A DNA stretch of 64,000 nt from Brevinema andersonii (lineage in GTDB: Bacteria > Spirochaetota > DYKD01). Positions 1-64,000 of the stretch are shown here, piece after piece (position 1 is the first letter of the stretch; the number at the start of each line of letters is the position of its first letter). The notes under the pieces are model-generated. The model did no database searches and had not been told where the DNA came from. It saw only the letters and a program-made list of their open reading frames with translations. The stretch spans positions 6,327 to 70,326 of the forward strand of contig DYKD01000005.1 of the NCBI GenBank assembly GCA_020722765.1. The letters run 5' to 3'. Both the position numbers and the translations under genes were made by a program.

Positions 1-280
1 AGCGCCTACAAAATCACAGGCAGATAAGGCTATGCGCGCTTATAAGGATGTCAACATGTCTGCTATGAAGCTCTTGCGTCCTGATGGTCTCTTGGTCACT
101 TTTTCCTGTTCTTCAGGAGTGTCTGCTGAGGAATTCAAGACAGTGACTGCATGGGCAGCTTCTGATGCAGGCAGGAATGTGCAGATTGTGGAAAGACTTG
201 GGCAACCTGAAGACCACCCTGTATTACTCTCTTTTCCAGAAGGCGAGTATCTCAAGGGTCTGGTCTTGCGCGTATTATAA
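1..280 (+). CDS. rlmI: C-terminal part of class I SAM-dependent 23S rRNA m5C methyltransferase (RlmI/RlmK-like); 5'-partial, frame enters from upstream (first full codon at 2)
   Basis: Open frame from window edge to stop at 278-280. Translation '...LLVTFSCSSGVSAEEFKTVTAWAASDAGRNVQIVERLGQPEDHPVLLSFPEGEYLKGLVLRVL' matches the conserved C-terminus of RlmI-type methyltransferases (FSCS...DHPV...PEG.YLKG). Confidence 0.65.
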   Translation, partial: APTKSQADKAMRAYKDVNMSAMKLLRPDGLLVTFSCSSGVSAEEFKTVTAWAASDAGRNVQIVERLGQPEDHPVLLSFPEGEYLKGLVLRVL

Positions 281-859
281 AACCTATTTCAGGAGATGAT
301 AGTTGGATAGGAATCCAATTTTGAGCAGGTTGGATGGAGTTGTCCTTCTGGATGTTTTTCATAGTCCTTTATGGAATGAAAGGGAGCGAGGAAGAGCATA
401 AGAAAGATGCTGACTGTTGTCGTAGTTGGAATATGCCTTCCTGAACTGGCAGTTTGTGTAGTAGCTGCTGTAAAGAGACAGACAGGAACAGTTTGTATTG
501 ACATCCCTGTAAGCATTTTTTTTCAGTCCGGTTTTTTTATTGATGCTTCTACGAAAACCTTTGTTAAAACAAGGGGCATGATGGTTTATGTTTATTGGAT
601 ATTTTGTATATATTTTCAGTTTGATTTTAGGAATATCAAGATACAATAATGAATTAGTTAAAGATAATATGCATTATAAGTTGATTAGGCGTGGTTATGG
701 AATTTATAACTTAAGTAAAAAATATCAAAAAATTTGCCTTTTTTGAAAAAGATTATTATTTTGGCATTGACAATTTTTATATGGCTTCAAATGACGAATG
801 GAAGATTTGCGATAAAGGCAAACCGGTACAAGAGGAAGTTTGAAAGCTAAGGAGGATCC

Positions 860-1192
860 ATGAATCTGTATGTAGGAAATCTTTCCTACGAGGCTACTGA
901 GGATGATCTGCGCCAGGCCTTCAGCGCGTTCGGAAACGTAGCTAACGTGTCCGTCATTAAGGACAAGTTCACAAACAAGTCCCGTGGTTTTGCTTTTGTC
1001 GAAATGGCTAGCGATGCCGAGGGAAATGCTGCAGTTGAAGGTATGAACGGTAAAGACGTGCGTGGTCGTCCCGTTAAAGTTAACGTGGCTCGCGAACGTA
1101 CAGAAGGCGACCGTCCTCGTGGCGGTGGTTTCCGCGGTGGCAGGAACGGCGGAGGTGGTTTCCACAGCGGTTCTCGCGACGGTGGTTACTAA
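860..1192 (+). CDS. RRM-domain RNA-binding protein with glycine/arginine-rich tail
   Basis: RNP-1/RNP-2 like motifs (LYVGNLSY, KSRGFAFVEM). RGG/Gly-rich C-terminus. Strong RBS AAGGAGG 7 nt upstream of ATG. Followed by an intrinsic terminator. Confidence 0.9.
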   Translation: MNLYVGNLSYEATEDDLRQAFSAFGNVANVSVIKDKFTNKSRGFAFVEMASDAEGNAAVEGMNGKDVRGRPVKVNVARERTEGDRPRGGGFRGGRNGGGGFHSGSRDGGY

Positions 1193-1210
1193 ATAAAACG
1201 GTAACTCAGC

Positions 1211-1243
1211 GCCCGACCGGGTTTCCCGGTCGGGTTTTTTTTT
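1211..1243 (+). terminator. Rho-independent terminator after RRM gene
   Basis: Perfect hairpin CCCGACCGGG-ttt-CCCGGTCGGG followed by a T9 run. Confidence 0.85.
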
Positions 1244-1277
1244 GTCTTGTTTATTTCTGGTTAGGGAGGTTTTTTTC

Positions 1278-2525
1278 ATGGGACTAGATATCGGTTTTAA
1301 AAAAAATGTAGCTGAGAAGAAAATCCTGAAGAAAAACGTCTATCTTTTCGGATGGACAAGTTTTTTTACGGACATGTCCAGTGAGATGATTTATCCCTTG
1401 CTCACGGCATTCCTCAATTCTCTTGTGGCTGAAACATCAAAAAGTATAGGCGCTTTTCTTGGTGTGATTGAAGGCATAGCAGAAGCCACTTCTTCTTTAG
1501 GAAAAGTCTATTTCGGTCATATTGCAGACAAGCTCAAGAATTACAAAGCGCTTACGATCATTGGTTATGCGTTTTCAGCTCTGAGTAAGATCATATTTGT
1601 ATTCTCTACAACCTGGGGACATGTGCTTGGTGGCCGGTTCTCAGACAGGGTTGGAAAGAGTGTGCGCACTGCCCCCCGTGATGCCATCATGTCAGAATCT
1701 GTTGACAAGGATGAGCGCGGAAAGATGTTTGGCATACAGCGTGCCATGGATTTCAGTGGTGCTTTCATGGGTGGTCTGATCGCTTTGCTTCTTGTCCATT
1801 TCATAGGACCTTATTTCAAGGTTGATGGATTATTGACAACGTCTTTCTTTAAGACAGCTTTCATTATCTCCCTGATTCCAGCTGCTATCGGTGTCATCAT
1901 CCTTTTCTTGATCAAAGAACCCAAAACCTTGAAGGATAAGGATGAGAAGAAATTTGTCCCTTTGACTTTCAAGGGATTAGACAAGAAACTGAGGATTTTC
2001 CTTTTTGCTACTTTTATTTTCGGATTAGGAAACAGTTCCAACCAGTTTCTTATTCTTGTATCTCAGGATATCGGTTGGACTCTCTTCTGGTCTACTGCCA
2101 TGTATCTTCTTTATAATCTCATATCGGCATCCCTATTGCCCTATTTCGGGAAACTTTCAGATAAGATAGGCAGGAAGAAAGTCATCCTGACTGGATATTT
2201 CCTTTATGCGTTAGTCTATATCGGATTTGGTGTGTTCAAGATTCTGGATTTCAAATATGCCTTCATCGCATTATGGGCGTTCTATGGCGTCTATTCGGCA
2301 ATGACTGAAGGTGTTGAAAAGGCTTATGTTGCAGATCTTTCACCTATTGACAAGCGTGGTACTACGTTAGGCCTTTTTGCTACAATTAACGGGATCGCTC
2401 TTCTCCCTGCAAGTATCGGTGCGGGGCTTCTCTATGTCTTGAATCCTGCATTCCCTTTTCTTGTCGGAGGAGTTTTGAGTCTTGTCGCTTCTTTCATGAT
2501 TTTCATAAACAAGGAAAAGGCATAA
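1278..2525 (+). CDS. MFS-family transporter
   Basis: About 12 predicted hydrophobic segments. MFS-like motif 'GGRFSDRVGKS' (G-x-x-x-D-R-x-G-R/K) between TM2/3. Start chosen at ATG 1278 with RBS AGGGAGG at spacing 7; the track start at 1242 lies inside the upstream terminator. Confidence 0.75.
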   Translation: MGLDIGFKKNVAEKKILKKNVYLFGWTSFFTDMSSEMIYPLLTAFLNSLVAETSKSIGAFLGVIEGIAEATSSLGKVYFGHIADKLKNYKALTIIGYAFSALSKIIFVFSTTWGHVLGGRFSDRVGKSVRTAPRDAIMSESVDKDERGKMFGIQRAMDFSGAFMGGLIALLLVHFIGPYFKVDGLLTTSFFKTAFIISLIPAAIGVIILFLIKEPKTLKDKDEKKFVPLTFKGLDKKLRIFLFATFIFGLGNSSNQFLILVSQDIGWTLFWSTAMYLLYNLISASLLPYFGKLSDKIGRKKVILTGYFLYALVYIGFGVFKILDFKYAFIALWAFYGVYSAMTEGVEKAYVADLSPIDKRGTTLGLFATINGIALLPASIGAGLLYVLNPAFPFLVGGVLSLVASFMIFINKEKA

Positions 2526-2540
2526 GGAGATTATTTTAAG

Positions 2541-4244
2541 ATGGATCCAGCTACGTCCTTCATAGCCAACCTTCCAAAAAACACTCTCAAGATGATGCAG
2601 AGCCTGCAGGAAATATTTTTAGGCAATGAGAATGAACTGACAGATTCTGACAACCTTCTGAAAAGTATCCTTGACAGTGCCACTGAATATGCGATTGTTG
2701 CGGTGGACCTCCAGAAAAACATCATCACATGGAACTCCGGGGCAAAAAAAATCTTCGGTTATGAAAAGGAAGAAGTGATCGGGAAAAGGAAACTCTCTTT
2801 CCTGATTCCTGAGGAGGAGAAAAAATCCTCAACTGACAAGGAGAACATCCGTAAACAGATAGAGAAGGGTGTCTGGAAAGGTGAAACCATAAGGAAACGG
2901 AAGAATGGAAAGACGTTTTATGCCAGCATCATAGTCTCACCTTTAAAAAGTCGGAACAAAGTGATTATTGGATCAATAGCGATTATCCGTGATGTAACAA
3001 ATGAAAAGCTCTTGTATAGGGAAATTGAAGCGGCAAAAGTATTGAACGATAGCATTTTTGACTCTATCCCTTCAGGAATTGTCGTGCTGAAGCCTGATGG
3101 TGCAACTATAACAACGAATCTTGCATTCTTGGAATTTACAGGGAACCAAAATAAGCAGGTAAAAGGGAAACATCTTTGTGAGCTGTTGAACTGTGCAGAT
3201 GCACCCAATGCCTGTGATACCTCCTGTTTTCTTCCTTCCGCATTGAAACGGCTTTTATCGACTCCGAATAGATCCTTGGACATTGAAAGGGAATTCAACA
3301 TGAAAATCGGACAGAAAAGGATCCGCAGGTTTTTTCTGATAAAGATCATCAGGATGAAAGTAAGTGATGAAGAGACTCTCCTTGTCATCTTCAATGATTT
3401 TACAGAGAAGCGGCTCCTAGAACAGAAAATCCAGGGATATATGGACAACTTGAGAGCCAAGGTTGATGAGCGGACGCGTGAGATACAGAAGTCCAATAGG
3501 ATGTTCATGGAAGAGCTTGAAGTCGCGAAATTGATGCAGAAGGCCCTTCTTAAAAACCATATCAATGAGATTCCAAATTACAAATATCTTTATAAGTTCT
3601 ATCCCTCAAAACTCATTGGTGGAGATTTTTTCAATATACACAGAATCCGTGACGATTACTATTATTTCTATATTTCTGACGTCTCAGGTCATGGTGTTCC
3701 TGCAGCGATGTTGACAACCTTTTTTCATCAGGTCATCCGTGCCATGATCATCAATACGAACAGCCTTTCACCTGCACACATACTTACCCAGACGAACAAG
3801 GCGTTTGTCAAAGAAAATTTTCCAGGATCGCCTTTCGTCACTACATTTTTTTGTGTGTTGGATATCAAGACAAACAGGCTTACTTACTCTGTTGCAGGAC
3901 ATCACAATGCCATTCTTTTTAACAAGCAAGACAGGATTGTCCGTCCTTTCGGATATTTCAGCAAGCCTATTGGACTTTTGGAGGACTATGCTTTCCGTGA
4001 GGAAGTCATTGATATCAATGTCAATGACAATATTTTCCTGTTTACAGACGGGATACTTGAAGTGCTGGACATAGATAGCGGGAAAAGCTTCGGTTTCCAG
4101 CAACTGATGGATTTTGTCAAGATGCACATTGATAAGTCCGAATCTACAATTATAAAAGCCTTGATTGAATCACTGAAAAAGAGACAGGGGAGCCCACAGT
4201 TCAATGATGATGTCGCTATTCTGGATATAAAACGTGAAATTTAG
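2541..4244 (+). CDS. PAS-domain sensor fused to PP2C-type serine phosphatase (SpoIIE/RsbU family)
   Basis: N-terminal PAS/PAC-like region ('IVAVDLQKNIITWNSGAKKIFGYEKEEVIGK'), coiled coil, and C-terminal 'DVSGHGVPAAMLT'/'FTDG' motifs typical of SpoIIE/RsbU phosphatases. Confidence 0.8.
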   Translation: MDPATSFIANLPKNTLKMMQSLQEIFLGNENELTDSDNLLKSILDSATEYAIVAVDLQKNIITWNSGAKKIFGYEKEEVIGKRKLSFLIPEEEKKSSTDKENIRKQIEKGVWKGETIRKRKNGKTFYASIIVSPLKSRNKVIIGSIAIIRDVTNEKLLYREIEAAKVLNDSIFDSIPSGIVVLKPDGATITTNLAFLEFTGNQNKQVKGKHLCELLNCADAPNACDTSCFLPSALKRLLSTPNRSLDIEREFNMKIGQKRIRRFFLIKIIRMKVSDEETLLVIFNDFTEKRLLEQKIQGYMDNLRAKVDERTREIQKSNRMFMEELEVAKLMQKALLKNHINEIPNYKYLYKFYPSKLIGGDFFNIHRIRDDYYYFYISDVSGHGVPAAMLTTFFHQVIRAMIINTNSLSPAHILTQTNKAFVKENFPGSPFVTTFFCVLDIKTNRLTYSVAGHHNAILFNKQDRIVRPFGYFSKPIGLLEDYAFREEVIDINVNDNIFLFTDGILEVLDIDSGKSFGFQQLMDFVKMHIDKSESTIIKALIESLKKRQGSPQFNDDVAILDIKREI

Positions 4245-4403
4245 TCGTTTCACTCCTGTTCAGAAAGAAGAAGAATCAATCCATGAAGTGCTTATAACCT
4301 GTATCTGTGATGACTGTAACTAAAGATGGAACAAGACGGTGATGCCAAGACTCTAAAAAAGCCATGTGGTAGCAGGGATGTACACCTGAATAAAAGCTGA
4401 TTC

Positions 4404-5282
4404 TTAGATTACTTTCTGGTCAATGAGCTGTACGAATATATTGACAAGCTTTTCATCGAACTGTGTGTTTCTGTTATCTAAAAGTGTTTGTTTCGCAGTC
4501 TCTCTGTCGCGTGGCATTCTGTAGGGGCGTTTCGAAGTGATAGCGTCATAGGCTTCTGCTATGAAGAGTATCCTTGCAGTGATGGGAATCATTTCACCCT
4601 TGAGCCCTCTTGGATAACCGGATCCATCCCAGCGTTCATGATGGCAGAGTATGTCTGGAATGACATCCTTGAAAATCTCTATCCCTTTCAAGTATTCAGT
4701 TCCCAACAGCGAATGTTTTTTTACTTCCAGCATTTCCTTTGGGGAAAGGATTGTGGCCTTATGGACAATATCCATAGGGATGTTGATCATTCCGAGGTCG
4801 TGGAACATGCCACTGTAAGCGAGGTTTCCAATCAGATGTTGGTCCAAACCTGCCGCTTTTCCCAGAATCATGGCCAAACGTGCAACACGTGCGGAATGCC
4901 CCTGCATATAAACATCGCGTGATTCCAGGATTTTTACAAAGGAGACTATGAACTTGATGAAAGTCTCCTGCGAAGCCTTTAGTTTTGCTACAAGCTCTTT
5001 TTTCTTGTTCTCGGTTTCAGCCAGGAACTTGAGAGTCTGCATGTGGGCTTCTTCCAAAGACTGTATCTGTTCATAGTTGTTGAGGATGTCACGGTAATAA
5101 GTGCCAACAATCGCATCCTGTGGTTTCCCAAGGAGATTGGTGAAAGTGCTGTTGACATAAGCTATGATACCTTCTTCATCAACGGCAAGAACGCCTTCTT
5201 TGGCGTTGTTTAGGAACTGTTCAACTTTCTTTATGGATTCAACATCCTTCATGCTCTGTTCAGGAAGAATCGAGTTTTCCAT
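4404..5282 (-). CDS. PAS + HD-GYP domain protein (putative c-di-GMP phosphodiesterase)
   Basis: 'HSARVARLA' HD motif and 'HHERWDGSGYP' HD-GYP signature. Start set at internal ATG (MENSILPEQ) preceded by GAGG at spacing 6; the 40 codons further upstream in the track ORF look non-coding (AT-rich). Confidence 0.75.
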   Translation of the reverse strand: MENSILPEQSMKDVESIKKVEQFLNNAKEGVLAVDEEGIIAYVNSTFTNLLGKPQDAIVGTYYRDILNNYEQIQSLEEAHMQTLKFLAETENKKKELVAKLKASQETFIKFIVSFVKILESRDVYMQGHSARVARLAMILGKAAGLDQHLIGNLAYSGMFHDLGMINIPMDIVHKATILSPKEMLEVKKHSLLGTEYLKGIEIFKDVIPDILCHHERWDGSGYPRGLKGEMIPITARILFIAEAYDAITSKRPYRMPRDRETAKQTLLDNRNTQFDEKLVNIFVQLIDQKVI

Positions 5283-5422
5283 GGGAACCTCAAAGGTATT
5301 AATCTTAATTATTTTATATATTACTGCTTTTTTCAGTCTTTTCCCAAAAAAAGTGAATTTAATATTTTGAAAAAACAGGGCTTCTTTCTTATATTTCAGA
5401 ACCAAAACAGCAGGAAAATAAA

Positions 5423-7090
5423 ATGCATATCATAAAGAATGAACTTGAAAAAAGCCTTCAGAAAACACTGTCTGGTCTGTATGGTTCTGAGCTTGGGGGA
5501 AAGGCCGTGTTGGCACCTTCGAAAAAGCCGGAATTCGGGGAATACACGACCAATTGTGCCATGGTGCTTGCCAAAGTGCTTAAGAGGAATCCGTTGGAAA
5601 TCGCAGGAGAGATTGCATCAAAAGATATCCATAAGGGTATAGAAAAGATGGAAGCTGTCGCTCCGGGATTTATAAATATCCGCATTTCCCAGGCTTTTTA
5701 TTCACAATATCTTGGAATGGTCATGGACGGATCCTATTTTGCAACAGACCAACCAACTGAAAAAGTGATGCTTGAATTTGTGAGTGCGAATCCTACTGGT
5801 CCTCTGAATGCTGTCAGTGCGAGGGCTGCTGCAGTAGGTGATGCACTGGCACGACTCTTGAAATATACGGGACATGATGTTTTCACTGAATTTTATGTGA
5901 ATGACGCTGGAAACCAGGTGCGCTTGCTGGGGGAATCCCTTCTTTATCGGTACAGGCAGTTGAAAGGGGAAGACTCTCCTTTAAAAGAAGAGCATTACCA
6001 AGGTGAATATCTGATTGACATGGCAAAGGGAATTGCTTTTGTTGAATCGGAATTTTCTGGTTTAAAAGGGGATGATCTGGTTTCTTTCTTTAGCAGGTAT
6101 GCGATTGATTATCTTCTCTCCACACAGAAAAAAGACCTGGAAGTTTTCCGTACCCGTTTTGACCAATGGTTTCTTGAATCCACATTACATTCTGGAAACA
6201 GGCTTTCTGAATCCTTGGAAGTTTTGAAAAAGAATGGACATGTGTTTGAAAGTGAAGGCAAGCAGTGGTTCAAATCCACATCTTTTGGGGATGAGAAAGA
6301 CAGGGTTCTTGTCCGTGAAGATGGGACTCCGACTTATTTCCTTGCTGACATTGCCTATCACCATTCCAAGATCTTGCGTGGCTTTAACCGAATCTATGAT
6401 TTTTGGGGACCGGACCATCATGGTTATATTCCCAGGATGAAAGGAGCCATGCAGGCACTAGGATTCGATCCGAAATCTTTTGAAGTTTTTATTGTACAAC
6501 AGGTAAACCTTCTTGATAAAGGCGAGAAAGTCAAGATGTCAAAGCGTCAAGGAAAGATTATCCTGATGCGTGATATTGTCGCTGAAGCAGGTGTTGACGT
6601 GACAAGGTATTTCATGCTCATGCGTAATACGAGTTCCCATCTTGATTTTGACATGGAACTGGCAGTCAAACAGTCCAATGAGAATCCTGTCTATTATATC
6701 CAGTATGTGCATGCTCGGATTTGCAGCATATTCAGGCAGTCAAAAGAGAAGAATATTCCGCTTTTAACGAATACAAAGGCATTGGAAAAATACAGCTTGA
6801 ACGCAACTGAAAAAGAAATTGTGAAACAAGTCTTGATTTTCAATGAAATGGCTATGGAAGCTGCAAAGCAAATGGAACCGAACATCATGTCCCAGTATCT
6901 CTCCAATTTAGCCGCCATGTTCCATAAATTTTATAACGAATATTCGGTTTTGAATGAACCTGATCAGGATGCCAGAAATGCGAGAGCTCTTCTCATTGCT
7001 GCTGTCCGTGAAGGAATCAGAAGAGGACTTGATCTCCTGGGAATCAGCGCTCCAGAAAGCATGTCAAGGAATGAAGAGAATGAGGGTTGA
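5423..7090 (+). CDS. argS: arginine--tRNA ligase (ArgRS), with non-canonical HIGH motif
   Basis: Full-length similarity pattern to bacterial ArgRS (FVSANPTGPL..., YVNDAGNQ, GPDHHGYI, KMSKRQGK). The class I HIGH position reads N-A-V-S (5807-5818). Confidence 0.85.
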   Translation: MHIIKNELEKSLQKTLSGLYGSELGGKAVLAPSKKPEFGEYTTNCAMVLAKVLKRNPLEIAGEIASKDIHKGIEKMEAVAPGFINIRISQAFYSQYLGMVMDGSYFATDQPTEKVMLEFVSANPTGPLNAVSARAAAVGDALARLLKYTGHDVFTEFYVNDAGNQVRLLGESLLYRYRQLKGEDSPLKEEHYQGEYLIDMAKGIAFVESEFSGLKGDDLVSFFSRYAIDYLLSTQKKDLEVFRTRFDQWFLESTLHSGNRLSESLEVLKKNGHVFESEGKQWFKSTSFGDEKDRVLVREDGTPTYFLADIAYHHSKILRGFNRIYDFWGPDHHGYIPRMKGAMQALGFDPKSFEVFIVQQVNLLDKGEKVKMSKRQGKIILMRDIVAEAGVDVTRYFMLMRNTSSHLDFDMELAVKQSNENPVYYIQYVHARICSIFRQSKEKNIPLLTNTKALEKYSLNATEKEIVKQVLIFNEMAMEAAKQMEPNIMSQYLSNLAAMFHKFYNEYSVLNEPDQDARNARALLIAAVREGIRRGLDLLGISAPESMSRNEENEG

Positions 7091-8417
7091 ACATCCTAAG
7101 ATACATTCTGTAAAGGAGCTTACACTCCTTATCAAACGTGATTTGGAAAATGCTTTTTCCAGGCTTTGGGTCATGGGAGAAATCACTAACTTCAAGAAAA
7201 GCCCAACAGGACATTTCTATTTTGATCTGAAAGACGAAGTGGCACAGATTTCTGTAGCTTTGTTCAAAGGGATGGCTCTCAAAATGAACCTGGCAGGAAT
7301 CCTCGGCCTTGCCTCGCTTTCCCAGTTGGATGATTTCAGGACTGTACAGGCCAAAGTGAATGGCAAAAAGGTAAAAGTATTTGGATCCATCAGTGTATAT
7401 GAGAAATCAGGGCGTTACAATCTAATCGCTGAAATCGTTGAGATGGAAGGTCTTGGTTCCCTGCAACAGCAGTTTGAAGAACTGAAGAAGAAGCTTCACT
7501 CAAAAGGATATTTTGAACACTCAAGAAAGCGTACGCTCCCGGAATATCCTTCCAGCATTGGTATCGTGACATCTCCCACAGGCGCAGCCATCAGGGACAT
7601 GCTCAATATTCTGAAAAGGCGTTGGCCGGACATCCATGTCATTCTTTATCCTTCCCTGGTCCAAGGAAAAGAGGCCGCTGCGGATCTTGTCCAAGGAATC
7701 AGGATTTTCAATCATTATAGGAATGTTGATCTCATCATCATAGGTCGAGGGGGCGGGTCGATTGAAGACCTTTGGGCATTCAATGAGGAGATTGTCGCTG
7801 ATGCCATATATGAATCTTCTCTGCCTGTCGTATCTGCTGTAGGTCATGAGGTCGATTTTACAATCGCGGATTTCACAGCAGACCTGCGTGCTCCAACACC
7901 TTCAGCAGCAGCGGAACTGGTAGTGAAGGTGAAATCCGATGTTCTTGAAAGAATCCATCAGTATGGACAGGATATGGAAGAAGTATTGAAATCTGAAGTC
8001 TCATACTTGCGTGAAAAGCTGGTGCCCTATTCGGATTCTCATCTCAAGAAAAGCCTTTTACATGCGATGTCCCTTTTTAAGGAACGTATCAAAGCCTGTT
8101 CAGAACGCAAGATGGCCAAAGCCCTGGTCCATCTGACTGCCCAGTATGATTTGAAGCTTGGGCATGTTTCTGAGAAGCTGTTGGCAGTCATGCAGAAGAT
8201 CCGAATCGCATGGGAAAACAGTTTCCAAAAAATCTCAGACAAGTTGAATCTTCTTGATCCTTTGGATATATTAAAGCGTGGTTATAGTGTGACGTATGAG
8301 GTCGGTTCCGGTCGGATTATCCGTGATGGCGCGGATATCAGTGAAGGAGGGCTTCTCCGCACAGTGTTACATAAAGGCGAGCTTATTTCAAGAGTGGAAA
8401 GAGGTGCTGAAAAATGA
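7071..8417 (+). CDS. xseA: exodeoxyribonuclease VII large subunit
   Basis: OB-fold N-terminus (LWVMGEITNFKKSPTGHFYFDLKD), catalytic core 'IGIVTSPTGAAIRD...IIGRGGGSIEDLWAFNEE', long coiled-coil C-terminus. Start ATG 7071 overlaps argS 3' end by 20 nt; the track ORF extends further upstream in frame only because no stop intervenes. Confidence 0.85.
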   Translation: MKRMRVEHPKIHSVKELTLLIKRDLENAFSRLWVMGEITNFKKSPTGHFYFDLKDEVAQISVALFKGMALKMNLAGILGLASLSQLDDFRTVQAKVNGKKVKVFGSISVYEKSGRYNLIAEIVEMEGLGSLQQQFEELKKKLHSKGYFEHSRKRTLPEYPSSIGIVTSPTGAAIRDMLNILKRRWPDIHVILYPSLVQGKEAAADLVQGIRIFNHYRNVDLIIIGRGGGSIEDLWAFNEEIVADAIYESSLPVVSAVGHEVDFTIADFTADLRAPTPSAAAELVVKVKSDVLERIHQYGQDMEEVLKSEVSYLREKLVPYSDSHLKKSLLHAMSLFKERIKACSERKMAKALVHLTAQYDLKLGHVSEKLLAVMQKIRIAWENSFQKISDKLNLLDPLDILKRGYSVTYEVGSGRIIRDGADISEGGLLRTVLHKGELISRVERGAEK

Positions 8418-9499
8418 TAGTTCCATCATACCAGATTGCAGATTTATGGAATAAGCATAAGATCCAAGGGATAGATCTTGTTGTTGATCTTACGCCTGAA
8501 GGACTTGATTCCCATGAGATGTATCACAAGTCAATGACCAAAGAGACTTATGAGAACCTGATTTCAGGTCATACAGGTGTTTTCAATTTTGTCTATAATC
8601 CTGTACTTAAGGATTTCCTCCTCAAGAATTTTTCTGAATATTACCAACCTGCGTATCATGAACGTATCTCCATGCTCAAGATGCTCATCAGACAGTATGA
8701 AATGACGAATGAGTTTTCCAAAGGTAAAAAGACAGTCTATAAGAAACGTTTTGTAAAGAGTCTGGAAACGATCAAGGATGTTGATGGGAAAAGGATACTC
8801 GTGGAGTTCAATCAGGAAGTGGATCTCAAGGATCTGGATGTCATCCGTGTAAAATTCAACGAGGAATATACTCTCAAATATACGACGTCAGAAAAAGGGA
8901 TACTGCTGATTTATGATACGAAAGGATATGTGAAGAATCCGCAGCTTACAAAATTGCAGTTCCAGGTCAGAAAGATTTTCCATGATATAACATACAAGCG
9001 TGTCCAGTCTGCTGATGTCACCCGGGGATTTACAAGCTACTTTAAGACATTCGAGGGGAATAATCCGAAGGTTGTTGTATTCTGTGGAAGGACAGAAAAG
9101 AACGAGTATCTCTCAAAACAGATCAGGGCTTTTGATCCTTTTGTGAAAATCATCTGGGTAGAAGTGGAAGATCTCAATAAGAATGCGGACGATATTTTTG
9201 ACAAGATACTTCCAAAGCTTGGTTCTGATTATGCCTATGAGACATTGGTCTATGACCAGGAAGACAAGACAAAAGAGAATATGCCTCAGGGAGAAATCAA
9301 GGATTTGAAGGAACGAATAAATATATTGTCCCGTGATTTCACAATCAAGGAATATATAGAGATTGAGAACCATCTTATTGACAAGATGAGGAAGTTCGTT
9401 GTAAGAAACCAGTTCGCACATCTCAACAACATCTTGGATGCTTTGAAGATTTCCAAGGATATCATATTTAACAAGTTGCTGGACGGGTATCTTGACTAA
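8414..9499 (+). CDS. hypothetical protein (Lys-rich, cytoplasmic, no recognisable domain)
   Basis: 361-aa ORF. Start ATG overlaps xseA stop (ATGA) and its stop overlaps ribD start, implying translational coupling in one operon. No motif recognised by eye. Confidence 0.6.
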   Translation: MIVPSYQIADLWNKHKIQGIDLVVDLTPEGLDSHEMYHKSMTKETYENLISGHTGVFNFVYNPVLKDFLLKNFSEYYQPAYHERISMLKMLIRQYEMTNEFSKGKKTVYKKRFVKSLETIKDVDGKRILVEFNQEVDLKDLDVIRVKFNEEYTLKYTTSEKGILLIYDTKGYVKNPQLTKLQFQVRKIFHDITYKRVQSADVTRGFTSYFKTFEGNNPKVVVFCGRTEKNEYLSKQIRAFDPFVKIIWVEVEDLNKNADDIFDKILPKLGSDYAYETLVYDQEDKTKENMPQGEIKDLKERINILSRDFTIKEYIEIENHLIDKMRKFVVRNQFAHLNNILDALKISKDIIFNKLLDGYLD

Positions 9500-10604
9500 A
9501 AGCGCATTCACTTTAGAGGATATCCGCTTCATGCGGATGGCTGTTGATGAATCCATGCGACACTGGGGGGAGACTTCTCCAAATCCTTCGGTAGGAACTG
9601 TCCTTGTAAAAAACAATAAAGTCATTGGAAAATCTGTCACTGCCATTGGGGGAAGACCGCATTCTGAAGCGGCATTACTCCAGAAACTTGGCAGGAAAGC
9701 TTTTGGTTCTACAATGTACGTCACTCTTGAACCCTGTTCGCATTATGGACGCACCCCCCCCTGTGCTGAGCTTGTTGTAAAAAGTGGATTGGCAAAAGTG
9801 TTTGTCGGTATGAAGGATCCTAATCCGTTGGTCAATGGGAAAGGAATTCGTATCATCAGGAACGCTGGTATTCCCGTGGAACTTGGGCTTCTTAAGAATG
9901 AATGTGCAGAAGTCAATGAATGGTTTTTTAAAAAGTTCCATTCGCAATATCCTTATGTTATTGTCAAGGCGGCTCTCTCCTGGGACGGGAAGATTGCCAC
10001 TCAGAAAGGTGATAGCAAGTGGATATCATCAGAAGAGTCCAGGGGGCAAGCTCATTTTTTACGCAGGACTGTGGATGCTGTGATTGTCGGGAAAGGGACT
10101 GTTCTTGCTGATAATCCTTCTCTCAATGTCAGGAATATCGTTTCAACAAGAAATCCGCACAAAGTTGTCCTTGACAGGGAAGGGGATCTGTCTGCATCAT
10201 TGGAAATTTTTAAATCTTTCAAAGGGGAGCAGGTTTTCTATTTCACTTCAAAAAAATGCAAGAACCGTTTTCATAAGGTATCCCATATCCGTCATATTCC
10301 TGTTTCTATCGACAGGAGAGGGCTCAATTTGAAAGAGATCCTTCTGGCTTTGAAAGCCGAGGGAGTTGATTCGATCCTTTCAGAAGGCGGAGGATCCTTG
10401 AACGCATCTTTGTTAGAGCAAGGTTTTGTGGATAAGGTCATATTGTTTTTGGCTCCAAAACTGATTGGTGGAAAAGAGGCGCCCACTTTTTTTGAAGGGC
10501 ATGGGGCTGATACTGTGATGCAGGCTTTGCGGCTTAAGGACATTTCAGTGACACAGATGGGGAATGACATGATGCTGAAAGGTTTTCTCAGGAGGTATGC
10601 CTGA
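9492..10604 (+). CDS. ribD: bifunctional riboflavin biosynthesis deaminase/reductase RibD
   Basis: CMP/dCMP-type zinc deaminase motifs (HSEAALL, LEPCSHYGRTPPC) plus a C-terminal RibG-type reductase domain. TTG start at 9492; alternative ATG 9531. Confidence 0.85.
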   Translation: MTKSAFTLEDIRFMRMAVDESMRHWGETSPNPSVGTVLVKNNKVIGKSVTAIGGRPHSEAALLQKLGRKAFGSTMYVTLEPCSHYGRTPPCAELVVKSGLAKVFVGMKDPNPLVNGKGIRIIRNAGIPVELGLLKNECAEVNEWFFKKFHSQYPYVIVKAALSWDGKIATQKGDSKWISSEESRGQAHFLRRTVDAVIVGKGTVLADNPSLNVRNIVSTRNPHKVVLDREGDLSASLEIFKSFKGEQVFYFTSKKCKNRFHKVSHIRHIPVSIDRRGLNLKEILLALKAEGVDSILSEGGGSLNASLLEQGFVDKVILFLAPKLIGGKEAPTFFEGHGADTVMQALRLKDISVTQMGNDMMLKGFLRRYA

Positions 10605-11188
10605 TGTTTACAGGCCTGATCCGAAGTCTTGGAACTGTGGGAAGCTTTACATCTGGAAACCTGGTCATCAATGTTGATAGAGGGTTTCTCACAGGCATGA
10701 AGACAGGCGACAGTGTCGCGGTCAATGGCACTTGCCTCTCTATCACTTCCATGACTGAAAGTTCTTTCACTGTTTTCGTTTCTGAAGAGACGAAAAAGCT
10801 TACCACTGTTTCTATTCTTGGTCAGGGCTCTACTGTGAATCTTGAAACACCCATGCGTCTTGGTGACATGCTGCATGGTCATCTTGTCCAAGGGCATGTG
10901 GATGGAATAGGTATGGTTGAGGAGTTTCACAGGAGCGGGCAGGGCTGGATCTTGAAAGTCAAATATCCAAAAGAACTGGATGCCTATATTGTCCATAAAG
11001 GTTCGATTGCAGTAAACGGGATAAGCCTTACAGTAGCAAAAAAATATTCACTGGTTTTTGAAGTGGCCATCATTCCAGAAACAGTGGATCGCACATCGTT
11101 GAAGACCATAAGGAAGAATGACAAGGTGAATCTGGAAACGGACATGGTTGCAAAATATGTGGAAAGCCTTTTGAAAACCGAAAGATAA
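10604..11188 (+). CDS. ribE: riboflavin synthase alpha chain
   Basis: 'MFTGLIRSLGTV' N-terminus and internal lumazine-binding repeat (GSIAVNGISLTV). ATG overlaps ribD stop. Confidence 0.85.
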   Translation: MFTGLIRSLGTVGSFTSGNLVINVDRGFLTGMKTGDSVAVNGTCLSITSMTESSFTVFVSEETKKLTTVSILGQGSTVNLETPMRLGDMLHGHLVQGHVDGIGMVEEFHRSGQGWILKVKYPKELDAYIVHKGSIAVNGISLTVAKKYSLVFEVAIIPETVDRTSLKTIRKNDKVNLETDMVAKYVESLLKTER

Positions 11189-11203
11189 GAAAGGCGGTCA
11201 CAT

Positions 11204-12160
11204 TTGATATTGGACAAATTCCTGAAAGGTGATGGACGGGGGAAGGCTTTTTTTCTTGCACCCATGGCGGGGATTACTCATAGCGCCTTCAGAAGGCTTG
11301 TATCTGATTTTGGCGGATATGATGCGCTTTTCACTGAGATGATTCATGGACGTGCTGTTCTCCACAGAAAAAACGAGGAATCACCGTTCACTAAGAAACG
11401 GGAATGTGAAGGGGATGTCATTTATCAGCTTCTTCTTACAGGAGAAGAGAATCTCTCAGCAGTTATTGACAATATAAACTCTATTAATCCTGCAGGGATT
11501 GATTTGAATGCGGCATGTCCTGCTCCAGAAGTCCAGAAATACGGTTCGGGCTTTGCCCTTTTTATGGATCTTCCCAGATTTGCAAAAGTGTTGGAATCAC
11601 TTAGGAAATACTGGAAAGGCTCTCTTTCTGTGAAATGCAGGTTGGGATTTTCTTCGGATCATTGGGAGCCGCATTTTTTCGAAGCCTTAAAAATCATTCG
11701 GAATTCGGATATTGATTTTCTGACTGTGCATCCAAGGTTTGCTGGCGAGAAACTGAAACGTCCCGCACGTTGGGATCTGATCCCTGAAATCAAGGAACAT
11801 TCAAAAATTCCATTGATCATCAATGGTGATATTTTTTCTATGGAAGATGTCCAGACCCATCCATCAACTTTAGGATTAGCAGATGGATATATGATTGGCA
11901 GGATGGCTGCTGTAAAACCCTGGATATTCAATGAATTCCAGGGCAAGAATCCGATCATATCCTATAGGGAAGTATGGAGCCGGTTCTATGATTATGCGCG
12001 TGAGGACCTTCCTCAAGAAATGCTTCTCCAGCGTGTAAAGGATTTTACCGCTTATTTTGCAAGGAATTTTTTCTTTGGGCAGGAACTGTTTGGGCAGATA
12101 CAGCATGTGAGTGACATAAGTACGATGAGAGACCGTGTCATGGCTTTTTTAGGGAAGTAG
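11204..12160 (+). CDS. dus: tRNA-dihydrouridine synthase
   Basis: 'LAPMAGITHSAFRRL' FMN-binding N-terminal motif and TIM-barrel pattern of the Dus family. Confidence 0.8.
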   Translation: MILDKFLKGDGRGKAFFLAPMAGITHSAFRRLVSDFGGYDALFTEMIHGRAVLHRKNEESPFTKKRECEGDVIYQLLLTGEENLSAVIDNINSINPAGIDLNAACPAPEVQKYGSGFALFMDLPRFAKVLESLRKYWKGSLSVKCRLGFSSDHWEPHFFEALKIIRNSDIDFLTVHPRFAGEKLKRPARWDLIPEIKEHSKIPLIINGDIFSMEDVQTHPSTLGLADGYMIGRMAAVKPWIFNEFQGKNPIISYREVWSRFYDYAREDLPQEMLLQRVKDFTAYFARNFFFGQELFGQIQHVSDISTMRDRVMAFLGK

Positions 12161-12304
12161 CCACAGCTTGTATTGAAACCTTCGTTACAAGGGATATGAG
12201 GTCTTTTTCTGATTAGTTGATTTTGCAGTGACGTATGGATATTTTTATTTTTCCTCTCGCAGGAAAATTGATTTTTTGCCGAAGGTAGGCTTGGAGATGT
12301 GACG

Positions 12305-13141
12305 ATGAATTCCTTGAAACAAAAACTTGTAAAATTAGATGGCCTTCTCAATGGTTATAGAAATGTGGTAGTCGCTTTTTCAGGTGGAACTGACAGCACT
12401 TTCCTGCTACATCGCGTTTCTAGGCTGAAGGGTGTTTCTGTTTCTGCTTTCATTGAGGCCAACGTTTTCTATCCAAATTGGGAAACTCATGAGGCTGTGG
12501 CTTTCTGTAAAAAACATAAAATCCCATTCCATGTGGCAAGGACAGATGTCTTGAAAAACAGGAAGATTGCTGATAATCCTCCTAACCGTTGTTATCATTG
12601 CAAGATAGGAATTTTTTCATCAGCCATTAGGCTTGCAAAAAAAAAATCTGCCATTGTTCTTGATGGAACAAATCTAAATGACATGAAAGATTATCGTCCT
12701 GGTCTTAAGGCATTGCAAGAGCTTGGTGTGAGAAGCCCTTTGAAAGAATGCGGTTTCACAAAAGAGGATATTAGGAAAGCCTCCAGACAGGCTGGGCTTT
12801 CTACTTGGAAGAAGCCCGCCATGGCATGTCTTGCATCCAGATTCCCAACAGGTGTGAAAATTGATGAAACCGGATTGAAAATGGTGGGAAAAGCCGAGTA
12901 CTATCTGTGGAAAAAGGGATTCTCACAGGTTCGTGTGCGTTGGGACAACGGATCTGCCAGAATAGAAATCTTACCTGAAGAGATGGATAAAGTCGTTGGA
13001 AAGGATTCAAGAAAAGCCTTGCTTGCAGTATTCAAAAAGATCGGATTCAAGAGAGTCTTCCTTGATTTGGAAGGTTATAGGATGGGGTCAATGAATTTTA
13101 AAAGTCTTTCAGAGGATAAAAAAGGAGCCAAAATTGGATAA
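12305..13141 (+). CDS. larE: PP-loop ATP pyrophosphatase, LarE-like (ATP-dependent sacrificial sulfur transferase family)
   Basis: 'VVAFSGGTDSTFLL' PP-loop. Size and context next to a LarB-like gene. ATG 12305 preferred (GGAG at spacing 8) over track GTG 12299. Confidence 0.6.
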   Translation: MNSLKQKLVKLDGLLNGYRNVVVAFSGGTDSTFLLHRVSRLKGVSVSAFIEANVFYPNWETHEAVAFCKKHKIPFHVARTDVLKNRKIADNPPNRCYHCKIGIFSSAIRLAKKKSAIVLDGTNLNDMKDYRPGLKALQELGVRSPLKECGFTKEDIRKASRQAGLSTWKKPAMACLASRFPTGVKIDETGLKMVGKAEYYLWKKGFSQVRVRWDNGSARIEILPEEMDKVVGKDSRKALLAVFKKIGFKRVFLDLEGYRMGSMNFKSLSEDKKGAKIG

Positions 13142-13886
13142 GTACAAGCTGAATGAACTGCTTGAAAAGTACAAAGCTGGTGAGATATCATCTGATGATA
13201 TGGCTGGTTTTCTTACATCCCATGATTATACGGAAATGAAGGATGTATGTATTGACAATATGCGTGGATTGCGTACAGGCTTTCCTGAAGTGATTTACGG
13301 CGCAGGCAAGACTGCAGAGCAGATAAACACGGCTATCAAAAAAATGAGAGGTTCAAATTCAGTCATACTGATCACACGTTTGGAAGAATCTGTTGCTGCT
13401 AAAGTCATGGCCGAAAATCCGGATGCAACAGAGAACAGGAAAGCACGCACAATCAGGATAGGAAAACCCGTTCAAATGAAAGGAAAGGTCTCAGTTGTAT
13501 GCGCAGGCACGAGTGATCTTTATTGTGCTGAAGAGGCCGTTGAAACTGTGGAAGCCATGTCTGTGAATGTTTTGCGTGTTTATGATGTAGGAGTTGCAGG
13601 ACTTCACAGGTTATTGGACAGGGTGGAAGAACTGAAGAATTCAGATGCTCTTGTTGTTGTTGCAGGGATGGAAGGAGCTCTCCCCTCAGTGGTAGCTGGT
13701 CTGGTTGATGTGCCAGTCATTGCAGTTCCTACAAGCGTAGGTTATGGGGCGAGCTTTCATGGTCTGGCAGCCCTTCTTGCCATGCTCAACTCTTGCGCTG
13801 CAGGGATTTCTGTTGTGAATATTGATAATGGTTTTGGAGCTGGTTACCAAGCTGCATTGATTGCAAAAAAGAGGGATAAATCATGA
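13134..13886 (+). CDS. larB: LarB-like (PurE-fold) nickel-pincer cofactor biosynthesis carboxylase/hydrolase
   Basis: C-terminal PurE-like domain with 'VVCAGTSDLYCAEEA' and Gly-rich 'VVVAGMEGALPSVVAG'. TTG start with AAAAAGGAG RBS. Overlaps larE end. Confidence 0.65.
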   Translation: MDKYKLNELLEKYKAGEISSDDMAGFLTSHDYTEMKDVCIDNMRGLRTGFPEVIYGAGKTAEQINTAIKKMRGSNSVILITRLEESVAAKVMAENPDATENRKARTIRIGKPVQMKGKVSVVCAGTSDLYCAEEAVETVEAMSVNVLRVYDVGVAGLHRLLDRVEELKNSDALVVVAGMEGALPSVVAGLVDVPVIAVPTSVGYGASFHGLAALLAMLNSCAAGISVVNIDNGFGAGYQAALIAKKRDKS

Positions 13887-13945
13887 TCATATTGCATTAT
13901 TATTGGAAATATTGATAAAGTTTTAATTTCCCTGGAGGTCTCCTG

Positions 13946-14290
13946 ATGTCTACCCCCGCGTTTCTTGCTCCCAAAGCTCCTGTCATGTTGCATGGAGCTG
14001 ATTATAATCTTGAACAGTGGCTTGATTTTCCGGATGTCCTAAAAGAGGATATTAGGTTGATGAAACTTTCCAATATGAATGTCATGCACCTGGGCATTTT
14101 TCCCTGGTTAAAGCTTGAACCAGAAGAAGGAAAATTTGATTTCTCTTGGTTGGACAAGGTGATGGATTCCCTGTTTGAGAACGGGATTTTCACGGTTCTT
14201 GCGACTCCAAGTGGTGCCAGACCTGCCTGGATGGCTGAAAAGTACCCAGAAGTGCTGAGAGTGAACGGGATCAGACAGTGTCGATTATTT
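13946..14290 (+). pseudogene. N-terminal fragment (about 115 aa) of a GH42 beta-galactosidase; truncated remnant
   Basis: Translation 'HGADYNLEQWLDFPDVLKEDIRLMKLSNMNVMHLGIFPWLKLEPEEGKFDFSWLDKVMDSLFENGIFTVLATPSGARPAWMAEKYPEVL' matches the GH42 N-terminus. Reading frame then degenerates into T-homopolymer-rich junk (T9/T10 runs) and stops. Full GH42 enzymes are about 650-700 aa. Confidence 0.75.
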
Positions 14291-14489
14291 TCAATTTTTT
14301 TTTCTAAAAGGTTGACTTTTGCTTGGAGCATACTTATTTTTTTTTTAATAACGATAAAATATCCTGTTCGTTTTGCATCTTGATGTAATTGGAGTGACTG
14401 GTTTTTGCAATGGAGATACGCTTTGGATTTGAAGAATCAAATGTGTGTTGCTTTTAGGATTAATCAATTGTTATGATAGGAGGGTGGGT

Positions 14490-15161
14490 ATGTCAAACAT
14501 TGCATTATTGCATCTGTTGGTTGTCATGTTGCCTTTTTTGATTTTCGCTGATGAGGCGGACATAGTGTATAGCGTTCCGTCTGATGATAAGGTGGTTGCT
14601 CTTACTTTTGATGATGGGCCAAATCCAGAAGTAACACAAGGGTTCCTGGAAGTTTTAGGGAAAGAAGATATAAAAGCCACTTTTTTCTTAATTGGGAATA
14701 GGGCGAGACAGAATAAGTCTCTTGTGAAGGCATTATTTGATGCCGGGCATGAAATAGGGAATCATACTATGGATCATCTGAATCTTGCCCAATTAGATGA
14801 TAAGCGAAAGGTGAAGTTGCAGATTTCGAAGTTGCAGGCTTTGATAAAAAATATAACGGGCAAGAAACCTGATGTTTTTCGTGCTCCGTTCCTATCTTAT
14901 GATGATCATGTTTTTTTAGTTCTTAAGAATGAATCTCTCAGACCCATAAATGCATCTGTTGACACAAAAGATTGGATGGAGACCATGACTTCTGATGAAA
15001 TAGCCAATACGGTCATGGCTAAGATACATCCTGGTGCCATAGTTTTAATGCATGAACAAGCTCGTACTTTGAATGCCTTGCCTAAAATGATTTCCCAATT
15101 AAAGGAACAAGGGTATGAATTTTTGACTGTGACTGAACTTATAGGGCGAAAAAGGGAATAG
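14490..15161 (+). CDS. polysaccharide deacetylase (NodB-homology, CE4-like), secreted
   Basis: 'ALTFDDGPNPEV...ATFFLIGN...GHEIGNHTMDH' NodB motifs. Signal peptide. Start at ATG 14490 with GGAGGG RBS. Confidence 0.8.
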   Translation: MSNIALLHLLVVMLPFLIFADEADIVYSVPSDDKVVALTFDDGPNPEVTQGFLEVLGKEDIKATFFLIGNRARQNKSLVKALFDAGHEIGNHTMDHLNLAQLDDKRKVKLQISKLQALIKNITGKKPDVFRAPFLSYDDHVFLVLKNESLRPINASVDTKDWMETMTSDEIANTVMAKIHPGAIVLMHEQARTLNALPKMISQLKEQGYEFLTVTELIGRKRE

Positions 15162-15298
15162 AAACAATACCTTGACACATGGTGACAACGTACCGGCATA
15201 CCCGAAGTTTTGCGTCCGCCGTCAGGCGGTGGCATGTGTTTTTGCGATGGCTGCGAGCAAAAACCATGACAAGCAAAATTTGGGTGAGCGAAACCCTC

Positions 15299-15694
15299 CT
15301 AAATTAATTTTAGTCCGTATTTTGTATATTTTTCAAAAGTATCGTCTTGTGACATTAAAAAATAGCCCTTTTCAATTGCATACCAAATAATCATTCTATC
15401 AAATGGATCTTTATGGATATCTCTTGGTAATTTATAAAAAGATGATAATGTTTCATAATCAATATTTTCAATTGAAAAACCAGATTTTAAAATTACAGTT
15501 GGAATTTTATCAGGAAAAATTCCATTCAACTTAAGTTTGCCAATAGAGTATTTTAAGCTTATTTCAAATAATGAAATTGAACAACATACAATTTCATTAT
15601 CCGTAGCTTGTAAAACTTCTAATTCATTTTGAGATAGCTTTGAATCATCAAAAATTGAATGAAGTATGATTTGAGTGTCAATTAGTACTTTCAT
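15299..15694 (-). CDS. vapC: PIN-domain toxin (VapC-like)
   Basis: 'MKVLIDTQIIL...' with acidic PIN residues. Size 131 aa. 4-nt overlap with the upstream antitoxin gene. Confidence 0.7.
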   Translation of the reverse strand: MKVLIDTQIILHSIFDDSKLSQNELEVLQATDNEIVCCSISLFEISLKYSIGKLKLNGIFPDKIPTVILKSGFSIENIDYETLSSFYKLPRDIHKDPFDRMIIWYAIEKGYFLMSQDDTFEKYTKYGLKLI

Positions 15695-15927
15695 AACCCC
15701 AAAAGTTCATTATCAGTAATTTTAAAACCACTGGTTATTTTATATGACGCTTTGCCTTTTAATAAACCAAGATTCCGTTTTTTATTAAGATATTTTTTGT
15801 ATGGAATTATAACTCCAAGTTTTTCGTGGCTTTTTCCATATTCTATAGCGATGGTTTCACCATTTCTCACATTTTTCACAACATTAGAAAAATTTGCTTT
15901 TAAAAGGGCTATTGTCATTGTTTTCAT
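15691..15927 (-). CDS. phd: Phd/YefM-family antitoxin
   Basis: 'MKTMTIALLKANFSNVVKNVRNGETIAIEYGKSHEKLGVIIPYKKY' matches the Phd/YefM fold signature. Start set at internal Met; the track ORF extends 39 codons upstream through AT-rich sequence. Confidence 0.65.
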   Translation of the reverse strand: MKTMTIALLKANFSNVVKNVRNGETIAIEYGKSHEKLGVIIPYKKYLNKKRNLGLLKGKASYKITSGFKITDNELLGL

Positions 15928-15988
15928 GTCTAAAAGATAATATTTAAAGGACATGTTGTCAAGTAAAATTAAAAATAAAAAAAACAGC

Positions 15989-16034
15989 TTGACTTCTTTT
16001 GTAATGTTTTTGTATATTAGAAATAGACTAAAAT
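15989..16034 (+). promoter_or_regulatory. sigma70-like promoter (TTGACT-N18-TATATT) plus conserved downstream box for AraR-like regulator 1
   Basis: -35 TTGACT 15989-15994, -10 TATATT 16013-16018, followed by AGAAATAGACTAAAAT. The whole element is duplicated upstream of the paralog at 17294-17338. Confidence 0.55.
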
Positions 16035-16047
16035 GTGGAGTCAAGCT

Positions 16048-17178
16048 ATGATAAAACCAGAATTAGATTTTTCTTCAGAAATTCCCTTATATATGCAGTT
16101 GACTGAAATATTGACCACTGAGTTACTAACGAAGGGCTTTAAAGTGAATGATCCATTTTATACTGAAAAGGAATTGTTATCTCGATTTAATACCAGCTCT
16201 ATCACCATTAAAAGGGCAATGAGTATATTGGTAAAAAGGGATTTGATATATAGGCAGAGGAAGAAAGGCTCTTTTGTAAAATCACTGCAAATTGCAGAAA
16301 ATGGCAAACTGATTGGAAAAGATTTGGTAAAAACCATATTGTTCATTTTCCCGAAAACTGTCAAATATGCGGAAGTCAATTTTTTCTATTCATCCCTTTT
16401 GATGCAGATGGAGCTATCTTTAAGTTTGCGGAAATTCCGTTCTGAAATCTATACGAGCGGAGTTTCTGAAATCAAGGATGATGAAATTTTTTCCAGGATC
16501 AAGGAGAAAAAGTTTGCAGGAATTTTTCTCATAGGTGGTAGTTTCAGCAAAAAAATCGTAGATAGGGTCAGATTTTCAGGGTTACCTGCGGTCGTCGTGG
16601 ATAGTTTGGATTTATGGAGCGATTGTTATTCTATAAATATTGAAAACCTTTTAAGTGCCAAGACCATGACTGAATATCTGATACAGAATGGACATAAGGA
16701 CATTCTCTTTTTCGGGGTGAGGAATCATCCAATAAGCGCGGAAAGAGAGACCGGATTTCTTTCGGCATTAAGAGAGGCTGGTTTGGACGCTCATCCTGAC
16801 CGTATTCGCAGATGGAAGGGGTTTGAATTTGAAGGTGGTACGAGCCTCATGCAGACTGTTTTGGATGAGAGAAAAATTTTACCGACCGCTATTTTTGCGG
16901 CAAATGATGCGATGGCTATTGCTGCCATGAAAACAGCTATGATGAATGGACTGACGGTTCCCAATGATATCAGTTTTGTCGGGTTTGATAATGTTCCTAT
17001 GGCTTCTCAAATGCATCCTGGTCTGACAACGATGGATGTCCCTCTCGAAGAGATCGGGAAAAATTCAATCAGGCTGTTATTTGGTCAGATGGACAACGTT
17101 AAAATCCAGGAGCCTAATATCAGGATTAGGTCAAGATTGGTAGAAAGGGAATCAGTAAAAAAAATGGGTAACGTTTGA
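16048..17178 (+). CDS. AraR-type transcriptional regulator (GntR-family winged HTH + LacI/GalR-like sugar-binding domain), paralog 1
   Basis: N-terminal GntR HTH ('ELLSRFNTSSITIKRAMSILVKRDLIYRQRKKGSFV') and C-terminal periplasmic-binding-protein fold ('AIFAANDAMAIAAMK...ISFVGFDN'). Start ATG 16048 by analogy with the paralog (GGAG + 7 nt). Confidence 0.75.
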   Translation: MIKPELDFSSEIPLYMQLTEILTTELLTKGFKVNDPFYTEKELLSRFNTSSITIKRAMSILVKRDLIYRQRKKGSFVKSLQIAENGKLIGKDLVKTILFIFPKTVKYAEVNFFYSSLLMQMELSLSLRKFRSEIYTSGVSEIKDDEIFSRIKEKKFAGIFLIGGSFSKKIVDRVRFSGLPAVVVDSLDLWSDCYSINIENLLSAKTMTEYLIQNGHKDILFFGVRNHPISAERETGFLSALREAGLDAHPDRIRRWKGFEFEGGTSLMQTVLDERKILPTAIFAANDAMAIAAMKTAMMNGLTVPNDISFVGFDNVPMASQMHPGLTTMDVPLEEIGKNSIRLLFGQMDNVKIQEPNIRIRSRLVERESVKKMGNV

Positions 17179-17293
17179 TAAAAAAGTCAGATATTTTGAA
17201 CTTCAAGTAGCCATTCCTTTTTTTTGTCTTAATCTGCGTCTTGCTTCAGGAGAAAGTTTCAGTCTGTTTTTTTAGCTTTTTTTGAAAAAAGGC

Positions 17294-17338
17294 TTGACTT
17301 TTTTTATTATATTTAGTATATTACAAATAGACTAAAAC
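17294..17338 (+). promoter_or_regulatory. sigma70-like promoter (TTGACT-N17-TATATT) plus conserved box for AraR-like regulator 2
   Basis: -35 17294-17299, -10 17317-17322, then ACAAATAGACTAAAAC. Near-identical to the element at 15989-16034. Confidence 0.55.
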
Positions 17339-17351
17339 TTGGAGTAACTGT

Positions 17352-18470
17352 GTGACAAATTCTGATTTAGATTTTTCTTCAGAAGTTCCATTATACATGC
17401 AGTTAACAGAGATATTGACTTCTGAAATCATGAATAAAGGCTTTAAAGAGCATGATTCATTTTACACTGAAAAGGAATTGCAATCTAAATTTGATATTAG
17501 CCCTATCACCATCAAAAGGGCAATGAGCATTTTGGTTGATAGAAATCTTATTTACAGACGGAGAAAAAAAGGTTCTTTTATCAAATCATTGCAAGTTTCA
17601 AATCATAAGGGATCTGCAAAAGAGTCAGTAAAGACCATTCTTTTTCTTTTCCCTAAAACTGTCAAACATGCTGAAGTCAACTTTTTCTATTCATCTCTTC
17701 TGATGCAAATGGAATTGGCATTGAGCTTGCGGAAATATCGTTCTGAAATTCATACAAGCGGTATTTCTGAGATCAAAGATTCTGAATTATATTTAAAGAT
17801 CAAGGAGAAGAACATTGAGGGTATTTTCCTTATTGGAGGAAGTTTCAGTACGAAAATCATTGATTCAGTGAGGTTTTCGGGAATCCCTTCAGTCATAGTC
17901 GATTGTTTGGATTCATGGTCTGGTTGTTATTCTGTGAATGTTGAAAATTTCCTAAGTGCTAAGAAAATGACCGAATATCTGATACAGAATGGTCACAAGG
18001 ATATTGTTTTTTTGGGGGTTAAGAATCATCCTATTAGTGCTGAGCGAGAAACTGGTTTTCTCGCAGCATTGGAAGAGGCTGGTCTTGATGCCGATCCTGA
18101 TAAGATTCTCAGATGGAAAGGGTTTGAATTTGAGGGTGGGGCAAGCCTCATGCAATCTGTTTTGGATACGAAGAGGAATTTGCCATCTGCTGTTTTTGCT
18201 GCCAATGATGCCATGGCTATTGCGGCTATGAAAGTTGCTATGACGCATGGGTTGGTCATTCCCCGGGATATTAGTTTTGTCGGGTTTGATAATCTTCCTA
18301 TGGCTGCACAGATGCACCCTAGTTTGACTACCATGGATGTGGTACTGGAGAATATGGGTAAACACGCAGTAGAACTGATGGTGAACCAACTCGCAAATGT
18401 TGTTCCTGCAGAGCGAATGGTCAGAATAGACCCACAATTAGTTGAAAGAGAATCAGTGCTTAAGAAGTGA
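17352..18470 (+). CDS. AraR-type transcriptional regulator, paralog 2
   Basis: Collinear with paralog 1 (by eye about 70% identical). GTG start 7 nt after GGAG. Confidence 0.75.
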   Translation: MTNSDLDFSSEVPLYMQLTEILTSEIMNKGFKEHDSFYTEKELQSKFDISPITIKRAMSILVDRNLIYRRRKKGSFIKSLQVSNHKGSAKESVKTILFLFPKTVKHAEVNFFYSSLLMQMELALSLRKYRSEIHTSGISEIKDSELYLKIKEKNIEGIFLIGGSFSTKIIDSVRFSGIPSVIVDCLDSWSGCYSVNVENFLSAKKMTEYLIQNGHKDIVFLGVKNHPISAERETGFLAALEEAGLDADPDKILRWKGFEFEGGASLMQSVLDTKRNLPSAVFAANDAMAIAAMKVAMTHGLVIPRDISFVGFDNLPMAAQMHPSLTTMDVVLENMGKHAVELMVNQLANVVPAERMVRIDPQLVERESVLKK

Positions 18471-18505
18471 ATAGATTGATATTTTTATGGATTTTGGAGG
18501 TTTTC

Positions 18506-20596
18506 ATGAGAATTTTTAGTTTGATGGTTTTTAATCTCTTGCTTATTGGCACCTTGTTTGCCCAGACAGCTCAAAATATAAGTGTCAATAATTCAGTCCG
18601 TGGTTACAATACAATAAGTTTTTCACCAGCACCATCAGTTTCCCCAATGTGGTACAAGGTCTATTCTTCTCCCAATCCCATTATGAGTGTGGATGCAAGC
18701 GGTGTCAGATGTCTATCAGATCACTTTTTGGATTTATATCGTGATGGACAAGGGATTGGTGGATGGACAACAACATTTATGAGTGTTTCTGAGGTTTCTG
18801 GAGATGTCAATTCAGGAACTCATGCGATTAAGGCGACAAGTAGCGGTAATTATCAATTGTTTGCTTTTAACTGGAACAAATACATGGGGTCTGACAATGC
18901 TTCAGAGGCTACATCGCTTATCATGTATATTAAAAGATTGTCAGGTGCGACATCAGTCAAGGTGAGACTTAATTTCGTAAAAAATAATTATCAGACTTCA
19001 AATGTGACGATTTCGGGATTGACAACCTCATGGAAAAAGTATGAAATTCCGATTACAAGTTTTTCACAGGGTTGGGGGATGGCGAATTTAAAGACAAATT
19101 TAAAAACCTTAAAAGAGTTAGCAGTCATGTTTGATTCGGCGTCAGTCATCTCTTTTGATGATGTATCACTGTCTAAGGCGGTATTGACAAATTCACTTTC
19201 ATTCACCTATGGGGATCCGGCTTATGGTGTTGGCCTTGATTCGAGCGAAGGTCAATATTTCGCTGTCACTCATGTCTCGAATAACTTAGGTGAAAACAAG
19301 ACGATAGTTGCAGGGCAAAATTCCACTGTGAGTTCATACGCAAATACTCCAGTGAAAACTATTTTAGGTTTAAAAGGAGGGCTTGTTGTTGCTGAAAATG
19401 TTCCTCCTTACTGGGCTGAGGCGTCTTATTCATCAGCGGATTATATACGTATGCCTATTGATACTGATAATAATGGAGATTTTGATGTTAATCCAGGTCT
19501 TTCTGTCTCTGTCTCCAATTCTTTTGATGGTGATGGGGCCATGGCGATCTCTTATCATTCAAGTGAATGGGCTACTACAGGTATTGGGGATACCATCAGC
19601 ATAGTAAATGGGAAGGATATCTCCTTATATGATACGTTGGTATTTTGGGTAAAGGGGTTATACCTTGATTCAGAGAATTGGACTTCACCGGCAAGTGACG
19701 CTGTTCCTGCGTATAATGTCATGGAATTAAGTTTGCAGACACGGAAGCCAAGTCTTCTATCTCCATACTATATTTCTCTAAACGGGTTGACATCTGAATG
19801 GCAAAAGATATCGATTCCATTTTCAGCATTCGGTAATCCCTATCTCGGTATGGATTCATTCCAATTCTTGGTATTTAAATTTGCGGCGTATACAAAAGGG
19901 ACATTTCTGATTGATAAGATTATGGTTGAGAAAAACGGAGCCTCTCCCTCTTTTGAAGAGGCCTTTCAGGTGCTATCCGTTTATCCCAATGATGGAGCTA
20001 TGAATGTATCCTCAAAGTCGAAGATTTCAGTCCGTTTTAATCATCCTATAAGGAGTATGGGTTCTGGAATCAAGATACGTGAAGTGGCAATAACGAATAA
20101 TGTTACTAGAATAAGCAACGGTTTCACATTTAATCCGGATGCTACCATGGTGTCTGTTGACTTTGCATCTATGGATTTGCTTTTAAAGTCCGGGGTTGAG
20201 TATGAAGTTGAGGTTATGGCTGATATTATGGATGCCACGGGAAGTCCGTTAGGAACATCTTTTAAGTATCGTTTTACTGTGTCTGATGTGCTTGAGATTG
20301 GGGAAATCTCTTTTTCAGCCAATCCTTTCAATCCGGAATTGACGACGGACAATTATCTTTCTGTATTTGTATCTGATCCTGTCGCTGAAATCAAGGCTGT
20401 CTTATTTTCTCCCTCAGGGTCACCTGTCATTGTTTATGACGAAGAGAATTCCACTAAAGGGACTTCCACAGAGAAGAAGATCAAAATTACTGGAAAAAAT
20501 GCAGGGGGAGACTTTTTATCCCCTGGGCTATACATAGTACAGCTTGATGTGAATAAAGGTAAGAAGAAAGAGTATAAGACTCTGGTCATCAAATAA
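18506..20596 (+). CDS. secreted multidomain glycan-binding protein with T9SS type-A C-terminal sorting domain
   Basis: Signal peptide (MRIFSLMVFNLLLIGTLFAQ). Several CBM-like beta-sandwich segments. C-terminus 'NPFNPE...LSVFVSDPVAEIKAVLFSPSGSPVIVYDEE...GGDFLSPGLYIVQLDVN' matches the Por/T9SS CTD pattern. Start ATG 18506 with GGAGG RBS. Confidence 0.65.
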   Translation: MRIFSLMVFNLLLIGTLFAQTAQNISVNNSVRGYNTISFSPAPSVSPMWYKVYSSPNPIMSVDASGVRCLSDHFLDLYRDGQGIGGWTTTFMSVSEVSGDVNSGTHAIKATSSGNYQLFAFNWNKYMGSDNASEATSLIMYIKRLSGATSVKVRLNFVKNNYQTSNVTISGLTTSWKKYEIPITSFSQGWGMANLKTNLKTLKELAVMFDSASVISFDDVSLSKAVLTNSLSFTYGDPAYGVGLDSSEGQYFAVTHVSNNLGENKTIVAGQNSTVSSYANTPVKTILGLKGGLVVAENVPPYWAEASYSSADYIRMPIDTDNNGDFDVNPGLSVSVSNSFDGDGAMAISYHSSEWATTGIGDTISIVNGKDISLYDTLVFWVKGLYLDSENWTSPASDAVPAYNVMELSLQTRKPSLLSPYYISLNGLTSEWQKISIPFSAFGNPYLGMDSFQFLVFKFAAYTKGTFLIDKIMVEKNGASPSFEEAFQVLSVYPNDGAMNVSSKSKISVRFNHPIRSMGSGIKIREVAITNNVTRISNGFTFNPDATMVSVDFASMDLLLKSGVEYEVEVMADIMDATGSPLGTSFKYRFTVSDVLEIGEISFSANPFNPELTTDNYLSVFVSDPVAEIKAVLFSPSGSPVIVYDEENSTKGTSTEKKIKITGKNAGGDFLSPGLYIVQLDVNKGKKKEYKTLVIK

Positions 20597-20613
20597 TAAA
20601 GAGGAGTCAACTG

Positions 20614-21531
20614 ATGTTAAAAAAAATTCTGATTATTTCCTTGATCGTTTATGGGACTATGGCTTCAGGCGATGTATTTGTGGATAAAGGTGTTGGAGCT
20701 GCTTCTATCGCCATGGGAGGGCAATCGGTCGCAGTAGGGCAGGATATTTTTGCCCTGTATTGGAATCCTGGTGCTTTAGGTTTTTTAGAGGGGAACAGTA
20801 TTGGCGGTATGTATTCATATCGCTATGGACTCTCAGATATGGTCCACCAATTCATTGCGTCTGCTCTCTCGTATAATTTTATACAGGATAAATCCAAGTT
20901 TATTTTGGCTGCTGGCTATGAATCATTTGGAAGTGGGACTATTTACAACGAGGGTGTTTTGACTGGTACTGTAGTTTTTAACTTGAAAGGGAAATATTCC
21001 GCAGGATTAGCCATGAAATATATGCGATTAAGCGTAGGTGAGGATATTTCAACTTATGGTTTTGCGACCGACTTTGGAATTGATCTGCAATTAGGAGGGA
21101 TAGTATTTGTCGGGTATTCTGCAAAGAATCTCATTTCAACTCATTTGAAATATGATGGAACTGTTGGGACAACCCCCTTTGCCCGTGAGATTGTTTTGCC
21201 AATCAAGCATAAGGTGGGTATTGGGTTAAGTAAACAAAAAATCGGTAAAATAGAACTGGGAACTGATCTCCAATCTTTTAATATTGGGACGGAGCTGTCT
21301 ATACTTTCTTTTTTGAAAGGAAGATATGGTTTTTCAATAGATTTTGGTTCCATTACTGATTTGGATAGTTCTTCTATGCGTCGTATGGAACATGATTTCG
21401 GATTAGGTTTTAACGCCGGAAGGGTTAAGTTTGATTATTCTGTTTCCCTTGAAAGTGATTTGCCTTTGACCCATTTCTTTTCTGTGTCTGCGGTCTTTGG
21501 CAGCCCTAAGATTTTGAATGCATCTAATTAA
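20614..21531 (+). CDS. outer-membrane beta-barrel protein, FadL/PorV/PorQ-like (paralog a)
   Basis: Signal peptide. N-terminal 'GAASIAMGGQSVAVGQDIFALYWNPGALGF' signature of PorV/PorQ/UPF0164-type barrels. Alternating-hydrophobic strands. Lies directly downstream of a CTD cargo gene. Confidence 0.6.
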   Translation: MLKKILIISLIVYGTMASGDVFVDKGVGAASIAMGGQSVAVGQDIFALYWNPGALGFLEGNSIGGMYSYRYGLSDMVHQFIASALSYNFIQDKSKFILAAGYESFGSGTIYNEGVLTGTVVFNLKGKYSAGLAMKYMRLSVGEDISTYGFATDFGIDLQLGGIVFVGYSAKNLISTHLKYDGTVGTTPFAREIVLPIKHKVGIGLSKQKIGKIELGTDLQSFNIGTELSILSFLKGRYGFSIDFGSITDLDSSSMRRMEHDFGLGFNAGRVKFDYSVSLESDLPLTHFFSVSAVFGSPKILNASN

Positions 21532-21549
21532 TTTCATCAGGAGTTGTAT

Positions 21550-24453
21550 ATGTTAATCAGAAATAAATTAACTTTATTTGTTATAACGGTTTTCTTTTTC
21601 TTAGGAATTTCGGGTAATATACTGCTTAATGCACAGGAAGATGAAGAGACAGAGACTACAAAAGTTGAAACTGTGAAGAAGACTCCCAAACCTGCGGCAG
21701 ATGAGGAAGAGGCTGTTGTAGAGAAGCCGGCCAAAAAAGTGAAGAAGGCTCCTAAACCTGCAGTAGATGAGGAAGAATCAGATGAGGAAGAAGCTGTTGT
21801 TGAGAAGCCAGCAAAAAAAGTGAAGAAGGTTTCAAAACCAGTAGCAGATGAAGAAGAGTCAGATGAGGAAGAGGCTGTTGTTGAGAAGCCAGCAAAAAAA
21901 GTGAAGAAGGTTTCAAAACCTGCGGCAGATGAGGAAGAATTAGATGAGGAAGAGGCTGTTGTAGAGAAGCCGGCCAAAAAGGTGAAGAAGGTTTCAAAAC
22001 CTGCGGCAGATGAGGAAGAATTAGATGAGGAAGAGGCTGTTGTAGAGAAGCCGGCCAAAAAGGTGAAGAAGGTTTCAAAACCTGCGGCAGATGAGGAAGA
22101 ATTAGATGAGGAAGAGGCTGTTATTGAGAAGCCAGCTAAAAAGGTCAAGAAGGATCCAAAACAAGAAACTGCTGATGAAGAATTTGATAGTTCAAATGCT
22201 GGGCCTATATTGGAATTGGATGGGGAGGGGGGACAAATAGACCAAAGTATTACAGATGATAGTGATATAATTATTGAAGAGGAAATGATAAAAACTCCTG
22301 ATACAAAGCAGGATTCATCAACTTCAGCTAAAAAGAAGAAGCTCGTTAAAAAAACAAAAGAAAAAAAGGAGGCTTTTGGCAAGTTAGAGACTTTTGAAGA
22401 AGAACTGGGTTGGGATTATTGGTTTGGATCCGGGAATGACAGCCGTTTTAAACATGAACGAACCAAAAAAGATTCTTATGCTGGAAAATATTCATTATAT
22501 ATGGAATATGAGGTGGGGCTGAACTCTGCGGAGAATTGGATTCAAGCTGTAAGGAATTTTTCAAAGCCGTATAATATGTCTGGGAATAGAAGTCTTGTTT
22601 TTTGGCTGAAATCATCTGGAAAAGGTGGGACTTTGTCTGTAACTCTGACGAGTGCAGGAAAGTCCTATGTTTTTATGGACCATTTTGTATTATATAATCC
22701 GAATGGATGGGTAAAAGTAACTGTCCCGCTTACGGCTGCAATGAATGAGATCGATTTAAGTGCTGTTATGGGATATTCGATTGCTTTTCACGCGGGAATA
22801 CCAGTATCTGCCCTCAAAGAACAAAAAACTGCTGGATTGATTTATCCCATAAAATCAATACCCTTTAGGAATTTTCTATATATAGATGAGGTTTCTCTGG
22901 AAAAAGGAGGGAATAATTCTATTGATCCAGGGAAAATGACTGTTGACTATTCAGGCTCATTGAATGTTGCCTACAATAATAATGAATATACAGAGCCGAA
23001 TATGACATCACAATTGGCTGTGGATATTGCCCTCAATGCTGAAAAGTATGCTATTAATGCGAATCTCTCAGTCCCTGTCTCCTTTCCAGCGGAATACTTG
23101 CCTGGAACTTATGGGGATGAAGTCAGAATGCAGACTTATGATTTTACTTCTAAACAGTGGGATTGGAATTATGCCAGACCCATTTATGTCTATTCTTTGA
23201 ATGCTTCTCTTAATAAATTGAAGCCTTTTATTGACAGTATCATGTTTGGGAATTTATCTTTGGATTATGATACCCTTGCTGTTGGTGCTGTTTATAATCA
23301 AAATGGTGTAAATGCTAAGGGGACATTTCCTGATGCCTTTAAATATAGTACTTTTTATGCTAGCCAAAAGAGTGGCGGATATTCGATCGGGGGAATGGTT
23401 TCCCCCCTGTTGACACAAAAAATCCCTGGCTTGGAAATAACAACCGTTTTTCTGAATGATACGCGGAAAGGGAGGATTGTATCAGAGGATAACACTTTTC
23501 AATCGAGGGTTTATAAGAATTTCCAGAATTATGGCATTCATGGTGTTGAACGGATCAAGAATAGCAAGAAAAATAAAAAAATTGATGAGATTGTCTTAGA
23601 AGCTGCTTATTATCTTTCTTCAGAGGATAATATGGGGACTGCACTCCTTAGTCCGGATTATAGCAGGGAGGAGAATTTTGTTCCAGGCTATGTCTATCAA
23701 GGGAAAACGAATGACAGGCTTCTTACAGAAGATAATGCTTACAGGTTTGCATTGGTTTTTAACGGTATTGGCGGTCTCAACTTGAACCAGAAATTTGAGT
23801 TCAGAAAGATCGGGGCGAACTATATGGGCGTTGATACCAATACTTTGGCATGGCTTCCCTTTTTGGAATATAATGTAGGTAATAAGTTGCATGCGGAAGT
23901 TCAGGAAAATTCTGATATTTTGATAAAGTCCTATTGGAGAGATCAGTTTGGTGCTTTTTCAGAGACAAAGTTCACTATACAGAATCTTGATTTAAGTTGC
24001 CGTTTTGATTATGGTAGGCAGGATTCACGCCCAGAATATAGGTTTAAGAATATATCGGCTTCGGCAGGATATGGGCTTTATAAGTTCTATCTTTCATACG
24101 ATTTTGACTTGAGAAATTTCGAGAATATCAATTTCACTCCGGAAAATGAGAAAGGGCTTGCGCATGAACTGGGACTCCATTTCATGTTGGACAACAATAC
24201 TCTCATTAAAACAGCTTATGGTCTGTTCGATTACACTGAAAATGATTCTGTTGTCTATGATAATCAGACTTTTTATGTATATTTCAGCCATAGGATTTTA
24301 GCGAATATCGTCCTTTCAGGTGTTGCAAAGAATGTGATAGCGAATGCCCAGGAATCTGTACCTTCTATGATTTTGACAGGCAAAGAGAATTATCTTAAAG
24401 GTTCTATAGAGACCTATTCTTATTATAATCTGTTTCTCACTATAGCGTTTTAA
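21550..24453 (+). CDS. large outer-membrane protein: signal peptide + acidic/basic 27-aa tandem-repeat linker + CBM-like domain + C-terminal beta-barrel ending in Phe
   Basis: Repeat 'EKPAKKVKKVSKPAADEEELDEEEAVV' about 5.5 times. 'YAGKYSLYMEYEV...VFWLKSSGKGGTLSVTLTSAG' CBM-like domain. Last 500 aa show amphipathic beta-strand periodicity and a terminal '...YYNLFLTIAF' (C-terminal Phe typical of OMPs). ATG 21550 with AGGAG RBS. Confidence 0.55.
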   Translation: MLIRNKLTLFVITVFFFLGISGNILLNAQEDEETETTKVETVKKTPKPAADEEEAVVEKPAKKVKKAPKPAVDEEESDEEEAVVEKPAKKVKKVSKPVADEEESDEEEAVVEKPAKKVKKVSKPAADEEELDEEEAVVEKPAKKVKKVSKPAADEEELDEEEAVVEKPAKKVKKVSKPAADEEELDEEEAVIEKPAKKVKKDPKQETADEEFDSSNAGPILELDGEGGQIDQSITDDSDIIIEEEMIKTPDTKQDSSTSAKKKKLVKKTKEKKEAFGKLETFEEELGWDYWFGSGNDSRFKHERTKKDSYAGKYSLYMEYEVGLNSAENWIQAVRNFSKPYNMSGNRSLVFWLKSSGKGGTLSVTLTSAGKSYVFMDHFVLYNPNGWVKVTVPLTAAMNEIDLSAVMGYSIAFHAGIPVSALKEQKTAGLIYPIKSIPFRNFLYIDEVSLEKGGNNSIDPGKMTVDYSGSLNVAYNNNEYTEPNMTSQLAVDIALNAEKYAINANLSVPVSFPAEYLPGTYGDEVRMQTYDFTSKQWDWNYARPIYVYSLNASLNKLKPFIDSIMFGNLSLDYDTLAVGAVYNQNGVNAKGTFPDAFKYSTFYASQKSGGYSIGGMVSPLLTQKIPGLEITTVFLNDTRKGRIVSEDNTFQSRVYKNFQNYGIHGVERIKNSKKNKKIDEIVLEAAYYLSSEDNMGTALLSPDYSREENFVPGYVYQGKTNDRLLTEDNAYRFALVFNGIGGLNLNQKFEFRKIGANYMGVDTNTLAWLPFLEYNVGNKLHAEVQENSDILIKSYWRDQFGAFSETKFTIQNLDLSCRFDYGRQDSRPEYRFKNISASAGYGLYKFYLSYDFDLRNFENINFTPENEKGLAHELGLHFMLDNNTLIKTAYGLFDYTENDSVVYDNQTFYVYFSHRILANIVLSGVAKNVIANAQESVPSMILTGKENYLKGSIETYSYYNLFLTIAF
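21670..22160 (+). repeat. 81-bp tandem repeat array (five full units 21721-22125 plus partial flanking units) inside the 969-aa ORF
   Basis: Units at 21721, 21802, 21883, 21964, 22045. Units 4 and 5 are identical except for the last 3 nt. In-frame (27 codons per unit). The antisense 281-aa Ser-rich ORF (21537-22382) is an artefact of this repeat. Confidence 0.9.
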
Positions 24454-24474
24454 TCGTAGCATGAGGAGATTGCC

Positions 24475-27186
24475 ATGACCCGTAAAATCCCGGTTGCTCT
24501 CTTTTCCTTGGTTCTGTCTTTAACTTTCTTCTGTTTGAATGATATGTATGCCCAAGATGATGACTTTAGCGGGTTAAACCGATATCGTTTATCAGATTTT
24601 AACGGCAGTTTGCAAGGTTGGTTTGTTGCCAAGGAATCAGAGAGTAAAATTGTCAATGTCATGATTGCCAAACCGAATGATGTTTTTTCAGATCCTGCAG
24701 ACAGGGTTGGCAGAGGAAATGGCGTTCTCAAGCTGGATTTAAAATATGGTGTTTCTTCCTGGGAATCTGGGATGATAAAAATGCATCCTTTCGAAGCGGA
24801 TTGGTCGAAGGTGGTCGCTATTCAGTTCGATGTCTACCTTGAGGAGGGAGGTCCCAATTTATTTGCCACTCCTTTTATCATGTCTGACCAGTGGTCGAAG
24901 TGGTCACAGGATAAGAAACAGACGCCACTTACTGGAGGGGAGTGGGTGACTGTCACTTATCTTCTCAAAGATCAGGAAAATATCGATGCCACTAAGATCA
25001 GTGCCCTCGGTTTGTTGATTTGGGGTCCCATTGCTTCTCCTTACGAAGGTTCTGTATATGTTGATAATATTGTCCTCATTTCAAAAGGGGAAATGTATGC
25101 CAAGCCTGTTCTTCCTACATTGGCAATCAAGTCGAAAAAGAATATAAAAATTACAATTGACCCTTCCAAAACAGGTGGTGAAGTCAGCTCCAATCTGATT
25201 TCGCTTAATTTTGGTGGTAACATGAGTGGTGATGAACGTCTCTTGAAATATTTGAAATATGCAGGTCCTGGCGGACTTTTCAGGAGTTGGTCTTTTGGTG
25301 ATTATGGGAATCAGATGCAGGCTGTCAATCCTTCAAAAGGAAAATATAATTGGAAAGAATATGATGCTTATATAAAGGACGTCATGAATGCTGGCTGGAA
25401 ACCTTTGATTACATTGGGGGAATGCCCCTTTTGGAATGCTCCCAAGGATAGTAGCGGGAAGCCAAATGTGAAAGGACCCCCGCTAAGTTTTGAAGCATGG
25501 GCGCAGATGGCAGCAGATTTTGTTTTCCATTATAATAAGGAGCTGGGGTTAGGGATCAAATATTGGGAAATTTGGAACGAGCCTGATTTGAGCATGTTCT
25601 GGCAAGGGACTGAAGCAGAATATAACCAGTTGGTTAAACTGGCATCTGAAGCTATGAAAAAGGTGGATCCCTCAATCACAATTTTAGCAGGGGCATGGGC
25701 AAACCCTTGGTCGATTTCAGCACGTGTGAAATCGTTATTGCGGGAGGCTCCCAAAGTGGATGTCGTTTCTTATCATAACTATCTGACTTCTCCCAAATCA
25801 AAAGAGCAGGTGATTTTCAAGAAAATCCCAACTTTGGAAGCCCCTGTTTATAAGAACAATCTGTTTTTGAAGGATATTGCCAAAGAGTTGCAATTATCAA
25901 AAGTCCCTTCCATGATGGTTTCTGAGATGAATATCACTGCGGATATTAATTATGACCCAAGGATCGAAACCATGTTATATGCCATGTATTGGGGATCGGC
26001 GTTATATCATTATGTCCATCAAAATTTGGATGCAGCAGTCTATTTTGATTTTGCAAATTTCAGCTTCGGTTTGATAGGACACAAAGCCAGACCTGTTTAT
26101 TATGTTTTCCCTTTGTTGATGAAGAAAGCCATGTTCCCTGGTTCTAAGTGGCTCAAAGTGGATGGGGAAGCGATTGATTTGAAGGTTTTGGCTCTGAAGA
26201 AGGATAATTACCTTAATATTGTTGTTCTTAACACATCGCAAGAGAATGTCCAATATGATGTTTCGTTTGATATTTTGAATCCGCCGGCAATTTCAGAATT
26301 CTATCTCTATAGGTTGGATGACAAGAATACTGGTGAAAAAACAATTGGAAAAGTACCGTATACTCCCGGTATGAAATTATCGTGTCCTCCCTATAGCATT
26401 TCCGTCCTCAAAGGAAAAGTTAATCCTGAAGGTAAATGGCCTGTCTTGGCTAAATATACTCCTGCGCCTTCTCTGGGAGCTTTGGGATTGGCCTCTTCTG
26501 GGCAATTCGTATTTAATGGTGAAAAAGCCATGTTTTCTTTGGCTAAGACACCTGTTAAACTCGATGGTAGTTTAGTTGAATATGCTTCATGCCAACCGAT
26601 AAAAGTTGGCAATGCGAAGAAAGTGACTGTCGGAAAAGATGTTTGGCAAGGAACATCAGATGCCAGTGCTGAGTTCTTTTTGATGTATGATGCTAAGAAT
26701 CTCTATGTGGCTGGGCATGTAGCTGATGATGTCGCCCTATTGAATAATCAGACGGAAAAGAATGATGTTTGGAATGGGGATGGTATTGAATTCTTGATTG
26801 GTACAAAGTACAATCATAATTCGAGAGATGAACGCGGTGAATATGATTACCAGTTATTCCTTATCCCTGCTTTTAATGATAAGGGGAGTGGGGTGAGAAC
26901 CATGCTGTATTCCGCATTTGGTCAGGGAACGGGTATCAGATCGCGCGAGTTGCTTGATAGCGCCATGTCAATAAAAAGGACTGGGACAGGGTATGATTTT
27001 GAGGCCAGAATCTCCATCAAAAACTTTCCTGAGTTAGCTTCGTTCAAATCTGGTGATGAATTCAGATTCGATATCGGATTAAACGATGCGGATGTTGAAA
27101 TACGAGATGTACAGTTGTATTGGAACGCTGAAGATGGTGGAGCTTGGAATAATCCGGATTTCTGGGGCGTTGCTAAACTGAAGTGA
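24475..27186 (+). CDS. clan GH-A glycoside hydrolase (GH39/GH5-like) with N-terminal CBM-like domain and C-terminal CBM9-like domain, secreted (paralog a)
   Basis: 'YWEIWNEPD' acid/base motif and 'ILAGAWANP...VVSYHNY' pattern. C-terminal 'WQGTSDASAEFFLMYDAKNLYVAGHVADD...DGIEFLIG' CBM9-like. Signal peptide. Confidence 0.65.
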   Translation: MTRKIPVALFSLVLSLTFFCLNDMYAQDDDFSGLNRYRLSDFNGSLQGWFVAKESESKIVNVMIAKPNDVFSDPADRVGRGNGVLKLDLKYGVSSWESGMIKMHPFEADWSKVVAIQFDVYLEEGGPNLFATPFIMSDQWSKWSQDKKQTPLTGGEWVTVTYLLKDQENIDATKISALGLLIWGPIASPYEGSVYVDNIVLISKGEMYAKPVLPTLAIKSKKNIKITIDPSKTGGEVSSNLISLNFGGNMSGDERLLKYLKYAGPGGLFRSWSFGDYGNQMQAVNPSKGKYNWKEYDAYIKDVMNAGWKPLITLGECPFWNAPKDSSGKPNVKGPPLSFEAWAQMAADFVFHYNKELGLGIKYWEIWNEPDLSMFWQGTEAEYNQLVKLASEAMKKVDPSITILAGAWANPWSISARVKSLLREAPKVDVVSYHNYLTSPKSKEQVIFKKIPTLEAPVYKNNLFLKDIAKELQLSKVPSMMVSEMNITADINYDPRIETMLYAMYWGSALYHYVHQNLDAAVYFDFANFSFGLIGHKARPVYYVFPLLMKKAMFPGSKWLKVDGEAIDLKVLALKKDNYLNIVVLNTSQENVQYDVSFDILNPPAISEFYLYRLDDKNTGEKTIGKVPYTPGMKLSCPPYSISVLKGKVNPEGKWPVLAKYTPAPSLGALGLASSGQFVFNGEKAMFSLAKTPVKLDGSLVEYASCQPIKVGNAKKVTVGKDVWQGTSDASAEFFLMYDAKNLYVAGHVADDVALLNNQTEKNDVWNGDGIEFLIGTKYNHNSRDERGEYDYQLFLIPAFNDKGSGVRTMLYSAFGQGTGIRSRELLDSAMSIKRTGTGYDFEARISIKNFPELASFKSGDEFRFDIGLNDADVEIRDVQLYWNAEDGGAWNNPDFWGVAKLK

Positions 27187-27200
27187 ATTGCGGAGGTGCT

Positions 27201-27866
27201 ATGATGAGAAAATTAGTTCTACTCATATCTTGTGTGATGTTTATGTCTGGCTTTTTGTTGGCAGAGGAAGTCTCTTTTGACGGAGAATGGCCTCATTCCT
27301 GGTTTGGGGCTGGATCCGCGATCAAGGTTTATCAGACGAATACTCATATTTTTGTCAATCAAAATGAGGCCTATCAAGGAGCATCATTGAACATTTTGGA
27401 TTTGGTTCTGTTTGAAAACTCTTCCCCTTCTAAATCAGATTGTTTGGTTCTTCGCTGGATTTTTGATCCTGAAGCTCAAGCAGGTAATACTTGGACTGTG
27501 GCTGTTGTCGCACAACCAAGCTGGACTTTGTTTGATATTGATGGCATGAAATACCTCTCTTTCATGATCAAGGCAAATGTGGAAGGCTTGAATATGGAAG
27601 TATCCATCAGAGATAAGGATGACGCTAAAGCCAGTGCCGGGTGTTTGAATAAATATGTCAAAGATGGCGTAGTCGGAACAGAATGGAAGAAGGTTGTCAT
27701 CCCTCTTGAGGAATCCTATTTTTCCGGGCTTTCTTCCCTTAAAACTGAACAGATTCGGGCCATTGCCTTTGAAGATAATGGGAATTGCAGGTCTGATGTC
27801 GAAGCTGTCCAAAAAGATTGTATTTTGTACATTGATAATCTTGCATTTAAAAAGAAGTTGAAGTGA
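27201..27866 (+). CDS. small secreted CBM-like beta-sandwich protein
   Basis: Signal peptide. 'TWTVAVVAQPSW...VEGLNMEVSIRDKD...ILYIDNLAF' resembles non-catalytic carbohydrate-binding modules. ATG 27201 with GGAGGTG RBS. Confidence 0.5.
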   Translation: MMRKLVLLISCVMFMSGFLLAEEVSFDGEWPHSWFGAGSAIKVYQTNTHIFVNQNEAYQGASLNILDLVLFENSSPSKSDCLVLRWIFDPEAQAGNTWTVAVVAQPSWTLFDIDGMKYLSFMIKANVEGLNMEVSIRDKDDAKASAGCLNKYVKDGVVGTEWKKVVIPLEESYFSGLSSLKTEQIRAIAFEDNGNCRSDVEAVQKDCILYIDNLAFKKKLK

Positions 27867-27894
27867 TTTTTTATATTTTAGTTTTGGGTATTTT

Positions 27895-29232
27895 ATGAAG
27901 AATTTTTTATTATTGACATTTTTTTATCTTGGTTTTTTCAGTGTTGTGCATGCCAGTTTTGATTATTTAGGCCGTTATCCTGCCAGTGATTCCCTTGCAG
28001 GCGCTTATGTTGCTGGGGACGGTGTGGAATCCATCAACTTCAACGTTGCTGGTTTAGCTTCTGATTTTAAGAATGGTTTTTCTTTCAGATATATGGGCTT
28101 GAAGCAGGATGTTGTGTCAAAACAGGTTTCAGTTATTGGGGGAAGTCTCTTTTTTACTTCAGCCTCAGGTGTTTCTACAGGCCTTTTTATGGATTTTTTC
28201 GATGTTGCTTCAATCTATAGGGAATATTTTTTCAGTATCCCTTTCGTCTATTCTCATGCCGCTCATAAAGGGAATTCTATCAGCTACGTCGCTTTAGGTG
28301 TTGCGCTAAAAATGTTCTCGTGGTCTTCTGTTTCGGATGGGAGTGAGAAACTTTCCATACGGCCGACAGTCAATGCGGATATTGGGTTGCGTTTAGGTGT
28401 GCTTGAGACTTTCTTTTGGGGAGTTTCTGTCCGTAACCTCTTGCCTGTAACTGTTTCTCTTGATCTCAATACCTCTGCTGAAAAGATGGCACCAGAATTG
28501 ACTTCAGGATTTCTTTTCCCGTTTGTCGTCTCTCAGAGTCTTGTAGATAAAATTTCCTGGTATCTTGATTTTTCGCGGCAGTTCCAATTTGCCGAGTATT
28601 CTTCCAAGATGAGATATGCTTCTGGTATGGAGTTCAGTATGGGGAACAGCCTGTTCAAAATAAGGGGAGGCTTGGCTATTGATGACCCAGATGACGAAGC
28701 ATTTGTCTTTAAGCCTGCATTTGGTTTTGGTATCGGAGTGGGGAAAGCCTCATCGTATGAAATGGATTTAAGTTACAGGACTTCGTATGCTTCGCAATTC
28801 GGTTTTTTTAATTTTTCCGTCAAGATAGGATTTTTAGGGAAGCCTCATACATCTGAATACTCTGATGTTGGCACTGGACCATCCGCTGACAGGACTGAAC
28901 AACCAGCAGATGATATTGCTGCTGAAACTCCTATTGTCACTACAATCGAAAAAGAGAAGCCTGATAAAAACAAGATCCGTTTTTCCATGCCATCAGGAGA
29001 GTATGAAAATCCGTTTATCCTGGAGATGACCCCGCAACTAGAATGTATGTTATATCTTACTATGGATGGATCTGACCCGGATTTGGATTCTTACAAGGTT
29101 CAGTTTACGGGAAAACCCATAAAAATCAAGATTAAGAAATCGACTGTATTGAAAATACTTGTTGTTACTCCAGGCATAGAAAATGATACAATCTATACAA
29201 AGTCGTATTCTTTACTGGATGAAGGGAGTTGA
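27895..29232 (+). CDS. outer-membrane beta-barrel protein, FadL/PorV/PorQ-like (paralog b) with extra C-terminal Ig/FN3-like domain
   Basis: Signal peptide. 'ASDSLAGAYVAGDGVESINFNVAGLA' N-terminal signature. About 300-aa barrel, then an acidic linker and a 110-aa beta-sandwich tail. Directly downstream of cargo genes. Confidence 0.55.
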   Translation: MKNFLLLTFFYLGFFSVVHASFDYLGRYPASDSLAGAYVAGDGVESINFNVAGLASDFKNGFSFRYMGLKQDVVSKQVSVIGGSLFFTSASGVSTGLFMDFFDVASIYREYFFSIPFVYSHAAHKGNSISYVALGVALKMFSWSSVSDGSEKLSIRPTVNADIGLRLGVLETFFWGVSVRNLLPVTVSLDLNTSAEKMAPELTSGFLFPFVVSQSLVDKISWYLDFSRQFQFAEYSSKMRYASGMEFSMGNSLFKIRGGLAIDDPDDEAFVFKPAFGFGIGVGKASSYEMDLSYRTSYASQFGFFNFSVKIGFLGKPHTSEYSDVGTGPSADRTEQPADDIAAETPIVTTIEKEKPDKNKIRFSMPSGEYENPFILEMTPQLECMLYLTMDGSDPDLDSYKVQFTGKPIKIKIKKSTVLKILVVTPGIENDTIYTKSYSLLDEGS

Positions 29233-29237
29233 TTAAC

Positions 29238-32200
29238 ATGAAACAGTTGGTGTATTCGGTTTTAATGTTTATTTTATTGACGACAGTTGTCATATCTGCG
29301 GCTACTTTCCCTTTCCCTCAATCGAAAACTTATCCTTATGGGATTAAACCTAACAATTATACTGCCAGCCAGATGAGTAATCATATTAAAAATAATTTTG
29401 ATACTTGGAGGAGTACATATCTTGTTACAGATGCGTGTATGGATCCGGCTACAAAGAGGGTGAAGCGTCCATGGAATTCAGATGATACAGTATCCGAGGG
29501 GATTGGCTATGGAATGCTGATTTTGGTTTATATGGATAATCCAATAAATAATACACAATCTGATTTTGATGCTGTTTTTGGTTATTATGAAGATCATTTA
29601 GACGCTAATGGTTTGATGAATTGGCAGATTGGTTCTGATTGCAGTACTGTAGGAGCTAATGCTGCAACAGATGCTGATGAAGATGTTGTGCTTGCATTGC
29701 TCATGGCTCACAAACAGTGGGGAAGCTCCGGAACAGTTAACTATCTCTCAAAAGCTACAAATCTCATATCCAAATTGATGGCATCTTGTGTTGAAAAACC
29801 CACTTATTATCTGAAACCTGGGGATGTTTGGGGAGGTAGTGATTATCAGAATCCGTCCTATTGGTCACCAGCTTGGAATAAACTTTTTGGTCAAGTGAAG
29901 GGAGACTCTTCCTGGGATACAGTCACAACAAAATCATATCAAGTGCTTCGGTATTTTTATAATAATTACACTACAGGACTTGCCCCTGACTGGTGTAAAG
30001 CGGATGGCAGTAATTCGGGGTATTCTTATGACTACAAATATGATGCTTGTCGAATGCCATGGCGAATTGGTTTAGATTATCTTTGGAACGGGACAGCGCA
30101 GAGTGGGTTGGCATACAGCAACACCAAAAGGGTTGCCTCGTGGATTAATAGTTCTGTAGGAGGGAATGCGGCCAATATCGGTGATGCTTATAATTTGAGT
30201 GGCTCTAAGCTGAACGCTAATCACAACGCCAGTTTTGTCGGCCCTTTTGGTGTGGCTGCCATGTCTGATTCTTCCTTGCAGACTTGGTGTAATTCGTTAT
30301 ATGAGGAATTGCGTTCCTTGGCTATGGATGGGGGGTATTACAATGATTCCCTCAAGATACTCACAATGTTGGTCATGTCTGGTAATTTCCCTAATTTTTG
30401 GAGTGCTGGTGCTGTCAGTCCAGGCATGGATATTGTGAGTGCTTCTGTTTCACCAGTTTCTTTCACGAACAACGCAGCACGTCTCATTACAATGTATATG
30501 ACAGTTGTCGATTCAAACGGATCTATTGCCAATGTTAAAGCGGATTTGTCCCAACTTGGGGGTAGTTCAGTTTTCCCTCTTACGAATCAAGGGGGAAATA
30601 ATTGGAAAGGCTCTTATACGGTTGCGTCTGGTGTCTCTACAGGTACGAAGAATATCCTGATCACTGCCACTGACTCTTCAAACAATACACTCTCCTCGAA
30701 TGTTATCATACAAGTTTATGCCATCCCATCTACACAAACCAACATATATATGGATGCAGGGGGATTGGCTCTCCCGTCAGGCTCTCTGACTGCCTGGGGA
30801 ATTTCGGAGACAAGCGGGGCTGACGCCTATGAGGGTACCAAGTATCTCACAAAAAGTTATTCTGTTTCTGGAAGCTGGGATGGATTTGGTCTTAGCGTGA
30901 ACAATTGGGGCGGAGATGGAACTGGTTATGATTTCTCTAACTATGATTTCTTAGAACTCAGTTATAAAATGACTGGATTGGCAGGACTGTATCTGAAACT
31001 GGCTGATGCGGACCAGAATACGAATCATGTAGCCCGAGGAATGAATAGCAGCAAGATTTTCATCGGTTATTCGAATTCTTCCTATAAAACAGTGCGCATT
31101 CCTATTCAATCTTTCTTGGCTCCGGGGCTTTGGGGAGTCTCTGATGTCCGAGCTTTTGAAGTTGACTTGAGTGGACTGGATAGCGCTTCAGGCACATTGC
31201 TTTTGGATGGCATTCGTCTTTTCAAGGGGAAAGAATCTGTCGTAACATCCAGCCAAAAAAGAATTGTCTGTATTGGAGACGATATCACTGTTGCAGATGC
31301 CGGTTCAACGGGTAATGCCAGTTATCGTTATTATCTATGGAATATGCTTACGAATAATGGTTATAAAAATATTGATTTTGTCGGTTCGCACAAAGGGGTT
31401 TATGCGTCTTCGGTTTTAGGCCCATCTGCGAATGGATTAGGGACTCCTTTGAACACGGCTTTTGATCAGGATAGTGAAGGTTGGTGGGGTTTTAAGGCTG
31501 ATGAATTGGCTAATGCCATCCCTGCTCTCATGTCTTCCTACTTCCCTGATATCGCTCTTGTCCATGCTGGCCATAATGATCTGTTGGCAGGGCAGACTGT
31601 GGCATCAACAACCAATGATATGGCAAAATTGATAGATGGCTTGCGCATAAAGAATTCAAATATCACGATTATTCTTGGTCAGGTCATCATGCCTTCCTCT
31701 GATCCTGGTTCTTTGTTTGCCAACTATAGGACAGCGTTGAGCAGTCTGGCATCACAGAAAAATCGAACATCTTCACCTGTGATAATTTACGATATCAATA
31801 CTCACATGCAGGCTTCTCATCTGTATGATACTTTCAGACCGAACAATGAGGGACAAAAAGTCATGGCAACAAACTGGTATAATGCACTGATCCAGGTCTT
31901 GCCGGGTTCTAGGATGTCGATATCCAGTTTTGCAGTAACGCCCAATGTATTGACGAATAATACCTCTAAAGATATTGGTTTTACTGCTGTTGTAATTGAT
32001 TCTAACGGATCTATTACAGGCGTTTCTCTGAATCTATCAGAGTTGGGAGGTCCTGCTGCTTTGGCCATGACGAATGCTGGCGGGAATCATTGGGGCGCGA
32101 AATATACGTTACCAGCTTGGTCGTCAGCAGGTATCTGGAATATATCGCTTCAAGCCACGGACAATGATTCCTTTAAAAAAACCGCATCAACAACAATTGA

Positions 32201-34682
32201 TATAAGGGATGGGAACGGGATTTCTTTGACTTCTTTGAATGTCTCTCCTGTAACAATTACCAATAACCTTGCTCGTGTCATCACGCTATCAGCTGTTGCA
32301 ACTGATTCAAACGGTACAATTTCGGGAGTAACTGCAAATTTAGCAGCTCTTGGTGGTGGAACAGCGTTCCCTCTCACGAATCAAGGGGGAGGTATTTGGA
32401 TAGGTTCTTACACTGTTCCGCAATGGACATCTTCTGGTATCAAGACTTTGCAGTTGAAGGCTATTGATAACACTGCCCATTCCAGAAGCAATACGGTGAA
32501 TCTTACAATTGTAGATGGGCATGTCGGAATATCCCTCACTTCCCTTTCCATTGCACCCTCATCTTTTTCCAATAATCTAAGCCGGACCATAACACTGACA
32601 GCAGTCGCTACAGATACCAACGGAAGCATCACGGGTGTGACAGCAAACCTTTCGCCAGTAGGTGGTTCCACAGCGTTCCCACTCACAAACCAAGGAAGTG
32701 GGAATTGGAAAGGATCCTATACGGTCCCACAATGGACTTCTGTTGGAGTGAAGACGATTTATGTCAAAGCTATGGATAATGTAAACCATGTAGTAAGTAA
32801 CTCAAGTACTGTGACAGTTTTAGACGGACGGGAAGGAGTCTTTCTCGGATCTTTGGCAGTGACTCCATCCGCAATAACAAATAATATTTCCAGGATCATA
32901 ACGTTGACAGCAGTCGCTACAGATACCAACGGAATCATCACGGAAGTGACAGCAAACCTTTCACCAGCAGGAGGCTCTACAGTATTCCCGCTCACAAACC
33001 AAGGGAGTGGGAATTGGAGAGGATCTTATACGGTTTCTGCCGGTGTGGCAACGGGAACCAAAAATATCGTGATAAAGGCAACTGATAATTCGGGAAACAG
33101 TATTAGCAATCAGATTAATCTGGATGTATTAAGCACAACTCCTATTGGTATCAGTTTGACGGGATTATCCATAACTCCCTCGTACATATCAAACAATAAA
33201 AATACACTGATCACGCTTTCTGCTGTTGCGTCTGATTCAAATGGTACGATTACGAGTGTGACTGTCGATTTGTCCGTTTTGGGAGGAAGTGCTGCCTTTT
33301 CTCTTATCGATAAAGGTGGTAATGTTTGGTCTAATTCTTTTTCTGTGTCAGCAGGTGTATCTTCTGGAACAAACTTGATCCAATTTACAGCTACGGATAG
33401 TTCGAATTTTCAAAGGAGTGGTTCAGCTTCTATTGTTGTATATGATGCTTTAATCGGCATATCCCTTACCTCGCTTTCTATTGCCCCTTCATCTTTTTCC
33501 AATAATCTAAGTCGGGTTATAACGTTGACAGCAGTCGCTACAGATTCCAATGGAAGCATCACGGGTGTGACAGCAAACCTTTCACCAGTAGGTGGTTCCA
33601 CAGCGTTCCCACTCACAAACCAAGGAAGTGGGAATTGGAAAGGATCCTATACGGTCCCACAATGGACTTCTGTTGGAGTGAAGACGATTTATGTCAAAGC
33701 TATGGATAATGTAAACCATGTAGTAAGTAACTCAAGTACTGTGACAGTTTTAGACGGACGGGAAGGAGTCTTTCTCGGATCTTTGGCAGTGACTCCATCC
33801 GCAATAACAAATAATATTTCCAGGATCATCACAATGACAGCAGTCGCTTCAGATTCCAATGGAAGCGTCACTGGTGTGACAGCAAACCTTTCACCAGTAG
33901 GAGGCTCTACAGTATTTCCACTCACAAACCAAGGAAGTGGGAATTGGAAAGGATCCTATACAGTTGCTGCGGGTGTCGGAACCGGAACTAAAAACATTAT
34001 GATAAAGGCCATTGATAATTCCGGAAACAGCATTAGCAATCAGATTAATCTGAATGTATTAAGTACGGCTCCTATTGGTATCTGTTTGACAGGATTATCC
34101 ATCTCTCCCTCATTTATATCAAACAATAAAAATACTCTTATCACACTTTCTGCTGTTGCGTCTGATTCAAATGGTACGATTACGAGTGTGACTGTCGATT
34201 TGTCCGTTTTGGGAGGAAGTGCTGCCTATCCTCTTATAGATAAAGGTGGGAATGTTTGGTCCTCGACTTATACTGTTCCTTCAGATGTTTTGATTGGTGT
34301 AAAAAATATTTATTTTAGAGCGGTTGATAATAGTTCGCATTCTTTGACCAAAGCGATCGTTTTTGTTGTTTACGAAGGGATTCTCTCATCAGAGTTAAAT
34401 GACGTTTGGTCTCAAAATCCAGTTCGATTTGGGGATTCCCCTGAAAGTGTTAAATCGATTTCATTGAATGTCACCGCTGATTATGATGAGGTGCGTTTAT
34501 CTATATTCGATTTAGATGGTAATTTGCAGTATCAAGAAGTGATTGAAGGATCGGTCCAGAAGAAATTTACATGGGATGGTCTCAGGAGTGATGGGAAAAT
34601 GGTTAACATTGGTCCTTATATTTGGTATGTCTATGGAGATGGGCGTCAGATTCTCAAGGGCATTCTGGTTGTAATCAGATGA
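29238..34682 (+). CDS. giant secreted protein: GH8 catalytic domain + CE2-like (beta-sandwich + SGNH) esterase cassette + array of about 9 Ig-like domains + T9SS type-A CTD
   Basis: GH8 signature 'ATDADEDVVLALLMAHKQWG'. SGNH block 'IVCIGDDIT...HAGHNDL'. About 100-aa repeats 'SLT.L.I.PS.F.NN...ITL.AVATD.NG.I.GV.A.LS..GG...F.L'. C-terminus '...IFDLDGNLQYQEV...FTWDGLRSDGKMVNIGPYIWYV'. ATG 29238 preferred over TTG 29229. Confidence 0.7.
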   Translation: MKQLVYSVLMFILLTTVVISAATFPFPQSKTYPYGIKPNNYTASQMSNHIKNNFDTWRSTYLVTDACMDPATKRVKRPWNSDDTVSEGIGYGMLILVYMDNPINNTQSDFDAVFGYYEDHLDANGLMNWQIGSDCSTVGANAATDADEDVVLALLMAHKQWGSSGTVNYLSKATNLISKLMASCVEKPTYYLKPGDVWGGSDYQNPSYWSPAWNKLFGQVKGDSSWDTVTTKSYQVLRYFYNNYTTGLAPDWCKADGSNSGYSYDYKYDACRMPWRIGLDYLWNGTAQSGLAYSNTKRVASWINSSVGGNAANIGDAYNLSGSKLNANHNASFVGPFGVAAMSDSSLQTWCNSLYEELRSLAMDGGYYNDSLKILTMLVMSGNFPNFWSAGAVSPGMDIVSASVSPVSFTNNAARLITMYMTVVDSNGSIANVKADLSQLGGSSVFPLTNQGGNNWKGSYTVASGVSTGTKNILITATDSSNNTLSSNVIIQVYAIPSTQTNIYMDAGGLALPSGSLTAWGISETSGADAYEGTKYLTKSYSVSGSWDGFGLSVNNWGGDGTGYDFSNYDFLELSYKMTGLAGLYLKLADADQNTNHVARGMNSSKIFIGYSNSSYKTVRIPIQSFLAPGLWGVSDVRAFEVDLSGLDSASGTLLLDGIRLFKGKESVVTSSQKRIVCIGDDITVADAGSTGNASYRYYLWNMLTNNGYKNIDFVGSHKGVYASSVLGPSANGLGTPLNTAFDQDSEGWWGFKADELANAIPALMSSYFPDIALVHAGHNDLLAGQTVASTTNDMAKLIDGLRIKNSNITIILGQVIMPSSDPGSLFANYRTALSSLASQKNRTSSPVIIYDINTHMQASHLYDTFRPNNEGQKVMATNWYNALIQVLPGSRMSISSFAVTPNVLTNNTSKDIGFTAVVIDSNGSITGVSLNLSELGGPAALAMTNAGGNHWGAKYTLPAWSSAGIWNISLQATDNDSFKKTASTTIDIRDGNGISLTSLNVSPVTITNNLARVITLSAVATDSNGTISGVTANLAALGGGTAFPLTNQGGGIWIGSYTVPQWTSSGIKTLQLKAIDNTAHSRSNTVNLTIVDGHVGISLTSLSIAPSSFSNNLSRTITLTAVATDTNGSITGVTANLSPVGGSTAFPLTNQGSGNWKGSYTVPQWTSVGVKTIYVKAMDNVNHVVSNSSTVTVLDGREGVFLGSLAVTPSAITNNISRIITLTAVATDTNGIITEVTANLSPAGGSTVFPLTNQGSGNWRGSYTVSAGVATGTKNIVIKATDNSGNSISNQINLDVLSTTPIGISLTGLSITPSYISNNKNTLITLSAVASDSNGTITSVTVDLSVLGGSAAFSLIDKGGNVWSNSFSVSAGVSSGTNLIQFTATDSSNFQRSGSASIVVYDALIGISLTSLSIAPSSFSNNLSRVITLTAVATDSNGSITGVTANLSPVGGSTAFPLTNQGSGNWKGSYTVPQWTSVGVKTIYVKAMDNVNHVVSNSSTVTVLDGREGVFLGSLAVTPSAITNNISRIITMTAVASDSNGSVTGVTANLSPVGGSTVFPLTNQGSGNWKGSYTVAAGVGTGTKNIMIKAIDNSGNSISNQINLNVLSTAPIGICLTGLSISPSFISNNKNTLITLSAVASDSNGTITSVTVDLSVLGGSAAYPLIDKGGNVWSSTYTVPSDVLIGVKNIYFRAVDNSSHSLTKAIVFVVYEGILSSELNDVWSQNPVRFGDSPESVKSISLNVTADYDEVRLSIFDLDGNLQYQEVIEGSVQKKFTWDGLRSDGKMVNIGPYIWYVYGDGRQILKGILVVIR
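32521..34380 (+). repeat. intragenic tandem duplication: two 930-bp units (32521-33450 and 33451-34380), three Ig-like domains each
   Basis: Offset 930 bp. A 245-bp block is identical (32655-32899 = 33585-33829). Flanks are highly similar with scattered substitutions. Produces near-identical antisense ORFs in the six-frame track (32759-32995 vs 33689-33925). Confidence 0.9.
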
Positions 34683-34714
34683 TGACACGGACTGTAACTC
34701 ATCCGGAGGGATAT

Positions 34715-36784
34715 ATGACCTTACGATTAAAGGCGCATGTTTTTCTTTTCTCCTGTTTTTTTGTCTTTCTGTTCTCTTTTAGCCTGTTTGCCCAGTTAAA
34801 AGAAGCGTCAATGTTCAGCTTTGAAAGAGGCTTGAATGGATTTGATGTCTCTAAATATAATGATGCGGGATCTGGTCAGAAAATTTTCATTAACACGAAT
34901 AAGAAATTTGTTTTTTCTGGAAAACAATCCTTGGGTGTGCAACTCGATTTGGTAGGAACGAAAAAGGAACAGAGATTTATTGCCTCGGCTATTCTTGGAG
35001 AAAGGACATGGTATGCCAAGACCCTTTCCATAAAAGTCTGGTTGCCTGAAGAGATGAAGGGGAGCCGGTTTCTCGTCTTTTTTCAGTCGGCTTGGTGGGC
35101 GAATTGGGCTCAAACGAAAGATTATAATTTGAATCCTGGATGGAACACAATCAAGATTGACCTGGTTTCTATGAGCGATATCCGCAAAGGGATTGCAGGA
35201 AAAGATTATACGCCTCCGAATGATCCGGCTCGTTTTGTGGATGAGGATGGGAATGTTAACAGATTCAGGTTCAAGATTGATTTCAACAAGATGAGTACCC
35301 TTGGTTTTACCATCCTTTATACGCCGGACAGAAATGTGAAAACGACTTATTATATTGATGAAGTTACATTCACTTATGATCCGAAGGATGAGAAAATTTT
35401 CAAATTGGCCAATACAGTTGCTAAAAAATGGGAAAAAACATCTGTTTCTCTTAATGCGGGATTATATGGAGGAATCGTTAATAAGAATGTAATGGCTTTT
35501 AATTTGGATTCCATAGGGTTAAGTGATGATTTTCTAAAGAAAAAACTTAAGGATGCCGGGACTGGATTGGTCAGGACATGGGCTTTTGGTGGGTATGATC
35601 AACAGATGACCCTTGTGAATCCTAAGGAAGGTGTTTATCATTGGGAGGATTGGGATAAACTTATCAAAGCAATTTATGACGCGGGTTGGGAACCATTGAT
35701 AACACTTGGGGAGTGCCCCGCTTGGAATGGAAAGCCTAAAGGGCCACCTTTGGATTATGAAAAATGGGCGGATATGGCAGCTGCCTTTGTCCAACATTTC
35801 AATAAGGATCTTGGATATAATATAAAATACTGGGAAATTTGGAACGAGCCGGAATATTTCTGGCTTGGATCTGAAAAGGAATACAACAAGTTAGTAGCTA
35901 TTGCTGCCCCGAAGATGAAACAGGTTGATCCGAAAATTAAAATCATGGCTGGCGCATGGGCAAACCCTAACAATATCCGTGTCCGGCTTCCCAGACTTCT
36001 CGATTCTGTCGATTTGAATGCTATTGATCTTATCTCCTATCATCACTATCTGACATGGCCAGGCACTTCAGACCATGATGTCATGCAGATGACGGATGAT
36101 TTTGAGTACCCTCCTGTAATGGCACGGGAAATCTTTAAAGCTATGGGAATAAAGAAAAAACTTGATGTTATGATGACAGAAGCGAATGTGCAGGCTTCTG
36201 GGAACTGGGATCCCAGGATTTTAACGGTTTTTTGGCCTGTGTATTGGGCTTCGAGCTTGACGAAATTTATCAGGCAAAATGTACCGAGTGCTGTTTATTT
36301 CACTTTTTCCGGAACTCTTTTCGGTGCTGTAGAGGATGATATCCGTCCTATTTATAATCTTTGGCCTTTGTTGCAGAAAAAAGCGCGTATCCTGGGAAAA
36401 CGTTGGGTTTACTCCAAGTCTGATTCAGCATGGTTGGAAACTATGGGATTTATCGATGCCAACCATTTTTCCATCATGGTTGTCAATAAGAATACCGAAG
36501 GAAACGGTTATGAAACAGATATAAAGGTGAAAGGGATGCCTCTCACCTCGGCCTTGAAAGTGTGGCAGCTGAGTGATTCAAATGACGGGACACAGTCTGT
36601 TGGCAGTGTCAAAGTTATTGACGGAAAGTTCTATTACAAATTCCCCCCTTATTCGGTTACAGTGTTTGAAGGAGATTTGTCCTCGTCTTTTGACCTAAGC
36701 CTTCAGAAAAAATTTCAGTATAAGCCCAAAGGGACTAAAACTGAAATTAAGACAGGGCAAGATGGGGTGAAGTTCACACAATGA
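34715..36784 (+). CDS. clan GH-A glycoside hydrolase (GH39/GH5-like), secreted (paralog b)
   Basis: 'YWEIWNEPEYFW', 'IMAGAWANPNN', 'DLISYHHY'. Collinear with the 24475 paralog but lacks the CBM9 tail. ATG 34715 with GGAGGG RBS and signal peptide. Confidence 0.65.
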   Translation: MTLRLKAHVFLFSCFFVFLFSFSLFAQLKEASMFSFERGLNGFDVSKYNDAGSGQKIFINTNKKFVFSGKQSLGVQLDLVGTKKEQRFIASAILGERTWYAKTLSIKVWLPEEMKGSRFLVFFQSAWWANWAQTKDYNLNPGWNTIKIDLVSMSDIRKGIAGKDYTPPNDPARFVDEDGNVNRFRFKIDFNKMSTLGFTILYTPDRNVKTTYYIDEVTFTYDPKDEKIFKLANTVAKKWEKTSVSLNAGLYGGIVNKNVMAFNLDSIGLSDDFLKKKLKDAGTGLVRTWAFGGYDQQMTLVNPKEGVYHWEDWDKLIKAIYDAGWEPLITLGECPAWNGKPKGPPLDYEKWADMAAAFVQHFNKDLGYNIKYWEIWNEPEYFWLGSEKEYNKLVAIAAPKMKQVDPKIKIMAGAWANPNNIRVRLPRLLDSVDLNAIDLISYHHYLTWPGTSDHDVMQMTDDFEYPPVMAREIFKAMGIKKKLDVMMTEANVQASGNWDPRILTVFWPVYWASSLTKFIRQNVPSAVYFTFSGTLFGAVEDDIRPIYNLWPLLQKKARILGKRWVYSKSDSAWLETMGFIDANHFSIMVVNKNTEGNGYETDIKVKGMPLTSALKVWQLSDSNDGTQSVGSVKVIDGKFYYKFPPYSVTVFEGDLSSSFDLSLQKKFQYKPKGTKTEIKTGQDGVKFTQ

Positions 36785-36827
36785 CAAGATTTAAAGAAAA
36801 AAAATAAAATTATTTTTGGAGGTTCCC

Positions 36828-39800
36828 ATGAAGAAGATTTGGATGTTGGTCTTGTCCTTTTTTCTTGCTATGGCTGTCAATTCTGAGGCAGCACTCACTT
36901 ACACTGATGTTTATACTGATGCTGGAGGTTGGGCGAACCCTTCTGGATCGCTCTATGGATGGGGGTATGCTGAAGTTGATGGCGAAGGTGTTGGTGGGAG
37001 TAAATGTATAAAATCCAATTATCATGTTACCAGTTGGTATGATGGTGGTGCGATAAATATTAATAATTGGGGCGGTGATGGTACGGGTAAAAATCTCAAT
37101 GAATATGATTTTATTGAAGTGAGTTATAAGATAACCGGTCCTGCCACTCTTCTTATGTTTTTCATGGATGCAGATGGTGTCGCTGCTCACATGGCCGGAG
37201 GGATTGATACGAGTACAACAAGTGGTGGTATAGTTGTGGGTTATTCGAATGGCGCTCAAACAACATATAAGACTGTCAGAATCCCTATACAGGCTTTTAC
37301 TGGACCTGGCAGCTATGGAATTGATGATGTTAAGAATATAGCTTTTAATTTGAGTGGAGTTGAATCAGGGAGTGGGACAGTCTGGATTGACAATATCCGT
37401 GTTGCCAAAGGAACAGAAGATTTTGAGACATCTACCAATACCCGTATTTGCATCATAGGGGATTCAATAACTGAATCCAGAGAAGGAACTGAAGGGTGCA
37501 AAAGTTTCAGATATAATCTTTGGCAGAAGCTTACAAATTCCGGGTATAAGAAAATAGATTTTGTCGGTGTTCATAAAGGTGTATATACGAGTAGAACTGA
37601 TTGGATGGGTTACACTGGACACGGACAAGGGATTCCCTGTCAAACTGATTATGATCAGGATAGTGAAGGTTGGTGGGGATTTCCTGTTGATTACTTGGGC
37701 AATGCCTTGCCAGCTCATATGACTTTTTATACCCCGGATATTGCCATGATACATTTAGGGCATAATGATCTTTACTGGCAAATGATTTTGAAAGGTCAGA
37801 CAGCAGCAGAAGCTATAGCCATGACCACAAATGAATTGAGATATATGGTCCGAAATCTTAGGTTGAAAAATCCAAACGTCAAGGTCGTTATAGGTCAAGT
37901 GATTCGGATGTCATCAGGGAATGAGAATCTTGACACTTATCGCGCATTAATTCCAATTCTTGCCAAGGCTCTCAGTAATGCCGCATCCCCTGTCATCAGT
38001 TGGGATTTTAATTCTGGAATGGATCCAACATTCCTTTATGATGGAACACATCCAAATCCGACTGGTGAACAGACCATGGCAACCAATTACTATAATGCAC
38101 TTGTAAGGCTATTGCCCCCATTGCCTTCCACAGGCATTGGAATCTCTGCTGTTTCTGTTTCTCCTTCATCTTTTACAAACACTGCAGCACATCTCATCAC
38201 TCTTAATGCAACAGCTGTAGATTCCAATGGGAGTATAACAGGAGTGACTGCTGACCTCTCTTCTGTAGGTGGTTCTGCTACTTATGCTTTGTCTTCTGCT
38301 AATGGGACTAACTGGAGTGCCACATATAATGTCGCTTCCGGTATTTCACATGGTGTAAAAACTATAACGTTTAAGGCTACTGATAATTCAGGAAATACAA
38401 GGTCGTTATCAACTTCCATCACTGTTTATCCGCCTCCAGGGACATTGGATGAGACTCTTGTTTATGTTGATGCAGGTGGTCTGGTGGGAGCTAATTTTTG
38501 GGGAGCCACAGAAGTCACAACGGGAGGTCCTATTGAAGGAACAAAACATCTTTACAAATCTTATAATGTGACAACATATTGGGATGGATTTGGTTTGTGT
38601 GTGAATGGTTGGGCAGCTGGACCAACTGCAGGGATTGACTTTTCACAATATGATTTCCTCGAAATCAGCTACAAGCTTTCCGGTCCTGCAGGATTGTATC
38701 TCGCGCTGGCAGATGCTTACACAAATGGCGGACAACGGACTGCTGGTGGTGCCTCAACAGCTGGGAAAATTTATGTCGGTTATTCCAACTCCTCATATAA
38801 AACTGTAAGAATCCCTATAAACGCTTTCAAATGGAACAGTTCACCAGCTGGCGTGACAAATGTCCAACAAATCTTGATCTCATTGAGCGGACTTTCGAAT
38901 GCTACAGGTGAAGTGTATGTGGATAATATAAAACTATTAAAAGGTTCTGAGGCTTTTACAACCTCGTCCAATACCCGTATAGTATGTATTGGTGATTCTA
39001 TTACGGAAGGAATAGAAGGTACTCCTGGAACCGTCAGTTACAGACGTACCTTGTGGCATCTGATTACAAACAATGGTTTTAAAACAGTTGACTTTGTTGG
39101 CTCTTTGAATGGCTGCTGGCCTTTAAGCCCTCCGAATAATGGTCCGGCCATGCATGGAACGGGAACTCCTGACTTTGTAGATTATGATATGGATCATGAA
39201 GGCTGGGTAGGTTATCCAGCCGAATATCTGGCAAATGCCATTTCTGCTCACATGAATTCATATACTCCAGATATCGCCCTCATACACTTGGGGCATAATG
39301 ATGAAATGGGATGGCATGATTCTGTTGATAGCACAACCAACGATATTGCAAAATTAGTGGATAACCTGCGGTTTAAGAATCCGAATATAAAGATTGTGCT
39401 TGGTCAGATTATTCTTCCCTCCAGTGACCCATCGGGCTGGTATGCAGATTATCGGGCTCGTCTTGCCTCTTTGGCAACTCGCTTAAATACTGCTGGTTCG
39501 CCTGTCATTGCCTGGGATATCAACACGCACATGGGTACTGCAGGTGAAAATCTGCATGACGGAACGCATCCTAGTGTAGAAGGTGAGAATATCATGGCTA
39601 CAAATTTTTACAATGCTTTGCTTACATGGCTTCCTGCACCTGCAGGTTCTGGTCTCTCCCTATCGTCAGTCACAGTGACACCATCGAGCATTTCCAATAA
39701 TCAGGCGCATGTAATCACTTTGAATGCCACAGCCATTGATTCTAATGGGAGTATAACAGGAGTGGTTGCAAACCTCTCGTCTGTTGGTGGGTCAACATCT

Positions 39801-41189
39801 TTCCCTCTTACAAATATCGGAGGGAACAACTGGAGAGGATCCTATACGGTTGCTGCGTGGGTTACCCCCGGCGTGAAATCATTGGGATTGACAGCCACGG
39901 ATGATACATCTCATACCATAAATCAGTCAGTCTCTTTGACAGTGCTGGATGGATCAAAAGGGATTTCACTCACTTCAGTAGCTGTTAATCCTTTGTCTAT
40001 CACCAATAATGCCGCACGCATCATAACAGTCACAGCCACTGCCAGTGACACGAATGGGACTATTTCTGGATTATCAGTGAATTTGTCTGCAGTAGGAGGC
40101 TCTTCAGGTTTTCCTATGACAAATATCGGAGGAAACAATTGGCGTGCCTCCTATACAGTGGCATCCGGATATGCTGTGGGAACAAAGACTTTGACAGTGC
40201 GTGCCATGGATGATGCTGGTAACAGTAGCAGCAATACGGCTTTGCTCAATATCCTCAGCACAACCCCTATAGGTATCAGTATTATGTCGCCGTCTGTTAC
40301 ACCAACAAATATTTTGAATAATGTTCCAAATATAATAACGATTTCTGTTGTGGCTTCGGATTCCAATGGGAGCATAACAGGAGTGACTGCTAACCTTTCT
40401 CCAGTAGGCGGTTCAGCATCCTTTTCTCTTGCAAATACTGGTGGGAATAACTGGAGTGGCACATATACGGTTGCTGCTGGTGTTTCCATTGGAGTTAAGA
40501 CAATCTATATTACGGCAACAGACGATTCAACATTCAGTAGGTCTATTTCTGATACAATAACCGTAGTAGATGGAGCAAATGGCATCTCTATGACAGGATT
40601 AGTGATGTCACCAGCAGTGTTGACAAATAATAAGGATAGGTTGTTAACTGTTTCTTTGACAGTCGCTGACAGTAACGGCACTATAAGTGGTGTTACTGCA
40701 GATTTATCAAGTATAGGAGGTAGTTCAGCTCAAGCCATGAGTTCGACAGGTGGTGGTGGCTATCAAGTTTCCTATTTGGTAGATTCCAGCAGCCTCTCAG
40801 CAGGTTCCTATGCCTTGTCGATACGGGCAACAGACAATTCGGGTAATACCAGGACATTGACAACGAATATCCGTGTAGTAGCAGAAGCGCTGAAGTTGAA
40901 TACGTTCCAGATCTCGCCAAACCCACTGATTCTTTCTGGATCAAAACAGAATGGGACAGAGTTCAAGATCCTCTATTCAGCCAAGGCTGGTGCAGATGTC
41001 GCTTTTGAAGTTTATACCATTTTGGGTGAAACTGTCATTCAGTTGACGGATGAGACAGGTTCCGGAGAGATTATCTGGGATGGTAAAAATGATAAAGGCG
41101 TTCAGATCGTTTCAGGTGTCTATCTGTTATTCATGCGCGTCAACGGACAGAAGATGGAGTCTCCTGTCAAGTTCGGACTTTTGAGATGA
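36828..41189 (+). CDS. giant secreted protein: two CE2-like (beta-sandwich + SGNH) esterase cassettes + Ig-like domain array + T9SS type-A CTD
   Basis: Two 'C(I)IGDSITE...GHNDL...DGTHP' SGNH blocks, each preceded by a 'YTDAGG...NNWGGDGTG...YDF.E.SYK' beta-sandwich. C-terminus 'ISPNPLIL...VAFEVYTILGETV...IIWDGKNDKGVQIVSGVYLLFMRV' is a classic Por CTD. Confidence 0.7.
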   Translation: MKKIWMLVLSFFLAMAVNSEAALTYTDVYTDAGGWANPSGSLYGWGYAEVDGEGVGGSKCIKSNYHVTSWYDGGAININNWGGDGTGKNLNEYDFIEVSYKITGPATLLMFFMDADGVAAHMAGGIDTSTTSGGIVVGYSNGAQTTYKTVRIPIQAFTGPGSYGIDDVKNIAFNLSGVESGSGTVWIDNIRVAKGTEDFETSTNTRICIIGDSITESREGTEGCKSFRYNLWQKLTNSGYKKIDFVGVHKGVYTSRTDWMGYTGHGQGIPCQTDYDQDSEGWWGFPVDYLGNALPAHMTFYTPDIAMIHLGHNDLYWQMILKGQTAAEAIAMTTNELRYMVRNLRLKNPNVKVVIGQVIRMSSGNENLDTYRALIPILAKALSNAASPVISWDFNSGMDPTFLYDGTHPNPTGEQTMATNYYNALVRLLPPLPSTGIGISAVSVSPSSFTNTAAHLITLNATAVDSNGSITGVTADLSSVGGSATYALSSANGTNWSATYNVASGISHGVKTITFKATDNSGNTRSLSTSITVYPPPGTLDETLVYVDAGGLVGANFWGATEVTTGGPIEGTKHLYKSYNVTTYWDGFGLCVNGWAAGPTAGIDFSQYDFLEISYKLSGPAGLYLALADAYTNGGQRTAGGASTAGKIYVGYSNSSYKTVRIPINAFKWNSSPAGVTNVQQILISLSGLSNATGEVYVDNIKLLKGSEAFTTSSNTRIVCIGDSITEGIEGTPGTVSYRRTLWHLITNNGFKTVDFVGSLNGCWPLSPPNNGPAMHGTGTPDFVDYDMDHEGWVGYPAEYLANAISAHMNSYTPDIALIHLGHNDEMGWHDSVDSTTNDIAKLVDNLRFKNPNIKIVLGQIILPSSDPSGWYADYRARLASLATRLNTAGSPVIAWDINTHMGTAGENLHDGTHPSVEGENIMATNFYNALLTWLPAPAGSGLSLSSVTVTPSSISNNQAHVITLNATAIDSNGSITGVVANLSSVGGSTSFPLTNIGGNNWRGSYTVAAWVTPGVKSLGLTATDDTSHTINQSVSLTVLDGSKGISLTSVAVNPLSITNNAARIITVTATASDTNGTISGLSVNLSAVGGSSGFPMTNIGGNNWRASYTVASGYAVGTKTLTVRAMDDAGNSSSNTALLNILSTTPIGISIMSPSVTPTNILNNVPNIITISVVASDSNGSITGVTANLSPVGGSASFSLANTGGNNWSGTYTVAAGVSIGVKTIYITATDDSTFSRSISDTITVVDGANGISMTGLVMSPAVLTNNKDRLLTVSLTVADSNGTISGVTADLSSIGGSSAQAMSSTGGGGYQVSYLVDSSSLSAGSYALSIRATDNSGNTRTLTTNIRVVAEALKLNTFQISPNPLILSGSKQNGTEFKILYSAKAGADVAFEVYTILGETVIQLTDETGSGEIIWDGKNDKGVQIVSGVYLLFMRVNGQKMESPVKFGLLR

Positions 41190-41224
41190 GTTTTGAATAA
41201 AATTTTTCAAAAACGAGGTAGCTT

Positions 41225-42157
41225 ATGAAAATCAGAAAAATGCTTGTTGTTCTCGGAACGATTTTTGTTTTGTCAACACTTCTGTCAGCAGGTGGAGAAT
41301 CAGGGATGATTTTTATGCGCCTTTCCCCTGATGCCAGGGGGAATTCATTAGCAGGATCTATAATCGGAAATGTAGATACATTGAGCAGTCTGGTATGGAA
41401 TCCTGCAGGGCTTGCAAAAATGACCAAAAAAAATGTTCAATTCTCCTACACTCGTTGGATAGCCGACATGAATCATATATATTTGGCGTATGGCATGCCA
41501 CTCGTAAAGATCAAATATGGTAAAATAGCTACAAGTCTTGTCTTTTTCAGTCAAGGGTTATTGGATCAGACAACAGGTCTTGATACCGATTTGTCTGGAT
41601 TGGACTCTTATGACCTATCGTTGACTGTCGGTTATGGGAAAACATTCGGAAGTGCCCAAATTGGCGGAAGCTTGCATTATATCACAAGTAAAATTCTCGG
41701 AGAAAGTTTAAGTGGGATGGCATTGGATTTCGGGACGCAGTATGCTTTTGACAAGAAGAAAAGGTATAAGGCCGGATTTGTCTTGAAGAATGTAGGGTTC
41801 AATACCATGTCGGAATCAATGCCCATGTTAGTCCAATTGGGATTTGGCGCGAAATTTCTGCAGGCTTCTGATATTATTTTGGCCAATATCAGTGGAGATT
41901 ATGTTGTGGCAGAACAGGATATGATAGTTCGGTTGGGCATGGAATATGGAATTAAAAAAATGGTTTTTTTGAGAGCTGGGTATAAATACGAGTCCGGTTC
42001 TTCCACTTTAGGTGGGGTGAAAGGGCTGACACTTGGTATTGGCGGTAATTTTAAGCCCGCTATCGATTTTGTCAAAACATTCAATGCTGATATAACCTGG
42101 ATACCAGTTGGAGAGTTAGGGAATTCTGTTCAGTTTACAATAGGCGCGAAATTCTGA
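41225..42157 (+). CDS. outer-membrane beta-barrel protein, FadL/PorV/PorQ-like (paralog c)
   Basis: Signal peptide. 'SPDARGNSLAGSIIGNVDTLSSLVWNPAGLA' signature. Ends '...VQFTIGAKF' (C-terminal Phe). Directly downstream of the CTD cargo gene at 36828. Confidence 0.6.
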   Translation: MKIRKMLVVLGTIFVLSTLLSAGGESGMIFMRLSPDARGNSLAGSIIGNVDTLSSLVWNPAGLAKMTKKNVQFSYTRWIADMNHIYLAYGMPLVKIKYGKIATSLVFFSQGLLDQTTGLDTDLSGLDSYDLSLTVGYGKTFGSAQIGGSLHYITSKILGESLSGMALDFGTQYAFDKKKRYKAGFVLKNVGFNTMSESMPMLVQLGFGAKFLQASDIILANISGDYVVAEQDMIVRLGMEYGIKKMVFLRAGYKYESGSSTLGGVKGLTLGIGGNFKPAIDFVKTFNADITWIPVGELGNSVQFTIGAKF

Positions 42158-42230
42158 TTTAAAACATATTTGATTTAATACTCCTTGCTGACTAATTCAG
42201 TGAGGAGTATTTGATTGTTTGGAGGATATA

Positions 42231-42356
42231 ATGAGATCTAAATTTCTACTGGTGATATTCTCTTTTCTCATTTTGATGATGCAGGCTTTTGCTCAACTTA
42301 CCTATACCCCGATTTATACAGATGCGGGCGGAGATGAGTTTTGTTCTACGAGGTGA
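42231..42356 (+). pseudogene. orphan 41-codon N-terminal fragment (signal peptide + start of the CE2-like beta-sandwich) of the giant-protein family
   Basis: GGAGG RBS then 'MRSKFLLVIFSFLILMMQAFAQLTYTPIYTDAGGDEFCSTR*'. Matches 'AALTYTDVYTDAGGW' at the N-terminus of the 36828 protein. Stop lies 4 nt before the GH94 GTG start. Confidence 0.6.
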
Positions 42357-42359
42357 ACA

Positions 42360-44753
42360 GTGAAGTACGGTTTTTTTGATGATTTGAAGAAGGAATATGT
42401 GATAACACGTCCAGACACTCCCCTTTCATGGAGTAATTATCTTGGTACGACAAGATATGGGGCTATTATCACAAATAATGCGGGAGGGTATAGTTTTTAT
42501 AAGTCTGGCGCTAAAGGACGATTCATGCGAATGCGGTTCAATTCCATACCGATGGATCAGCCTGGAAGATATTTCTATTTTCACGATCAGGAGAGCCGGG
42601 ACTTTTGGTCTTCCTCTTGGCAACCCGTAGGAAAACCGCTGGATGATTATAAGACGGTCTGTCGCCATGGGACTGCTTATACTGTCATTGAATCCGAATA
42701 TTCCGGTATAAAGTCTGAAAGTACATATTTCGTCCCATTGAACCAGGATTTCGAGTATTGGCTGTTGAAAATCAGTAACAACTCTGGTAGAAAGAGGAAA
42801 CTTTCTGTTTTTACGTATTGTGAGTTTTCAAATACGTGGGATACTTCACAGGATCTGGTCAATCTTCAATATTCTCTTTTTATCACAAGGGGGACTTTGA
42901 AGGATGGTCTCCTTAGTATTTCTACAAATGATCATTTTGCTCCTAATCCGGATGGGAATTATGATTTAGACGAGTCTCGGCGTCTATGGATGACTTTGCA
43001 GGGAGCTTCCGTTGTAGGTTTTGACACAAGCAGGGATTCTTTCTTAGGTTCCTATCGGAGCTATGATAAACCATTAGTTGTTGAAAAAGGCATGTGCAGC
43101 AATAGCAACGCCTATGGTGATAACACCTGCGGAACTTTGCAGACTGATATCATTTTAGAACCTGGGGAATCGAAAGAATTGGTTGTGCTGTTAGGATTGG
43201 GGGATTCACAAATTACTGGAAAAAAAATAATTGAAAGGTTTTCTCCCATCAGGGTTGTTTATGAAGAACTTGATAAATTGAAAAAGAGTTGGCATTCAAA
43301 ACTTGAATCTTTTTCTGTTGAAACACCTGACAAGGAGTTTGATTCCTATATCAATATGTGGGCTCCTTATAACAGTATGATCACCTTTGCATGGTCTCGG
43401 GCTGCCAGTCTTGTCTATAATGGCGAGAGGGACGGTTTGGGATTCAGGGATTCAGTGCAGGATGTTTTGGGTGTGGCTCTTTCAATGCCCGATTTGGCGA
43501 AACAACGTCTTGAACTCATGTTGTCCGGTCAATTGGCGCATGGCGGTGCGATTCCTGTCATCAAGCCTTTCGATCATCATCCAGGTAAAGAGCACGAGCC
43601 ACCTGCAGATGAGCTGCGTTCTGATGACTGTCTCTGGTTTTTTAACGCGATTCCAGAATATGTGGCTGAAACAGGTAATATAAAATTTTATGAAACAGTT
43701 ATCCCTTACGCGGATAAGGGCCAAGACACTGTCTTTGGTCACATGCGACGGGCTTTGGAGTTCAACCTTTCTCGACTTGGTAAAAATAGATTGCCGTGTG
43801 GTTTGTCCGCGGATTGGAATGATTGCCTCAAGTTGGGTTATTATGGTGAGAGTGTTTTTGTCGCCTTTCAAGTGAGGTTAGGTCTATCGGTCTATGCAGA
43901 CATTGCAGATTCAATGAATCTTCACCCTGAATCTAAATGGGCGCGTTCAAATTTGGCAGAGTTAGATAAGAATATCCAGAAAGTTGCGTGGGATGGGAAT
44001 TGGTTCATCTGGGCAATAGGTGAAAATGGTCAGGTTTATGGAACAAAAGATTTCGAAGAAGGGCAGGTTTATCTCAATACACAGGTTTGGTCAATTCTGA
44101 GTGGATTTGCAAGTAAAGAACAGGCTCAAAAATCGATGCAGACCGTAAAAGAAAAATTGGCAACCCCCTATGGAGTTATGCTTTCCTATCCACCATTTGA
44201 AAAAACTTCCATTGATGTGATGAGGGCAGTTCTTTTTCTCAATGGAATTAAGGAGAATTCTGGGATTTTTGGACATACCCAAGGTTGGGCAGTAATGGCG
44301 GAGGCCTTGTTAAAAAACGGGAATCAGGCTTATTCCTATTACAGGGCAGCGATGCCTACGGCGTATAATGAAAAAGCGGAAATCCGTCAAGCTGAACCCT
44401 ATGTTCAGACTCAGACAACGTATTCCACGGTTTCTGAAAGGCCTGGTAATTCCCGCGTGTCCTGGTTGACAGGTGCGGCTGCTTGGATGTATTTTAGTGC
44501 TACCCATTATATCCTCGGCATCCAACCGGAGATTGATGGACTGAAAATTGATCCTTGTATTCCAAGCCAGTGGGATGGGTTCAAGGTCAATCGAATTTTC
44601 AGAGGCAAGAAGTTTTCAATTGTTGTTTCCAATCCTTCTCATGTGTCTGCTGGTGTAAAAACATTGACTTTAAATGGAAGAAAGATAGAAGGGAATAGAA
44701 TTCCAGTGGATATGATGCAGTCTGAAAATGTGGTAGCTGTTCTTATGGGATGA
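42360..44753 (+). CDS. GH94-family disaccharide/oligosaccharide phosphorylase (cellobiose/chitobiose phosphorylase-like), cytoplasmic (paralog a)
   Basis: N-terminus 'MKYGFFDDLKKEYVITRPDTPLSWSNYLG' is nearly diagnostic for cellobiose-phosphorylase-type GH94 enzymes. No signal peptide. GTG start. Confidence 0.75.
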   Translation: MKYGFFDDLKKEYVITRPDTPLSWSNYLGTTRYGAIITNNAGGYSFYKSGAKGRFMRMRFNSIPMDQPGRYFYFHDQESRDFWSSSWQPVGKPLDDYKTVCRHGTAYTVIESEYSGIKSESTYFVPLNQDFEYWLLKISNNSGRKRKLSVFTYCEFSNTWDTSQDLVNLQYSLFITRGTLKDGLLSISTNDHFAPNPDGNYDLDESRRLWMTLQGASVVGFDTSRDSFLGSYRSYDKPLVVEKGMCSNSNAYGDNTCGTLQTDIILEPGESKELVVLLGLGDSQITGKKIIERFSPIRVVYEELDKLKKSWHSKLESFSVETPDKEFDSYINMWAPYNSMITFAWSRAASLVYNGERDGLGFRDSVQDVLGVALSMPDLAKQRLELMLSGQLAHGGAIPVIKPFDHHPGKEHEPPADELRSDDCLWFFNAIPEYVAETGNIKFYETVIPYADKGQDTVFGHMRRALEFNLSRLGKNRLPCGLSADWNDCLKLGYYGESVFVAFQVRLGLSVYADIADSMNLHPESKWARSNLAELDKNIQKVAWDGNWFIWAIGENGQVYGTKDFEEGQVYLNTQVWSILSGFASKEQAQKSMQTVKEKLATPYGVMLSYPPFEKTSIDVMRAVLFLNGIKENSGIFGHTQGWAVMAEALLKNGNQAYSYYRAAMPTAYNEKAEIRQAEPYVQTQTTYSTVSERPGNSRVSWLTGAAAWMYFSATHYILGIQPEIDGLKIDPCIPSQWDGFKVNRIFRGKKFSIVVSNPSHVSAGVKTLTLNGRKIEGNRIPVDMMQSENVVAVLMG

Positions 44754-44804
44754 TCCAGGATGAGCCATGAGCCTCTTTTATGATTACCCGTTGGAGGGAT
44801 GTAT

Positions 44805-47800
44805 ATGAAAAAGGAAGTTGTAGCGCGTCTTGTCTTTGCCTCCTTTCTGTTTTTGGCAAGTAATCTTTTGGCTGGAGGGACTAACTTTCTTGGCATCTAT
44901 TCTGATACTGAGAGTCGTGTGACTGGAACTTGGGATAACCAAGGATGGTTGGTTGAAACAAATGGAGGATACGAAGGTGTGAAACAGTATTGCTATCATG
45001 CTGTTTCCAGTAACAATTGGGATCGTTTCGCTTTGAATTTGGACAATTGGGGGTTGACTGTCTTTGATGCACGTGCTACTATTGCCTTGCGATTGGCATT
45101 CAATGGACCTTCTGGAAGCGATGCTGATTATTGGACTGTCCGTCTTTTAGATGCAAATGGCATCTATGGAAATACTGTCACTATGCCACTTTCAGTCGCT
45201 TATAAGTTGACGAACATTCCCGTTTTCACGCTCACCAATGGTACTGGAATCTCTTTGTCTGTTCTTCGGGAGATAAGATTCGATATTCATACGACTTCCT
45301 TCTCATCCACCAACCTTTTTTATCTGGATAATATTTTCTTGGTAAGGAAATATACGAATCTTGACTCATTTAAGATACGTCACGATAAAATGGCAGTTGT
45401 TTCCGTGTATGAGAAGATCGAAGTGGAGGCCTTGGATATTAATAAAATACCGGTCGGCGATTATTCTGGTACTGTGACATTGGATACGTCGGGAACAGCA
45501 TCAGCGATCTCCTGGATTTCAGATCCGAGTAATAAAGGCTCTTTCGGCGATGCAGGAATTTTTTCAGACAAGGCTTATTACACTTTTTCACCCTTAGATA
45601 AGGGGACTGCTACCTTTTACCTATCTGATGATTTGGCAGAAACGAATGTGAATATAGACATTTTCCAGCCTTCTCCCAGTATTGCTGATGATAATACAGA
45701 GGGAGTCATGAACTTTTATGACAGTGCCGCAATGTCTGGTGGTTGGTTAATTGATGATTTTGAGGATGGGGATAACTATAATTTTGAGCCAATTACAACC
45801 AATTTCAGATGGATGGGGATCACCTGGGATAACTACGGAGGGTCTGGGTCATCTGTACATGTCACTAACACTAATATTGCTTATTTTGGGTCTCGAAGTA
45901 TGAAATGCCGTTATAATCTTGGTGCTAATGGGCATAATGGTGGTTCAGGGGCATACCTCAATGACCATTGGGATAAATGGAACATATCCCAATATAGTTT
46001 TATTCGCTTCTGGGCGAAGGGGGATGGACATCCGATCTCAATGGTTGTTGCAACATCCAATATTTCAGATTTTGATCTTTATCATAAGGATATTGGTGAT
46101 TCTCAACCTAACTGGACCGAGTATCTTCTTTTGTTTGATGAATTTGCGCAATACGGATGGGGAGAATCCAAGCCTTTTGATTTGACACAAGTAAGAGCTT
46201 TGGAGTTCAGACCTTCCAATAAGGTGGCTAATGAAACAGGATGGTTTTTTGTTGATAATGTGATTGTGGGACCTCAATTTTTTGAAATCAGCCATGATGG
46301 GACTGCAGATCTCGATACATGGGAAAATATTGTCGTCAAAGTGAAAACACTGAAAGGTGTCAATACAAATTATTCAGGACTTGCGACACTTTATGTGGAA
46401 AGTCCCTATTCAGGTGTCATTTCATGGACAAACACATCCTATAATAATGGCATTTTTACATCTTTAGGATCAGGCAAGGCTACTTACCATTTTGTCCCTG
46501 CAGATAAGGGTGTTGTCACATTGAAAGTTTCAGGGAATGTGCCTGATCTTGTAGATCTTGGTGCTAAAGCAGTATATGACATGTCTGACAACAATGCGGA
46601 TCCGCGCTGGTTGGCTATTGGCGAAGTCCTTGCCATCACAAACACTTCCCCAGCGTCCGCAGAGATGAATGTGTCGATTGATGCCAATATCGACATCTAT
46701 TTTAACAAGTCTCTTTCTTCTATTACTATTACAACGGCTAATCTCTTTCTCTACAAGGTTTCCACTATGGAGCGTGAACCTGTTACCTTGAGTCTCCCCC
46801 AATCCAATCTTATCAGGATAGATCCTGTCAATAATCTTAGTGTAGGGGAGCAATATCGCGTCTATGTCACAACGAATGTCTATAGCGTTGACAGTCTGAA
46901 TCTGCCGAGGCTATCTTATTGGATTTTTACAGTTGAAAGCTTCTATTATGTCAATGATGACAGTCTTTCAGGGGATATTTTTTGTACGGCAGTGGGAAAT
47001 GATGCCAATGATGGCTTGAAGCCTTCAACTCCTAAACGAAATATAATGTCTATTGTTTCAAATTATACCATCCCTCCAGGGAAAATAATTTATGTTGACA
47101 CAGGAATCTATCCCGAATCTGTTAGTTTGACTAATGACAATGGGACAAACGGGGCTTATGTCACTTTTCAAGGCAGTACGAATGGGACAATCATTGACCC
47201 TCCTGCTGGTGATGCCATTTCTTTAAAACGTGCTAAATATGTAAGTGTTAAGAATTTTCAATGTACTGGTGCAGACAATGGGATAAAACTTTATCGTGAT
47301 GCCAGTCATAACCAGATCAAGGATAATCGCTGTTATAAGAACAGTTCATCTGGTATTTTGATTGGTGAAGTGAATAATACTCGGGCAAGTAGCAATATCA
47401 TTTATGGTAACTCTTGCTATTCGAATAGTTATCATGGCATTTTTCTTGGTGCACCTAATGAATTAGCTTTACATCGGAATGTTGTGACGCGTAATAGTTG
47501 TTATGATAATGGATATTCCGGCATCTTTTTACAGTATTCGGACAATAACTATATTTCACAGAATATTTTGTATGGGAATAATACGAATGGGATGAATGCC
47601 GCATTACTTGTTTTACAAGATGCTGATTATAATCTTATTGAAAATAATCTCTCATTTTCCAATAAATTATCAGGATATGAGTTTAATTCATGTGACGGTA
47701 CTGTTGCGAGAAATTGCATAGCTGTAGGGAATGGACAATATGGTTTTGTTGCGAATCCTGCACAAAATGTGACTTATTCTTTGGCGTGGAAGAATGTAAA

Positions 47801-48746
47801 CGCTCCTTCTTCTCAAGTCAATGGTGGCAATTTCATTTCTGGGGAGGGATGCCTTACTAACAATCCTTTATTTAGCTCTAATAGGAAAGATTTTCACCTT
47901 AAGTATCAGTCTCCCTGCCAATTGAGTGGTTTTACAAATAAGGCAAAATCTACAATAGGGAGATATTCCTTTTCTGTGAGTGCAGATGATAAGGGTAAGG
48001 ATGCTCCTTCAACTTATAGTAACTTCTTTTTGTCGACTTATTCCGGATCCATTCCGGGAGATGGAGTGATCTACTTCAAGTTCCCTGCCGGGTTTAGATT
48101 TGGCTCTCTATCTGTTTCAAGTTCAAGTAGATGGGGCGGGATCAAGGGGGGCTTTATCCCAACCTATCTGGGTAGCGGAATCGTTCGTATTGCGAGGGAT
48201 GGGACAGGAACGGCTTCCATAGCCGGTGAATCTGAAAATATTATCATTACAGGTGTTACAAATCCGTCAGTATCTTCGTCTAATTATAGAATACGAATGT
48301 GGACTGAAGATGCTCAGGGCAATATCATCGATTCTTATGAGGATAGCAATGATTTCATGATAGAGAGTGAAATATTCTCCTTGCTTTCAGTTGTCAAGTC
48401 AGTCTCCAATTTCTCATTGAATGGAGTAGGAATAGTGCGCCCACTTCCAGGGACAACAGTGACTTGTAAGATTACATATTCTAATACGACATCTGCAGCC
48501 ACCCGTGCCCCTGTAATTTTTGATAAGGTTTCTTCAAATGTCTATTTTATCACGAATGGCAGGATGGCTCCTCCAGGATGGGTTATGGACTGGTCAACAA
48601 ACCGGTTTCCGATCCAATCGTATCACAGTCCCCATTATGGGGTTTTCCCCATTAGTAATGTTAAAATCAGATGGGTGCGTTGGAGAAATGCCTCCGTGCC
48701 TGGTTTTGATAAGGATTTCCTTGTTTACAAGGTTGTCGTAAGGTAA
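44805..48746 (+). CDS. secreted right-handed parallel beta-helix repeat protein with C-terminal DUF11-like domain (paralog a)
   Basis: Signal peptide. Repeated 'N.I.GN.CY.N...GI.L' beta-helix coils (pectate-lyase/NosD-like). C-terminal 'LPGTTVTCKITYSNTTSAATRAPVIFDKV' DUF11-type repeat. ATG 44805 (GGAGGG at spacing 6). Confidence 0.55.
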   Translation: MKKEVVARLVFASFLFLASNLLAGGTNFLGIYSDTESRVTGTWDNQGWLVETNGGYEGVKQYCYHAVSSNNWDRFALNLDNWGLTVFDARATIALRLAFNGPSGSDADYWTVRLLDANGIYGNTVTMPLSVAYKLTNIPVFTLTNGTGISLSVLREIRFDIHTTSFSSTNLFYLDNIFLVRKYTNLDSFKIRHDKMAVVSVYEKIEVEALDINKIPVGDYSGTVTLDTSGTASAISWISDPSNKGSFGDAGIFSDKAYYTFSPLDKGTATFYLSDDLAETNVNIDIFQPSPSIADDNTEGVMNFYDSAAMSGGWLIDDFEDGDNYNFEPITTNFRWMGITWDNYGGSGSSVHVTNTNIAYFGSRSMKCRYNLGANGHNGGSGAYLNDHWDKWNISQYSFIRFWAKGDGHPISMVVATSNISDFDLYHKDIGDSQPNWTEYLLLFDEFAQYGWGESKPFDLTQVRALEFRPSNKVANETGWFFVDNVIVGPQFFEISHDGTADLDTWENIVVKVKTLKGVNTNYSGLATLYVESPYSGVISWTNTSYNNGIFTSLGSGKATYHFVPADKGVVTLKVSGNVPDLVDLGAKAVYDMSDNNADPRWLAIGEVLAITNTSPASAEMNVSIDANIDIYFNKSLSSITITTANLFLYKVSTMEREPVTLSLPQSNLIRIDPVNNLSVGEQYRVYVTTNVYSVDSLNLPRLSYWIFTVESFYYVNDDSLSGDIFCTAVGNDANDGLKPSTPKRNIMSIVSNYTIPPGKIIYVDTGIYPESVSLTNDNGTNGAYVTFQGSTNGTIIDPPAGDAISLKRAKYVSVKNFQCTGADNGIKLYRDASHNQIKDNRCYKNSSSGILIGEVNNTRASSNIIYGNSCYSNSYHGIFLGAPNELALHRNVVTRNSCYDNGYSGIFLQYSDNNYISQNILYGNNTNGMNAALLVLQDADYNLIENNLSFSNKLSGYEFNSCDGTVARNCIAVGNGQYGFVANPAQNVTYSLAWKNVNAPSSQVNGGNFISGEGCLTNNPLFSSNRKDFHLKYQSPCQLSGFTNKAKSTIGRYSFSVSADDKGKDAPSTYSNFFLSTYSGSIPGDGVIYFKFPAGFRFGSLSVSSSSRWGGIKGGFIPTYLGSGIVRIARDGTGTASIAGESENIIITGVTNPSVSSSNYRIRMWTEDAQGNIIDSYEDSNDFMIESEIFSLLSVVKSVSNFSLNGVGIVRPLPGTTVTCKITYSNTTSAATRAPVIFDKVSSNVYFITNGRMAPPGWVMDWSTNRFPIQSYHSPHYGVFPISNVKIRWVRWRNASVPGFDKDFLVYKVVVR

Positions 48747-48783
48747 TTGTATGATTGATGTTTTGGCTAATAGGTGAGAAGAG

Positions 48784-50661
48784 ATGAAACAGGCTGGTAT
48801 ATGCTTTATATTGTTTTTTTTGCCAGTTCTCTTGTTTTCATCACAAGATTATTATGTTAATGATGGGACACTGAGTGGGGATGTCTGGTGTTCTGCTGTT
48901 GGCGCTTCAGGGAATGATGGGTTGTCAACAGCCACTCCCAAGAATTCGATTATGGGAATCATAACTAATTATAAGTTATATCCTGGTGATATCGTCTATG
49001 TTGATACGGGAACTTATAATGAAAAAGTTGTCATCGGAACAAATGACAGGGGCAATACGAACAACGTTCTCTCTTTTATAGCCAGCTCTAATGGAGCTGT
49101 GATAGATTCTCCCACTAGTGGTTCTGAAGCGGATTCTTCCATTGCCTTAAAGCCTGGTCATTATTTGAAAATAAAAGGGTTCAGGTTAACAGGCTCTTAT
49201 GCTGGAATCTTTATGTGGAATGACTCGAAACACAATCTGATTCAAGGGAACTATATTTATAAGAATACAACAGACGGAATCAAGGTGGGAAGACCTGGCA
49301 GTGATCGGGCATACAGTAATATCATTTATGCTAATCAGTGCTTTTCAAACGATGGGAATGGGATTTATCTGAGTAGCCCAAATGAATTGTGGAAACATGG
49401 TAATCTTGTATCACGGAATAACTGTTTTGATAATAAGGTAAGTGGAATACTTGTCTATTACTCTGATTACAACTTGATTAGTCAGAATATTTTGGAGGGG
49501 AATAATATTAGTGGATCAGGTGGTGGGGCCTTGAATCTTGATGGGAATGCTGATTACAATGTTATAGAATATAATACCTTGTTTTCAAACAAATTATGGG
49601 GATTTTATGTTGCATCAGGAACAGGAACAATCCTGAGAAATTGTATCAGTGTTGGGCATCAGCGGGGTTACGAGGCAAATAGCGCACTCTCTGTCACCTA
49701 TTCTGTATCCCATAAAGATGCATATAATGGGGCCTCGGTTAATGGTGGTAACTTTTTAAGTGGAACTGGTTGTATGACGAATAATCCGAATTTCGGGAAT
49801 ATGCCAAATGATTTATGGTTAAAGTTTGATTCTCCGTTAATAGATAAAGGAACAACGAATAAGGCTAAGTCTTCAATAGGCCGTTTTGCAGCTTCAGTAA
49901 CACCGGTTATCCTCAATGCTTGCAGTTCAACTACCCATACTAATAGTTTTGTGACAACTTATGCAGGCTCTATTCCGAAAAATGGGAATATTATGTTTAA
50001 GTATCCATCATCGTTCTCTTTTGGGACTTTAGCTGTAACCACGACAAGTCGATGGGGAGGAACACCAGGAACTTTTTCTGTTACGGCATTGGGTGATGGG
50101 CTTATCCGTATTTCAAGGGGTAATGATGGGACCTCAAGCACTCCTGGAGAAGCAGAAAACCTGATCATTTCGGGCATTGTTAATTCATCATCTCCCTCCA
50201 ATAGGTATAGGATTTCATTTTGGACCACTACCTCCAATGGTGATATGATCGACTTCCCGGATGAATCGAATGAGTTTCGGATTACGAATGGCGCTTGTGT
50301 CTCTCCTTCTTTCTCGCTTTCAAAAAACATATTGAATATTTTGCCAGGTGGTTCTCCAGTCCCTGGAGCTGCAATAGAATATAGGATAAAGTGTTCAAAT
50401 ACCAGTGGTTCAACCTTAAGTAATTTAATTGTTGTGGATAAGCTCCCGGCATACGCGGCCTATATCACGAATGGGGTAACCTTCCAATCCGGATGGACCA
50501 ATTCCATAGCAACGAATCCAACCCCTGTCCAGACATACGAGAGTTCAGATTATTTTCAGTTTACGAACTTATTGTCAAATGTCAGATGGGTTCGATGGAA
50601 GAAGAAATATATGAATCTGAATGAATCTGCAGAGTTCATATATAGGGTGGTAATAAAATAA
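48784..50661 (+). CDS. secreted parallel beta-helix repeat protein with DUF11-like C-terminus (paralog b)
   Basis: Collinear with the C-terminal 600 aa of the 44805 protein (beta-helix block + shared about 250-aa C-terminal region). Signal peptide. Confidence 0.55.
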   Translation: MKQAGICFILFFLPVLLFSSQDYYVNDGTLSGDVWCSAVGASGNDGLSTATPKNSIMGIITNYKLYPGDIVYVDTGTYNEKVVIGTNDRGNTNNVLSFIASSNGAVIDSPTSGSEADSSIALKPGHYLKIKGFRLTGSYAGIFMWNDSKHNLIQGNYIYKNTTDGIKVGRPGSDRAYSNIIYANQCFSNDGNGIYLSSPNELWKHGNLVSRNNCFDNKVSGILVYYSDYNLISQNILEGNNISGSGGGALNLDGNADYNVIEYNTLFSNKLWGFYVASGTGTILRNCISVGHQRGYEANSALSVTYSVSHKDAYNGASVNGGNFLSGTGCMTNNPNFGNMPNDLWLKFDSPLIDKGTTNKAKSSIGRFAASVTPVILNACSSTTHTNSFVTTYAGSIPKNGNIMFKYPSSFSFGTLAVTTTSRWGGTPGTFSVTALGDGLIRISRGNDGTSSTPGEAENLIISGIVNSSSPSNRYRISFWTTTSNGDMIDFPDESNEFRITNGACVSPSFSLSKNILNILPGGSPVPGAAIEYRIKCSNTSGSTLSNLIVVDKLPAYAAYITNGVTFQSGWTNSIATNPTPVQTYESSDYFQFTNLLSNVRWVRWKKKYMNLNESAEFIYRVVIK

Positions 50662-50692
50662 TAATGCAATTCATATTCCAAAGGAGTTTTTG

Positions 50693-53140
50693 ATGTTATA
50701 CGGACGATTTGATGATCTTGAAAAAGAGTATGTGATTGATAGACCCGATACGCCTTTGCCATGGCTGAATTATCTGGGGCAGGATGAGTTTTTCGGTCTG
50801 TGTACCAATACGGCAGGTGGGTACACTTTCTGGAAAGATGCAAAACTACGTAGGCTTACAAGGTACAGGTACAATAGTGTTCCCTATGATTCCGTAGGAA
50901 GATATCTTTATGTGAATGACAATGGGACGGTCTGGAATCCCGGATGGAAACCTGTCAAACGGAAACTTGACAAATATGAGTGTAGGCATGGGTTGGGGTA
51001 TACTCGTTTCATCTCATCTGTCGACAATGTTGAAGTGGAAATGCTTGTTTTTGTCCCTCTTGCCAAGAATATGGAAATCTGGAAAATCACTGTGCGCAAC
51101 AAGTCCAACAAGTTTAAGCATATAGACCTTTTTTCCTATCAGGAATTTAATTTTTATGATGCTTTAAATGATATGACTAACTTTCAACGTACTTTTTCCA
51201 TTGGTGAAGTAGAAGTTGAAGGAAATGCCATATATCATAAGACGGAATATAGGGAGAGACGCAATCATTATACCATGTTTGCATCCACAAAAGATTTGGT
51301 CGGGTTTGACACTTCTCGTGACGTATTTGTCGGTGTTCATAATGGTTTGCATGAAGCAAATGTCCCGTTCTCCGGTAAATCGACCGATTCTATGGCTTTT
51401 GGATGGAATCCAGTGGGAAGCCATCATTTGAAAGTTTCGCTTGAACCTGGGCAGGAAGAGTCTTTTGCTCTTATGTTGGCATATATAGAAAATGAGGAAT
51501 CTGAGAAGTTCGATGCGTCTGGAGCGTTAAACAAACGCAAGGGGCGTGAGCTGTTAAAAGAATACTCTGATATCAACGTTGTTGATGCGGAGTTTCAAAA
51601 ATTGTGTCAGTATTGGGATGACCTGTTGTCCAAATTTAAGGTGAATAGCCCCAATGAGCATGTGAATAGGATGCTCAATATCTGGAATCAGTATCAATGT
51701 ATGGTCACTTTCAATCTTTCGCGTTCCGCCTCCTTGTATGAATCCGGAATTGGGCGTGGCATGGGGTATAGGGATTCAAACCAGGATGTGCTCGGTTTTG
51801 TTCATCTGATCCCAGAGAGGGCAAGAGAAAGAATCCTTGATATCGCGGCTACACAGCTTTCTGATGGTACTTGCTATCATCAGTATCAGCCACTCACGAA
51901 AAAGGGAAACAAGGATATTGGTGGTGATTTTTATGATGATCATCTTTGGCTGATCCTTTCCACAAGCTCCTATATCAAGGAGACTGGAGATCTTTCCATC
52001 CTGGATGAAAGGATAGGATATGCTGATAAGACCTATTCCAATCAGATGGGAAAAGAGAGCTTGCTACATCATCTGGAGACATCTGTTGCATATACTTTGG
52101 CAAAACGTGGACCACATGGATTACCTCTTATCGGGCATGCGGATTGGAATGATTGTCTGAATCTGAATTGTTTTTCTCGTGAGCCAAATGAGAGTTTTCA
52201 GACTGCTGGTGATGTCCGTGACTCCAAGGCCGAATCCGTCATGATTGCTGGCCTTTTCCTATACGCCACTCGTGAAATGGAAGCTCTCTATTCTTTCATG
52301 GGCAAAGGGGATGATGCACAAAGGATGCAATCCAATTATAAGACAATGTTAGAATCCGTTGAGTCTCAGGCGTGGGATGGCGAATGGTATTTGCGTGCCT
52401 TTGACGCGTCTGGTCATCCCATAGGAAGCAAGCAGAATGTTGAAGGGAAGATTTTCATTGAAAGTCAAGGATGGTGTGTATTGGGAGGTGCTGGGTTTTC
52501 AAATGGTCGTGCTACGAAAGCGTTAGAAAGCGTTCATAAGCACCTTTTTACTAAAAATGGAATTATGTTACAGCAACCCCCTTATTCAAAGTATTATCCT
52601 GAATTAGGAGAGATCAGTTCTTATCCACCAGGAGTCAAGGAGAATGCCGGTATTTTTGCCCATAATAATACTTGGATAAATTTGGCTCTTTGCCAGCTTG
52701 GTTTGGGGGATCGTGCTTTGGAATATTATCTTTCAATTTGTCCTTCTGCTAAACAGGATCAGATAGAAACCTATAGGTCAGAACCCTATGTCTATGCGCA
52801 GATGATTGCTGGTAAGGATGCTCCCTGTTTTGGAGAGGCAAAAAACTCTTGGCTAACTGGAACAGCTGCTTGGACATTTTTAACAGCCAGTCAGGGATTG
52901 ATGGGGGTTAAACCTCAATTTGATGGATTAATGATAGACCCTTGTATTCCTAAAGATTGGGACAATCTTGAGATTATTCGTGAGTTCAGAGGTCACGTCT
53001 ATATCATCACTATCAAAAATCCTGATAAGGTGTCAAAGGGAGTGGTTAAGGTTGTCATGGACGGTGTAACTCTCAGTAGCAACATTTTACCTGTTAAGGG
53101 TGCTACGCAGACTCATCAAGTTGAAGTCCTGTTAGGTTGA
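50693..53140 (+). CDS. GH94-family phosphorylase (paralog b), cytoplasmic
   Basis: 'MLYGRFDDLEKEYVIDRPDTPLPWLNYLG'. Collinear with paralog a. ATG 50693 with AAGGAG RBS at spacing 6 (track start TTG 50690). Confidence 0.75.
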   Translation: MLYGRFDDLEKEYVIDRPDTPLPWLNYLGQDEFFGLCTNTAGGYTFWKDAKLRRLTRYRYNSVPYDSVGRYLYVNDNGTVWNPGWKPVKRKLDKYECRHGLGYTRFISSVDNVEVEMLVFVPLAKNMEIWKITVRNKSNKFKHIDLFSYQEFNFYDALNDMTNFQRTFSIGEVEVEGNAIYHKTEYRERRNHYTMFASTKDLVGFDTSRDVFVGVHNGLHEANVPFSGKSTDSMAFGWNPVGSHHLKVSLEPGQEESFALMLAYIENEESEKFDASGALNKRKGRELLKEYSDINVVDAEFQKLCQYWDDLLSKFKVNSPNEHVNRMLNIWNQYQCMVTFNLSRSASLYESGIGRGMGYRDSNQDVLGFVHLIPERARERILDIAATQLSDGTCYHQYQPLTKKGNKDIGGDFYDDHLWLILSTSSYIKETGDLSILDERIGYADKTYSNQMGKESLLHHLETSVAYTLAKRGPHGLPLIGHADWNDCLNLNCFSREPNESFQTAGDVRDSKAESVMIAGLFLYATREMEALYSFMGKGDDAQRMQSNYKTMLESVESQAWDGEWYLRAFDASGHPIGSKQNVEGKIFIESQGWCVLGGAGFSNGRATKALESVHKHLFTKNGIMLQQPPYSKYYPELGEISSYPPGVKENAGIFAHNNTWINLALCQLGLGDRALEYYLSICPSAKQDQIETYRSEPYVYAQMIAGKDAPCFGEAKNSWLTGTAAWTFLTASQGLMGVKPQFDGLMIDPCIPKDWDNLEIIREFRGHVYIITIKNPDKVSKGVVKVVMDGVTLSSNILPVKGATQTHQVEVLLG

Positions 53141-53559
53141 TTTTTTAATATATTAATGCCCCTTCATTATTTATCTTCATCGGCAATCCTAAAAACCTGT
53201 TTTCTGGAATTTCCTGTGAAGTTGGGTGAAGGAAATACGCATACAGCTTTCTGAAAAAAAACAAGACGCAGGGTTAAATATTTCGGTTTTCATGCGCACA
53301 AGACGGAAATGTTAGTGATTGAAGCGCGTTATAATGTGCATATTCCAATGATTGATGAGTAGCATGTGTAACTGAACGGGATCATTAACAGGTTGTATGA
53401 TGCTTGCACAGGGGGGACAAGGAACAGAGGGATTCCGGTTGCATGACCGCCATCAGGGAAGTGAATATAAAATCAATGCTTTTTCCTTATTAAAAAAATT
53501 TGGGAATTACTGGATTGTTTTGTAATTTGTAGTTATGATCTGGGAATAAGGATACCCTA

Positions 53560-53708
53560 TTGCGAAACATTGAACGGGTCTTTAACAGTCCTTCTTTCAA
53601 CAAAATGCTTTCTACTGAAACAATCCGGAGCAGAAGATATAAGTCTCCACTCAGTCTGATCATGTTTGATATAGATCATTTCAAGTTGGATAATGAAAGT
53701 CATATCTG
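53560..53708 (+). pseudogene. internal fragment of a GGDEF-domain diguanylate cyclase gene (remnant)
   Basis: Translation 'RSRRYKSPLSLIMFDIDHFKLDNESHI*' matches the conserved R..RY..PLSL.M.DIDHFK.IND..GH block of GGDEF domains. Truncated before the GGDEF catalytic loop. No start codon or RBS. Lies in a 560-bp non-coding stretch. Confidence 0.6.
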
Positions 53709-53725
53709 AAATAAAAGGAGTGCTG

Positions 53726-54154
53726 ATGAAAGTAAAGAAAGGTAATGTAAAAGGATATCATCTTCTTGGATTGCAGAAGGATGAACTGCTTTATGAGACG
53801 CTCGTTGATTATTGCAGACAGAACCATATTCACAACGGTATGATCCAGGGTATTGGTTCACTGCAGATATTGAATCTGGCATATTATGATCAGACGAAAA
53901 AGGAATATGTGAACCTTTCAAGGAACGAACGGGTTGAGATTGTAAACATGACAGGTGATATCAGTATCAAGCAAGATCAGATTTTTGTACATGTGCATCT
54001 TTCTGTTTCAGGACGTGATACTAAGGTTTATGGGGGGCATCTCCTGCCGGAATCCTCTGTTTTTGCTGCGGAAGTGACAATTGTGGAATTTGATGGAGAA
54101 CCGTTCGTGAGGGAATTGGATGCGGAAACAGGGCTTTCCCTGTGGAATTCTTAG
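53726..54154 (+). CDS. PPC/DUF296-domain protein
   Basis: 'GYHLLGL...EILNLAYYDQ...HVHLSVSGRDTKVYGGHLLPESSVFAAEVTIVEF' pattern of PPC (DUF296) proteins. AAGGAG RBS. Confidence 0.6.
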   Translation: MKVKKGNVKGYHLLGLQKDELLYETLVDYCRQNHIHNGMIQGIGSLQILNLAYYDQTKKEYVNLSRNERVEIVNMTGDISIKQDQIFVHVHLSVSGRDTKVYGGHLLPESSVFAAEVTIVEFDGEPFVRELDAETGLSLWNS

Positions 54155-54172
54155 GGACAAAGGTGTGATGTT

Positions 54173-55015
54173 ATGTCCAGAATGATCAATGTAAAAAAAA
54201 TTTATGATGTTGTCAGGAAAGGTGTTGGTGACAGTAATTTTTTTCTTCCTCCTTATGTCAAACAGAAGATAAAAAACTCGGCTGCCAAAGAAAAAAATGC
54301 TTCTGCGAAAATGGCTTGTGAGCTTATCAGAAAAAATTATGAGATGTCTGAAAAGAACCGCACTCCCATTTGCCAGGATACGGGTTTGATTGTGGTAATG
54401 CTGGAAATAGGGCAGGATGTGGTCATCAAGGGGGGGGACCTGCATGATGTCATCAACAAAGCCGTTGCTGACGGTAGTCAAGAGTCTTATTTGAGGAACT
54501 CTATAGTTGCAGACCCTTTCCAACGGGTGAATACAGGAAATAATGCTCCCGCAGTCATACATACGGAAGTCGTGAAAGGTGACAAGGTGAAGGTGACTGT
54601 CATGCCAAAAGGTGGTGGAGCGGAGAATATGTCTTTTGTCAAGATGCTCTCACCCTCCGCTGGTGTTGAAGGTGTAGAGGATGAGGTTGTTGCATGGGTG
54701 AAAAAAGCAGGAACAAACCCCTGTCCTCCCATCATTGTTGGTGTGGGAGTAGGTGGTAATTTCGAATATTGTGCCATGCTTGCAAAAAAAGCCTTGCTCA
54801 GGAACGGTCCAAACAGGAATTCCTTCTATAATAAACTGGAGCAGAGGCTTTTCAAACGGATCAATGCTTTGGGCATTGGGCCACAGGTGCCGCAAGGCGG
54901 CACGGGCACTGCGCTGGCCGTTCATGTGGAGTCCGCACCCTGCCACATTGCCACTCTCCCGCTGGCTGTGAACATCAATTGCCATGTCTCCCGTTACAAG
55001 GAATATCTCCTATGA
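54173..55015 (+). CDS. class I (Fe-S) fumarate hydratase / tartrate dehydratase family, alpha subunit
   Basis: 'CQDTGLIVV' and 'MPKGGGAENMS' motifs of the class I hydro-lyase catalytic domain. Confidence 0.8.
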   Translation: MSRMINVKKIYDVVRKGVGDSNFFLPPYVKQKIKNSAAKEKNASAKMACELIRKNYEMSEKNRTPICQDTGLIVVMLEIGQDVVIKGGDLHDVINKAVADGSQESYLRNSIVADPFQRVNTGNNAPAVIHTEVVKGDKVKVTVMPKGGGAENMSFVKMLSPSAGVEGVEDEVVAWVKKAGTNPCPPIIVGVGVGGNFEYCAMLAKKALLRNGPNRNSFYNKLEQRLFKRINALGIGPQVPQGGTGTALAVHVESAPCHIATLPLAVNINCHVSRYKEYLL

Positions 55016-55515
55016 AAGCAGTGAAACTCCAGTTGCCATTACAGCCAGCGGACATCAAACGGCTCAAAACAGGGATGTTTGTTCTTCTTAGCGGAACTGT
55101 CTATACTGCACGTGATGCGGCCCATAAGAAAATAGTCCAGGCTATTAAAAAGAAGAAGAAATTGCCGTTTGATTTGCAGGGTGCGGCCATTTATTATGTC
55201 GGGCCAGCGCCGTGCCCGCCCGATCGGACGATCGGGCCCTGTGGCCCCACTACAAGCTACAGGATGGACAAGTATGCTCCCCTGCTTATGCAGAAAGGTG
55301 TGCGTGTCATGATCGGTAAAGGTGAACGTAACGATGAGGTTGTCAGGACCATACAGGAGACTGGCTCAGTCTATTTTGTAACTGTGGGAGGAATCGCTTC
55401 CTTGCTTGCAGAAAAAGTGATTAGCAACAGGCTTGTGGCTTTTCCAGAACTGGGACCAGAGTCTGTCAGGGAACTGGTCATAAAGGATTTTCCCTGTTTT
55501 GTCAAGAATATCTGA
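55012..55515 (+). CDS. class I fumarate hydratase / tartrate dehydratase family, beta subunit
   Basis: 'GTVYTARDAAHKK...YYVGPAP...MIGKGER' swivel beta-subunit pattern. ATG overlaps the alpha stop (ATGA). Confidence 0.75.
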   Translation: MKAVKLQLPLQPADIKRLKTGMFVLLSGTVYTARDAAHKKIVQAIKKKKKLPFDLQGAAIYYVGPAPCPPDRTIGPCGPTTSYRMDKYAPLLMQKGVRVMIGKGERNDEVVRTIQETGSVYFVTVGGIASLLAEKVISNRLVAFPELGPESVRELVIKDFPCFVKNI

Positions 55516-55563
55516 TTTGAGCTTAAAGAGGAGAGGAAGGCTTTTTTCGGTTTTTCCAAAAAA

Positions 55564-55592
55564 CTTGACATCTTCCGGTTTTTTGTGTATCA
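55564..55592 (+). promoter_or_regulatory. sigma70-like promoter TTGACA-N17-TATCAT, possibly giving a leaderless transcript for the MBL-fold gene
   Basis: -35 TTGACA 55564-55569, 17-nt spacer, -10 TATCAT 55587-55592. The ATG at 55601 is only about 9 nt downstream and has no RBS. Confidence 0.4.
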
Positions 55593-55600
55593 TTAAGCCA

Positions 55601-56512
55601 ATGGAAAATGCATTGAAAAAACTTGTTTCTGTACTTCTCTTTTCTTTCCTGCTTTTTCTCGTTCTCCCCATTATGGCAGGTGAGCGCTCTCAGGTGCTTG
55701 TTCAGTTTCTTGATGTCAAAAATGGCAACGCTGTTTTTATTACCACCCCGTCTGGAAAAAATGTCCTTGTCGATTCAGGTGATGGTACTGATGGTCTTCT
55801 TTCCTGGTTCCGTTCCAAAAGCATCAAAAGAATTGATTATGCGGTGATTACATGTCCTGATACAAGAAATATTGGCGGTTTCTCGGAACTCATCAGTGGC
55901 GGTATGGATATTGGTGAGTTTTTTGCACCTGATGTGTATGGCGCGCCTTCTGCTTTTGAATCCTTGTTAGAAGAGATCATGTTGAAACAGGACGAGCTTG
56001 CATCAAGTGGTAACAAGGAATCTGCCATTATGGATGCCCTCAATAACAAGAAACATTTTGAATTTCAGAACATAACGAGCGGGTCGGTTCTTCCTTGGGA
56101 TCAGAATATGTCTGTTGCTGTTATCGGTCCTTATCAGACTTACAGGAATACCAAGGCAAACCTTGACAACAATTCTCTTGTATTGAAGATGACTTACGGA
56201 ACTCATAGCTTCCTCATGACTGGGAACATGCAGGCTGAAGCATGCAGGGATTTGACCAAACTTGGCAGCAAGATCCAGTCTACTGTCTTGCAGATTCCCA
56301 GCAACGGTTCGGGGTTTGCGGTTTCAGACCCATTTTATCAGAAAGTGGCCCCTAAATATGCAATAGCCCAGACAGGATCTAAAGGTATTGTGGCTACAGG
56401 AATTTCTTCTGTATTGAACGCACAAGGAACTGTTGTTGTTTCTACTGCTGAGAAAGGTGCTGTTGTTCTCAGTTCGGATGGTATCACCTTGAATGTCAAA
56501 ACTGATAAATAA
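55601..56512 (+). CDS. secreted MBL-fold (ComEC/lactamase-B-like) protein with all metal-binding residues substituted
   Basis: Signal peptide. 'VLVQFLDVKNGNAVFITTPSGKNVLVDSGDG' ComEC-type MBL N-terminus. The HxHxDH position reads 'CPDTRN' (55853-55870). The 'KVGHHGS' position reads 'QIPSNGS'. Confidence 0.6.
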   Translation: MENALKKLVSVLLFSFLLFLVLPIMAGERSQVLVQFLDVKNGNAVFITTPSGKNVLVDSGDGTDGLLSWFRSKSIKRIDYAVITCPDTRNIGGFSELISGGMDIGEFFAPDVYGAPSAFESLLEEIMLKQDELASSGNKESAIMDALNNKKHFEFQNITSGSVLPWDQNMSVAVIGPYQTYRNTKANLDNNSLVLKMTYGTHSFLMTGNMQAEACRDLTKLGSKIQSTVLQIPSNGSGFAVSDPFYQKVAPKYAIAQTGSKGIVATGISSVLNAQGTVVVSTAEKGAVVLSSDGITLNVKTDK

Positions 56513-56521
56513 GAGGAGGTC

Positions 56522-57367
56522 ATGAGCATGACCAATATTTGGTATTATATCCGCGATGAGATTCTGATGTATGTTTACGATAATCTCATTGTTGTCAATT
56601 TAGAACTCATCAAAGGGATATTCCTGGCTCTTGTCATTCTCCTGGCAGGATGGATTGTAGGAAAAATTGTTGAATTGGTTATCAAGCTGATTCTTAAAAT
56701 TGTCCATTTTGACGATATCTGTGACAGGACAGGAATCACGAAACTTATGGAAAATGGTGGTATTCATAACATCCCCTCAAATGCGGTTGCTGTGTTTTTC
56801 TATTGGATCATACTTCTCATAACTTTTGTTCTGGCTATTGATAAGATCCTCTCATCAAGTTCATTCCAGGCGATCATGGTCCTTATCAAGTTCATACCTA
56901 CCGCTTTCCTTGCCCTCCTTATATTGATCATCGGTCTTGCTCTTGGTTATTTCTTTTCCAAGATGATCAAGGGATTTGTCATCAATACAGGCGCAGGAAC
57001 AAAATTTTCTGTTTTTCTCGAAAAGGCTTTTTTTGTCGCATTTGCTGTTTTCACCGTCATGCTGGCACTCCAGAAACTGGGTGTGCCAAGGATTGTCACG
57101 GCCTCCATTATTGACAACCTCATCAAGTTCGGTATCATTGGTGTTGCCATAGCGTTCGGTATAGGTACAAAAAATTTCGCAGAGGATTTCCTCTCTTATT
57201 TCAAGATCATGTCCGCTTTCCCGAAAGGTTCGGAAATTCTCATTGATGGGGAAAAGGCCATTGTCAAGGAAATTCGTCTTTTCCATACTCTGCTCTATAT
57301 GGAAAAGGGTATCATGGATCTTCCCAATGCGACGTTGTCCAGGAAGATTGTTAAGAAGATAGTCTAG
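56522..57367 (+). CDS. mechanosensitive ion channel, MscS family (probable)
   Basis: Several TM helices followed by 'ILIDGEKAIVKEIRLFHTLLYMEKGIMDLPNATL', resembling the MscS beta-domain. Confidence 0.5.
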   Translation: MSMTNIWYYIRDEILMYVYDNLIVVNLELIKGIFLALVILLAGWIVGKIVELVIKLILKIVHFDDICDRTGITKLMENGGIHNIPSNAVAVFFYWIILLITFVLAIDKILSSSSFQAIMVLIKFIPTAFLALLILIIGLALGYFFSKMIKGFVINTGAGTKFSVFLEKAFFVAFAVFTVMLALQKLGVPRIVTASIIDNLIKFGIIGVAIAFGIGTKNFAEDFLSYFKIMSAFPKGSEILIDGEKAIVKEIRLFHTLLYMEKGIMDLPNATLSRKIVKKIV

Positions 57368-57376
57368 GAGGATCCC

Positions 57377-57901
57377 ATGGCCTTGAACAACCTGTTCACA
57401 TCCAAGGAAGATGAGGAAGTTGCAAAAGTACTCGGCAAAATCAATATCTTTGAGGATCTCACACTCATGGAACGTGTGAAGATTTCAGCTTATTTCCGAA
57501 AAAAGAACTATCCTGCAGGTATTGCCATTTTTCATGAGGAAGACAAGGCAGACCGCATGTTTGTCATTCGTGACGGCGCAGTGCGTGTCACCAAGAATGT
57601 TGGTGGCGAAGAGAAGACTCTTGTCAACCTGGTGGATGGTAACTTTATCGGTGAAATGGGGCTTCTTGAGGAATCCCCAAGATCTGCCTCTGTTTTTGCC
57701 ATTTCCAATGTGGATATGTTGGAGTTGTATAGGGTCAATCTGCTTCAAATTATAAAGAAACATCCTGATATTGGCGTAAAAATAATGTTCAACCTTGCAA
57801 AAATACTGTCTCAACGTATTCGTCAGTCAGGCGACCGAATCAAGGATCTTCTAACTTGGGAATACCTGCGGAAAGATAGCGACGATAAAAAGAACGATTG
57901 A
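57377..57901 (+). CDS. cyclic-nucleotide-binding domain protein
   Basis: 'FIGEMGLLEESPRSASVFA' cNMP-binding phosphate-binding cassette. AGGAGG RBS. Confidence 0.75.
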   Translation: MALNNLFTSKEDEEVAKVLGKINIFEDLTLMERVKISAYFRKKNYPAGIAIFHEEDKADRMFVIRDGAVRVTKNVGGEEKTLVNLVDGNFIGEMGLLEESPRSASVFAISNVDMLELYRVNLLQIIKKHPDIGVKIMFNLAKILSQRIRQSGDRIKDLLTWEYLRKDSDDKKND

Positions 57902-57911
57902 GTCTCCCTCA

Positions 57912-58664
57912 ATGAATATTCTTCTTACAAACGATGATGGCATAGAAAGTTCCTCCTTGCAGCCCCTTGCTGCTAAGTTGCGTAAGTTGGGAAGGGTGAT
58001 GATTGTTGTTCCGGATCAGGAACGTAGTGGTGCAAGCCATTCTATCACCCTTTCAAAACCGTTGCGGTTGGTTCCAATAAAAAAAGATGTTTATACTCTG
58101 GATGGGACTCCCACAGACTGTGTTGAAGTTGTCCTTCAGGGTGGATTGGGAAAAATAAGGATCAACCTTGTCGTGTCCGGTATCAACAGAGGACCTAACC
58201 TTTGTGAAGATGTCTTCTATTCCGGAACTGTAGCAGCTGCACGTGAGGGAGCATTGTTCGGTATCCCTTCCCTTGCAGTCTCATTGGATTCTTTTGCTGG
58301 AAAACCTGATTATCGTTTTGGCATAAGCTTTGTTACAAAGTTTATTGCTGAAAACAGTTTTTATCCAGGTCAGCTTCTCAACATAAATATTCCGGATCTT
58401 CCTGCTGAAAAAATCAAGGGTGTTGCCATGACTCGTCTTGGTTGGCGGAGGTACAAGGATGTCCTTTACAGGAGGAAAGACCCTTGGGGAAATCCATATT
58501 TCTGGATGCAAGGGAAGGGAATCACATACAGCAGGAATAATGGTGATGATTGTGCTGAAGTCAAGAAAGGCTATGTGAGCATAACTCCCCTCGGTCTTGA
58601 TCTTACAAACTTGACTGATCTGGAAATCCTTGGAAAGAAGCTTAAAGGGGTGACACATGGCTGA
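57912..58664 (+). CDS. surE: 5'/3'-nucleotidase SurE
   Basis: 'MNILLTNDDGIES...' N-terminus and 'GINRGPNLCEDVFYSGTVAAAREG' motif. Confidence 0.85.
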   Translation: MNILLTNDDGIESSSLQPLAAKLRKLGRVMIVVPDQERSGASHSITLSKPLRLVPIKKDVYTLDGTPTDCVEVVLQGGLGKIRINLVVSGINRGPNLCEDVFYSGTVAAAREGALFGIPSLAVSLDSFAGKPDYRFGISFVTKFIAENSFYPGQLLNINIPDLPAEKIKGVAMTRLGWRRYKDVLYRRKDPWGNPYFWMQGKGITYSRNNGDDCAEVKKGYVSITPLGLDLTNLTDLEILGKKLKGVTHG

Positions 58665-59370
58665 AAACGCGCTTTTAAAAAATGGGATCATGGCTTACAA
58701 TGACAAGCGTTACAAGGATGCGCTGAAATATTTCAAAAAGTACCACGATAGTGCCAAGGATGGAAAAGCCGCGGATTATCATTTTTTTGCCGGGCTGGTC
58801 TATATTAGGATGGGTGATCTGGATAGTGCTGTGGATCATCTACGAAAACTGGTGAAGGTCAAATTGCCAGTGTCTGAAGCGTTGCGTCTGCGTATGCTGT
58901 TAGGATATGTATATTCTTTGAAAGAGAATTTCAAACTTGCAAAAGAGATATTCCAGTCTGTCTTGAAAATTGAGCCTGAACATGTTCAGGCTCTGGCAGC
59001 CCTTGGATTCGTCTTATACAAACAGGGCAATGTGAAGGATTCCGTCAAGCACCTGAAAAAAGCCGTAAAAGCTGACGAGAAAAATCCGAATGCGCATAAC
59101 TCCCTTGGATATATCTATGCTACTGCTGAAGACAAGTTTGATCTCGCTTTGAAGGAATGCGAGACAGCCCTGACCCTTAAGCCGGACTATCCTGCTTATT
59201 TGGATTCCATGGGTTGGACTTATTACAGGATGGGAAACCTCCCGCTTGCGAAAAAATTCCTTACTGAGGCCCTGGACAAGCTTCCTGACAGTGACGAAAT
59301 CAGGGATCATTTCCGGGAAGTCGTGGTAAAGGAACTTGCGCAAAAGAAACACAAGGACAGGATCGACTAA
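58657..59370 (+). CDS. TPR-repeat protein
   Basis: Multiple 34-aa TPR-like repeats (W-LG-Y-A-F-A-P pattern). Overlaps surE end. Confidence 0.6.
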   Translation: MAENALLKNGIMAYNDKRYKDALKYFKKYHDSAKDGKAADYHFFAGLVYIRMGDLDSAVDHLRKLVKVKLPVSEALRLRMLLGYVYSLKENFKLAKEIFQSVLKIEPEHVQALAALGFVLYKQGNVKDSVKHLKKAVKADEKNPNAHNSLGYIYATAEDKFDLALKECETALTLKPDYPAYLDSMGWTYYRMGNLPLAKKFLTEALDKLPDSDEIRDHFREVVVKELAQKKHKDRID

Positions 59371-59443
59371 ACTTGCGGTCCTTGGGTTTTTTACAGTTTG
59401 ACTTCTCATCATTTTTTATTATATTAAAGCACGTTATCAACAC

Positions 59444-59517
59444 GGTGAATGTAGCTCAGTTGGTAGAGCTCCAGATTGTGGTTCTGGCTGTCGCGGGTTC
59501 GACCCCCGTCATTCACC
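59444..59517 (+). tRNA. tRNA-His (anticodon GTG) with genome-encoded G-1; no encoded CCA
   Basis: Hand-folded cloverleaf: acceptor GTGAATG/CATTCAC, D-arm GCTC-AGTTGGTA-GAGC, anticodon arm CCAGA-TTGTGGT-TCTGG (GTG at 34-36), T-arm GCGGG-TTCGACC-CCCGT, discriminator C73 pairing with G-1 (59444). Confidence 0.85.
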
Positions 59518-59594
59518 CATTTCCAATGTATTCTTCACTTCATAAAAATTTCATCCCTTAGATGTTCTTTACGTAACGAGGTTTTTACTGTGCA

Positions 59595-60557
59595 ATGAAC
59601 CGTTTTATCGTGGTTTTGACATTCTGCGCTTTCACCCTGGTCTTGCCCCATGTCATTCATGCGGAAACCAATGGTAAGCCTGTAGTCACTGTAAAAGTGG
59701 ACAAAAAGGAGATGGTCATAGGAGATCATCTTAAGTATGATGTCAATGTTCTTTCTCCTGCTGACTTGGCTGTTGTCTTTCCTGCATTGGAAGAGAAACT
59801 AGGGCATTTTGACATTCTCTCAAGATCCCGTGTTCAGAAAAAAGTGAATTTTGGGAAACAGCAGCGCATCTCACTCAATCTTGTGATTAGTGTATATGAC
59901 CGTGGCGAATATACGTTGCCGGCTTTTCCTGTCATGTATATTGACAAGTCCGGTACAACAAATGTGGCTGTCTCGGAAGCTGTCAAAGTGAAAGTGAACG
60001 GTGTCTTGAGTGGACGCATCTCTCCAAAATTGCGGGATGTAAAGCAACAGGAAAGGCTGGCAGACCCGTTTTTGTGGCTTAAGATACTTCTTCTTTTACT
60101 CCTTGCAGCAGGAGGATATCTCCTTTACAGGTTTAGGGACCATTTTTTCAAAAAGAAACTTCTTCCTGTTATTGCAAAACTTGAACCTGAACTTCCTCCA
60201 GACATTGAAGCCTTGAACAGGTTGAACGATGTTGTCCAAAGAGATGTCCTAGGGCAGTCCGGTTTGAAGGAATATTACAGCATCATCAATGAGATCATAC
60301 GTCATTATCTGCACCGTGTCTATGGACTGGTAACTCTGGAACGCACGACTGATGAGATCGTTTCAGATATGAGACGATTGGCTCTCTCTTCATCCTTACA
60401 TGATGTGATTGCGGATTTCCTCATGGATAGCGATTTGGTCAAGTTTGCAAAGAGTGTCCCTTCAAAGAATGAAATCAATGGTTTTCTGGAAATTGCTTTT
60501 TCCATTATTGAACAGACAAAGCCAAAAGTGGTCCAGCCAGCAGGAGAAGAAGCATGA
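59595..60557 (+). CDS. hypothetical secreted/membrane protein, first gene of the Bat (aerotolerance) operon
   Basis: Signal peptide and an internal TM segment (WLKILLLLLLAAGGYLLY). Stop overlaps batA start (ATGA). Confidence 0.5.
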   Translation: MNRFIVVLTFCAFTLVLPHVIHAETNGKPVVTVKVDKKEMVIGDHLKYDVNVLSPADLAVVFPALEEKLGHFDILSRSRVQKKVNFGKQQRISLNLVISVYDRGEYTLPAFPVMYIDKSGTTNVAVSEAVKVKVNGVLSGRISPKLRDVKQQERLADPFLWLKILLLLLLAAGGYLLYRFRDHFFKKKLLPVIAKLEPELPPDIEALNRLNDVVQRDVLGQSGLKEYYSIINEIIRHYLHRVYGLVTLERTTDEIVSDMRRLALSSSLHDVIADFLMDSDLVKFAKSVPSKNEINGFLEIAFSIIEQTKPKVVQPAGEEA

Positions 60558-61558
60558 GATTTGTCTATCCCTGGGTTCTTCTTCTCCTTGTAACGCTTGT
60601 TCCTTTTTTTATATGGTACTATTTTTTTTCTAAGATAAAAAGGGAGTCTTTCATAAGATATACGCGCGTCAAGGATCTGGGAAAAAAAGGACGCAAGAAG
60701 AAATGGAAAATCCTTGATCTACTCCCTAAAATTCCTGATATCTTGAAAGTTCTGGCTCTTGTATTCGTCATTATTGCGCTTGCCCGTCCTCAGTTGGGAC
60801 AACGCTATATTGACAGATATGCAGAGGGATATGATATCATCCTTACGTTGGATTGTTCCCAGTCAATGGCTGCTCAGGATTTCAAACCGAATAACAGGCT
60901 TACTGTTTCAAAGAATGTCATCTCCAAATTCATCAAGGGAAGGAAAGAGGACCGTATAGGGCTTGTCCTTTTTGGAAGTGAAAGCTATGCGCAGGTTCCT
61001 CTCACTCTTGATTATAACATGCTCCAACAGGCTCTTAAGAATGTCAGATTTGGTATTGTCGATGGCTCTTCCACTGCTATTGGAATGGGGATTGTCAACT
61101 CCGTTAACAGGTTGCGTCATTCAAAAGCAAAGAACAAGCTTGTTGTCCTGCTTACGGATGGTGTCAATAATGCTGGTGCTGTGGATCCCCTCACTGCGGC
61201 TCGTATAGCCCAGGCTCTTGACATTAAGATATATACCATCGGTGTGGGAAGCAAGGGAAAAGCTTATATTGAAATGGATACACCACAAGGAAGACAATCC
61301 GGTTACATTGATACGGATATTGATGAAGCGTCTCTTACTGAAGTGGCTCTCATCACAGGTGGCCAGTATTTCAGGGCTTTCAATCCCTCAGCTTTGGAAG
61401 AGATTTATGCGCGTATCGATAAGCTGGAAAAGACCAAATTCAAGGTTCGTGAATATGTAAATTACAACGATATTTTCTCGCCCTATGTATGGATCGCTCT
61501 CCTGCTTCTGTTGTCCGCTCTCCTTGTCAGGGATTTCCTGCTTAGGAGGATCCCATGA
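60554..61558 (+). CDS. batA: von Willebrand factor A domain membrane protein BatA
   Basis: N-terminal TM, 'ALARPQ' motif, vWA MIDAS 'DCSQSM' and a C-terminal TM. Canonical BatA layout. Confidence 0.75.
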   Translation: MRFVYPWVLLLLVTLVPFFIWYYFFSKIKRESFIRYTRVKDLGKKGRKKKWKILDLLPKIPDILKVLALVFVIIALARPQLGQRYIDRYAEGYDIILTLDCSQSMAAQDFKPNNRLTVSKNVISKFIKGRKEDRIGLVLFGSESYAQVPLTLDYNMLQQALKNVRFGIVDGSSTAIGMGIVNSVNRLRHSKAKNKLVVLLTDGVNNAGAVDPLTAARIAQALDIKIYTIGVGSKGKAYIEMDTPQGRQSGYIDTDIDEASLTEVALITGGQYFRAFNPSALEEIYARIDKLEKTKFKVREYVNYNDIFSPYVWIALLLLLSALLVRDFLLRRIP

Positions 61559-62619
61559 TTTATTTTGCTGATAAGGCTTTCCTTTATGCCATTCCTCTCA
61601 TTCTTGTAGGTCTTGTTTTTCTGCTTTTTTTGATTTTCAAAGGACGTAAGAAGCGTATTCTACAGTTCATGGAACCACGCTTCATTGAACATCTTATAGA
61701 TCAGAATACGTTCAAGTTGCAGAAAATCAAGGCCATCCTGCTTGTACTCTTGTTTGCCTTCATGTTTATCGCATTGGCAAGACCGCAGTGGGGTGAGAGA
61801 AAACAGAATGTCCAGTCACGTGGACTTGATATCATTGTAGCCATGGATACATCCACAAGCATGCTTGCTGAGGATCAGAAACCGAACAGGTTGGAATGTG
61901 CCAAACATGCTCTTTCTTCATTCATTGATCTTCTAAGAGGTGATCGGATCGGTGTGCTTACTTTTGCAGGGACCAGTTTCCTGAACTGTCCGCTTACACT
62001 CGATTATGACGCTGCAAAAATGTATCTTGATATCATAGATGAATTTTCAATACCGATCCAGGGAACTGAGTTGGGTGATGCCATCCGTCGCAGTATTGTC
62101 GCATTCGAGTCAGGAGAGGACAAGTATAAGGTTCTTGTTTTGATCACGGATGGCGAAAACCATGGAAAGGATGTTTTTGAAGCTGCGAAAGAAGCCAAGA
62201 AAAACGGCATCATCATTTATACTGTCGGTATCGGATCTGATGCTGGTGAACCAATCCCTTTGAGGGATGAAAACGGGATTATAAAAGGTTACAAGAAAGA
62301 TCGAAGCGGAAAAGTCGTCACAACCCGTCTGGATGAAGAGACACTTATCAAAATTGCGACTTTGACGGGTGGAAAATACTATCATGCTACAGACAGTGAA
62401 AAAGAACTGGTCCTCATTTATGAGGATCTCCAAAAAATGGAGAAAAAGGACTTAAAGGCTTCCTTGCTGAACAGATATGAAGACAGGTTTATCTGGTTCC
62501 TTTTTCCCGCATTCCTACTTCTTGTACTGGAAATGTTCCTTCCTGAAGTCACATGGAGTTTCAGATTCCAATTGCCTGAAGGTCTTGTTCGGATCTTCAG
62601 GAAAAAGGGGAAAACATGA
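61555..62619 (+). CDS. batB: vWA domain membrane protein BatB
   Basis: 'ALARPQWG', MIDAS 'DTSTSM', two TM anchors. Overlaps batA. Confidence 0.75.
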   Translation: MIYFADKAFLYAIPLILVGLVFLLFLIFKGRKKRILQFMEPRFIEHLIDQNTFKLQKIKAILLVLLFAFMFIALARPQWGERKQNVQSRGLDIIVAMDTSTSMLAEDQKPNRLECAKHALSSFIDLLRGDRIGVLTFAGTSFLNCPLTLDYDAAKMYLDIIDEFSIPIQGTELGDAIRRSIVAFESGEDKYKVLVLITDGENHGKDVFEAAKEAKKNGIIIYTVGIGSDAGEPIPLRDENGIIKGYKKDRSGKVVTTRLDEETLIKIATLTGGKYYHATDSEKELVLIYEDLQKMEKKDLKASLLNRYEDRFIWFLFPAFLLLVLEMFLPEVTWSFRFQLPEGLVRIFRKKGKT

Positions 62620-63347
62620 GAGTCTTTTTGATTGCTTTCATATCCTCTCTCTTTTTTGTTTCAGGAGTTTTTGCATCCGCTTATCATGACAATGAAAGGG
62701 GTAACAAGCACTACAAGTCTGGCAAGTATAATGAGGCTCTTTCTGCTTATGGGGATGCGTTATCAAAAAAACCTGAACGCGCTGAAATTATCAACAATCA
62801 GGCGAACAGTCTCCATCACCTGAATGACAATGAGGCTGCCATACTCAAATACCAGGAAGCCTTGAAACATACAAAAAACAGCAAGTTGAAGAGTCGGATT
62901 TTTTATAATATGGGGAATGCTTATGCGAAGTCTGACAGGATGAAAGAGGCTGTCAATTCCTATATGAACGCTCTCAAGTTCAATCCTAATGACCAAGATG
63001 CCAAATACAACCTTGAACTGGCCCGTATCCTCATGCAGACAAATCATCAACAACAACAGCAGCAGAATGGAAAAGGGGATGACAAGGATAAGGATAAGAA
63101 AAAAGGGCAGAAGGATGACGAACAAAAAGATAGTAACGATAGCGACCAGCAGAAGAACGAAGGTAAGGATGGCGATCAGGATGATAAACAAGAACAGCAG
63201 AAAAAACCTAAACCTGGAGAAATGTCCAAAGAAGAAGCTGAAAATGTCCTGAACGCTGTTCTGGATGATGAAAAGAATACACAGCGGAAAGCGAAAATGG
63301 AAGAAGCCAAAAAGTCTGGCAGGAAAAGTGTGGAAAAGGACTGGTAA
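62616..63347 (+). CDS. batC: TPR-repeat protein BatC-like with Q/D/K-rich low-complexity tail
   Basis: Signal/TM segment, then TPR repeats, then poly-Q and 'DKDKDKKKGQKDDEQKD' tail. The antisense 202-aa ORF in the track is an artefact of this low-complexity region. Confidence 0.65.
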   Translation: MRVFLIAFISSLFFVSGVFASAYHDNERGNKHYKSGKYNEALSAYGDALSKKPERAEIINNQANSLHHLNDNEAAILKYQEALKHTKNSKLKSRIFYNMGNAYAKSDRMKEAVNSYMNALKFNPNDQDAKYNLELARILMQTNHQQQQQQNGKGDDKDKDKKKGQKDDEQKDSNDSDQQKNEGKDGDQDDKQEQQKKPKPGEMSKEEAENVLNAVLDDEKNTQRKAKMEEAKKSGRKSVEKDW

Positions 63348-63389
63348 CACGGAATGGAAAAATCGTTTCAATCATATTATCTTAAAGGG

Positions 63390-64000
63390 ATGAAAAAAAC
63401 ACTTGTCACCCTGTTATGGGTCTGTTTGTTCCCATCATTCCTTCTTGCCAATGTCACGGTCACTGCCCAGGTTGACAGGAATGTCGTTGGTGTGGGACAG
63501 ACATTTGTTTATGAGATTACAGTCAGTGGCTCTGCTGATGTGGGCAATCCTGCTGTAAGCCCGCCCGAAGGATTTCAGGTCGTCTCTCAAGGTTTCAGCC
63601 AGCAGATTTCCATGGGATCAGGTGGGACGACTGTATCTAAGACATACAGGTTGACAGTGCAGGTTGGTGCTGAAGGCACTTATTCTTGGCCTCCTGTCAA
63701 GGTTACTCATCAGGGACAGACTTACGAATCTCAACCTGTAGAAATCAAGGTCGTGCCTGCCGCACAGGCCCCCCCCCCACCGCAACAGCAGCAGAGTGCG
63801 CCAGATCCTTTTGGACAAGACCCTTTTGAGGCGCTTATGGGTGGTCGTCGTCAACCACAGCAGATACATGCACGCTATGTGGCAGTTCCAGAAAAAAGGA
63901 GCTGTTATGTCAATGAGGAAGTGCGCGTCACTTACAAGCTTTATGTGACTGCCAATGTTGCGTTGGGGCAGCTCGCTCCACCAACGGAACTTGCGGGATT
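63390..64000 (+). CDS. batD: BatD-like protein (3'-partial, continues beyond window)
   Basis: Signal peptide 'MKKTLVTLLWVCLFPSFLLA'. 'VTAQVDRN.V.VGQ.F.Y.I.V' BatD-type N-terminal domain. Pro/Gln-rich linker. No stop before window end. Confidence 0.6.
   Translation, partial: MKKTLVTLLWVCLFPSFLLANVTVTAQVDRNVVGVGQTFVYEITVSGSADVGNPAVSPPEGFQVVSQGFSQQISMGSGGTTVSKTYRLTVQVGAEGTYSWPPVKVTHQGQTYESQPVEIKVVPAAQAPPPPQQQQSAPDPFGQDPFEALMGGRRQPQQIHARYVAVPEKRSCYVNEEVRVTYKLYVTANVALGQLAPPTELAG

What the first reader, a model, noticed from the sequence alone, without database searches (positions are those of the whole stretch)
5807..5818. ArgRS with its class-I HIGH motif replaced by N-A-V-S
The protein is otherwise a canonical bacterial ArgRS and retains KMSKRQG. 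Where Bacillus-type enzymes read PTG.LHLGHARG, this one reads PTGPLNAVSARA; both histidines are lost. The HIGH histidines contact ATP in class I synthetases. Loss of both is rare. It raises the question of whether this is the sole functional ArgRS, a compensated variant, or a paralog with a non-canonical role. The gene heads a translationally coupled housekeeping operon, which argues that it is used.
Basis: partly seen in the sequence, partly recalled or inferred. Interest (0 to 1): 0.55.

Follow-up and report, generated by a model that had tools for sequence, protein, structure and literature searches.

The report
Histidine-less ArgRS, normal in its lineage
The arginyl-tRNA synthetase gene really does read N-A-V-S where textbooks expect H-I-G-H, but this is the conserved, selected form of the enzyme in Leptospira and several other bacterial phyla, so it is almost certainly the working housekeeping enzyme, of a variant type that I could not find described in the searchable literature.

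Summary
Observation confirmed: codons 5807-5818 of argS (5423-7090, +) encode N129-A-V-S132 at the HIGH position, and KMSKR is intact. It is not an error or a decaying copy. Against a syntenic 76%-identical relative, pS is 0.83 (saturated) and pN is 0.16, and the motif peptide is identical although 7 of its 13 codons differ.

It is not rare in this subfamily. About 84 of 164 aligned sequences (mostly representatives of 50%-identity clusters) carry x-x-V-[S/N/Q]. So do all 120 Leptospira/Leptospiraceae ArgRS retrieved, and proteins labelled Eisenbacteria, Calditrichota, KSB1 and Bacillota.

All other ArgRS features are present: argS equivalog 415 bits (cutoff 262), three domains, AF2 pLDDT 93, TM 0.93 to 3FNR, invariant Arg-binding residues.

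The motif co-varies with three other positions. Loss of the first His goes with P330 in WG(P)DHHG (421/425 against 1/76). Loss of the fourth His goes with obligatory K374 of KMSK (416/418, never Thr). Q360 is specific to this type.

Best reading: a compensated, functional housekeeping ArgRS. Bacterial TrpRS (T-I-G-N) is a verified precedent. Absence of a second argS in the genome could not be tested. No literature description was found.

The parts
5423..7090 (+). argS coding sequence, 555 aa, arginine--tRNA ligase of the N-x-V-S type
   Evidence: ORF. TIGR00456 argS 414.9 bits against a cutoff of 261.65. Pfam Arg_tRNA_synt_N + tRNA-synt_1d + DALR_1. AF2 pLDDT 93.3. Top 20 PDB fold matches are all ArgRS.
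5441..5686 (+). N-terminal tRNA D-loop-binding domain (residues 7-88); N85 is invariant
   Evidence: PF03485, 64.4 bits. N85 is 100% conserved in both motif types.
5789..5791 (+). N123, invariant Asn six residues upstream of the HIGH position. It is the equivalent by spacing of yeast ArgRS N153, the N-terminal 'backbone bracket' that binds the adenosine phosphate.
   Evidence: Invariant in all types. The assignment of N153 comes from PMC5919687; the mapping by spacing is my inference.
5807..5818 (+). N129-A130-V131-S132, occupying the class I HIGH position
   Evidence: Sequence. Alignment to 3FNR HIGH. N-cap of helix 130-148 in the AF2 model. N90%/V99%/S65%+N31% in 84 sequences of this type, against H/G/H 100% in 53 canonical ones.
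5792..5830 (+). Extended clade signature PTGPLNAVSARAA (residues 124-136), including A133 and A135 where canonical enzymes have Gly
   Evidence: Identical peptide in L007 with 7 of 13 synonymous codon differences.
6404..6424 (+). W328-G-P330-D-H-H-G334 loop after strand 323-328. P330 (6410-6412) replaces the Ala of canonical enzymes and tracks loss of the first HIGH histidine.
   Evidence: P in 83/84 against 0/53. Across 501 sequences, non-His at 129 goes with P330 in 421/425 and His goes with non-Pro in 75/76. Secondary structure.
6497..6505 (+). Q359-Q360-V361 on the strand leading to the KMSK loop. Q360 is specific to the N-x-V-S type (canonical enzymes have L/M/F).
   Evidence: Q360 in 69/84 against 0/53. 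Q359 and V361 are conserved in both types.
6533..6547 (+). K371-M-S-K374-R375, the class I KMSKS-type loop. K374 is obligatory in enzymes lacking the fourth HIGH histidine.
   Evidence: Sequence. K374 is 98% against 57%. 416/418 non-His-132 sequences have K374 and none has Thr, whereas His-132 sequences split 48 K to 34 T.
6698..7063 (+). DALR anticodon-binding domain (residues 426-547)
   Evidence: PF05746, 110 bits.
5367..5395 (+). Sigma-70-like promoter candidate TTGAAA-17-TATATT, 28 nt upstream of the argS ATG
   Evidence: Consensus match only; as a class these are not more frequent than in shuffles.
7080..8417 (+). xseA (exonuclease VII large subunit). Its ATG at 7080 overlaps the argS stop at 7088-7090.
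   Evidence: Called gene and Pfam Exonuc_VII_L in L006/L007; sequence.
8414..11188 (+). orf361 (no Pfam match), ribD and ribE. These are downstream genes with overlapping or abutting stops and starts, syntenic in L007.

Best explanation
This is the organism's working arginyl-tRNA synthetase. It belongs to a large, old group of KMSK-type bacterial ArgRS in which the HIGH signature H-x-G-H has been replaced by N-x-V-[S/N], followed by A-R-A-A instead of G/A-R-G-A.

Shown here: the replacement is conserved under strong purifying selection. It is the form annotated as ArgRS in cultured Leptospira and in several other phyla. Every other ArgRS determinant is intact (N-terminal D-loop domain with N85, Arg-binding E118/N123/Y305/D309, R134, G-x-D-H-H loop, KMSKR, DALR domain). 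It is accompanied by specific correlated changes.

Inferred mechanism: adenosine is still held by the backbone 'brackets' common to class I enzymes. The amide and hydroxyl side chains of N129 and S132 supply hydrogen bonds to the ATP phosphates in place of the imidazoles, as T and N do in bacterial TrpRS (T-I-G-N). Transition-state stabilisation leans on the KMSK lysine K374, which these enzymes never lose. The adenosine pocket is repacked by V131, P330 (loop after strand 4) and Q360 (strand 5), which lie next to the HIGH loop in the Rossmann sheet.
For: Family membership: argS equivalog 414.9 bits against a cutoff of 261.65; three ArgRS domains; AF2 pLDDT 93.3, pTM 0.91; top 20 PDB fold hits all ArgRS, 3FNR TM 0.93 at 2.4 A.

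Selection: pS 0.83 against pN 0.16 with the syntenic L007 gene, and the motif peptide is identical with 7 of 13 codons changed.

Distribution: about 100 of the 120 nearest homologues; 84 of 164 aligned sequences, mostly representatives of 50%-identity clusters; all 120 Leptospira/Leptospiraceae ArgRS, including those on chromosomes of 3.8-4.3 Mb; proteins labelled Eisenbacteria, Calditrichota, KSB1, Limnochordia and Ca. Darwinibacter, on contigs up to 5.2 Mb.

Functional residues are invariant in both types.

Co-variation: P330 83/84 against 0/53; Q360 69/84 against 0/53; K374 82/84 against 30/53. Over 501 sequences, non-His-132 goes with K374 in 416/418 and non-His-129 goes with P330 in 421/425.

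Precedent: PDB 1I6K TrpRS reads T-I-G-N with KMSKS.

Literature: class I adenosine binding is by backbone atoms, and HIGH side chains rarely contact the ligand outside the ATP/transition state (PMC5919687). The ArgRS ATP site is weak and tRNA-dependent, and many ArgRS already lack KMSK (PMC3956977).

Genomic context: first gene of a conserved overlapping gene run.
Against: No enzymology was done or found for any N-x-V-S ArgRS, so activity is inferred. That Leptospira has a single argS rests on my memory of its annotation, not on a test here. Gly to Val at the third position has no precedent that I verified, since TrpRS keeps the Gly. I had no coordinates from the model, so the proximity of 330 and 360 to the motif is argued from Rossmann-fold topology and secondary structure, not measured. 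The co-variation statistics are not corrected for phylogeny. The T-x-A-H/MSTR enzymes, which lack the first His and the KMSK lysine, show that a simple 'one signature compensates the other' rule is incomplete.
Confidence: 0.87

Rival explanations
1. It is a paralogue with a non-canonical role (a tRNA-binding, regulatory or biosynthetic ArgRS-like protein), and a canonical H-x-G-H argS elsewhere in the genome does the charging.
For: Both ATP-contacting histidines and the Gly are gone. ArgRS-derived non-synthetase proteins exist, for example NCBIfam NF045898 NrtL, which gives a weak partial hit. The rest of the genome could not be searched.
Against: The NrtL score is 91 against a cutoff of 340, while the argS equivalog is passed at full length. 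All Arg-binding, KMSK and tRNA-binding residues are invariant. Every Leptospira ArgRS retrieved is of this type and is the protein named arginine--tRNA ligase there. The type occupies about half of the nearest sequence clusters across several phyla, which fits an essential orthologue and not an accessory paralogue. Strong purifying selection. There is no second copy in the window or in held loci.
Confidence: 0.05
2. It is the only ArgRS, but it is catalytically weakened: a slow enzyme tolerated by slow-growing organisms, with no real compensation.
For: From my memory of the TyrRS/MetRS literature (not checked here), mutating HIGH histidines in other class I enzymes lowers kcat. Leptospira and many of the MAG lineages are slow growers (general knowledge, not tested).
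Against: The replacement residues are themselves tightly conserved (V131 99%, N129 90%, S/N132 96%). They are tightly coupled to P330, Q360 and K374. That is the signature of an optimised alternative, not of drift. The type also occurs in taxonomically diverse lineages.
Confidence: 0.07
3. It is a sequencing or assembly artefact, or a pseudogene.
For: None beyond the unusual motif.
Against: The ORF is intact. The identical protein is found on three independent contigs. The same peptide is encoded with different codons in a relative, and hundreds of homologues share the motif.
Confidence: 0.005

Closest known systems
KMSK-type bacterial ArgRS with canonical HIGH (Campylobacter jejuni ArgRS, PDB 3FNR; Bacillus-type ArgRS)
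   Same: Same family, length, three-domain architecture and fold (E 1.3e-97; TM 0.93, rmsd 2.4 A). Same ANPTGP lead-in, R134, TY..DIAYH, G.DHHG, Q.V and KMSKR elements.
   Different: H-I/L-G-H-A-R-G-A becomes N-A-V-S-A-R-A-A. Ala330 becomes Pro, L/M360 becomes Gln, I235 becomes Gln, A307 becomes Leu. The second KMSK lysine is obligatory rather than exchangeable with Thr.
Leptospira ArgRS (for example L. kirschneri/interrogans-group P0271, L. santarosai P0274)
   Same: Same motif class (N-I-V-S-A-R-A-A), P330, Q360 and KMSKR. Annotated as the arginine--tRNA ligase of a cultured genus.
   Different: Only about 43% identical to the window protein. About 30 residues longer. Position 2 is Ile rather than Ala.
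Bacterial tryptophanyl-tRNA synthetase (B. stearothermophilus TrpRS, PDB 1I6K), HIGH position T-I-G-N
   Same: A class I synthetase that natively lacks both HIGH histidines, uses small polar residues (Thr, Asn) in their place, and keeps KMSKS.
   Different: A different family (subclass Ic, dimeric, no tRNA requirement for activation). It keeps the Gly at position 3. The polar residues are arranged T...N rather than N...S.
KMSK-less ArgRS with a compensating HIGH-loop lysine (T. thermophilus, E. coli and yeast type; Sekine et al. 2001, cited in PMC8975779; the paper itself was not readable here)
   Same: Shows that in ArgRS the two class I signatures are evolutionarily plastic and that loss in one element is balanced by another.
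   Different: The direction is opposite. There, KMSK is lost and HIGH is kept with an added lysine upstream. Here, HIGH is lost, KMSK is strictly kept, and the HIGH-loop position is Gly126.

Membership tests
Arginine--tRNA ligase (ArgRS, TIGR00456 / EC 6.1.1.19) | Full-length match to the curated equivalog model above its cutoff | tested here: met
   414.9 bits against a cutoff of 261.65, residues 4-547.
Arginine--tRNA ligase (ArgRS, TIGR00456 / EC 6.1.1.19) | Architecture: N-terminal D-loop-binding domain + class I catalytic domain + DALR anticodon-binding domain | tested here: met
   PF03485, PF00750 and PF05746 all above their cutoffs.
Arginine--tRNA ligase (ArgRS, TIGR00456 / EC 6.1.1.19) | ArgRS three-dimensional fold | tested here: met
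   AF2 pLDDT 93.3, pTM 0.91. Top 20 PDB matches are all ArgRS; 3FNR TM 0.93.
Arginine--tRNA ligase (ArgRS, TIGR00456 / EC 6.1.1.19) | Arginine-binding residues (equivalents of E. coli D118, Y313, D317 and the Asn before HIGH) | tested here: met
   E118, N123, Y305 and D309 are present and 98-100% conserved in both motif types. The E. coli residues are from PMC3956977; the mapping is by alignment pattern.
Arginine--tRNA ligase (ArgRS, TIGR00456 / EC 6.1.1.19) | KMSK(S)-type loop | tested here: met
   K371-M-S-K-R375.
Arginine--tRNA ligase (ArgRS, TIGR00456 / EC 6.1.1.19) | tRNA-Arg aminoacylation activity | not testable with these tools
   Needs enzymology or complementation.
Arginine--tRNA ligase (ArgRS, TIGR00456 / EC 6.1.1.19) | It is the only ArgRS of its genome (orthologue, not accessory paralogue) | tested here: inconclusive
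   No second copy in the 64-kb window or in held loci.
Class I aminoacyl-tRNA synthetases (textbook signature definition) | HIGH signature (H-x-G-H) at the N-terminus of the first Rossmann helix | tested here: not met
   The structural position is present (strand 114-122, helix 130-148), but it reads N-A-V-S. The same failure occurs natively in TrpRS, T-I-G-N.
Class I aminoacyl-tRNA synthetases (textbook signature definition) | Rossmann-fold catalytic domain with a KMSKS loop after the fifth strand | tested here: met
N-x-V-[S/N] ArgRS group (defined here) | N129, V131, S/N132, A133, A135 together with P330, Q360 and K374 | tested here: met
   The window protein has all eight.
NrtL, ArgS-related anticodon-binding protein (NF045898) | Score above the curated cutoff; a protein made of the anticodon-binding part only | tested here: not met
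   91.4 bits against a cutoff of 340. The match covers only the DALR region of a full-length ArgRS.
Decaying or pseudo-synthetase copy | Relaxed selection, loss of substrate-binding residues | tested here: not met
   pN 0.16 against pS 0.83. Substrate-binding residues are invariant.

The most novel reading that the evidence does not exclude
N-x-V-[S/N] + P330 + Q360 + obligatory K374 is a third, mechanistically distinct way for ArgRS to activate arginine. The ATP-binding geometry would differ because Val fills the space that the HIGH glycine normally leaves for the adenosine, and transition-state stabilisation would be carried by the KMSK lysine and amide/hydroxyl hydrogen bonds instead of imidazoles. 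It would be a natural experiment on what the HIGH signature is for. Because pathogenic Leptospira use it and the host enzymes do not, it would also be a selective ATP-site drug target.
Probability: 0.3. Interest if true: 0.6.

Novelty: new variant of a known kind. Interest (0 to 1): 0.4.

Why it matters
HIGH is one of the two signatures that define class I aminoacyl-tRNA synthetases, and its histidines are taught as transition-state contacts for ATP. This work shows a large, multi-phylum group of ArgRS, including that of the pathogen genus Leptospira, that lacks both histidines and the glycine yet is conserved like an essential enzyme. The changes follow simple rules. Losing the first His goes with Pro in the G-x-D-H-H loop. 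Losing the fourth His goes with an obligatory KMSK lysine. These rules give concrete, testable hypotheses about functional redundancy between the two signatures. They also warn against motif-based calls of 'inactive' synthetases, and they point to an ATP pocket that differs from the canonical ArgRS. For this particular window the practical message is that the gene is ordinary for its lineage and should be annotated as argS.

Tried and rejected
1. Sequencing error or pseudogene: rejected.

2. Looking for the same genome in the GTDB representative genomes to search for a second argS.

3. Taxon identification of the window. There is no rRNA and only tRNA-His. Exact look-ups of 16 window or related proteins returned no organism names. 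The nearest named ArgRS relatives are Spirochaetota MAGs.

4. Literature. No paper holds the motif strings. Searches on the ArgRS HIGH motif, KMSK, non-canonical signatures, Leptospira argS and aaRS evolution surveys, and reading PMC10810186, PMC8975779 and PMC11580382, found no description of an N-x-V-S ArgRS. Konno 2009 and Sekine 2001 are not held. The leptophage 'arginyl-tRNA synthetase' mention was an irrelevant weak annotation.

5. No clade-specific basic residue appeared among the co-varying columns, and the HIGH-loop lysine position is Gly126 in all types.

6. A simple see-saw model (lose HIGH, keep KMSK). It is only partly right, because T-x-A-H enzymes lack the first His and mostly have MSTR. 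The rule that holds concerns the fourth position specifically.

7. Monophyly of the N-x-V-S type. An NJ tree with the motif masked groups most of them, but with canonical sequences interspersed. It is too crude to count origins.

8. Measuring distances in the AF2 model. The tool returns no coordinates, so proximity is argued from topology only.
Full report
**1. The observation**

The ORF at 5423..7090 (+) encodes 555 aa. Codons 5807-5818 are AAT GCT GTC AGT, which encode N129-A-V-S132, within EFVSANPTGPLNAVSARAAAVGD. The protein passes the curated argS equivalog model at full length (TIGR00456, 414.9 bits against a cutoff of 261.65). It has the three ArgRS Pfam domains. The best solved relative is Campylobacter jejuni ArgRS 3FNR (E 1.3e-97). 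HMMER aligns its ANPTGPLHIGHARGA to ANPTGPLNAVSARAA here. KMSKRQG is at residues 371-377 (window 6533-6553). So the description is correct at the stated coordinates.

**2. Not an error, not decay**

The identical protein is on three independent contigs. A 76%-identical orthologue sits in the same neighbourhood (PAS-SpoIIE, HD-GYP on the opposite strand, argS, xseA, orf361, ribD, ribE, dus) in L007. Between the two argS genes, synonymous sites are saturated (pS 0.83) while pN is 0.16. The 13-residue peptide PTGPLNAVSARAA is identical although 7 of its 13 codons differ. This is strong purifying selection on the gene and on the motif.

**3. How common the motif is**

- Among the 120 best homologues in the 5.8-billion-protein set, about 100 read PTGP[LM]N[AVI]V[SN]ARA. 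They range from 76% to about 45% identity and most named ones are Spirochaetota MAGs. The Bacillus-type sequences at the same distance read HLGHARGA.
- In an exhaustive search of 1.84 billion 50%-identity representatives, the 150 nearest clusters split as follows: about 60 N-x-V-[S/N], several V/L-x-V-[S/N/Q], about 50 H-x-G-H, about 10 T-[VLI]-A-H, plus H-x-A-S, H-M-G-N, T-L-G-R and others.
- A lead from my memory, that Leptospira ArgRS is of this type, was tested with a reconstructed query. Real database sequences came back from L. noguchii, L. kirschneri (a cluster of 88 on a 4.27-Mb contig), L. santarosai, L. tipperaryensis, L. fainei, L. licerasiae and many Leptospiraceae MAGs. All 120 read PTGPLNIVSARAA with KMSKR.
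- A profile of the non-spirochaete subgroup found the same motif in proteins labelled Candidatus Eisenbacteria, Calditrichota, KSB1, Bacillota/Limnochordia and Ca. Darwinibacter acetoxidans, on contigs up to 5.2 Mb. Of those 112 hits, 110 are x-x-V-[S/N/Q/G].
- Two of the GTDB loci (an unclassified MAG and a 'Cytophagia' MAG) are N-V-V-S. A Chloroflexota MAG is T-L-G-R and a 'Gammaproteobacteria' MAG is T-L-A-N.

**4. Everything else an ArgRS needs is present**

In a 164-sequence alignment, 84 are x-x-V-[S/N/Q], 53 are H-x-G-H and 27 are other. The following are invariant or nearly so in both types:

- N85 in the D-loop-binding domain.
- E118, S121 and N123 before the motif, and R134 after it.
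- Y305 and D309 (the T-Y...D-I-A-Y-H arginine-binding element; E. coli D118, Y313 and D317 are the residues shown to matter in PMC3956977).
- K316, G329, D331, H332, Q359, M372 and R375.

AlphaFold2 with a 48-sequence alignment gives pLDDT 93.3 and pTM 0.91. N129 caps helix 130-148 directly after strand 114-122. The top 20 Foldseek PDB matches are all ArgRS, and 3FNR has TM 0.93 at 2.4 A. The three best-matching solved ArgRS sequences, whose alignments were shown, all read H-x-G-H at this position; from my own knowledge the other solved ArgRS do too.

**5. What changed together with the motif**

Contrasting the two types column by column gives these differences, apart from positions 129, 131, 132, 133 and 135:

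| Residue | N-x-V-S type | H-x-G-H type |
|---|---|---|
| 330, in W-G-x-D-H-H-G after strand 323-328 | P in 83/84 | P in 0/53 (mostly A) |
| 360, in Q-x-V before KMSK | Q in 69/84 | Q in 0/53 (L/M/F) |
| 235 | Q 81% | I 77% |
| 357 | I | L |
| 307 | L | A |
| 374, second KMSK lysine | K in 82/84 | K in 30/53 (rest Thr) |

The intermediate motif types separate two couplings. Over all 501 ArgRS sequences held (redundant, not phylogenetically corrected):

- A non-His at position 129 goes with P330 in 421 of 425 sequences. His goes with a non-Pro in 75 of 76. The T-x-A-H enzymes, which lack only the first His, have P330. The H-x-A-S enzymes, which lack only the fourth His, have A330.
- A non-His at position 132 goes with K374 in 416 of 418 sequences and never with Thr. 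His-132 sequences split 48 Lys to 34 Thr. The one Arg-132 sequence (T-L-G-R) has Thr.
- Q360 is specific to the N-x-V-S type.

**6. Mechanism**

Shown: conservation, selection, distribution, intact substrate and tRNA determinants, and the couplings above.

From the literature: in 441 of 448 class I structures the adenosine phosphate is held by backbone hydrogen bonds from two 'bracket' residues. In yeast ArgRS these are N153 and residue 405. HIGH side chains, especially the first His, rarely touch the ligand except in the ATP/transition state (PMC5919687). ArgRS binds ATP weakly and only with tRNA and Arg present, and many ArgRS already lack KMSK (PMC3956977). A HIGH-loop lysine compensates there, according to Sekine 2001 as cited in PMC8975779.

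Verified precedent: B. stearothermophilus TrpRS in the PDB reads T-I-G-N at the HIGH position with KMSKS intact.

Inferred:

- N123, which corresponds to yeast N153 by spacing, and the strand before KMSK still clamp the adenosine through backbone atoms.
- N129 and S132 hydrogen-bond the phosphates.
- K374 becomes indispensable for transition-state stabilisation once the fourth His is gone.
- V131, P330 and Q360 repack the pocket. They lie in the loops after strands 1, 4 and 5, which are neighbours in a Rossmann sheet.

I had no coordinates, so these proximities are topological arguments, not measurements.

**7. Rivals**

- *Paralogue with a canonical argS elsewhere.* This is unlikely given the Leptospira result, the breadth of the type, invariant catalytic residues and selection. 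It was not formally excluded, because I could not scan a whole genome. There is no second copy in the window or in held loci.
- *Sole but crippled enzyme.* This is disfavoured, because the replacement residues and their partners are themselves tightly conserved.
- *Artefact.* Refuted.

**8. Comparison with what is known, and novelty**

By every family test except the HIGH signature this is an ArgRS. By the textbook class I signature test it fails HIGH, as TrpRS does. Seven literature searches and several papers read gave no description of an N-x-V-S ArgRS or of the 129-330 and 132-374 couplings. The non-open literature was not searchable, so prior description cannot be excluded. The sequences themselves have long been in databases, annotated as ArgRS. 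I therefore rate the window gene as ordinary for its lineage. I rate the variant class as a new (uncharacterised) variant of a known kind, of moderate interest to synthetase specialists.

**9. Context**

A sigma-70-like site (TTGAAA-17-TATATT, 5367-5395) precedes argS, but such matches are no more frequent than in shuffles. The xseA ATG at 7080 overlaps the argS stop at 7088-7090. The xseA/orf361 and orf361/ribD junctions overlap by 4 and 8 nt, and the ribD stop shares base 10604 with the ribE start.

Noticed in passing
window 12200-59600: About 47 kb lies between dus (11204-12160) and the Bat/VWA operon (59595-63900). The syntenic relative L007 has only a 0.5-kb DUF6512 gene there. The extra DNA is rich in glycoside hydrolases (GH39+CBM9 at 24475-27186, GH39-like at 34622-36784, GH94 at 42360-44753). 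It also holds a GntR/LacI-type regulator at 16033-17178, a beta-helix protein, and three giant ORFs of 1315-1817 aa. tRNA-His(GTG) at 59445-59518 sits at its right edge. GC is 0.41 against 0.42-0.43 in the flanks. It looks like a polysaccharide-utilisation island gained or lost next to a tRNA gene.
   Followed up: partly
window 8414-9499: orf361 has no Pfam match. It is 77% identical in the relative L007 and is wedged between xseA and ribD with overlapping stop and start codons on both sides. It is a conserved protein of unknown function inside the argS-xseA-ribDE gene run.
   Followed up: partly
P0135, P0163, P0169, P0191, P0213, P0217, P0261 and others (representative set); L003 10001-11640; L005 10001-11518: The same ArgRS subfamily holds further histidine-poor motif classes. 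T-[VLI]-A-H is followed by G-R-Q-A-A and mostly has MSTR instead of KMSK, so the first His and the KMSK lysine are both missing. Other classes are H-x-A-S, H-M-G-N, T-L-G-R (Chloroflexota) and T-L-A-N. The T-x-A-H/MSTR class is arguably more puzzling than N-x-V-S.
   Followed up: partly
L003 10001-11640: The Chloroflexota MAG argS (T-L-G-R type) matches in two different reading frames: residues 4-95 at 10001-10282 and residues 117-547 at 10354-11640. This suggests a frameshift or an assembly error in that record. A full-length T-L-G-R protein (P0218) exists elsewhere.
   Followed up: no
window 2541-5405: Upstream of argS are a PAS-PAS-SpoIIE (PP2C-type) phosphatase (2541-4244, +) and a divergently transcribed PAS-HD-GYP protein (on the - strand, called as 292 aa ending near 5282). 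Both are conserved at the same place in L007, and the phosphatase is 85% identical.
   Followed up: no
window 11204-12196: The dus homologue of L007 aligns to window 11264-12196, but the window ORF stops at 12160. So the window Dus appears about 12 residues shorter at its C-terminus than its relative, or the alignment runs through the stop.
   Followed up: no

Follow-up and report, generated by a model that had tools for sequence, protein, structure and literature searches.

A probable SusCD-independent polysaccharide-utilisation locus with a candidate outer-membrane gene cassette in an uncultured bacterium from a sulfidic cave

The 64 000-nucleotide stretch of DNA analysed here (the window), which comes from a rare uncultured bacterium of a 44 °C sulfidic cave biofilm, contains a 40-kb block (Table 1) that is probably a resident, SusCD-independent polysaccharide-utilisation locus (PUL) rather than a recently acquired island. 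The SusC/SusD pair of classical loci appears to be replaced by a previously undescribed outer-membrane gene cassette. The core of the original prediction, a glycan-related block that is edged by gene remnants, built of paired components and free of SusCD, is confirmed. All genes between positions 16033 and 53140 lie on the plus strand with intergenic gaps of -4 to ∼50 nt, the two exceptions being 173 nt between the two regulator genes and a 202-nt stretch between OMP2 and GH94A that contains a remnant, so that the predicted glycan-degradation locus is indeed a coherent, tightly packed unit. Among the block ORFs of at least 100 amino acids, there are no matches to the SusC, SusD, TonB-receptor or ABC families, and no inner-membrane sugar transporter is encoded in the locus. 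The claim that the block includes no transporter therefore holds for SusC/SusD and ABC proteins but missed hyp969, which is probably an outer-membrane channel. Three further assemblies made from the same sample contain the internal remnant and both junctions, at 99.93-100% nucleotide identity.

Table 1. Features of the glycan block, with positions in the window
Feature	Position	Strand	Assignment
GH42 beta-galactosidase 5' remnant	ORF 13946-14383	+	Homology to ∼14280; remainder is an out-of-family tail
CE4 polysaccharide deacetylase	14445-15161	+	Signal peptide; Pfam Polysacc_deac_1, E 3e-36
PIN toxin and Phd/YefM-like antitoxin	15299-16044 (15299-15694; 15691-16044)	-	AT-rich insert
AraR-type regulators, two in tandem	16033-17178; 17352-18470	+	Pfam GntR HTH and LacI-type sugar-binding domain
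Cassette gene 1, 709-aa secreted protein	18467-20596	+	Big_5 Ig domain, C-terminal sorting-type domain
Cassette gene 2, OMP1	20614-21531	+	Small PorV-like beta-barrel; NCBIfam PorV_fam 58 bits, cutoff 90
Cassette gene 3, hyp969 (969 aa)	21544-24453	+	Candidate glycan channel
GH39A, GH39-like (clan GH-A) hydrolase	24475-27186	+	C-terminal CBM9; Pfam
Small secreted CBM30-like protein	27183-27866	+	Pfam CBM30 E 1.2e-5, below cutoff
OMP3	27895-29232	+	PorV-like barrel (aa 4-297) and CHB_HEX_C domain; Pfam CHB_HEX_C_1
Giant 1 (1817 aa)	29229-34682	+	GH8, SGNH esterase, about nine 103-aa Ig units, C-terminal sorting domain
Second GH39-like hydrolase	34622-36784 (gene callers' start 34715)	+	Pfam GH39 E 4e-10
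Giant 2 (1457 aa)	36816-41189	+	Two CE3-like SGNH esterase domains, Ig units, C-terminal sorting domain; Pfam
OMP2	41225-42157	+	Bona fide PorV/PorQ family; NF033709 138.8 bits, cutoff 90
Third-giant 5' remnant	42219-42356 (gene callers: 42231-42356)	+	Signal peptide and ∼20 aa
GH94A phosphorylase	42360-44753	+	Cytoplasmic; PDB 8bou, 749 bits
Beta-helix proteins, two (1315 aa, 625 aa)	44799-50661	+	Secreted, right-handed; Pfam, NCBIfam
GH94B cellobiose phosphorylase	50690-53140	+	Cytoplasmic; PDB 3qde, 1068 bits, full length
GGDEF diguanylate-cyclase 5' remnant (49 aa)	53560-53709	+	Overlaps start of PCC-domain gene

The cassette consists of the genes for a surface protein with a C-terminal sorting domain (CTD), a PorV-like outer-membrane protein (OMP) and a CBM11-barrel protein, usually followed by a CAZyme gene. 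This gene order is kept, at 19-45% identity, across seven loci of rare uncultured bacteria, the window and L091, L092, L094, L095, L097 and L098 (L-numbered contigs are from other assemblies). In four of the seven (the window, L092, L095 and L097), the CAZyme encoded after the barrel gene contains CBM9. The neighbours differ in their CAZymes, often GH94 (GH9, GH94, GH3, GH4 and CE4 in L092, L094, L095, L097 and L098), and the type of regulator also varies by locus, AraR in the window and LacI in L091 and L094. In L091, the order is the Big_5 protein (42% identity), OMP1 (42%), hyp969 (43%), OMP2 (50%), a GH44 giant and GH94A (45%). The case for a PUL-like system without SusCD is strengthened by these core genes in the same order (42-50% protein identity), and also because the distant loci repeat the cassette. 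For the 709-aa protein (Big_5, E 8.5e-10; TIGR04183, 17 bits, below the cutoff), which has homologs in the same position in L091, L092 (28%) and L094 (22%), a surface glycan-binding or scaffold role is proposed.

In each of the seven loci, the gene immediately preceding the barrel gene encodes an OMP1-family member. The expectation that OMPs come in threes is borne out: blastp among the three proteins of the window detects no link, but the OMP1-family profile reaches both OMP3 (E 1.7e-16; hhalign probability 97%) and OMP2 (E 2.2e-13). The three appear to be remotely related, PorV-like proteins, with OMP1 and OMP3 reaching PorV weakly or via the profile. Each OMP gene adjoins a gene for a CTD-bearing protein; the OMP3 gene and the beginning of giant 1 share 4 nt, and a terminator-like hairpin with a 15-bp stem (42177-42211) lies 3' of OMP2.

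The third cassette protein, previously a mere ‘hypothetical', is reinterpreted here as a CBM11-barrel fusion. A signal peptide is followed by six K/E-rich 27-aa repeats and a CBM11-like beta-sandwich, and the protein closes with an outer-membrane beta-barrel of ∼22 strands whose last residue is Phe. Among the seven full-length homologs read to the C-terminus, all keep this Phe; four of the 10 family members match CBM_11. The AlphaFold2 model, from a 10-sequence alignment, is of moderate confidence (pLDDT 68.6), and its best structural matches are substrate channels, namely OccD/OpdQ, maltoporin, chitoporin and TBDT barrels. Judging from the fold alone, hyp969 is a probable outer-membrane channel. 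The family is very rare (19 matches in 1.84 billion representatives) and, besides the window protein, all six full-length members examined are encoded next to a small OMP and CAZymes.

The two giants are 46-49% identical (blastp). The GH8 domain of giant 1 (Pfam E 1e-48; 274 bits against CelA, PDB 1cem) indicates a CelA-like endoglucanase, and the Ig units form 309-nt repeat families (D2-D4), with one unit pair at 95% nucleotide identity. The SGNH domains (GDSL-type esterase fold) are closest in PDB to the CE3 acetyl esterases 5b5s, 5b5l and 2vpt, and accordingly, the earlier assignment to CE2 gives way to CE3-like. Both giants carry predicted FlgD_ig/type-A-like CTDs with scores at or just under the curated cutoffs (FlgD_ig 26.7 bits in giant 1, with a second score of 25.6; cutoff 27) and the visible motifs PNP...WDGKNDxG...SGVYL...R, and the C-terminus of giant 2 matches the PorU C-terminal region (E 8e-15). 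The suggestion of T9SS-type cargo is thus upheld, in that the block encodes PorV/PorQ-family OMPs along with proteins with type-A-like CTDs. No such CTD was detected on the GH39-like hydrolases or the beta-helix proteins, and the core T9SS genes PorK/L/M/N, SprA/Sov and PorU are absent from the window.

GH39A matches GH39 (E 4e-13), Cellulase and CBM9_1 (E 3e-18) in Pfam and GH39 xylosidases in PDB (∼1e-10), and is 38% identical to the second GH39-like protein. The CE4 gene has PdaB/NodB-like NCBIfam matches under the equivalog cutoffs, and a CBM30 protein is also encoded in L098. GH94A is closest to N,N'-diacetylchitobiose phosphorylases whereas the reference match of GH94B is the Clostridium thermocellum cellobiose phosphorylase; at 33% identity and in different specificity groups, the two are predicted to be functionally distinct. 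The beta-helix proteins (45% identity) have in common a DUF11-like C-terminal domain, also present on the L091 GH44 giant, and the longer one bears CIA30-like and Big_5 domains.

The cassette could instead be a secretion or surface-assembly device, in which the barrel serves as a translocon or platform of the usher or autotransporter kind and presents the CBM, together with the giant Ig-repeat proteins, as an adhesive, cellulosome-like layer, with uptake left to unrelated porins. The passenger-like region of repeats and CBM ahead of a C-terminal barrel has an autotransporter-like order, the cassette always adjoins very large Ig-repeat proteins, and the DUF11-like domain constitutes a second, non-T9SS-like C-terminal domain. 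This possibility nevertheless seems unlikely given that the barrel most resembles substrate channels, that the T9SS-type CTD motifs on the giants point to general T9SS export, and that linkage to cytoplasmic enzymes in four of the seven loci (GH94 in the window, L091 and L092; GH4 in L098) implies an import route.

Remnants were predicted at both edges and, as a third, at 42231, and all three were recovered. The GH42 remnant covers only positions 1-91 of the 376 in the Pfam profile (E 4.8e-34), its frame decays near 14280 into AT-rich, promoter-like sequence, and the junction is identical (100%) in Logan contig L084. The GGDEF remnant, with a ...LSLIMFDIDHFK motif, covers profile positions 9-48 of 161 (E 1.8e-4; 21.7 bits, slightly missing the cutoff of 23.8). 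The internal remnant, a signal peptide followed by ‘LTYTPIYTDAGGD', matches the N-terminal end of giant 2 (1457 aa), ‘LTYTDVYTDAGGW', and corresponds in position to the 2545-aa giant of L091; evidently, a further giant paralog has been lost here and this is its N-terminus.

These edges, together with the composition, could be taken to indicate a horizontally acquired island, still compositionally foreign, that was inserted between the lar and PCC/fumarase genes and broke a resident GH42 and a resident GGDEF gene. The predicted compositional difference is borne out by GC3 (0.375 in the block vs 0.437 in the flanks; Mann-Whitney p = 1e-5), synonymous codon use (chi2 = 331, df 41; Leu and NNC/NNT use differ) and tetranucleotide correlation (r = 0.87 between flanks and block, 0.94 between the flanks), although the offset is modest. 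In addition, the lar operon ends after LarB where relatives continue with LarC, the glycan locus of a relative does not adjoin its LarB, and a toxin-antitoxin pair (PIN, Pfam E 8.7e-10; Phd, E 3.9e-4, below cutoff) lies near the left junction. This pair (GC 0.25-0.27, GC3 0.14-0.23) is, however, the only clearly foreign component of the block. The postulated insertion scars are truncated 5' parts of two separate genes rather than the halves of one target, and GH42 belongs functionally to the block; no integrase, transposase, flanking att-like direct repeat or edge tRNA was found at or in it; and the flank genes LarE and LarB have a block-like GC3 of 0.36-0.37. In the nearest relatives (LarB 69-70% identical), the arrangement of the housekeeping flanks is not conserved at all, so that the non-adjacency to LarB is uninformative. 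The relative, in which L090 (lar genes) and L091 (glycan locus) are combined as one genome based only on the shared sample and similar divergence, has nearly the same GC3 offset (0.49 in the block vs 0.54 in its host, -0.05, compared with -0.06 here), even though its locus tracks the higher GC of that host (0.47 vs 0.41 here). A gene-class effect therefore fits better than recent import, and any transfer would predate the split. Insertion as a recent island is thus improbable; the compositional offset is real, and the ancestor shared by both lineages may have received the block by an ancient transfer.

The five predicted paralog pairs (regulators, GH39-like hydrolases, giants, GH94 and beta-helix proteins) are all supported by blastp, the tandem regulators being the most similar (72% amino acid identity; 76-78% nucleotide identity, repeat families D5 and D6). 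The pair identities span 33-72%, and therefore, of the proposed segmental duplication and recombination, remodelling through duplication stands but a single segmental duplication does not. The sequence itself demonstrates that the block was remodelled in situ: regulators, giants, GH39-like and beta-helix genes and Ig units were duplicated, both in tandem and at dispersed sites, and deletions produced the three 5' stubs. A loose pile of CAZyme and surface-protein genes, with pairs arising from independent recruitment of common families, would agree with this spread of identities, with the different GH94 specificities and with the locus-dependent regulators, but is very unlikely considering the conserved cassette order in seven loci, the tight one-strand packing with some 4-nt overlaps, and the consistent neighbourhood of the rare hyp969 family.

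For the resident PUL, we infer the following mechanism. The giants and the Ig protein would cross the outer membrane by a type IX-like pathway via their FlgD_ig/type-A-like CTDs, the GH39-like hydrolases and beta-helix proteins would also be secreted, and the adjacent, dedicated PorV/PorQ-like barrels would keep the exported proteins at the cell surface, resembling the way PorQ holds PorZ, PorV holds PorU and PorP-like proteins hold type-B cargo. Surface enzymes would deacetylate and cut a beta-glucan or an acetylated hemicellulose, and the CBM11-barrel protein would catch the oligosaccharides and move them through the outer membrane with no TonB plug involved. A transporter encoded elsewhere would import them across the inner membrane, the cellobiose phosphorylase and the chitobiose-phosphorylase-like enzyme would cleave disaccharides in the cytoplasm, and the AraR-type regulators would control the whole array. 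Both non-covalent anchoring and T9SS cellulolytic clusters that lack SusCD have precedents (PMC9143113, PMC5831590, PMC12016534). The substrate is read as a plant glycan, beta-glucan or hemicellulose; the specificity may instead be mixed or related to chitin, because CE4, CHB_HEX_C and the chitobiose-phosphorylase-like GH94A are present. Overall, the locus is likely to be an old PUL-like system that was reshaped through duplication and deletion.

The third gene of the cassette within the ~40-kb glycan locus (hereafter, the block) encodes a 969-aa protein (hyp969, the CBM11-barrel protein) that yields no match in Pfam or NCBIfam. It starts with a signal peptide, followed by six 27-aa K/E-rich repeats, a beta-sandwich, for which CBM_11 or CIA30 is matched in several family members, and ~500 C-terminal residues of long antiparallel strands, the predicted ~22-strand outer-membrane barrel, with a terminal Phe in the seven full-length homologues that were read. 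The repeats are encoded by six tandem 81-nt units, the central ones 87-91% identical, and it is at this array that the MAG GCA_973314595.1 is broken into an 83-kb and a 169-kb contig. The AF2 model of hyp969 was usable only when built from the 10-member family alignment, the 2-sequence alignment giving a pLDDT of 28.9. The N-terminal plug and TonB box that define TonB-dependent transporters were not found ahead of the barrel.

Features of the window discussed in the text, with their coordinates
Feature	Coordinates	Remarks
Left flank	1-13886	MFS transporter, SpoIIE-PAS phosphatase, HD-GYP (minus strand), ArgRS, XseA, RibD, RibE, Dus, LarE, LarB
HD-GYP phosphodiesterase	4404-5405	Minus strand
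XseA/ArgRS overlap	6954-7090	Longest XseA ORF shares 137 nt with the ArgRS end; XseA begins at ~7080 (445 aa) according to gene callers; a mere start-codon ambiguity
LarE, LarB	12299-13886	Nickel-pincer cofactor pathway
Block	13946-53708
PIN toxin, Phd/YefM-like antitoxin	15299-16044	Minus strand
Big5_709	18467-20596	Secreted Ig protein, 709 aa; cassette gene 1
OMP1	20614-21531	PorV-like; cassette gene 2
hyp969	21544-24453	Cassette gene 3
81-nt repeat array	21618-22265	Within hyp969
OMP3	27895-29232	PorV-like
Giant 1	29229-34682	1817 aa; SGNH, Ig, CTD, GH8
Ig-unit copies	32524-32823, 33454-33753	Within giant 1; 300 nt each
Giant 2	36816-41189	1457 aa; SGNH, Ig, CTD
OMP2	41225-42157	PorV-like
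Terminator-like hairpin	42177-42211	After OMP2
Internal stub	42219-42356	Remnant of a giant
DUF11-like C-terminal domains	48350-48746, 50270-50661	In the two beta-helix proteins
GGDEF stub	53560-53709	Decayed
Right flank	from 53693	PCC-domain protein, both fumarase subunits, ComEC-C-terminal-like, MscS-like, cNMP-binding protein, SurE, TPR proteins, tRNA-His, BatA/B/D-like operon
Flank protein	55499-56512	Lineage-specific; against metagenome contigs, two weak, irrelevant matches
cNMP-binding protein	57377-57901
tRNA-His, BatD/BatA/BatB/TPR operon	59445-63347	Bacteroides-aerotolerance type

A word-indexed search for homologues of hyp969 returned the protein itself and one other, and the exhaustive HMMER search over 1.84 billion representatives returned 19. 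The genomic context was read for six members of the family besides hyp969. The same gene order is found in seven loci (19-45% identity): a surface protein with a putative C-terminal sorting domain (CTD), a ~300-aa PorV-like outer-membrane protein (OMP), the CBM11-barrel and an enzyme. This last enzyme bears CBM9 in four of the seven, and the surrounding enzyme sets vary. A fixed cassette with varying enzymes follows the logic of polysaccharide utilization loci (PULs), with a different outer-membrane core. We tentatively regard the cassette as a possible hallmark of an unrecognized class of glycan loci, whose bacteria are rare, uncultured and probably of the FCB group. If this reading is correct, the cassette would be a functional counterpart of SusC/SusD, with recognition built into the channel (a ‘CBM-porin') and the enzymes held by dedicated PorV-like anchors.

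Gene order around the CBM11-barrel gene in six related loci (percentages, identity to the proteins of the window)
Locus	Gene order
L091 (closer relative, 43%)	giant - LacI regulator - Big5 (42%) - OMP1 (42%) - barrel - OMP2 (50%) - GH44 giant - GH94A (45%)
L092	Big5-family protein - OMP - barrel - CBM9 protein - URO-D - GH94 - GH3 - CE4 giant
L094	LacI regulator - Big5-family protein - OMP - barrel - clan-GH-A-like protein
L095	CTD-protein end - OMP - barrel - CBM9 protein - CTD protein
L097	OMP - barrel - CBM9+GH9 enzyme
L098	GH4 - CBM30 protein - 460-aa CTD protein - OMP - barrel

The presence of three OMPs in the block, noticed in the original prediction, escapes blastp, which shows no link among OMP1, OMP2 and OMP3, but is confirmed by the OMP1-family profile, which matches OMP3 (E 1.7e-16) and OMP2 (E 2.2e-13) over the full length (hhalign 97%). 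By the PorV/PorQ model NF033709 (cutoff 90 bits), OMP2 is a family member (138.8 bits, positions 2-326 of 326) and OMP1, at 58.1 bits, falls under the cutoff and does not qualify by itself; OMP3, which carries an extra CHB_HEX_C domain, has no direct match to this model and is tied to the family only through the OMP1-family profile. A homologue search with OMP2 found the protein itself and one relative only, the cutoff used (1e-20) being too stringent to retain generic PorV proteins. Each of the three genes adjoins a gene for a putative CTD protein; in the case of OMP3 and giant 1, the two genes share 4 nt.

The C-termini of both giants and Big5_709 follow the pattern PNP...WDGKNDxG...GVY...basic end. 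Big5_709 scores 17.2 bits with TIGR04183 (cutoff 23), the putative CTDs of the giants score 26.7 and 25.6 bits with FlgD_ig (cutoff 27) and match CHU_C with E 0.03, and the C-terminus of giant 2 matches region 959-1082 of the 1095-position PorU model (E 8e-15). No core gene of type IX secretion (T9SS; PorK/L/M/N, SprA/Sov, PorU) lies within the 64-kb window. The beta-helix proteins have no match to a T9SS CTD; both share with the GH44 giant of L091 (~20700-21085 on that contig) a second, DUF11-like C-terminal domain (motif VRWVRWRN...), which likewise matches no T9SS CTD and may be a novel sorting or anchoring signal.

Almost all genes of the window are on the plus strand and, within the block, genes for regulators, GH8, GH39-like, GH94, SGNH, CE4, CBM9 and CBM30-like proteins and the OMPs follow each other on this strand with short gaps, a co-localization of the kind that defines PULs; the hairpin after OMP2 suggests at least two transcription units. 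Many components indeed come in twos, with widely varying divergence (33-72% identity): the regulators are 72% identical in amino acid sequence (76-78% in nucleotide sequence) and, by blastp, the giants are 46-49%, the beta-helix proteins 45%, the GH39-like proteins 38% and the GH94 proteins 33% identical. For the last pair, the prediction is valid in that two phosphorylases are present, but these are not recent duplicates, given their low identity and different closest characterized enzymes. GH94B matches 3qde with 1067.6 bits over residues 2-816, contains both Pfam domains (supersandwich and catalytic) and, by this match, is a cellobiose phosphorylase; GH94A has the same fold and is closest to the N,N'-diacetylchitobiose phosphorylase 8bou (749 bits). 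To judge from these similarities, GH94A and GH94B are probably two enzymes with differing roles. The CE2 label given to the giants is not supported: the SGNH (GDSL-type esterase fold) domains have CE3 esterases (5b5s/5b5l and 2vpt) as their sole PDB sequence matches. The GH8 domain of giant 1 is CelA-like. No informative PDB sequence match emerged for Big5_709 or for the 625-aa beta-helix protein. Within giant 1, two Ig-unit copies 930 nt (three units) apart are 95% identical and, at this level of identity, can be taken as the product of a recent intragenic three-unit duplication, far younger than every gene pair.

The same sequence, at 99.93-100% nucleotide identity, is present in JGI assembly 3300000227 (TB_AS07_7), in the Logan contigs of SRR1559028 and in the MAG GCA_973314595.1, and these matching assemblies contain both block junctions and the internal remnant. 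The run SRR1559028 comes from the Acquasanta Terme AS07-7 sulfidic cave biofilm, at 44 C (PMC4288042). Among ~15 billion proteins, the housekeeping proteins of this organism form singleton clusters at 90% identity, so that the lineage is very sparsely sampled; a scan of genome contigs with LarB gave, among the matches listed, identities of at most 54%, from many phyla, with no close relative. The Bat-type operon in the right flank is consistent with an FCB-group or a spirochaete-like host, without proving either.

Is the block an acquired or expanding island, as originally proposed? Its composition does differ from that of the flanks: GC3 is 0.375 versus 0.437 (p = 1e-5), leucine codons are shifted toward TTA/TTG and NNC codons toward NNT, and, in tetranucleotide profile, the two flanks correlate with each other at 0.94 and with the block at 0.87. 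Recent acquisition, however, is not well supported. Domain scans detected no mobility domains (integrase, transposase) in the block, there are no direct or inverted repeats at its edges, and no tRNA gene is found there, the lone tRNA of the window, tRNA-His, being located 5.7 kb beyond the block. Among the flank genes, LarE and LarB resemble the block in their GC3. In the closer relative, the homologous locus has a GC of 0.47 and a GC3 of 0.49, and a lar contig from the same sample has a GC3 of 0.54; the offset of ~0.06 observed here is thus mirrored by one of equal size in the relative, whose locus followed the GC of its own host, assuming that the two contigs (L090 and L091) belong to one genome. 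Under that assumption, the mirrored offset points to a gene-class effect or to very old residence. The block lacks the mobility genes, the flanking repeats or tRNA target and the clearly atypical composition by which genomic islands are recognized, and the case for its recent import is weak.

Gene order in the flanks cannot decide this issue, because the flanks are not syntenic in the relatives. The LarB contigs of two relatives (L088 and L090) read RsgA-LarE-LarB-x-LarC-?-MFS and lack both Dus and glycan genes, and the nearest LarB relatives (69-70% identity) have neither Dus upstream nor PCC/fumarase downstream, so that adjacency of lar and PCC/fumarase genes elsewhere is uninformative. An insertion of the 16.7 kb from hyp969 to OMP2, relative to L091, was considered and rejected: the more distant L092, L095 and L097 also have a CBM9 enzyme directly after the barrel, and from these gene orders, its loss in L091 is more likely. 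Judging by composition, nothing in the window is clearly foreign except the 0.75-kb PIN/Phd pair, which lies after the GH42 break and before the regulators and has a GC of 0.25-0.27 and a GC3 of 0.14-0.23, compared with ~0.41 around it.

The gene remnants noticed at both edges of the block and inside it are real. The GH42 stub at the left edge retains only profile positions 1-91 of 376 (E 4.8e-34), its frame entering AT-rich, promoter-like DNA at ~14280, and the GGDEF stub at the right edge corresponds to profile positions 9-48 of 161 (E 1.8e-4) and extends into the beginning of the PCC gene. These are 5' portions of two unrelated genes; no additional GGDEF or GH42 remnants were found in other frames at the block edges. 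The internal stub, with its signal peptide and LTYTPIYTDAGGD, repeats the N-terminal sequence of giant 2 (1457 aa). At the equivalent position, after OMP2 and before GH94A, L091 carries its giant, so that the window has lost a giant gene at this site. The nickel-pincer cofactor pathway is represented by LarE and LarB alone, whereas relatives continue with LarB-x-LarC-456 aa; the lar operon appears to be cut at the GH42-stub junction, which is therefore a site of local rearrangement or deletion. Cyclic-nucleotide signaling genes surround the block: HD-GYP, the decayed GGDEF gene and the cNMP-binding protein.

From sequence and predicted fold, a mechanism can be proposed for the locus as a whole. 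By analogy, a T9SS-type pathway would export the giants and Big5_709, and dedicated PorV-like barrels would keep them on the surface non-covalently. The GH8, SGNH, GH39-like and CBM9 enzymes would act there on beta-glucan or acetylated hemicellulose, the CBM11-barrel protein would take up the oligosaccharides and move them through the outer membrane by passive import, and the cytoplasmic GH94 phosphorylases would split the disaccharides, with AraR-type regulators presumably governing the whole array. The locus encodes no inner-membrane transporter.

Like canonical Bacteroidota PULs, the locus combines a regulator, surface glycan binders, surface enzymes, a ~22-strand import barrel and intracellular enzymes in one co-oriented array, with enzyme sets that vary around a conserved outer-membrane core. 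Unlike these PULs, it lacks SusC (with plug, TonB box and carboxypeptidase-regulatory domain), SusD and lipoprotein surface glycan-binding proteins (SGBPs), its proposed anchoring is of the CTD/PorV-like type and import would be passive. The predicted absence of SusC, SusD and ABC components is upheld by Pfam and NCBIfam scans: no ORF of at least 100 aa in the block matches Plug, TonB_dep_Rec, CarboxypepD_reg, SusD or an ABC family.

Related arrangements are known. The rumen bacterium ‘Ca. Paraporphyromonas polyenzymogenes', whose genome is a genuine Bacteroidota one and whose T9SS is documented, has a SusCD-free cluster in which multi-modular glucanases with T9SS CTDs are linked to a GH94 cellobiose phosphorylase of the cytoplasm and to a beta-barrel predicted for the outer membrane, and the proposed logic, from surface endoglucanases to cellodextrins, import and phosphorolysis, is common to both (PMC5831590). 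That cluster differs in its GH5 enzymes, GH3 and GPH inner-membrane symporter, and its description, in the part consulted, mentions neither a CBM-fused barrel nor PorV-like OMPs in the cluster (PMC5831590). The ‘atypical PUL' chu_1276-chu_1280 of Cytophaga hutchinsonii is a co-oriented, co-induced cellulose-utilization cluster without SusC/SusD, in which outer-membrane beta-barrels are likewise accompanied by an endoglucanase and by a surface protein that binds cellulose and has CBM-like modules; genetic work has shown it to be essential, whereas the present locus is known from sequence alone (PMC12016534). There, the CBM-like modules reside on a separate SGBP-B-like protein and are not fused to a barrel as in hyp969, CHU_1276 resembles TonB-dependent transporters, and PorV-like paralogs and GH94 are missing (PMC12016534). 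The exhaustive search of 1.84 billion representatives showed no sequence relationship between hyp969 and this cluster. The T9SS cargo-anchor pairs PorQ-PorZ, PorV-PorU and PorP/SprF-like proteins with type-B CTD cargo also consist of small accessory-family barrels encoded beside CTD surface proteins, which the known ones bind (PMC9143113, PMC10947112, PMC5562754). However, the known adjacent cognate anchors are of the PorP family, with type-B CTDs, whereas here the putative anchors are PorV/PorQ-like and the CTDs type-A/FlgD_ig-like. The general kind, a SusCD-free, T9SS-linked or barrel-based cellulolytic cluster, has thus been described before (PMC5831590, PMC12016534). What appears to be new is the specific conserved cassette, with its CBM-fused large barrel, a family without a database model, and PorV-like paralogs beside the cargo genes.

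The usual route to glycan-utilization loci is the search for SusC/SusD pairs, so that lineages without the pair are largely invisible to PUL prediction. The locus described here and its six relatives provide an alternative marker, namely, a CBM11-barrel gene preceded by one for a small PorV-like OMP, with variable CAZymes (GH8, GH9, GH44, GH39-like, GH3, CE3/CE4-like, GH94) around the pair. The locus also displays the evolution of such a system: the core genes are retained, and the enzyme genes and Ig repeats undergo duplication, exchange and loss. Should the barrel prove to be a channel that binds carbohydrates, it would represent a new means of oligosaccharide capture at the outer membrane, and members of this family would be candidates for structural and transport work.

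Follow-up and report, generated by a model that had tools for sequence, protein, structure and literature searches.

In the PorU-PorV system (P. gingivalis PG0026/PG27 LptO; F. johnsoniae PorV, PDB 6H3I/8GL6), as in the locus described here, the gene for a protein with a C-terminal sorting domain (CTD) adjoins a gene for a PorV-family 14-strand barrel; PorU and PorV, the products of the two neighbouring genes, form a complex. PorU retains its CTD and remains bound to PorV at the cell surface (PMC10202324). PorQ is a dedicated PorV-family barrel that holds PorZ through an uncleaved CTD (PMC10202324, PMC10947112), and the T9SS CTDs known to escape cleavage and stay attached to a barrel are two, those of PorU and of PorZ (PMC10202324). 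The gene for a type B CTD cargo is linked to that of its own PorP/SprF barrel, with specificity residing in the CTD-barrel pair (PMC12618676, PMC9143113), and a 2023 review raises the possibility that "cognate PorV-like beta-barrels" deal with CTDs that are not cleaved (PMC10202324). In the current literature every type A CTD is served by a single, shared PorV, an arrangement from which cognate pairs such as those proposed below would differ. In the locus studied here, three exported proteins with a FlgD-Ig-like CTD each adjoin the gene for their own small 14-strand barrel of the PorV/PorQ superfamily.

Gene content of the operon

Within the window (the whole 64-kb stretch of DNA analysed), the genes from 18467 to 42157 are all packed at spacings of -61 to +35 bp, which indicates a single operon. 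The operon and the genes flanking it are as follows:

16033-17178 and 17352-18470, + strand: two tandem paralogous regulators directly upstream of the operon, each with a GntR wHTH and a LacI-type sugar-binding domain (Pfam GntR, Peripla_BP_3/1)
18506-20596, + strand: cargo 1, with signal peptide, CBM-like beta-sandwich modules, a Big_5 Ig domain (Pfam) and a C-terminal CTD at about 20339-20593 (custom CTD HMM, 90.6 bits)
20614-21531, + strand: barrel 1, 305 aa, a remote PorV/PorQ-superfamily outer-membrane barrel starting 17 bp after cargo 1 (PorV_fam, family HMM, hhalign)
21544-24453, + strand: p969, with signal peptide, E/K-rich repeat linker, CBM-like module and a C-terminal region of ~520 aa ending ..TIAF
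24475-27186, + strand: GH39/GH5-like glycoside hydrolase with signal peptide and C-terminal CBM9 (Pfam Glyco_hydro_39, Cellulase, CBM9_1)
27183-27866, + strand: CBM30-like protein, 227 aa, with a possible lipobox (LISC) and without a CTD (Pfam CBM30, 25.8 bits)
27895-29232, + strand: barrel 2, an orphan of 445 aa; a divergent 14-strand barrel of PorV-like type occupies its N-terminal ~313 aa, and a linker connects this to a C-terminal CHB_HEX_C_1 domain (aa 366-434)
29238-34682, + strand: cargo 2, with GH8 endoglucanase (Pfam Glyco_hydro_8, 166 bits), SGNH/GDSL esterase (Lipase_GDSL_2), some 10 Ig-like repeats of 103 aa and a CTD at about 34425-34679 (CTD HMM, 69.7 bits)
34715-36784, + strand: GH39-like hydrolase with signal peptide and N-terminal CBM-like module, without a CTD (Pfam Glyco_hydro_39); the ORF opens at 34622 and 34715 is the likely start
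36828-41189, + strand: cargo 3, with two units of CBM-like module plus SGNH/GDSL esterase (Pfam Lipase_GDSL, Lipase_GDSL_2 x2), Ig-like repeats and a CTD at about 40932-41186 (CTD HMM, 72.4 bits)
41225-42157, + strand: barrel 3, 310 aa, a PorV/PorQ family barrel starting 35 bp after cargo 3 and ending ..GAKF (PorV_fam, 138.8 bits)
42360-44753, + strand: GH94 cellobiose/cellodextrin phosphorylase without a signal peptide (Pfam Glyco_hydro_94, GH94_b-supersand)

These coordinates and the strand agree with the preliminary description of the locus, as does its identification of three large secreted proteins: 18506-20596, 29238-34682 and 36828-41189 each carry a signal peptide and end in an Ig-like CTD of ~80 aa, and the custom CTD HMM matches exactly these three ORFs in the window, finding no CTD in the GH39/GH5-like hydrolase. 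No catalytic domain was detected in cargo 1, whose orthologues in two related loci (L001 and L003) are 42-46% identical and which has a remote homologue in a third (L013), and the repeats of cargo 2 are 309-nt units that include one block duplication, 95% identical.

The same description, however, presented the locus as three repeats of one gene pair, in which each cargo is followed by its barrel at a short spacing of 18-36 bp. Cargo 1 and cargo 3 are followed by a barrel in this way, but barrel 2 lies downstream of the CTD-less CBM30-like protein and precedes cargo 2, which starts 5 bp after it in the reverse order. The measured spacing of 17-35 bp is no hallmark of the pairs given the dense packing of the whole operon, and the pairs are not copies of one another: BLASTP among the three barrels finds the N-terminal motif as the sole shared region, and the CTDs of the three cargoes are of different subtypes.

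The barrels and the cargo C-terminal domains

The N-terminal signature attributed to the barrels (..A.S.A(M/L)(G/A)G......NP(A/G)(G/A)L) is present in all three, whereas the C-terminal aromatic residue also attributed to them is found in barrel 3 but not in barrel 1, which ends ..AVFGSPKILNASN, or in barrel 2, which bears a 130-aa C-terminal extension with the CHB_HEX_C_1 domain. An HMM of the barrel family, derived from 97 distant homologues and excluding window sequences, matched only the three barrel ORFs in the 64 kb, at 177, 176 and 48 bits; the barrel 1 score is 176 bits, and the 48-bit match of barrel 2 is a full-length one. Compared with the NCBIfam models (cutoffs of 90 bits for the PorV/PorQ family NF033709, 250 for PorV NF033710 and 220 for PorQ NF033711), barrel 3 lies above the family cutoff and below both equivalog cutoffs (PorQ, 97.7 bits; PorV, 68.8 bits), barrel 1 falls below the family cutoff at 58.1 bits (E 1e-15), with 43 bits for PorV2 and 21.1 bits for PorV, again under the equivalog cutoff, and barrel 2 matches neither PorV_fam nor PorV nor PorQ. 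Alignment of barrel 1 to the barrel-3 family by hhalign (99.5%, E 3e-22, 281 columns), together with the full-length custom HMM match of barrel 2, supports the assignment of barrels 1 and 2 as remote members of the PorV/PorQ family.

Profile searches of the PDB matched the barrel-3 family to F. johnsoniae PorV (6h3i_F) at E 5e-35 and to TodX at E 4e-3, and the sole significant match of the barrel-1 profile was again PorV (6h3i_F, E 2e-6); in both sequence and structure, all three barrels match PorV best. As had been expected, each is a 14-strand barrel of the FadL superfamily and bears the ..NPAGLA motif in an N-terminal segment; the model of barrel 2 depends on the family alignment (single-sequence AF2 gave pLDDT 30). 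No PorP/SprF family appeared among the barrel matches in Pfam and NCBIfam at E up to 1, Toluene_X (FadL/TodX, PF03349) matched barrel 3 alone at 13.7 bits against a GA of 29.7, and several barrel homologues carry PF03687. The profile-HMM comparison proposed in the preliminary description thus supports placing the barrels alongside PorV/PorQ within the FadL superfamily, rather than with generic FadL/TodX or PorP/SprF proteins. The alternative offered there, that the barrels are FadL-like uptake channels for the degradation products, we judge very unlikely, given the sub-threshold Toluene_X score and the preference for PorV over TodX. FadL channels transport hydrophobic compounds, not cellodextrins, and at other loci the pairing involves unrelated passengers without enzymatic function that have only a CTD in common.

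The barrels nonetheless differ from PorV itself, being about 300 aa long versus about 390 in F. johnsoniae, lacking a PorV segment of ~66 aa, falling well below the PorV equivalog cutoff and occurring several to a locus where PorV is one general shuttle; their partners are glycan-binding and hydrolytic cargo, not a C25 sortase. Barrel 3 resembles PorQ in that PorQ, at 98 bits, is its best equivalog-level match, but it stays under the PorQ cutoff of 220 and its partner is not PorZ; porZ and porQ are not known to be adjacent in P. gingivalis. The arrangement follows the same logic as type B cargo with PorP/SprF, but with another barrel family and another CTD class.

The CTDs, described earlier as type A, are related to that class by a resemblance that is sub-threshold: TIGR04183 (cutoff 23 bits) gives 20.4 bits for cargo 1, 21.1 bits for cargo 3 and no match for cargo 2, and Pfam Por_Secre_tail (PF18962, 27 bits) matches none of the three. 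FlgD_ig (GA 27) gives 27.3 bits for the isolated CTD of cargo 2 and 22.2 bits for cargo 3, type B/CHU_C scores do not reach those for FlgD_ig and type A, and the C-terminal 123 aa of cargo 3 score 53 bits against the PorU C-terminus. Of 15 barrel-adjacent CTDs, 12 have a TIGR04183 match with E of 0.1 or less, 12 match the NCBIfam PorU C-terminus and nine the PorZ C-terminus. Their profile finds the CTDs of PorU (6za2, E 3.5e-6) and PorZ (5m11, E 5e-6) in the PDB and is far weaker against ordinary cargo CTDs (E 0.16-0.42). The Por_Secre_tail GA is exceeded by CTD proteins whose genes do not immediately precede a barrel gene (39.5 bits in L009, 29.1 bits in L005), whereas 11/11 barrel-adjacent CTDs score below it, which points to the latter as a putative distinct subclass coexisting with canonical type A cargo.

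These CTDs, which score higher against FlgD-Ig than against the T9SS models, could instead be barrel-docking domains, not T9SS signals, and each pair a self-contained device for surface attachment or export that functions in T9SS-less lineages as well. T9SS core genes (sprA, porK/L/M/N, porU) are indeed absent from the 64-kb window, and UPF0164 / "PorV/PorQ family" barrels, which belong to the same superfamily as ours, are present in spirochaetes that lack T9SS and CTD cargo (bioRxiv 10.1101/2025.01.03.631275), and both observations also count against our best explanation, cognate CTD-barrel pairs serving a T9SS. We consider T9SS-independent anchoring improbable, however, because folded proteins of 700-1800 aa could not be exported through so narrow a structure as a 14-strand barrel with a plug, because canonical Por_Secre_tail cargo in L005 and L009 means that a T9SS is probably present there, and because PorU and PorZ have similar CTDs.

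Conservation of the cargo-barrel linkage

Shuffling the gene order produced comparable adjacency in about 0.1% of cases for a 48-gene window and in about 8-13% for the 10-gene operon (p about 0.1). Adjacency within the operon alone is therefore not significant and is weak evidence, and significance rests on a comparative survey, for which barrel-1 homologues were chosen in rank order from an exhaustive phmmer search with their gene contexts still unseen. In all ten loci (L001, L003, L008, L012, L013, L015, L016, L017, L018 and L019) a same-strand gene ending in a CTD lies immediately upstream, at gaps of -4 to +90 bp (p about 1e-7 at an assumed background rate of 20%), which effectively refutes a coincidence of gene order in a large operon, for all that the operon shuffles allowed it. 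The same arrangement, with the CTD gene upstream, is seen at barrel-3-like loci (L005-7, L009/10), and the pairing recurs in many other uncultured bacteria. The upstream passengers are mutually unrelated (Big_5/CBM, NHL propeller, fn3, unknown) and include no C25 PorU peptidase; since the CTD alone is common to them, the coupling is to the CTD and not to a substrate. CTD subtype tracks barrel subtype (Mantel rho 0.54, p 2e-4), a signal largely due to orthology. These data support a cargo-barrel linkage that is conserved and general.

The synteny of cargo and barrel did not hold throughout. The cargo 3-barrel 3 adjacency is absent in L001, the sole relative with a barrel-3 orthologue (50% identical), where a p969 orthologue precedes the barrel, a giant GH44 protein with a different C-terminal domain follows it and a cargo-3-type CTD lies about 7 kb upstream; barrel 2 has no orthologue. 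This loss of adjacency would suit one or more barrels, most likely barrel 3, being a general PorV or PorQ with no cargo specificity: of the three, barrel 3 comes closest to the canonical type (PorV_fam 139, PorQ 98 and PorV 69 bits), and its nearest relatives include L005/L009-type barrels in possible core cassettes beside GWxTD genes. Such a housekeeping role seems unlikely to us, given that three such barrels lie inside 24 kb, that the L001 orthologue also sits in an equivalent polysaccharide locus, that barrel 3 is far under both equivalog cutoffs, and that every barrel-1-type gene has a CTD gene as its partner, joined in one lineage by p969.

p969, which contains an 81-bp x5.7 tandem repeat at 21698-22162 and has no Pfam, NCBIfam or PDB match, may form a large outer-membrane barrel with its C-terminal ~520 aa, as its conserved terminal Phe and its composition suggest. 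Orthologues (29-43% identity) lie directly 3' of barrel-1-type genes in L001, L003 and L013/L014, and the order cargo 1-barrel 1-p969 is kept in four loci; with the L013 members only 22-29% identical to those of the window, the triad has co-diverged as a unit. That the barrels, like BamG, serve as platforms to which a lipoprotein or an adjacent barrel attaches (the CBM30-like lipoprotein and p969 would be candidates), and not as platforms for CTDs, is hard to reconcile with this pattern: the CTD gene is the invariant neighbour across distant loci, whereas p969 is confined to the triad lineage. The barrels, moreover, are PorV-like in sequence, with no significant similarity to BamG, of the BamG-BamH pair in the Bacteroidota BAM, or to FadL/TodX beyond the fold, and they partner with CTD proteins, not lipoproteins. 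We think a scaffold role correspondingly improbable.

A proposed route to the cell surface

We favour, with moderate confidence, a reading in which the pairs are cognate CTD-barrel anchoring or shuttle pairs that would extend porU-porV, the precedent for neighbouring genes, and PorZ-PorQ, each barrel probably holding its cargo on the cell surface via the C-terminal sorting domain. The earlier view that cargo-linked PorV-like paralogs are undescribed fits the literature searched, except that PorU-PorV, PorZ-PorQ and the 2023 review are precedents (PMC10202324); overall, the earlier observation is partly confirmed and its interpretation partly supported. Sec would carry the cargo, whose signal peptides are visible in the sequence, across the inner membrane, and the CTD would direct it to a T9SS-type outer-membrane translocon. 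On the general PorV/PorU route the CTD would be removed by cleavage; here it would stay uncleaved and dock on the extracellular face of the cognate barrel, which would act as dedicated carrier and then as non-covalent cell-surface anchor, in the way that PorV serves PorU, PorQ serves PorZ and PorP/SprF barrels serve type B cargo. Glycan-binding cargo 1 and the two multi-domain GH8/esterase enzymes would thereby be displayed on the surface, and their products imported, possibly via p969, the co-conserved putative barrel, to be broken down in the cytoplasm by the GH94 phosphorylases.

The region from 18.5 to 42.2 kb is best explained as one regulated operon for cell-associated beta-glucan/hemicellulose breakdown, an explanation to which, taken whole, we incline. 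A LacI-family regulator occupies the position in L001 equivalent to that of the window's two regulators, and the GH94 phosphorylases, of which a second copy lies at 50690-53140, are the intracellular end of the pathway. The host of this cellulose-degrading operon is an uncultured cave bacterium.

Gene organization of the cargo-barrel locus

Between 18.5 and 42.2 kb, the gene map of the window shows ten genes on the + strand with intergenic gaps of -61 to +35 bp, a run that reads as a single operon, in the following order:

18506-20596, +, cargo 1, a secreted protein with Big_5 and CBM-like modules and a C-terminal sorting domain (CTD)
20614-21531, +, barrel 1, a PorV-like outer-membrane protein
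21544-24453, +, p969, a protein encoded directly after barrel 1
fourth gene, +, a GH39/GH5-like hydrolase with CBM9
fifth gene, +, a CBM30-like protein of 227 aa
27895-29232, +, barrel 2, a PorV-like outer-membrane protein
29238-34682, +, cargo 2, a secreted protein with GH8, GDSL esterase, Ig repeats and a CTD
eighth gene, +, a GH39-like hydrolase
36828-41189, +, cargo 3, a secreted protein with two GDSL esterase units, Ig repeats and a CTD
41225-42157, +, barrel 3, a PorV-like outer-membrane protein

The operon is preceded by two GntR/LacI-type regulators in tandem and followed by cytoplasmic GH94 cellodextrin/cellobiose phosphorylases and two beta-helix proteins. A Frasassi sulfidic-cave biofilm read set (SRR1559028) contains the exact window sequence. 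Scanning the window for promoters and terminators gave no signal above that of shuffled controls, and an Rfam search of the window returned a tRNA-His and nothing else.

Just 5' of the regulators, the segment 13946-16044 is low in GC (35%) and encodes a polysaccharide deacetylase, a minus-strand PIN/Phd-type toxin-antitoxin pair and a GH42 fragment truncated to 145 aa, which covers no more than model positions 1-91 out of 376; the segment may represent the junction of an acquired locus. A BatA/BatD/VWA/TPR (Bat aerotolerance-like) cluster adjoining the tRNA-His (59595-63347) bears no relation to the cargo-barrel genes. Within cargo 2, Ig-like repeats of 309 nt occupy 32215-34062, and a block that begins at 32524 recurs from 33454 on, 95% identical across the 300 nt of the reference copy; the duplicated protein segment is by eye about 310 aa, or roughly 930 bp, and looks like a recent internal expansion of the enzyme's spacer.

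Family membership of the barrels

By sequence, barrel 3 is a bona fide PorV/PorQ-family protein: it scores 138.8 bits against the family model (cutoff 90), though under the PorV and PorQ equivalog cutoffs, and a profile of its few homologues matches Flavobacterium johnsoniae PorV (6H3I chain F) with an E-value of 5e-35 and TodX with just 4e-3. Barrel 1 is sub-threshold on the same family model (58 bits), but it aligns with the barrel-3 family over 281 columns (hhalign probability 99.5%), and PorV is the sole significant PDB match of its orthologue profile. These results bear out the PorV/PorQ type assigned in the preliminary description, which had also considered FadL-like uptake channels; curated models gave no significant FadL/Toluene_X signal and no PorP/SprF signal for the barrels. 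By BLASTP, similarity among the three is confined to the N-terminal motif, indicating that they are three ancient lineages of one superfamily and not, as had been proposed, recent repeats of the same gene pair. The C-terminal aromatic residue ascribed to all three is present in barrel 3, which ends in Phe, but not in barrels 1 and 2.

Barrel 2 returned only itself in a homologue search. Its 130-aa tail, with a CHB_HEX_C_1 domain at aa 366-434 (window 28990-29196), lies C-terminal to a 14-strand barrel predicted by AF2 with the family MSA, and by topology this domain should be periplasmic. Long C-terminal extensions also occur in other family members, namely P0024 (855 aa) and P0041 (1269 aa), the latter with a tail that is TPR-like by eye.

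Conservation of the cargo-barrel linkage

The preliminary description held that each cargo gene is followed by a barrel gene, which is the case for cargo 1 and cargo 3, but barrel 2 precedes cargo 2 and follows no cargo. Shuffling the ten operon genes produced equal or better cargo-barrel adjacency in about 8-13% of trials, so within the window alone the pairing is no more than chance would give, and a Mantel test was discounted as confounded by orthology. Barrel 1 has 513 relatives by exhaustive phmmer search, from which ten were taken by rank with their contexts still unseen, and all ten (L001, L003, L008, L012, L013, L015, L016, L017, L018 and L019) have a CTD-ending gene directly upstream on the same strand, at gaps of -4 to +90 bp. 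The same CTD-gene-then-barrel arrangement is found at the barrel-3-like loci L005-L007 and L009/L010; it is absent from L011, from the barrel-3 orthologue of L001 and from L004, a Flavobacteriaceae locus whose barrel is perhaps a true PorQ. Scanning a genome collection with the barrel-1 trio turned up a single distant Flavobacteriaceae locus, and scanning metagenomes with barrel 3 and P0002 turned up three distant ones, about 25% identical. We conclude that the comparative evidence for the pairing is strong.

The passengers carried by the upstream genes are mutually unrelated, comprising an NHL propeller, fn3, CBM/Big_5 and other domains without assignment, and a match to C25 or to the PorU N-terminus was seen in none of the surveyed genes, so that the idea of their being simply porU was rejected. 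What is conserved is therefore the coupling of the barrel with the CTD. A housekeeping PorV/PorQ function, a T9SS-independent module, a BamG-like scaffold, FadL-like uptake and coincidence all account more poorly for this invariant CTD neighbour across unrelated passengers.

The order cargo 1-barrel 1-p969 is kept in L001, L003 and L013/L014, and the three members have diverged in parallel, with identity to the window falling to 22-29% in L013. In L001, a barrel-3 orthologue directly follows this triad; the locus lacks the six intervening genes of the window, barrel 2, cargo 2 and cargo 3 among them, and encodes a cargo-3-type CTD protein about 7 kb upstream. Thus, the cargo 1-barrel 1 pairing is robustly conserved, that of cargo 3 with barrel 3 is not, and that of barrel 2 with cargo 2 is unique to this genome.

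Always encoded after barrel-1-type genes, p969 matched no known family or PDB chain, and its homologue search returned only the query itself; we suspect that it is a novel large outer-membrane barrel, possibly an uptake channel. Its signal peptide is followed by an E/K-rich linker, for which a tandem repeat of 81 bp codes (5.7 copies, 21698-22162), then by a CBM-like module and a C-terminal region of about 520 aa ending in ..TIAF (..TINF in an orthologue). A cassette recurring in uncultured bacteria (L005-L007, L009 and L010) parallels the way in which the window combines a CTD protein with a PorV-like barrel and a big barrel: it starts with a Por_Secre_tail protein and a CarboxypepD_reg/TonB-dependent-type barrel of about 900-940 aa, followed by a CTD protein of about 1000-1117 aa without known domain, a PorV_fam barrel and another CTD protein or GWxTD proteins. 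A relationship between p969 and the TonB-dependent receptors of the L005/L009 cassette was rejected (hhalign probability 0.3%).

The C-terminal domains and a proposed cognate-pair model

In the window, a custom CTD HMM matched the three cargo ORFs and no others. Their earlier designation as type A CTDs stands as a resemblance, but cargo 1 (20.4 bits) and cargo 3 (21.1 bits) fall below the cutoff of 23 of the T9SS type A model TIGR04183, cargo 2 does not match it, none of the tails matches Pfam Por_Secre_tail, and FlgD_ig scores are at or near threshold. When a profile of 15 barrel-adjacent CTDs was compared with the PDB, it matched the FlgD Ig domain (E 1e-9) and the CTDs of PorU (3.5e-6) and PorZ (5e-6), and ordinary cargo CTDs at best with E 0.16-0.42. 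Among T9SS proteins, PorU and PorZ are the two with CTDs known to escape cleavage and stay attached to PorV and PorQ, respectively (PMC10202324). In L009 and L005, the Por_Secre_tail threshold is passed by CTD proteins whose genes do not immediately precede the barrel and never by those whose genes do, suggesting that barrel-adjacent CTDs form a distinct subclass alongside ordinary type A cargo.

The most economical reading is that cargo and barrel are cognate CTD-barrel pairs, in which the small PorV-like barrel would bind the uncleaved CTD of the protein encoded next to it, presumably a T9SS substrate, and would thereby receive this protein and retain it at the cell surface. Here, glycan-binding and hydrolytic proteins would be displayed within a cellodextrin-phosphorylase pathway. 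Such cognate pairs would generalize the PorU-PorV and PorZ-PorQ arrangement and parallel type B CTDs with PorP/SprF. The family assignments, the barrel fold, the gene linkage and the likeness of the CTDs are shown by the analysis; binding, retention of the CTD, reliance on a T9SS and an uptake role for p969 are inferred. A fuller proposal, which we consider rather unlikely, is that they represent a widespread and as yet undescribed sorting class, in which it is not a shared PorV that recognizes the divergent FlgD-Ig-type CTD but a small PorV-like barrel whose gene comes immediately after, and that in the window's lineage they join p969, with its CBM-like module and large novel barrel, in a machine that captures glycans at the surface and imports them, functionally a counterpart of SusC/SusD made from T9SS parts in a host assumed to lie outside the cultured Bacteroidota.

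In current T9SS models, one PorV shuttle serves all type A CTDs, and private gene-linked shuttles are a feature of type B alone (PMC12618676). We found no description of a CTD/PorV-like-barrel gene-pair family in the searchable literature, in keeping with the suggestion that the pairs are undescribed, but a 2023 review speculates, no more, on "cognate PorV-like beta-barrels" (PMC10202324), and the NCBIfam "PorV2" model indicates that extra PorV-like sorters are already known to curators. If the pairs are cognate, PorV-like barrels of about 300 aa systematically encoded right after CTD proteins would be a large family that alters the picture of the T9SS, and the pairing of a CTD with a barrel of its own would hold generally, for PorU-PorV, PorZ-PorQ, type B CTDs with PorP/SprF and the pairs described here. 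It could explain how bacteria of environmental lineages retain large enzymes for polysaccharide breakdown at their surfaces without relying on A-LPS/sortase chemistry, would offer many natural pairs for deciphering the recognition code and would allow thousands of metagenomic outer-membrane proteins now labelled "hypothetical" to be annotated by a simple rule.

Another conserved C-terminal domain, some 125 aa long, ends the beta-helix proteins 44799-48746 and 48784-50661 and also closes a GH44 giant of L001 (L001 10950-18587) encoded directly after the barrel-3 orthologue (28-38% identity). With no match in Pfam or NCBIfam and the motif ..ITNG..GW..STN..P.Q.Y.S..Y..(I/V)RWVRW..Y(R/K)VV(I/V)(K/R) at its very end, this domain may serve as a sorting or anchoring signal of another kind.
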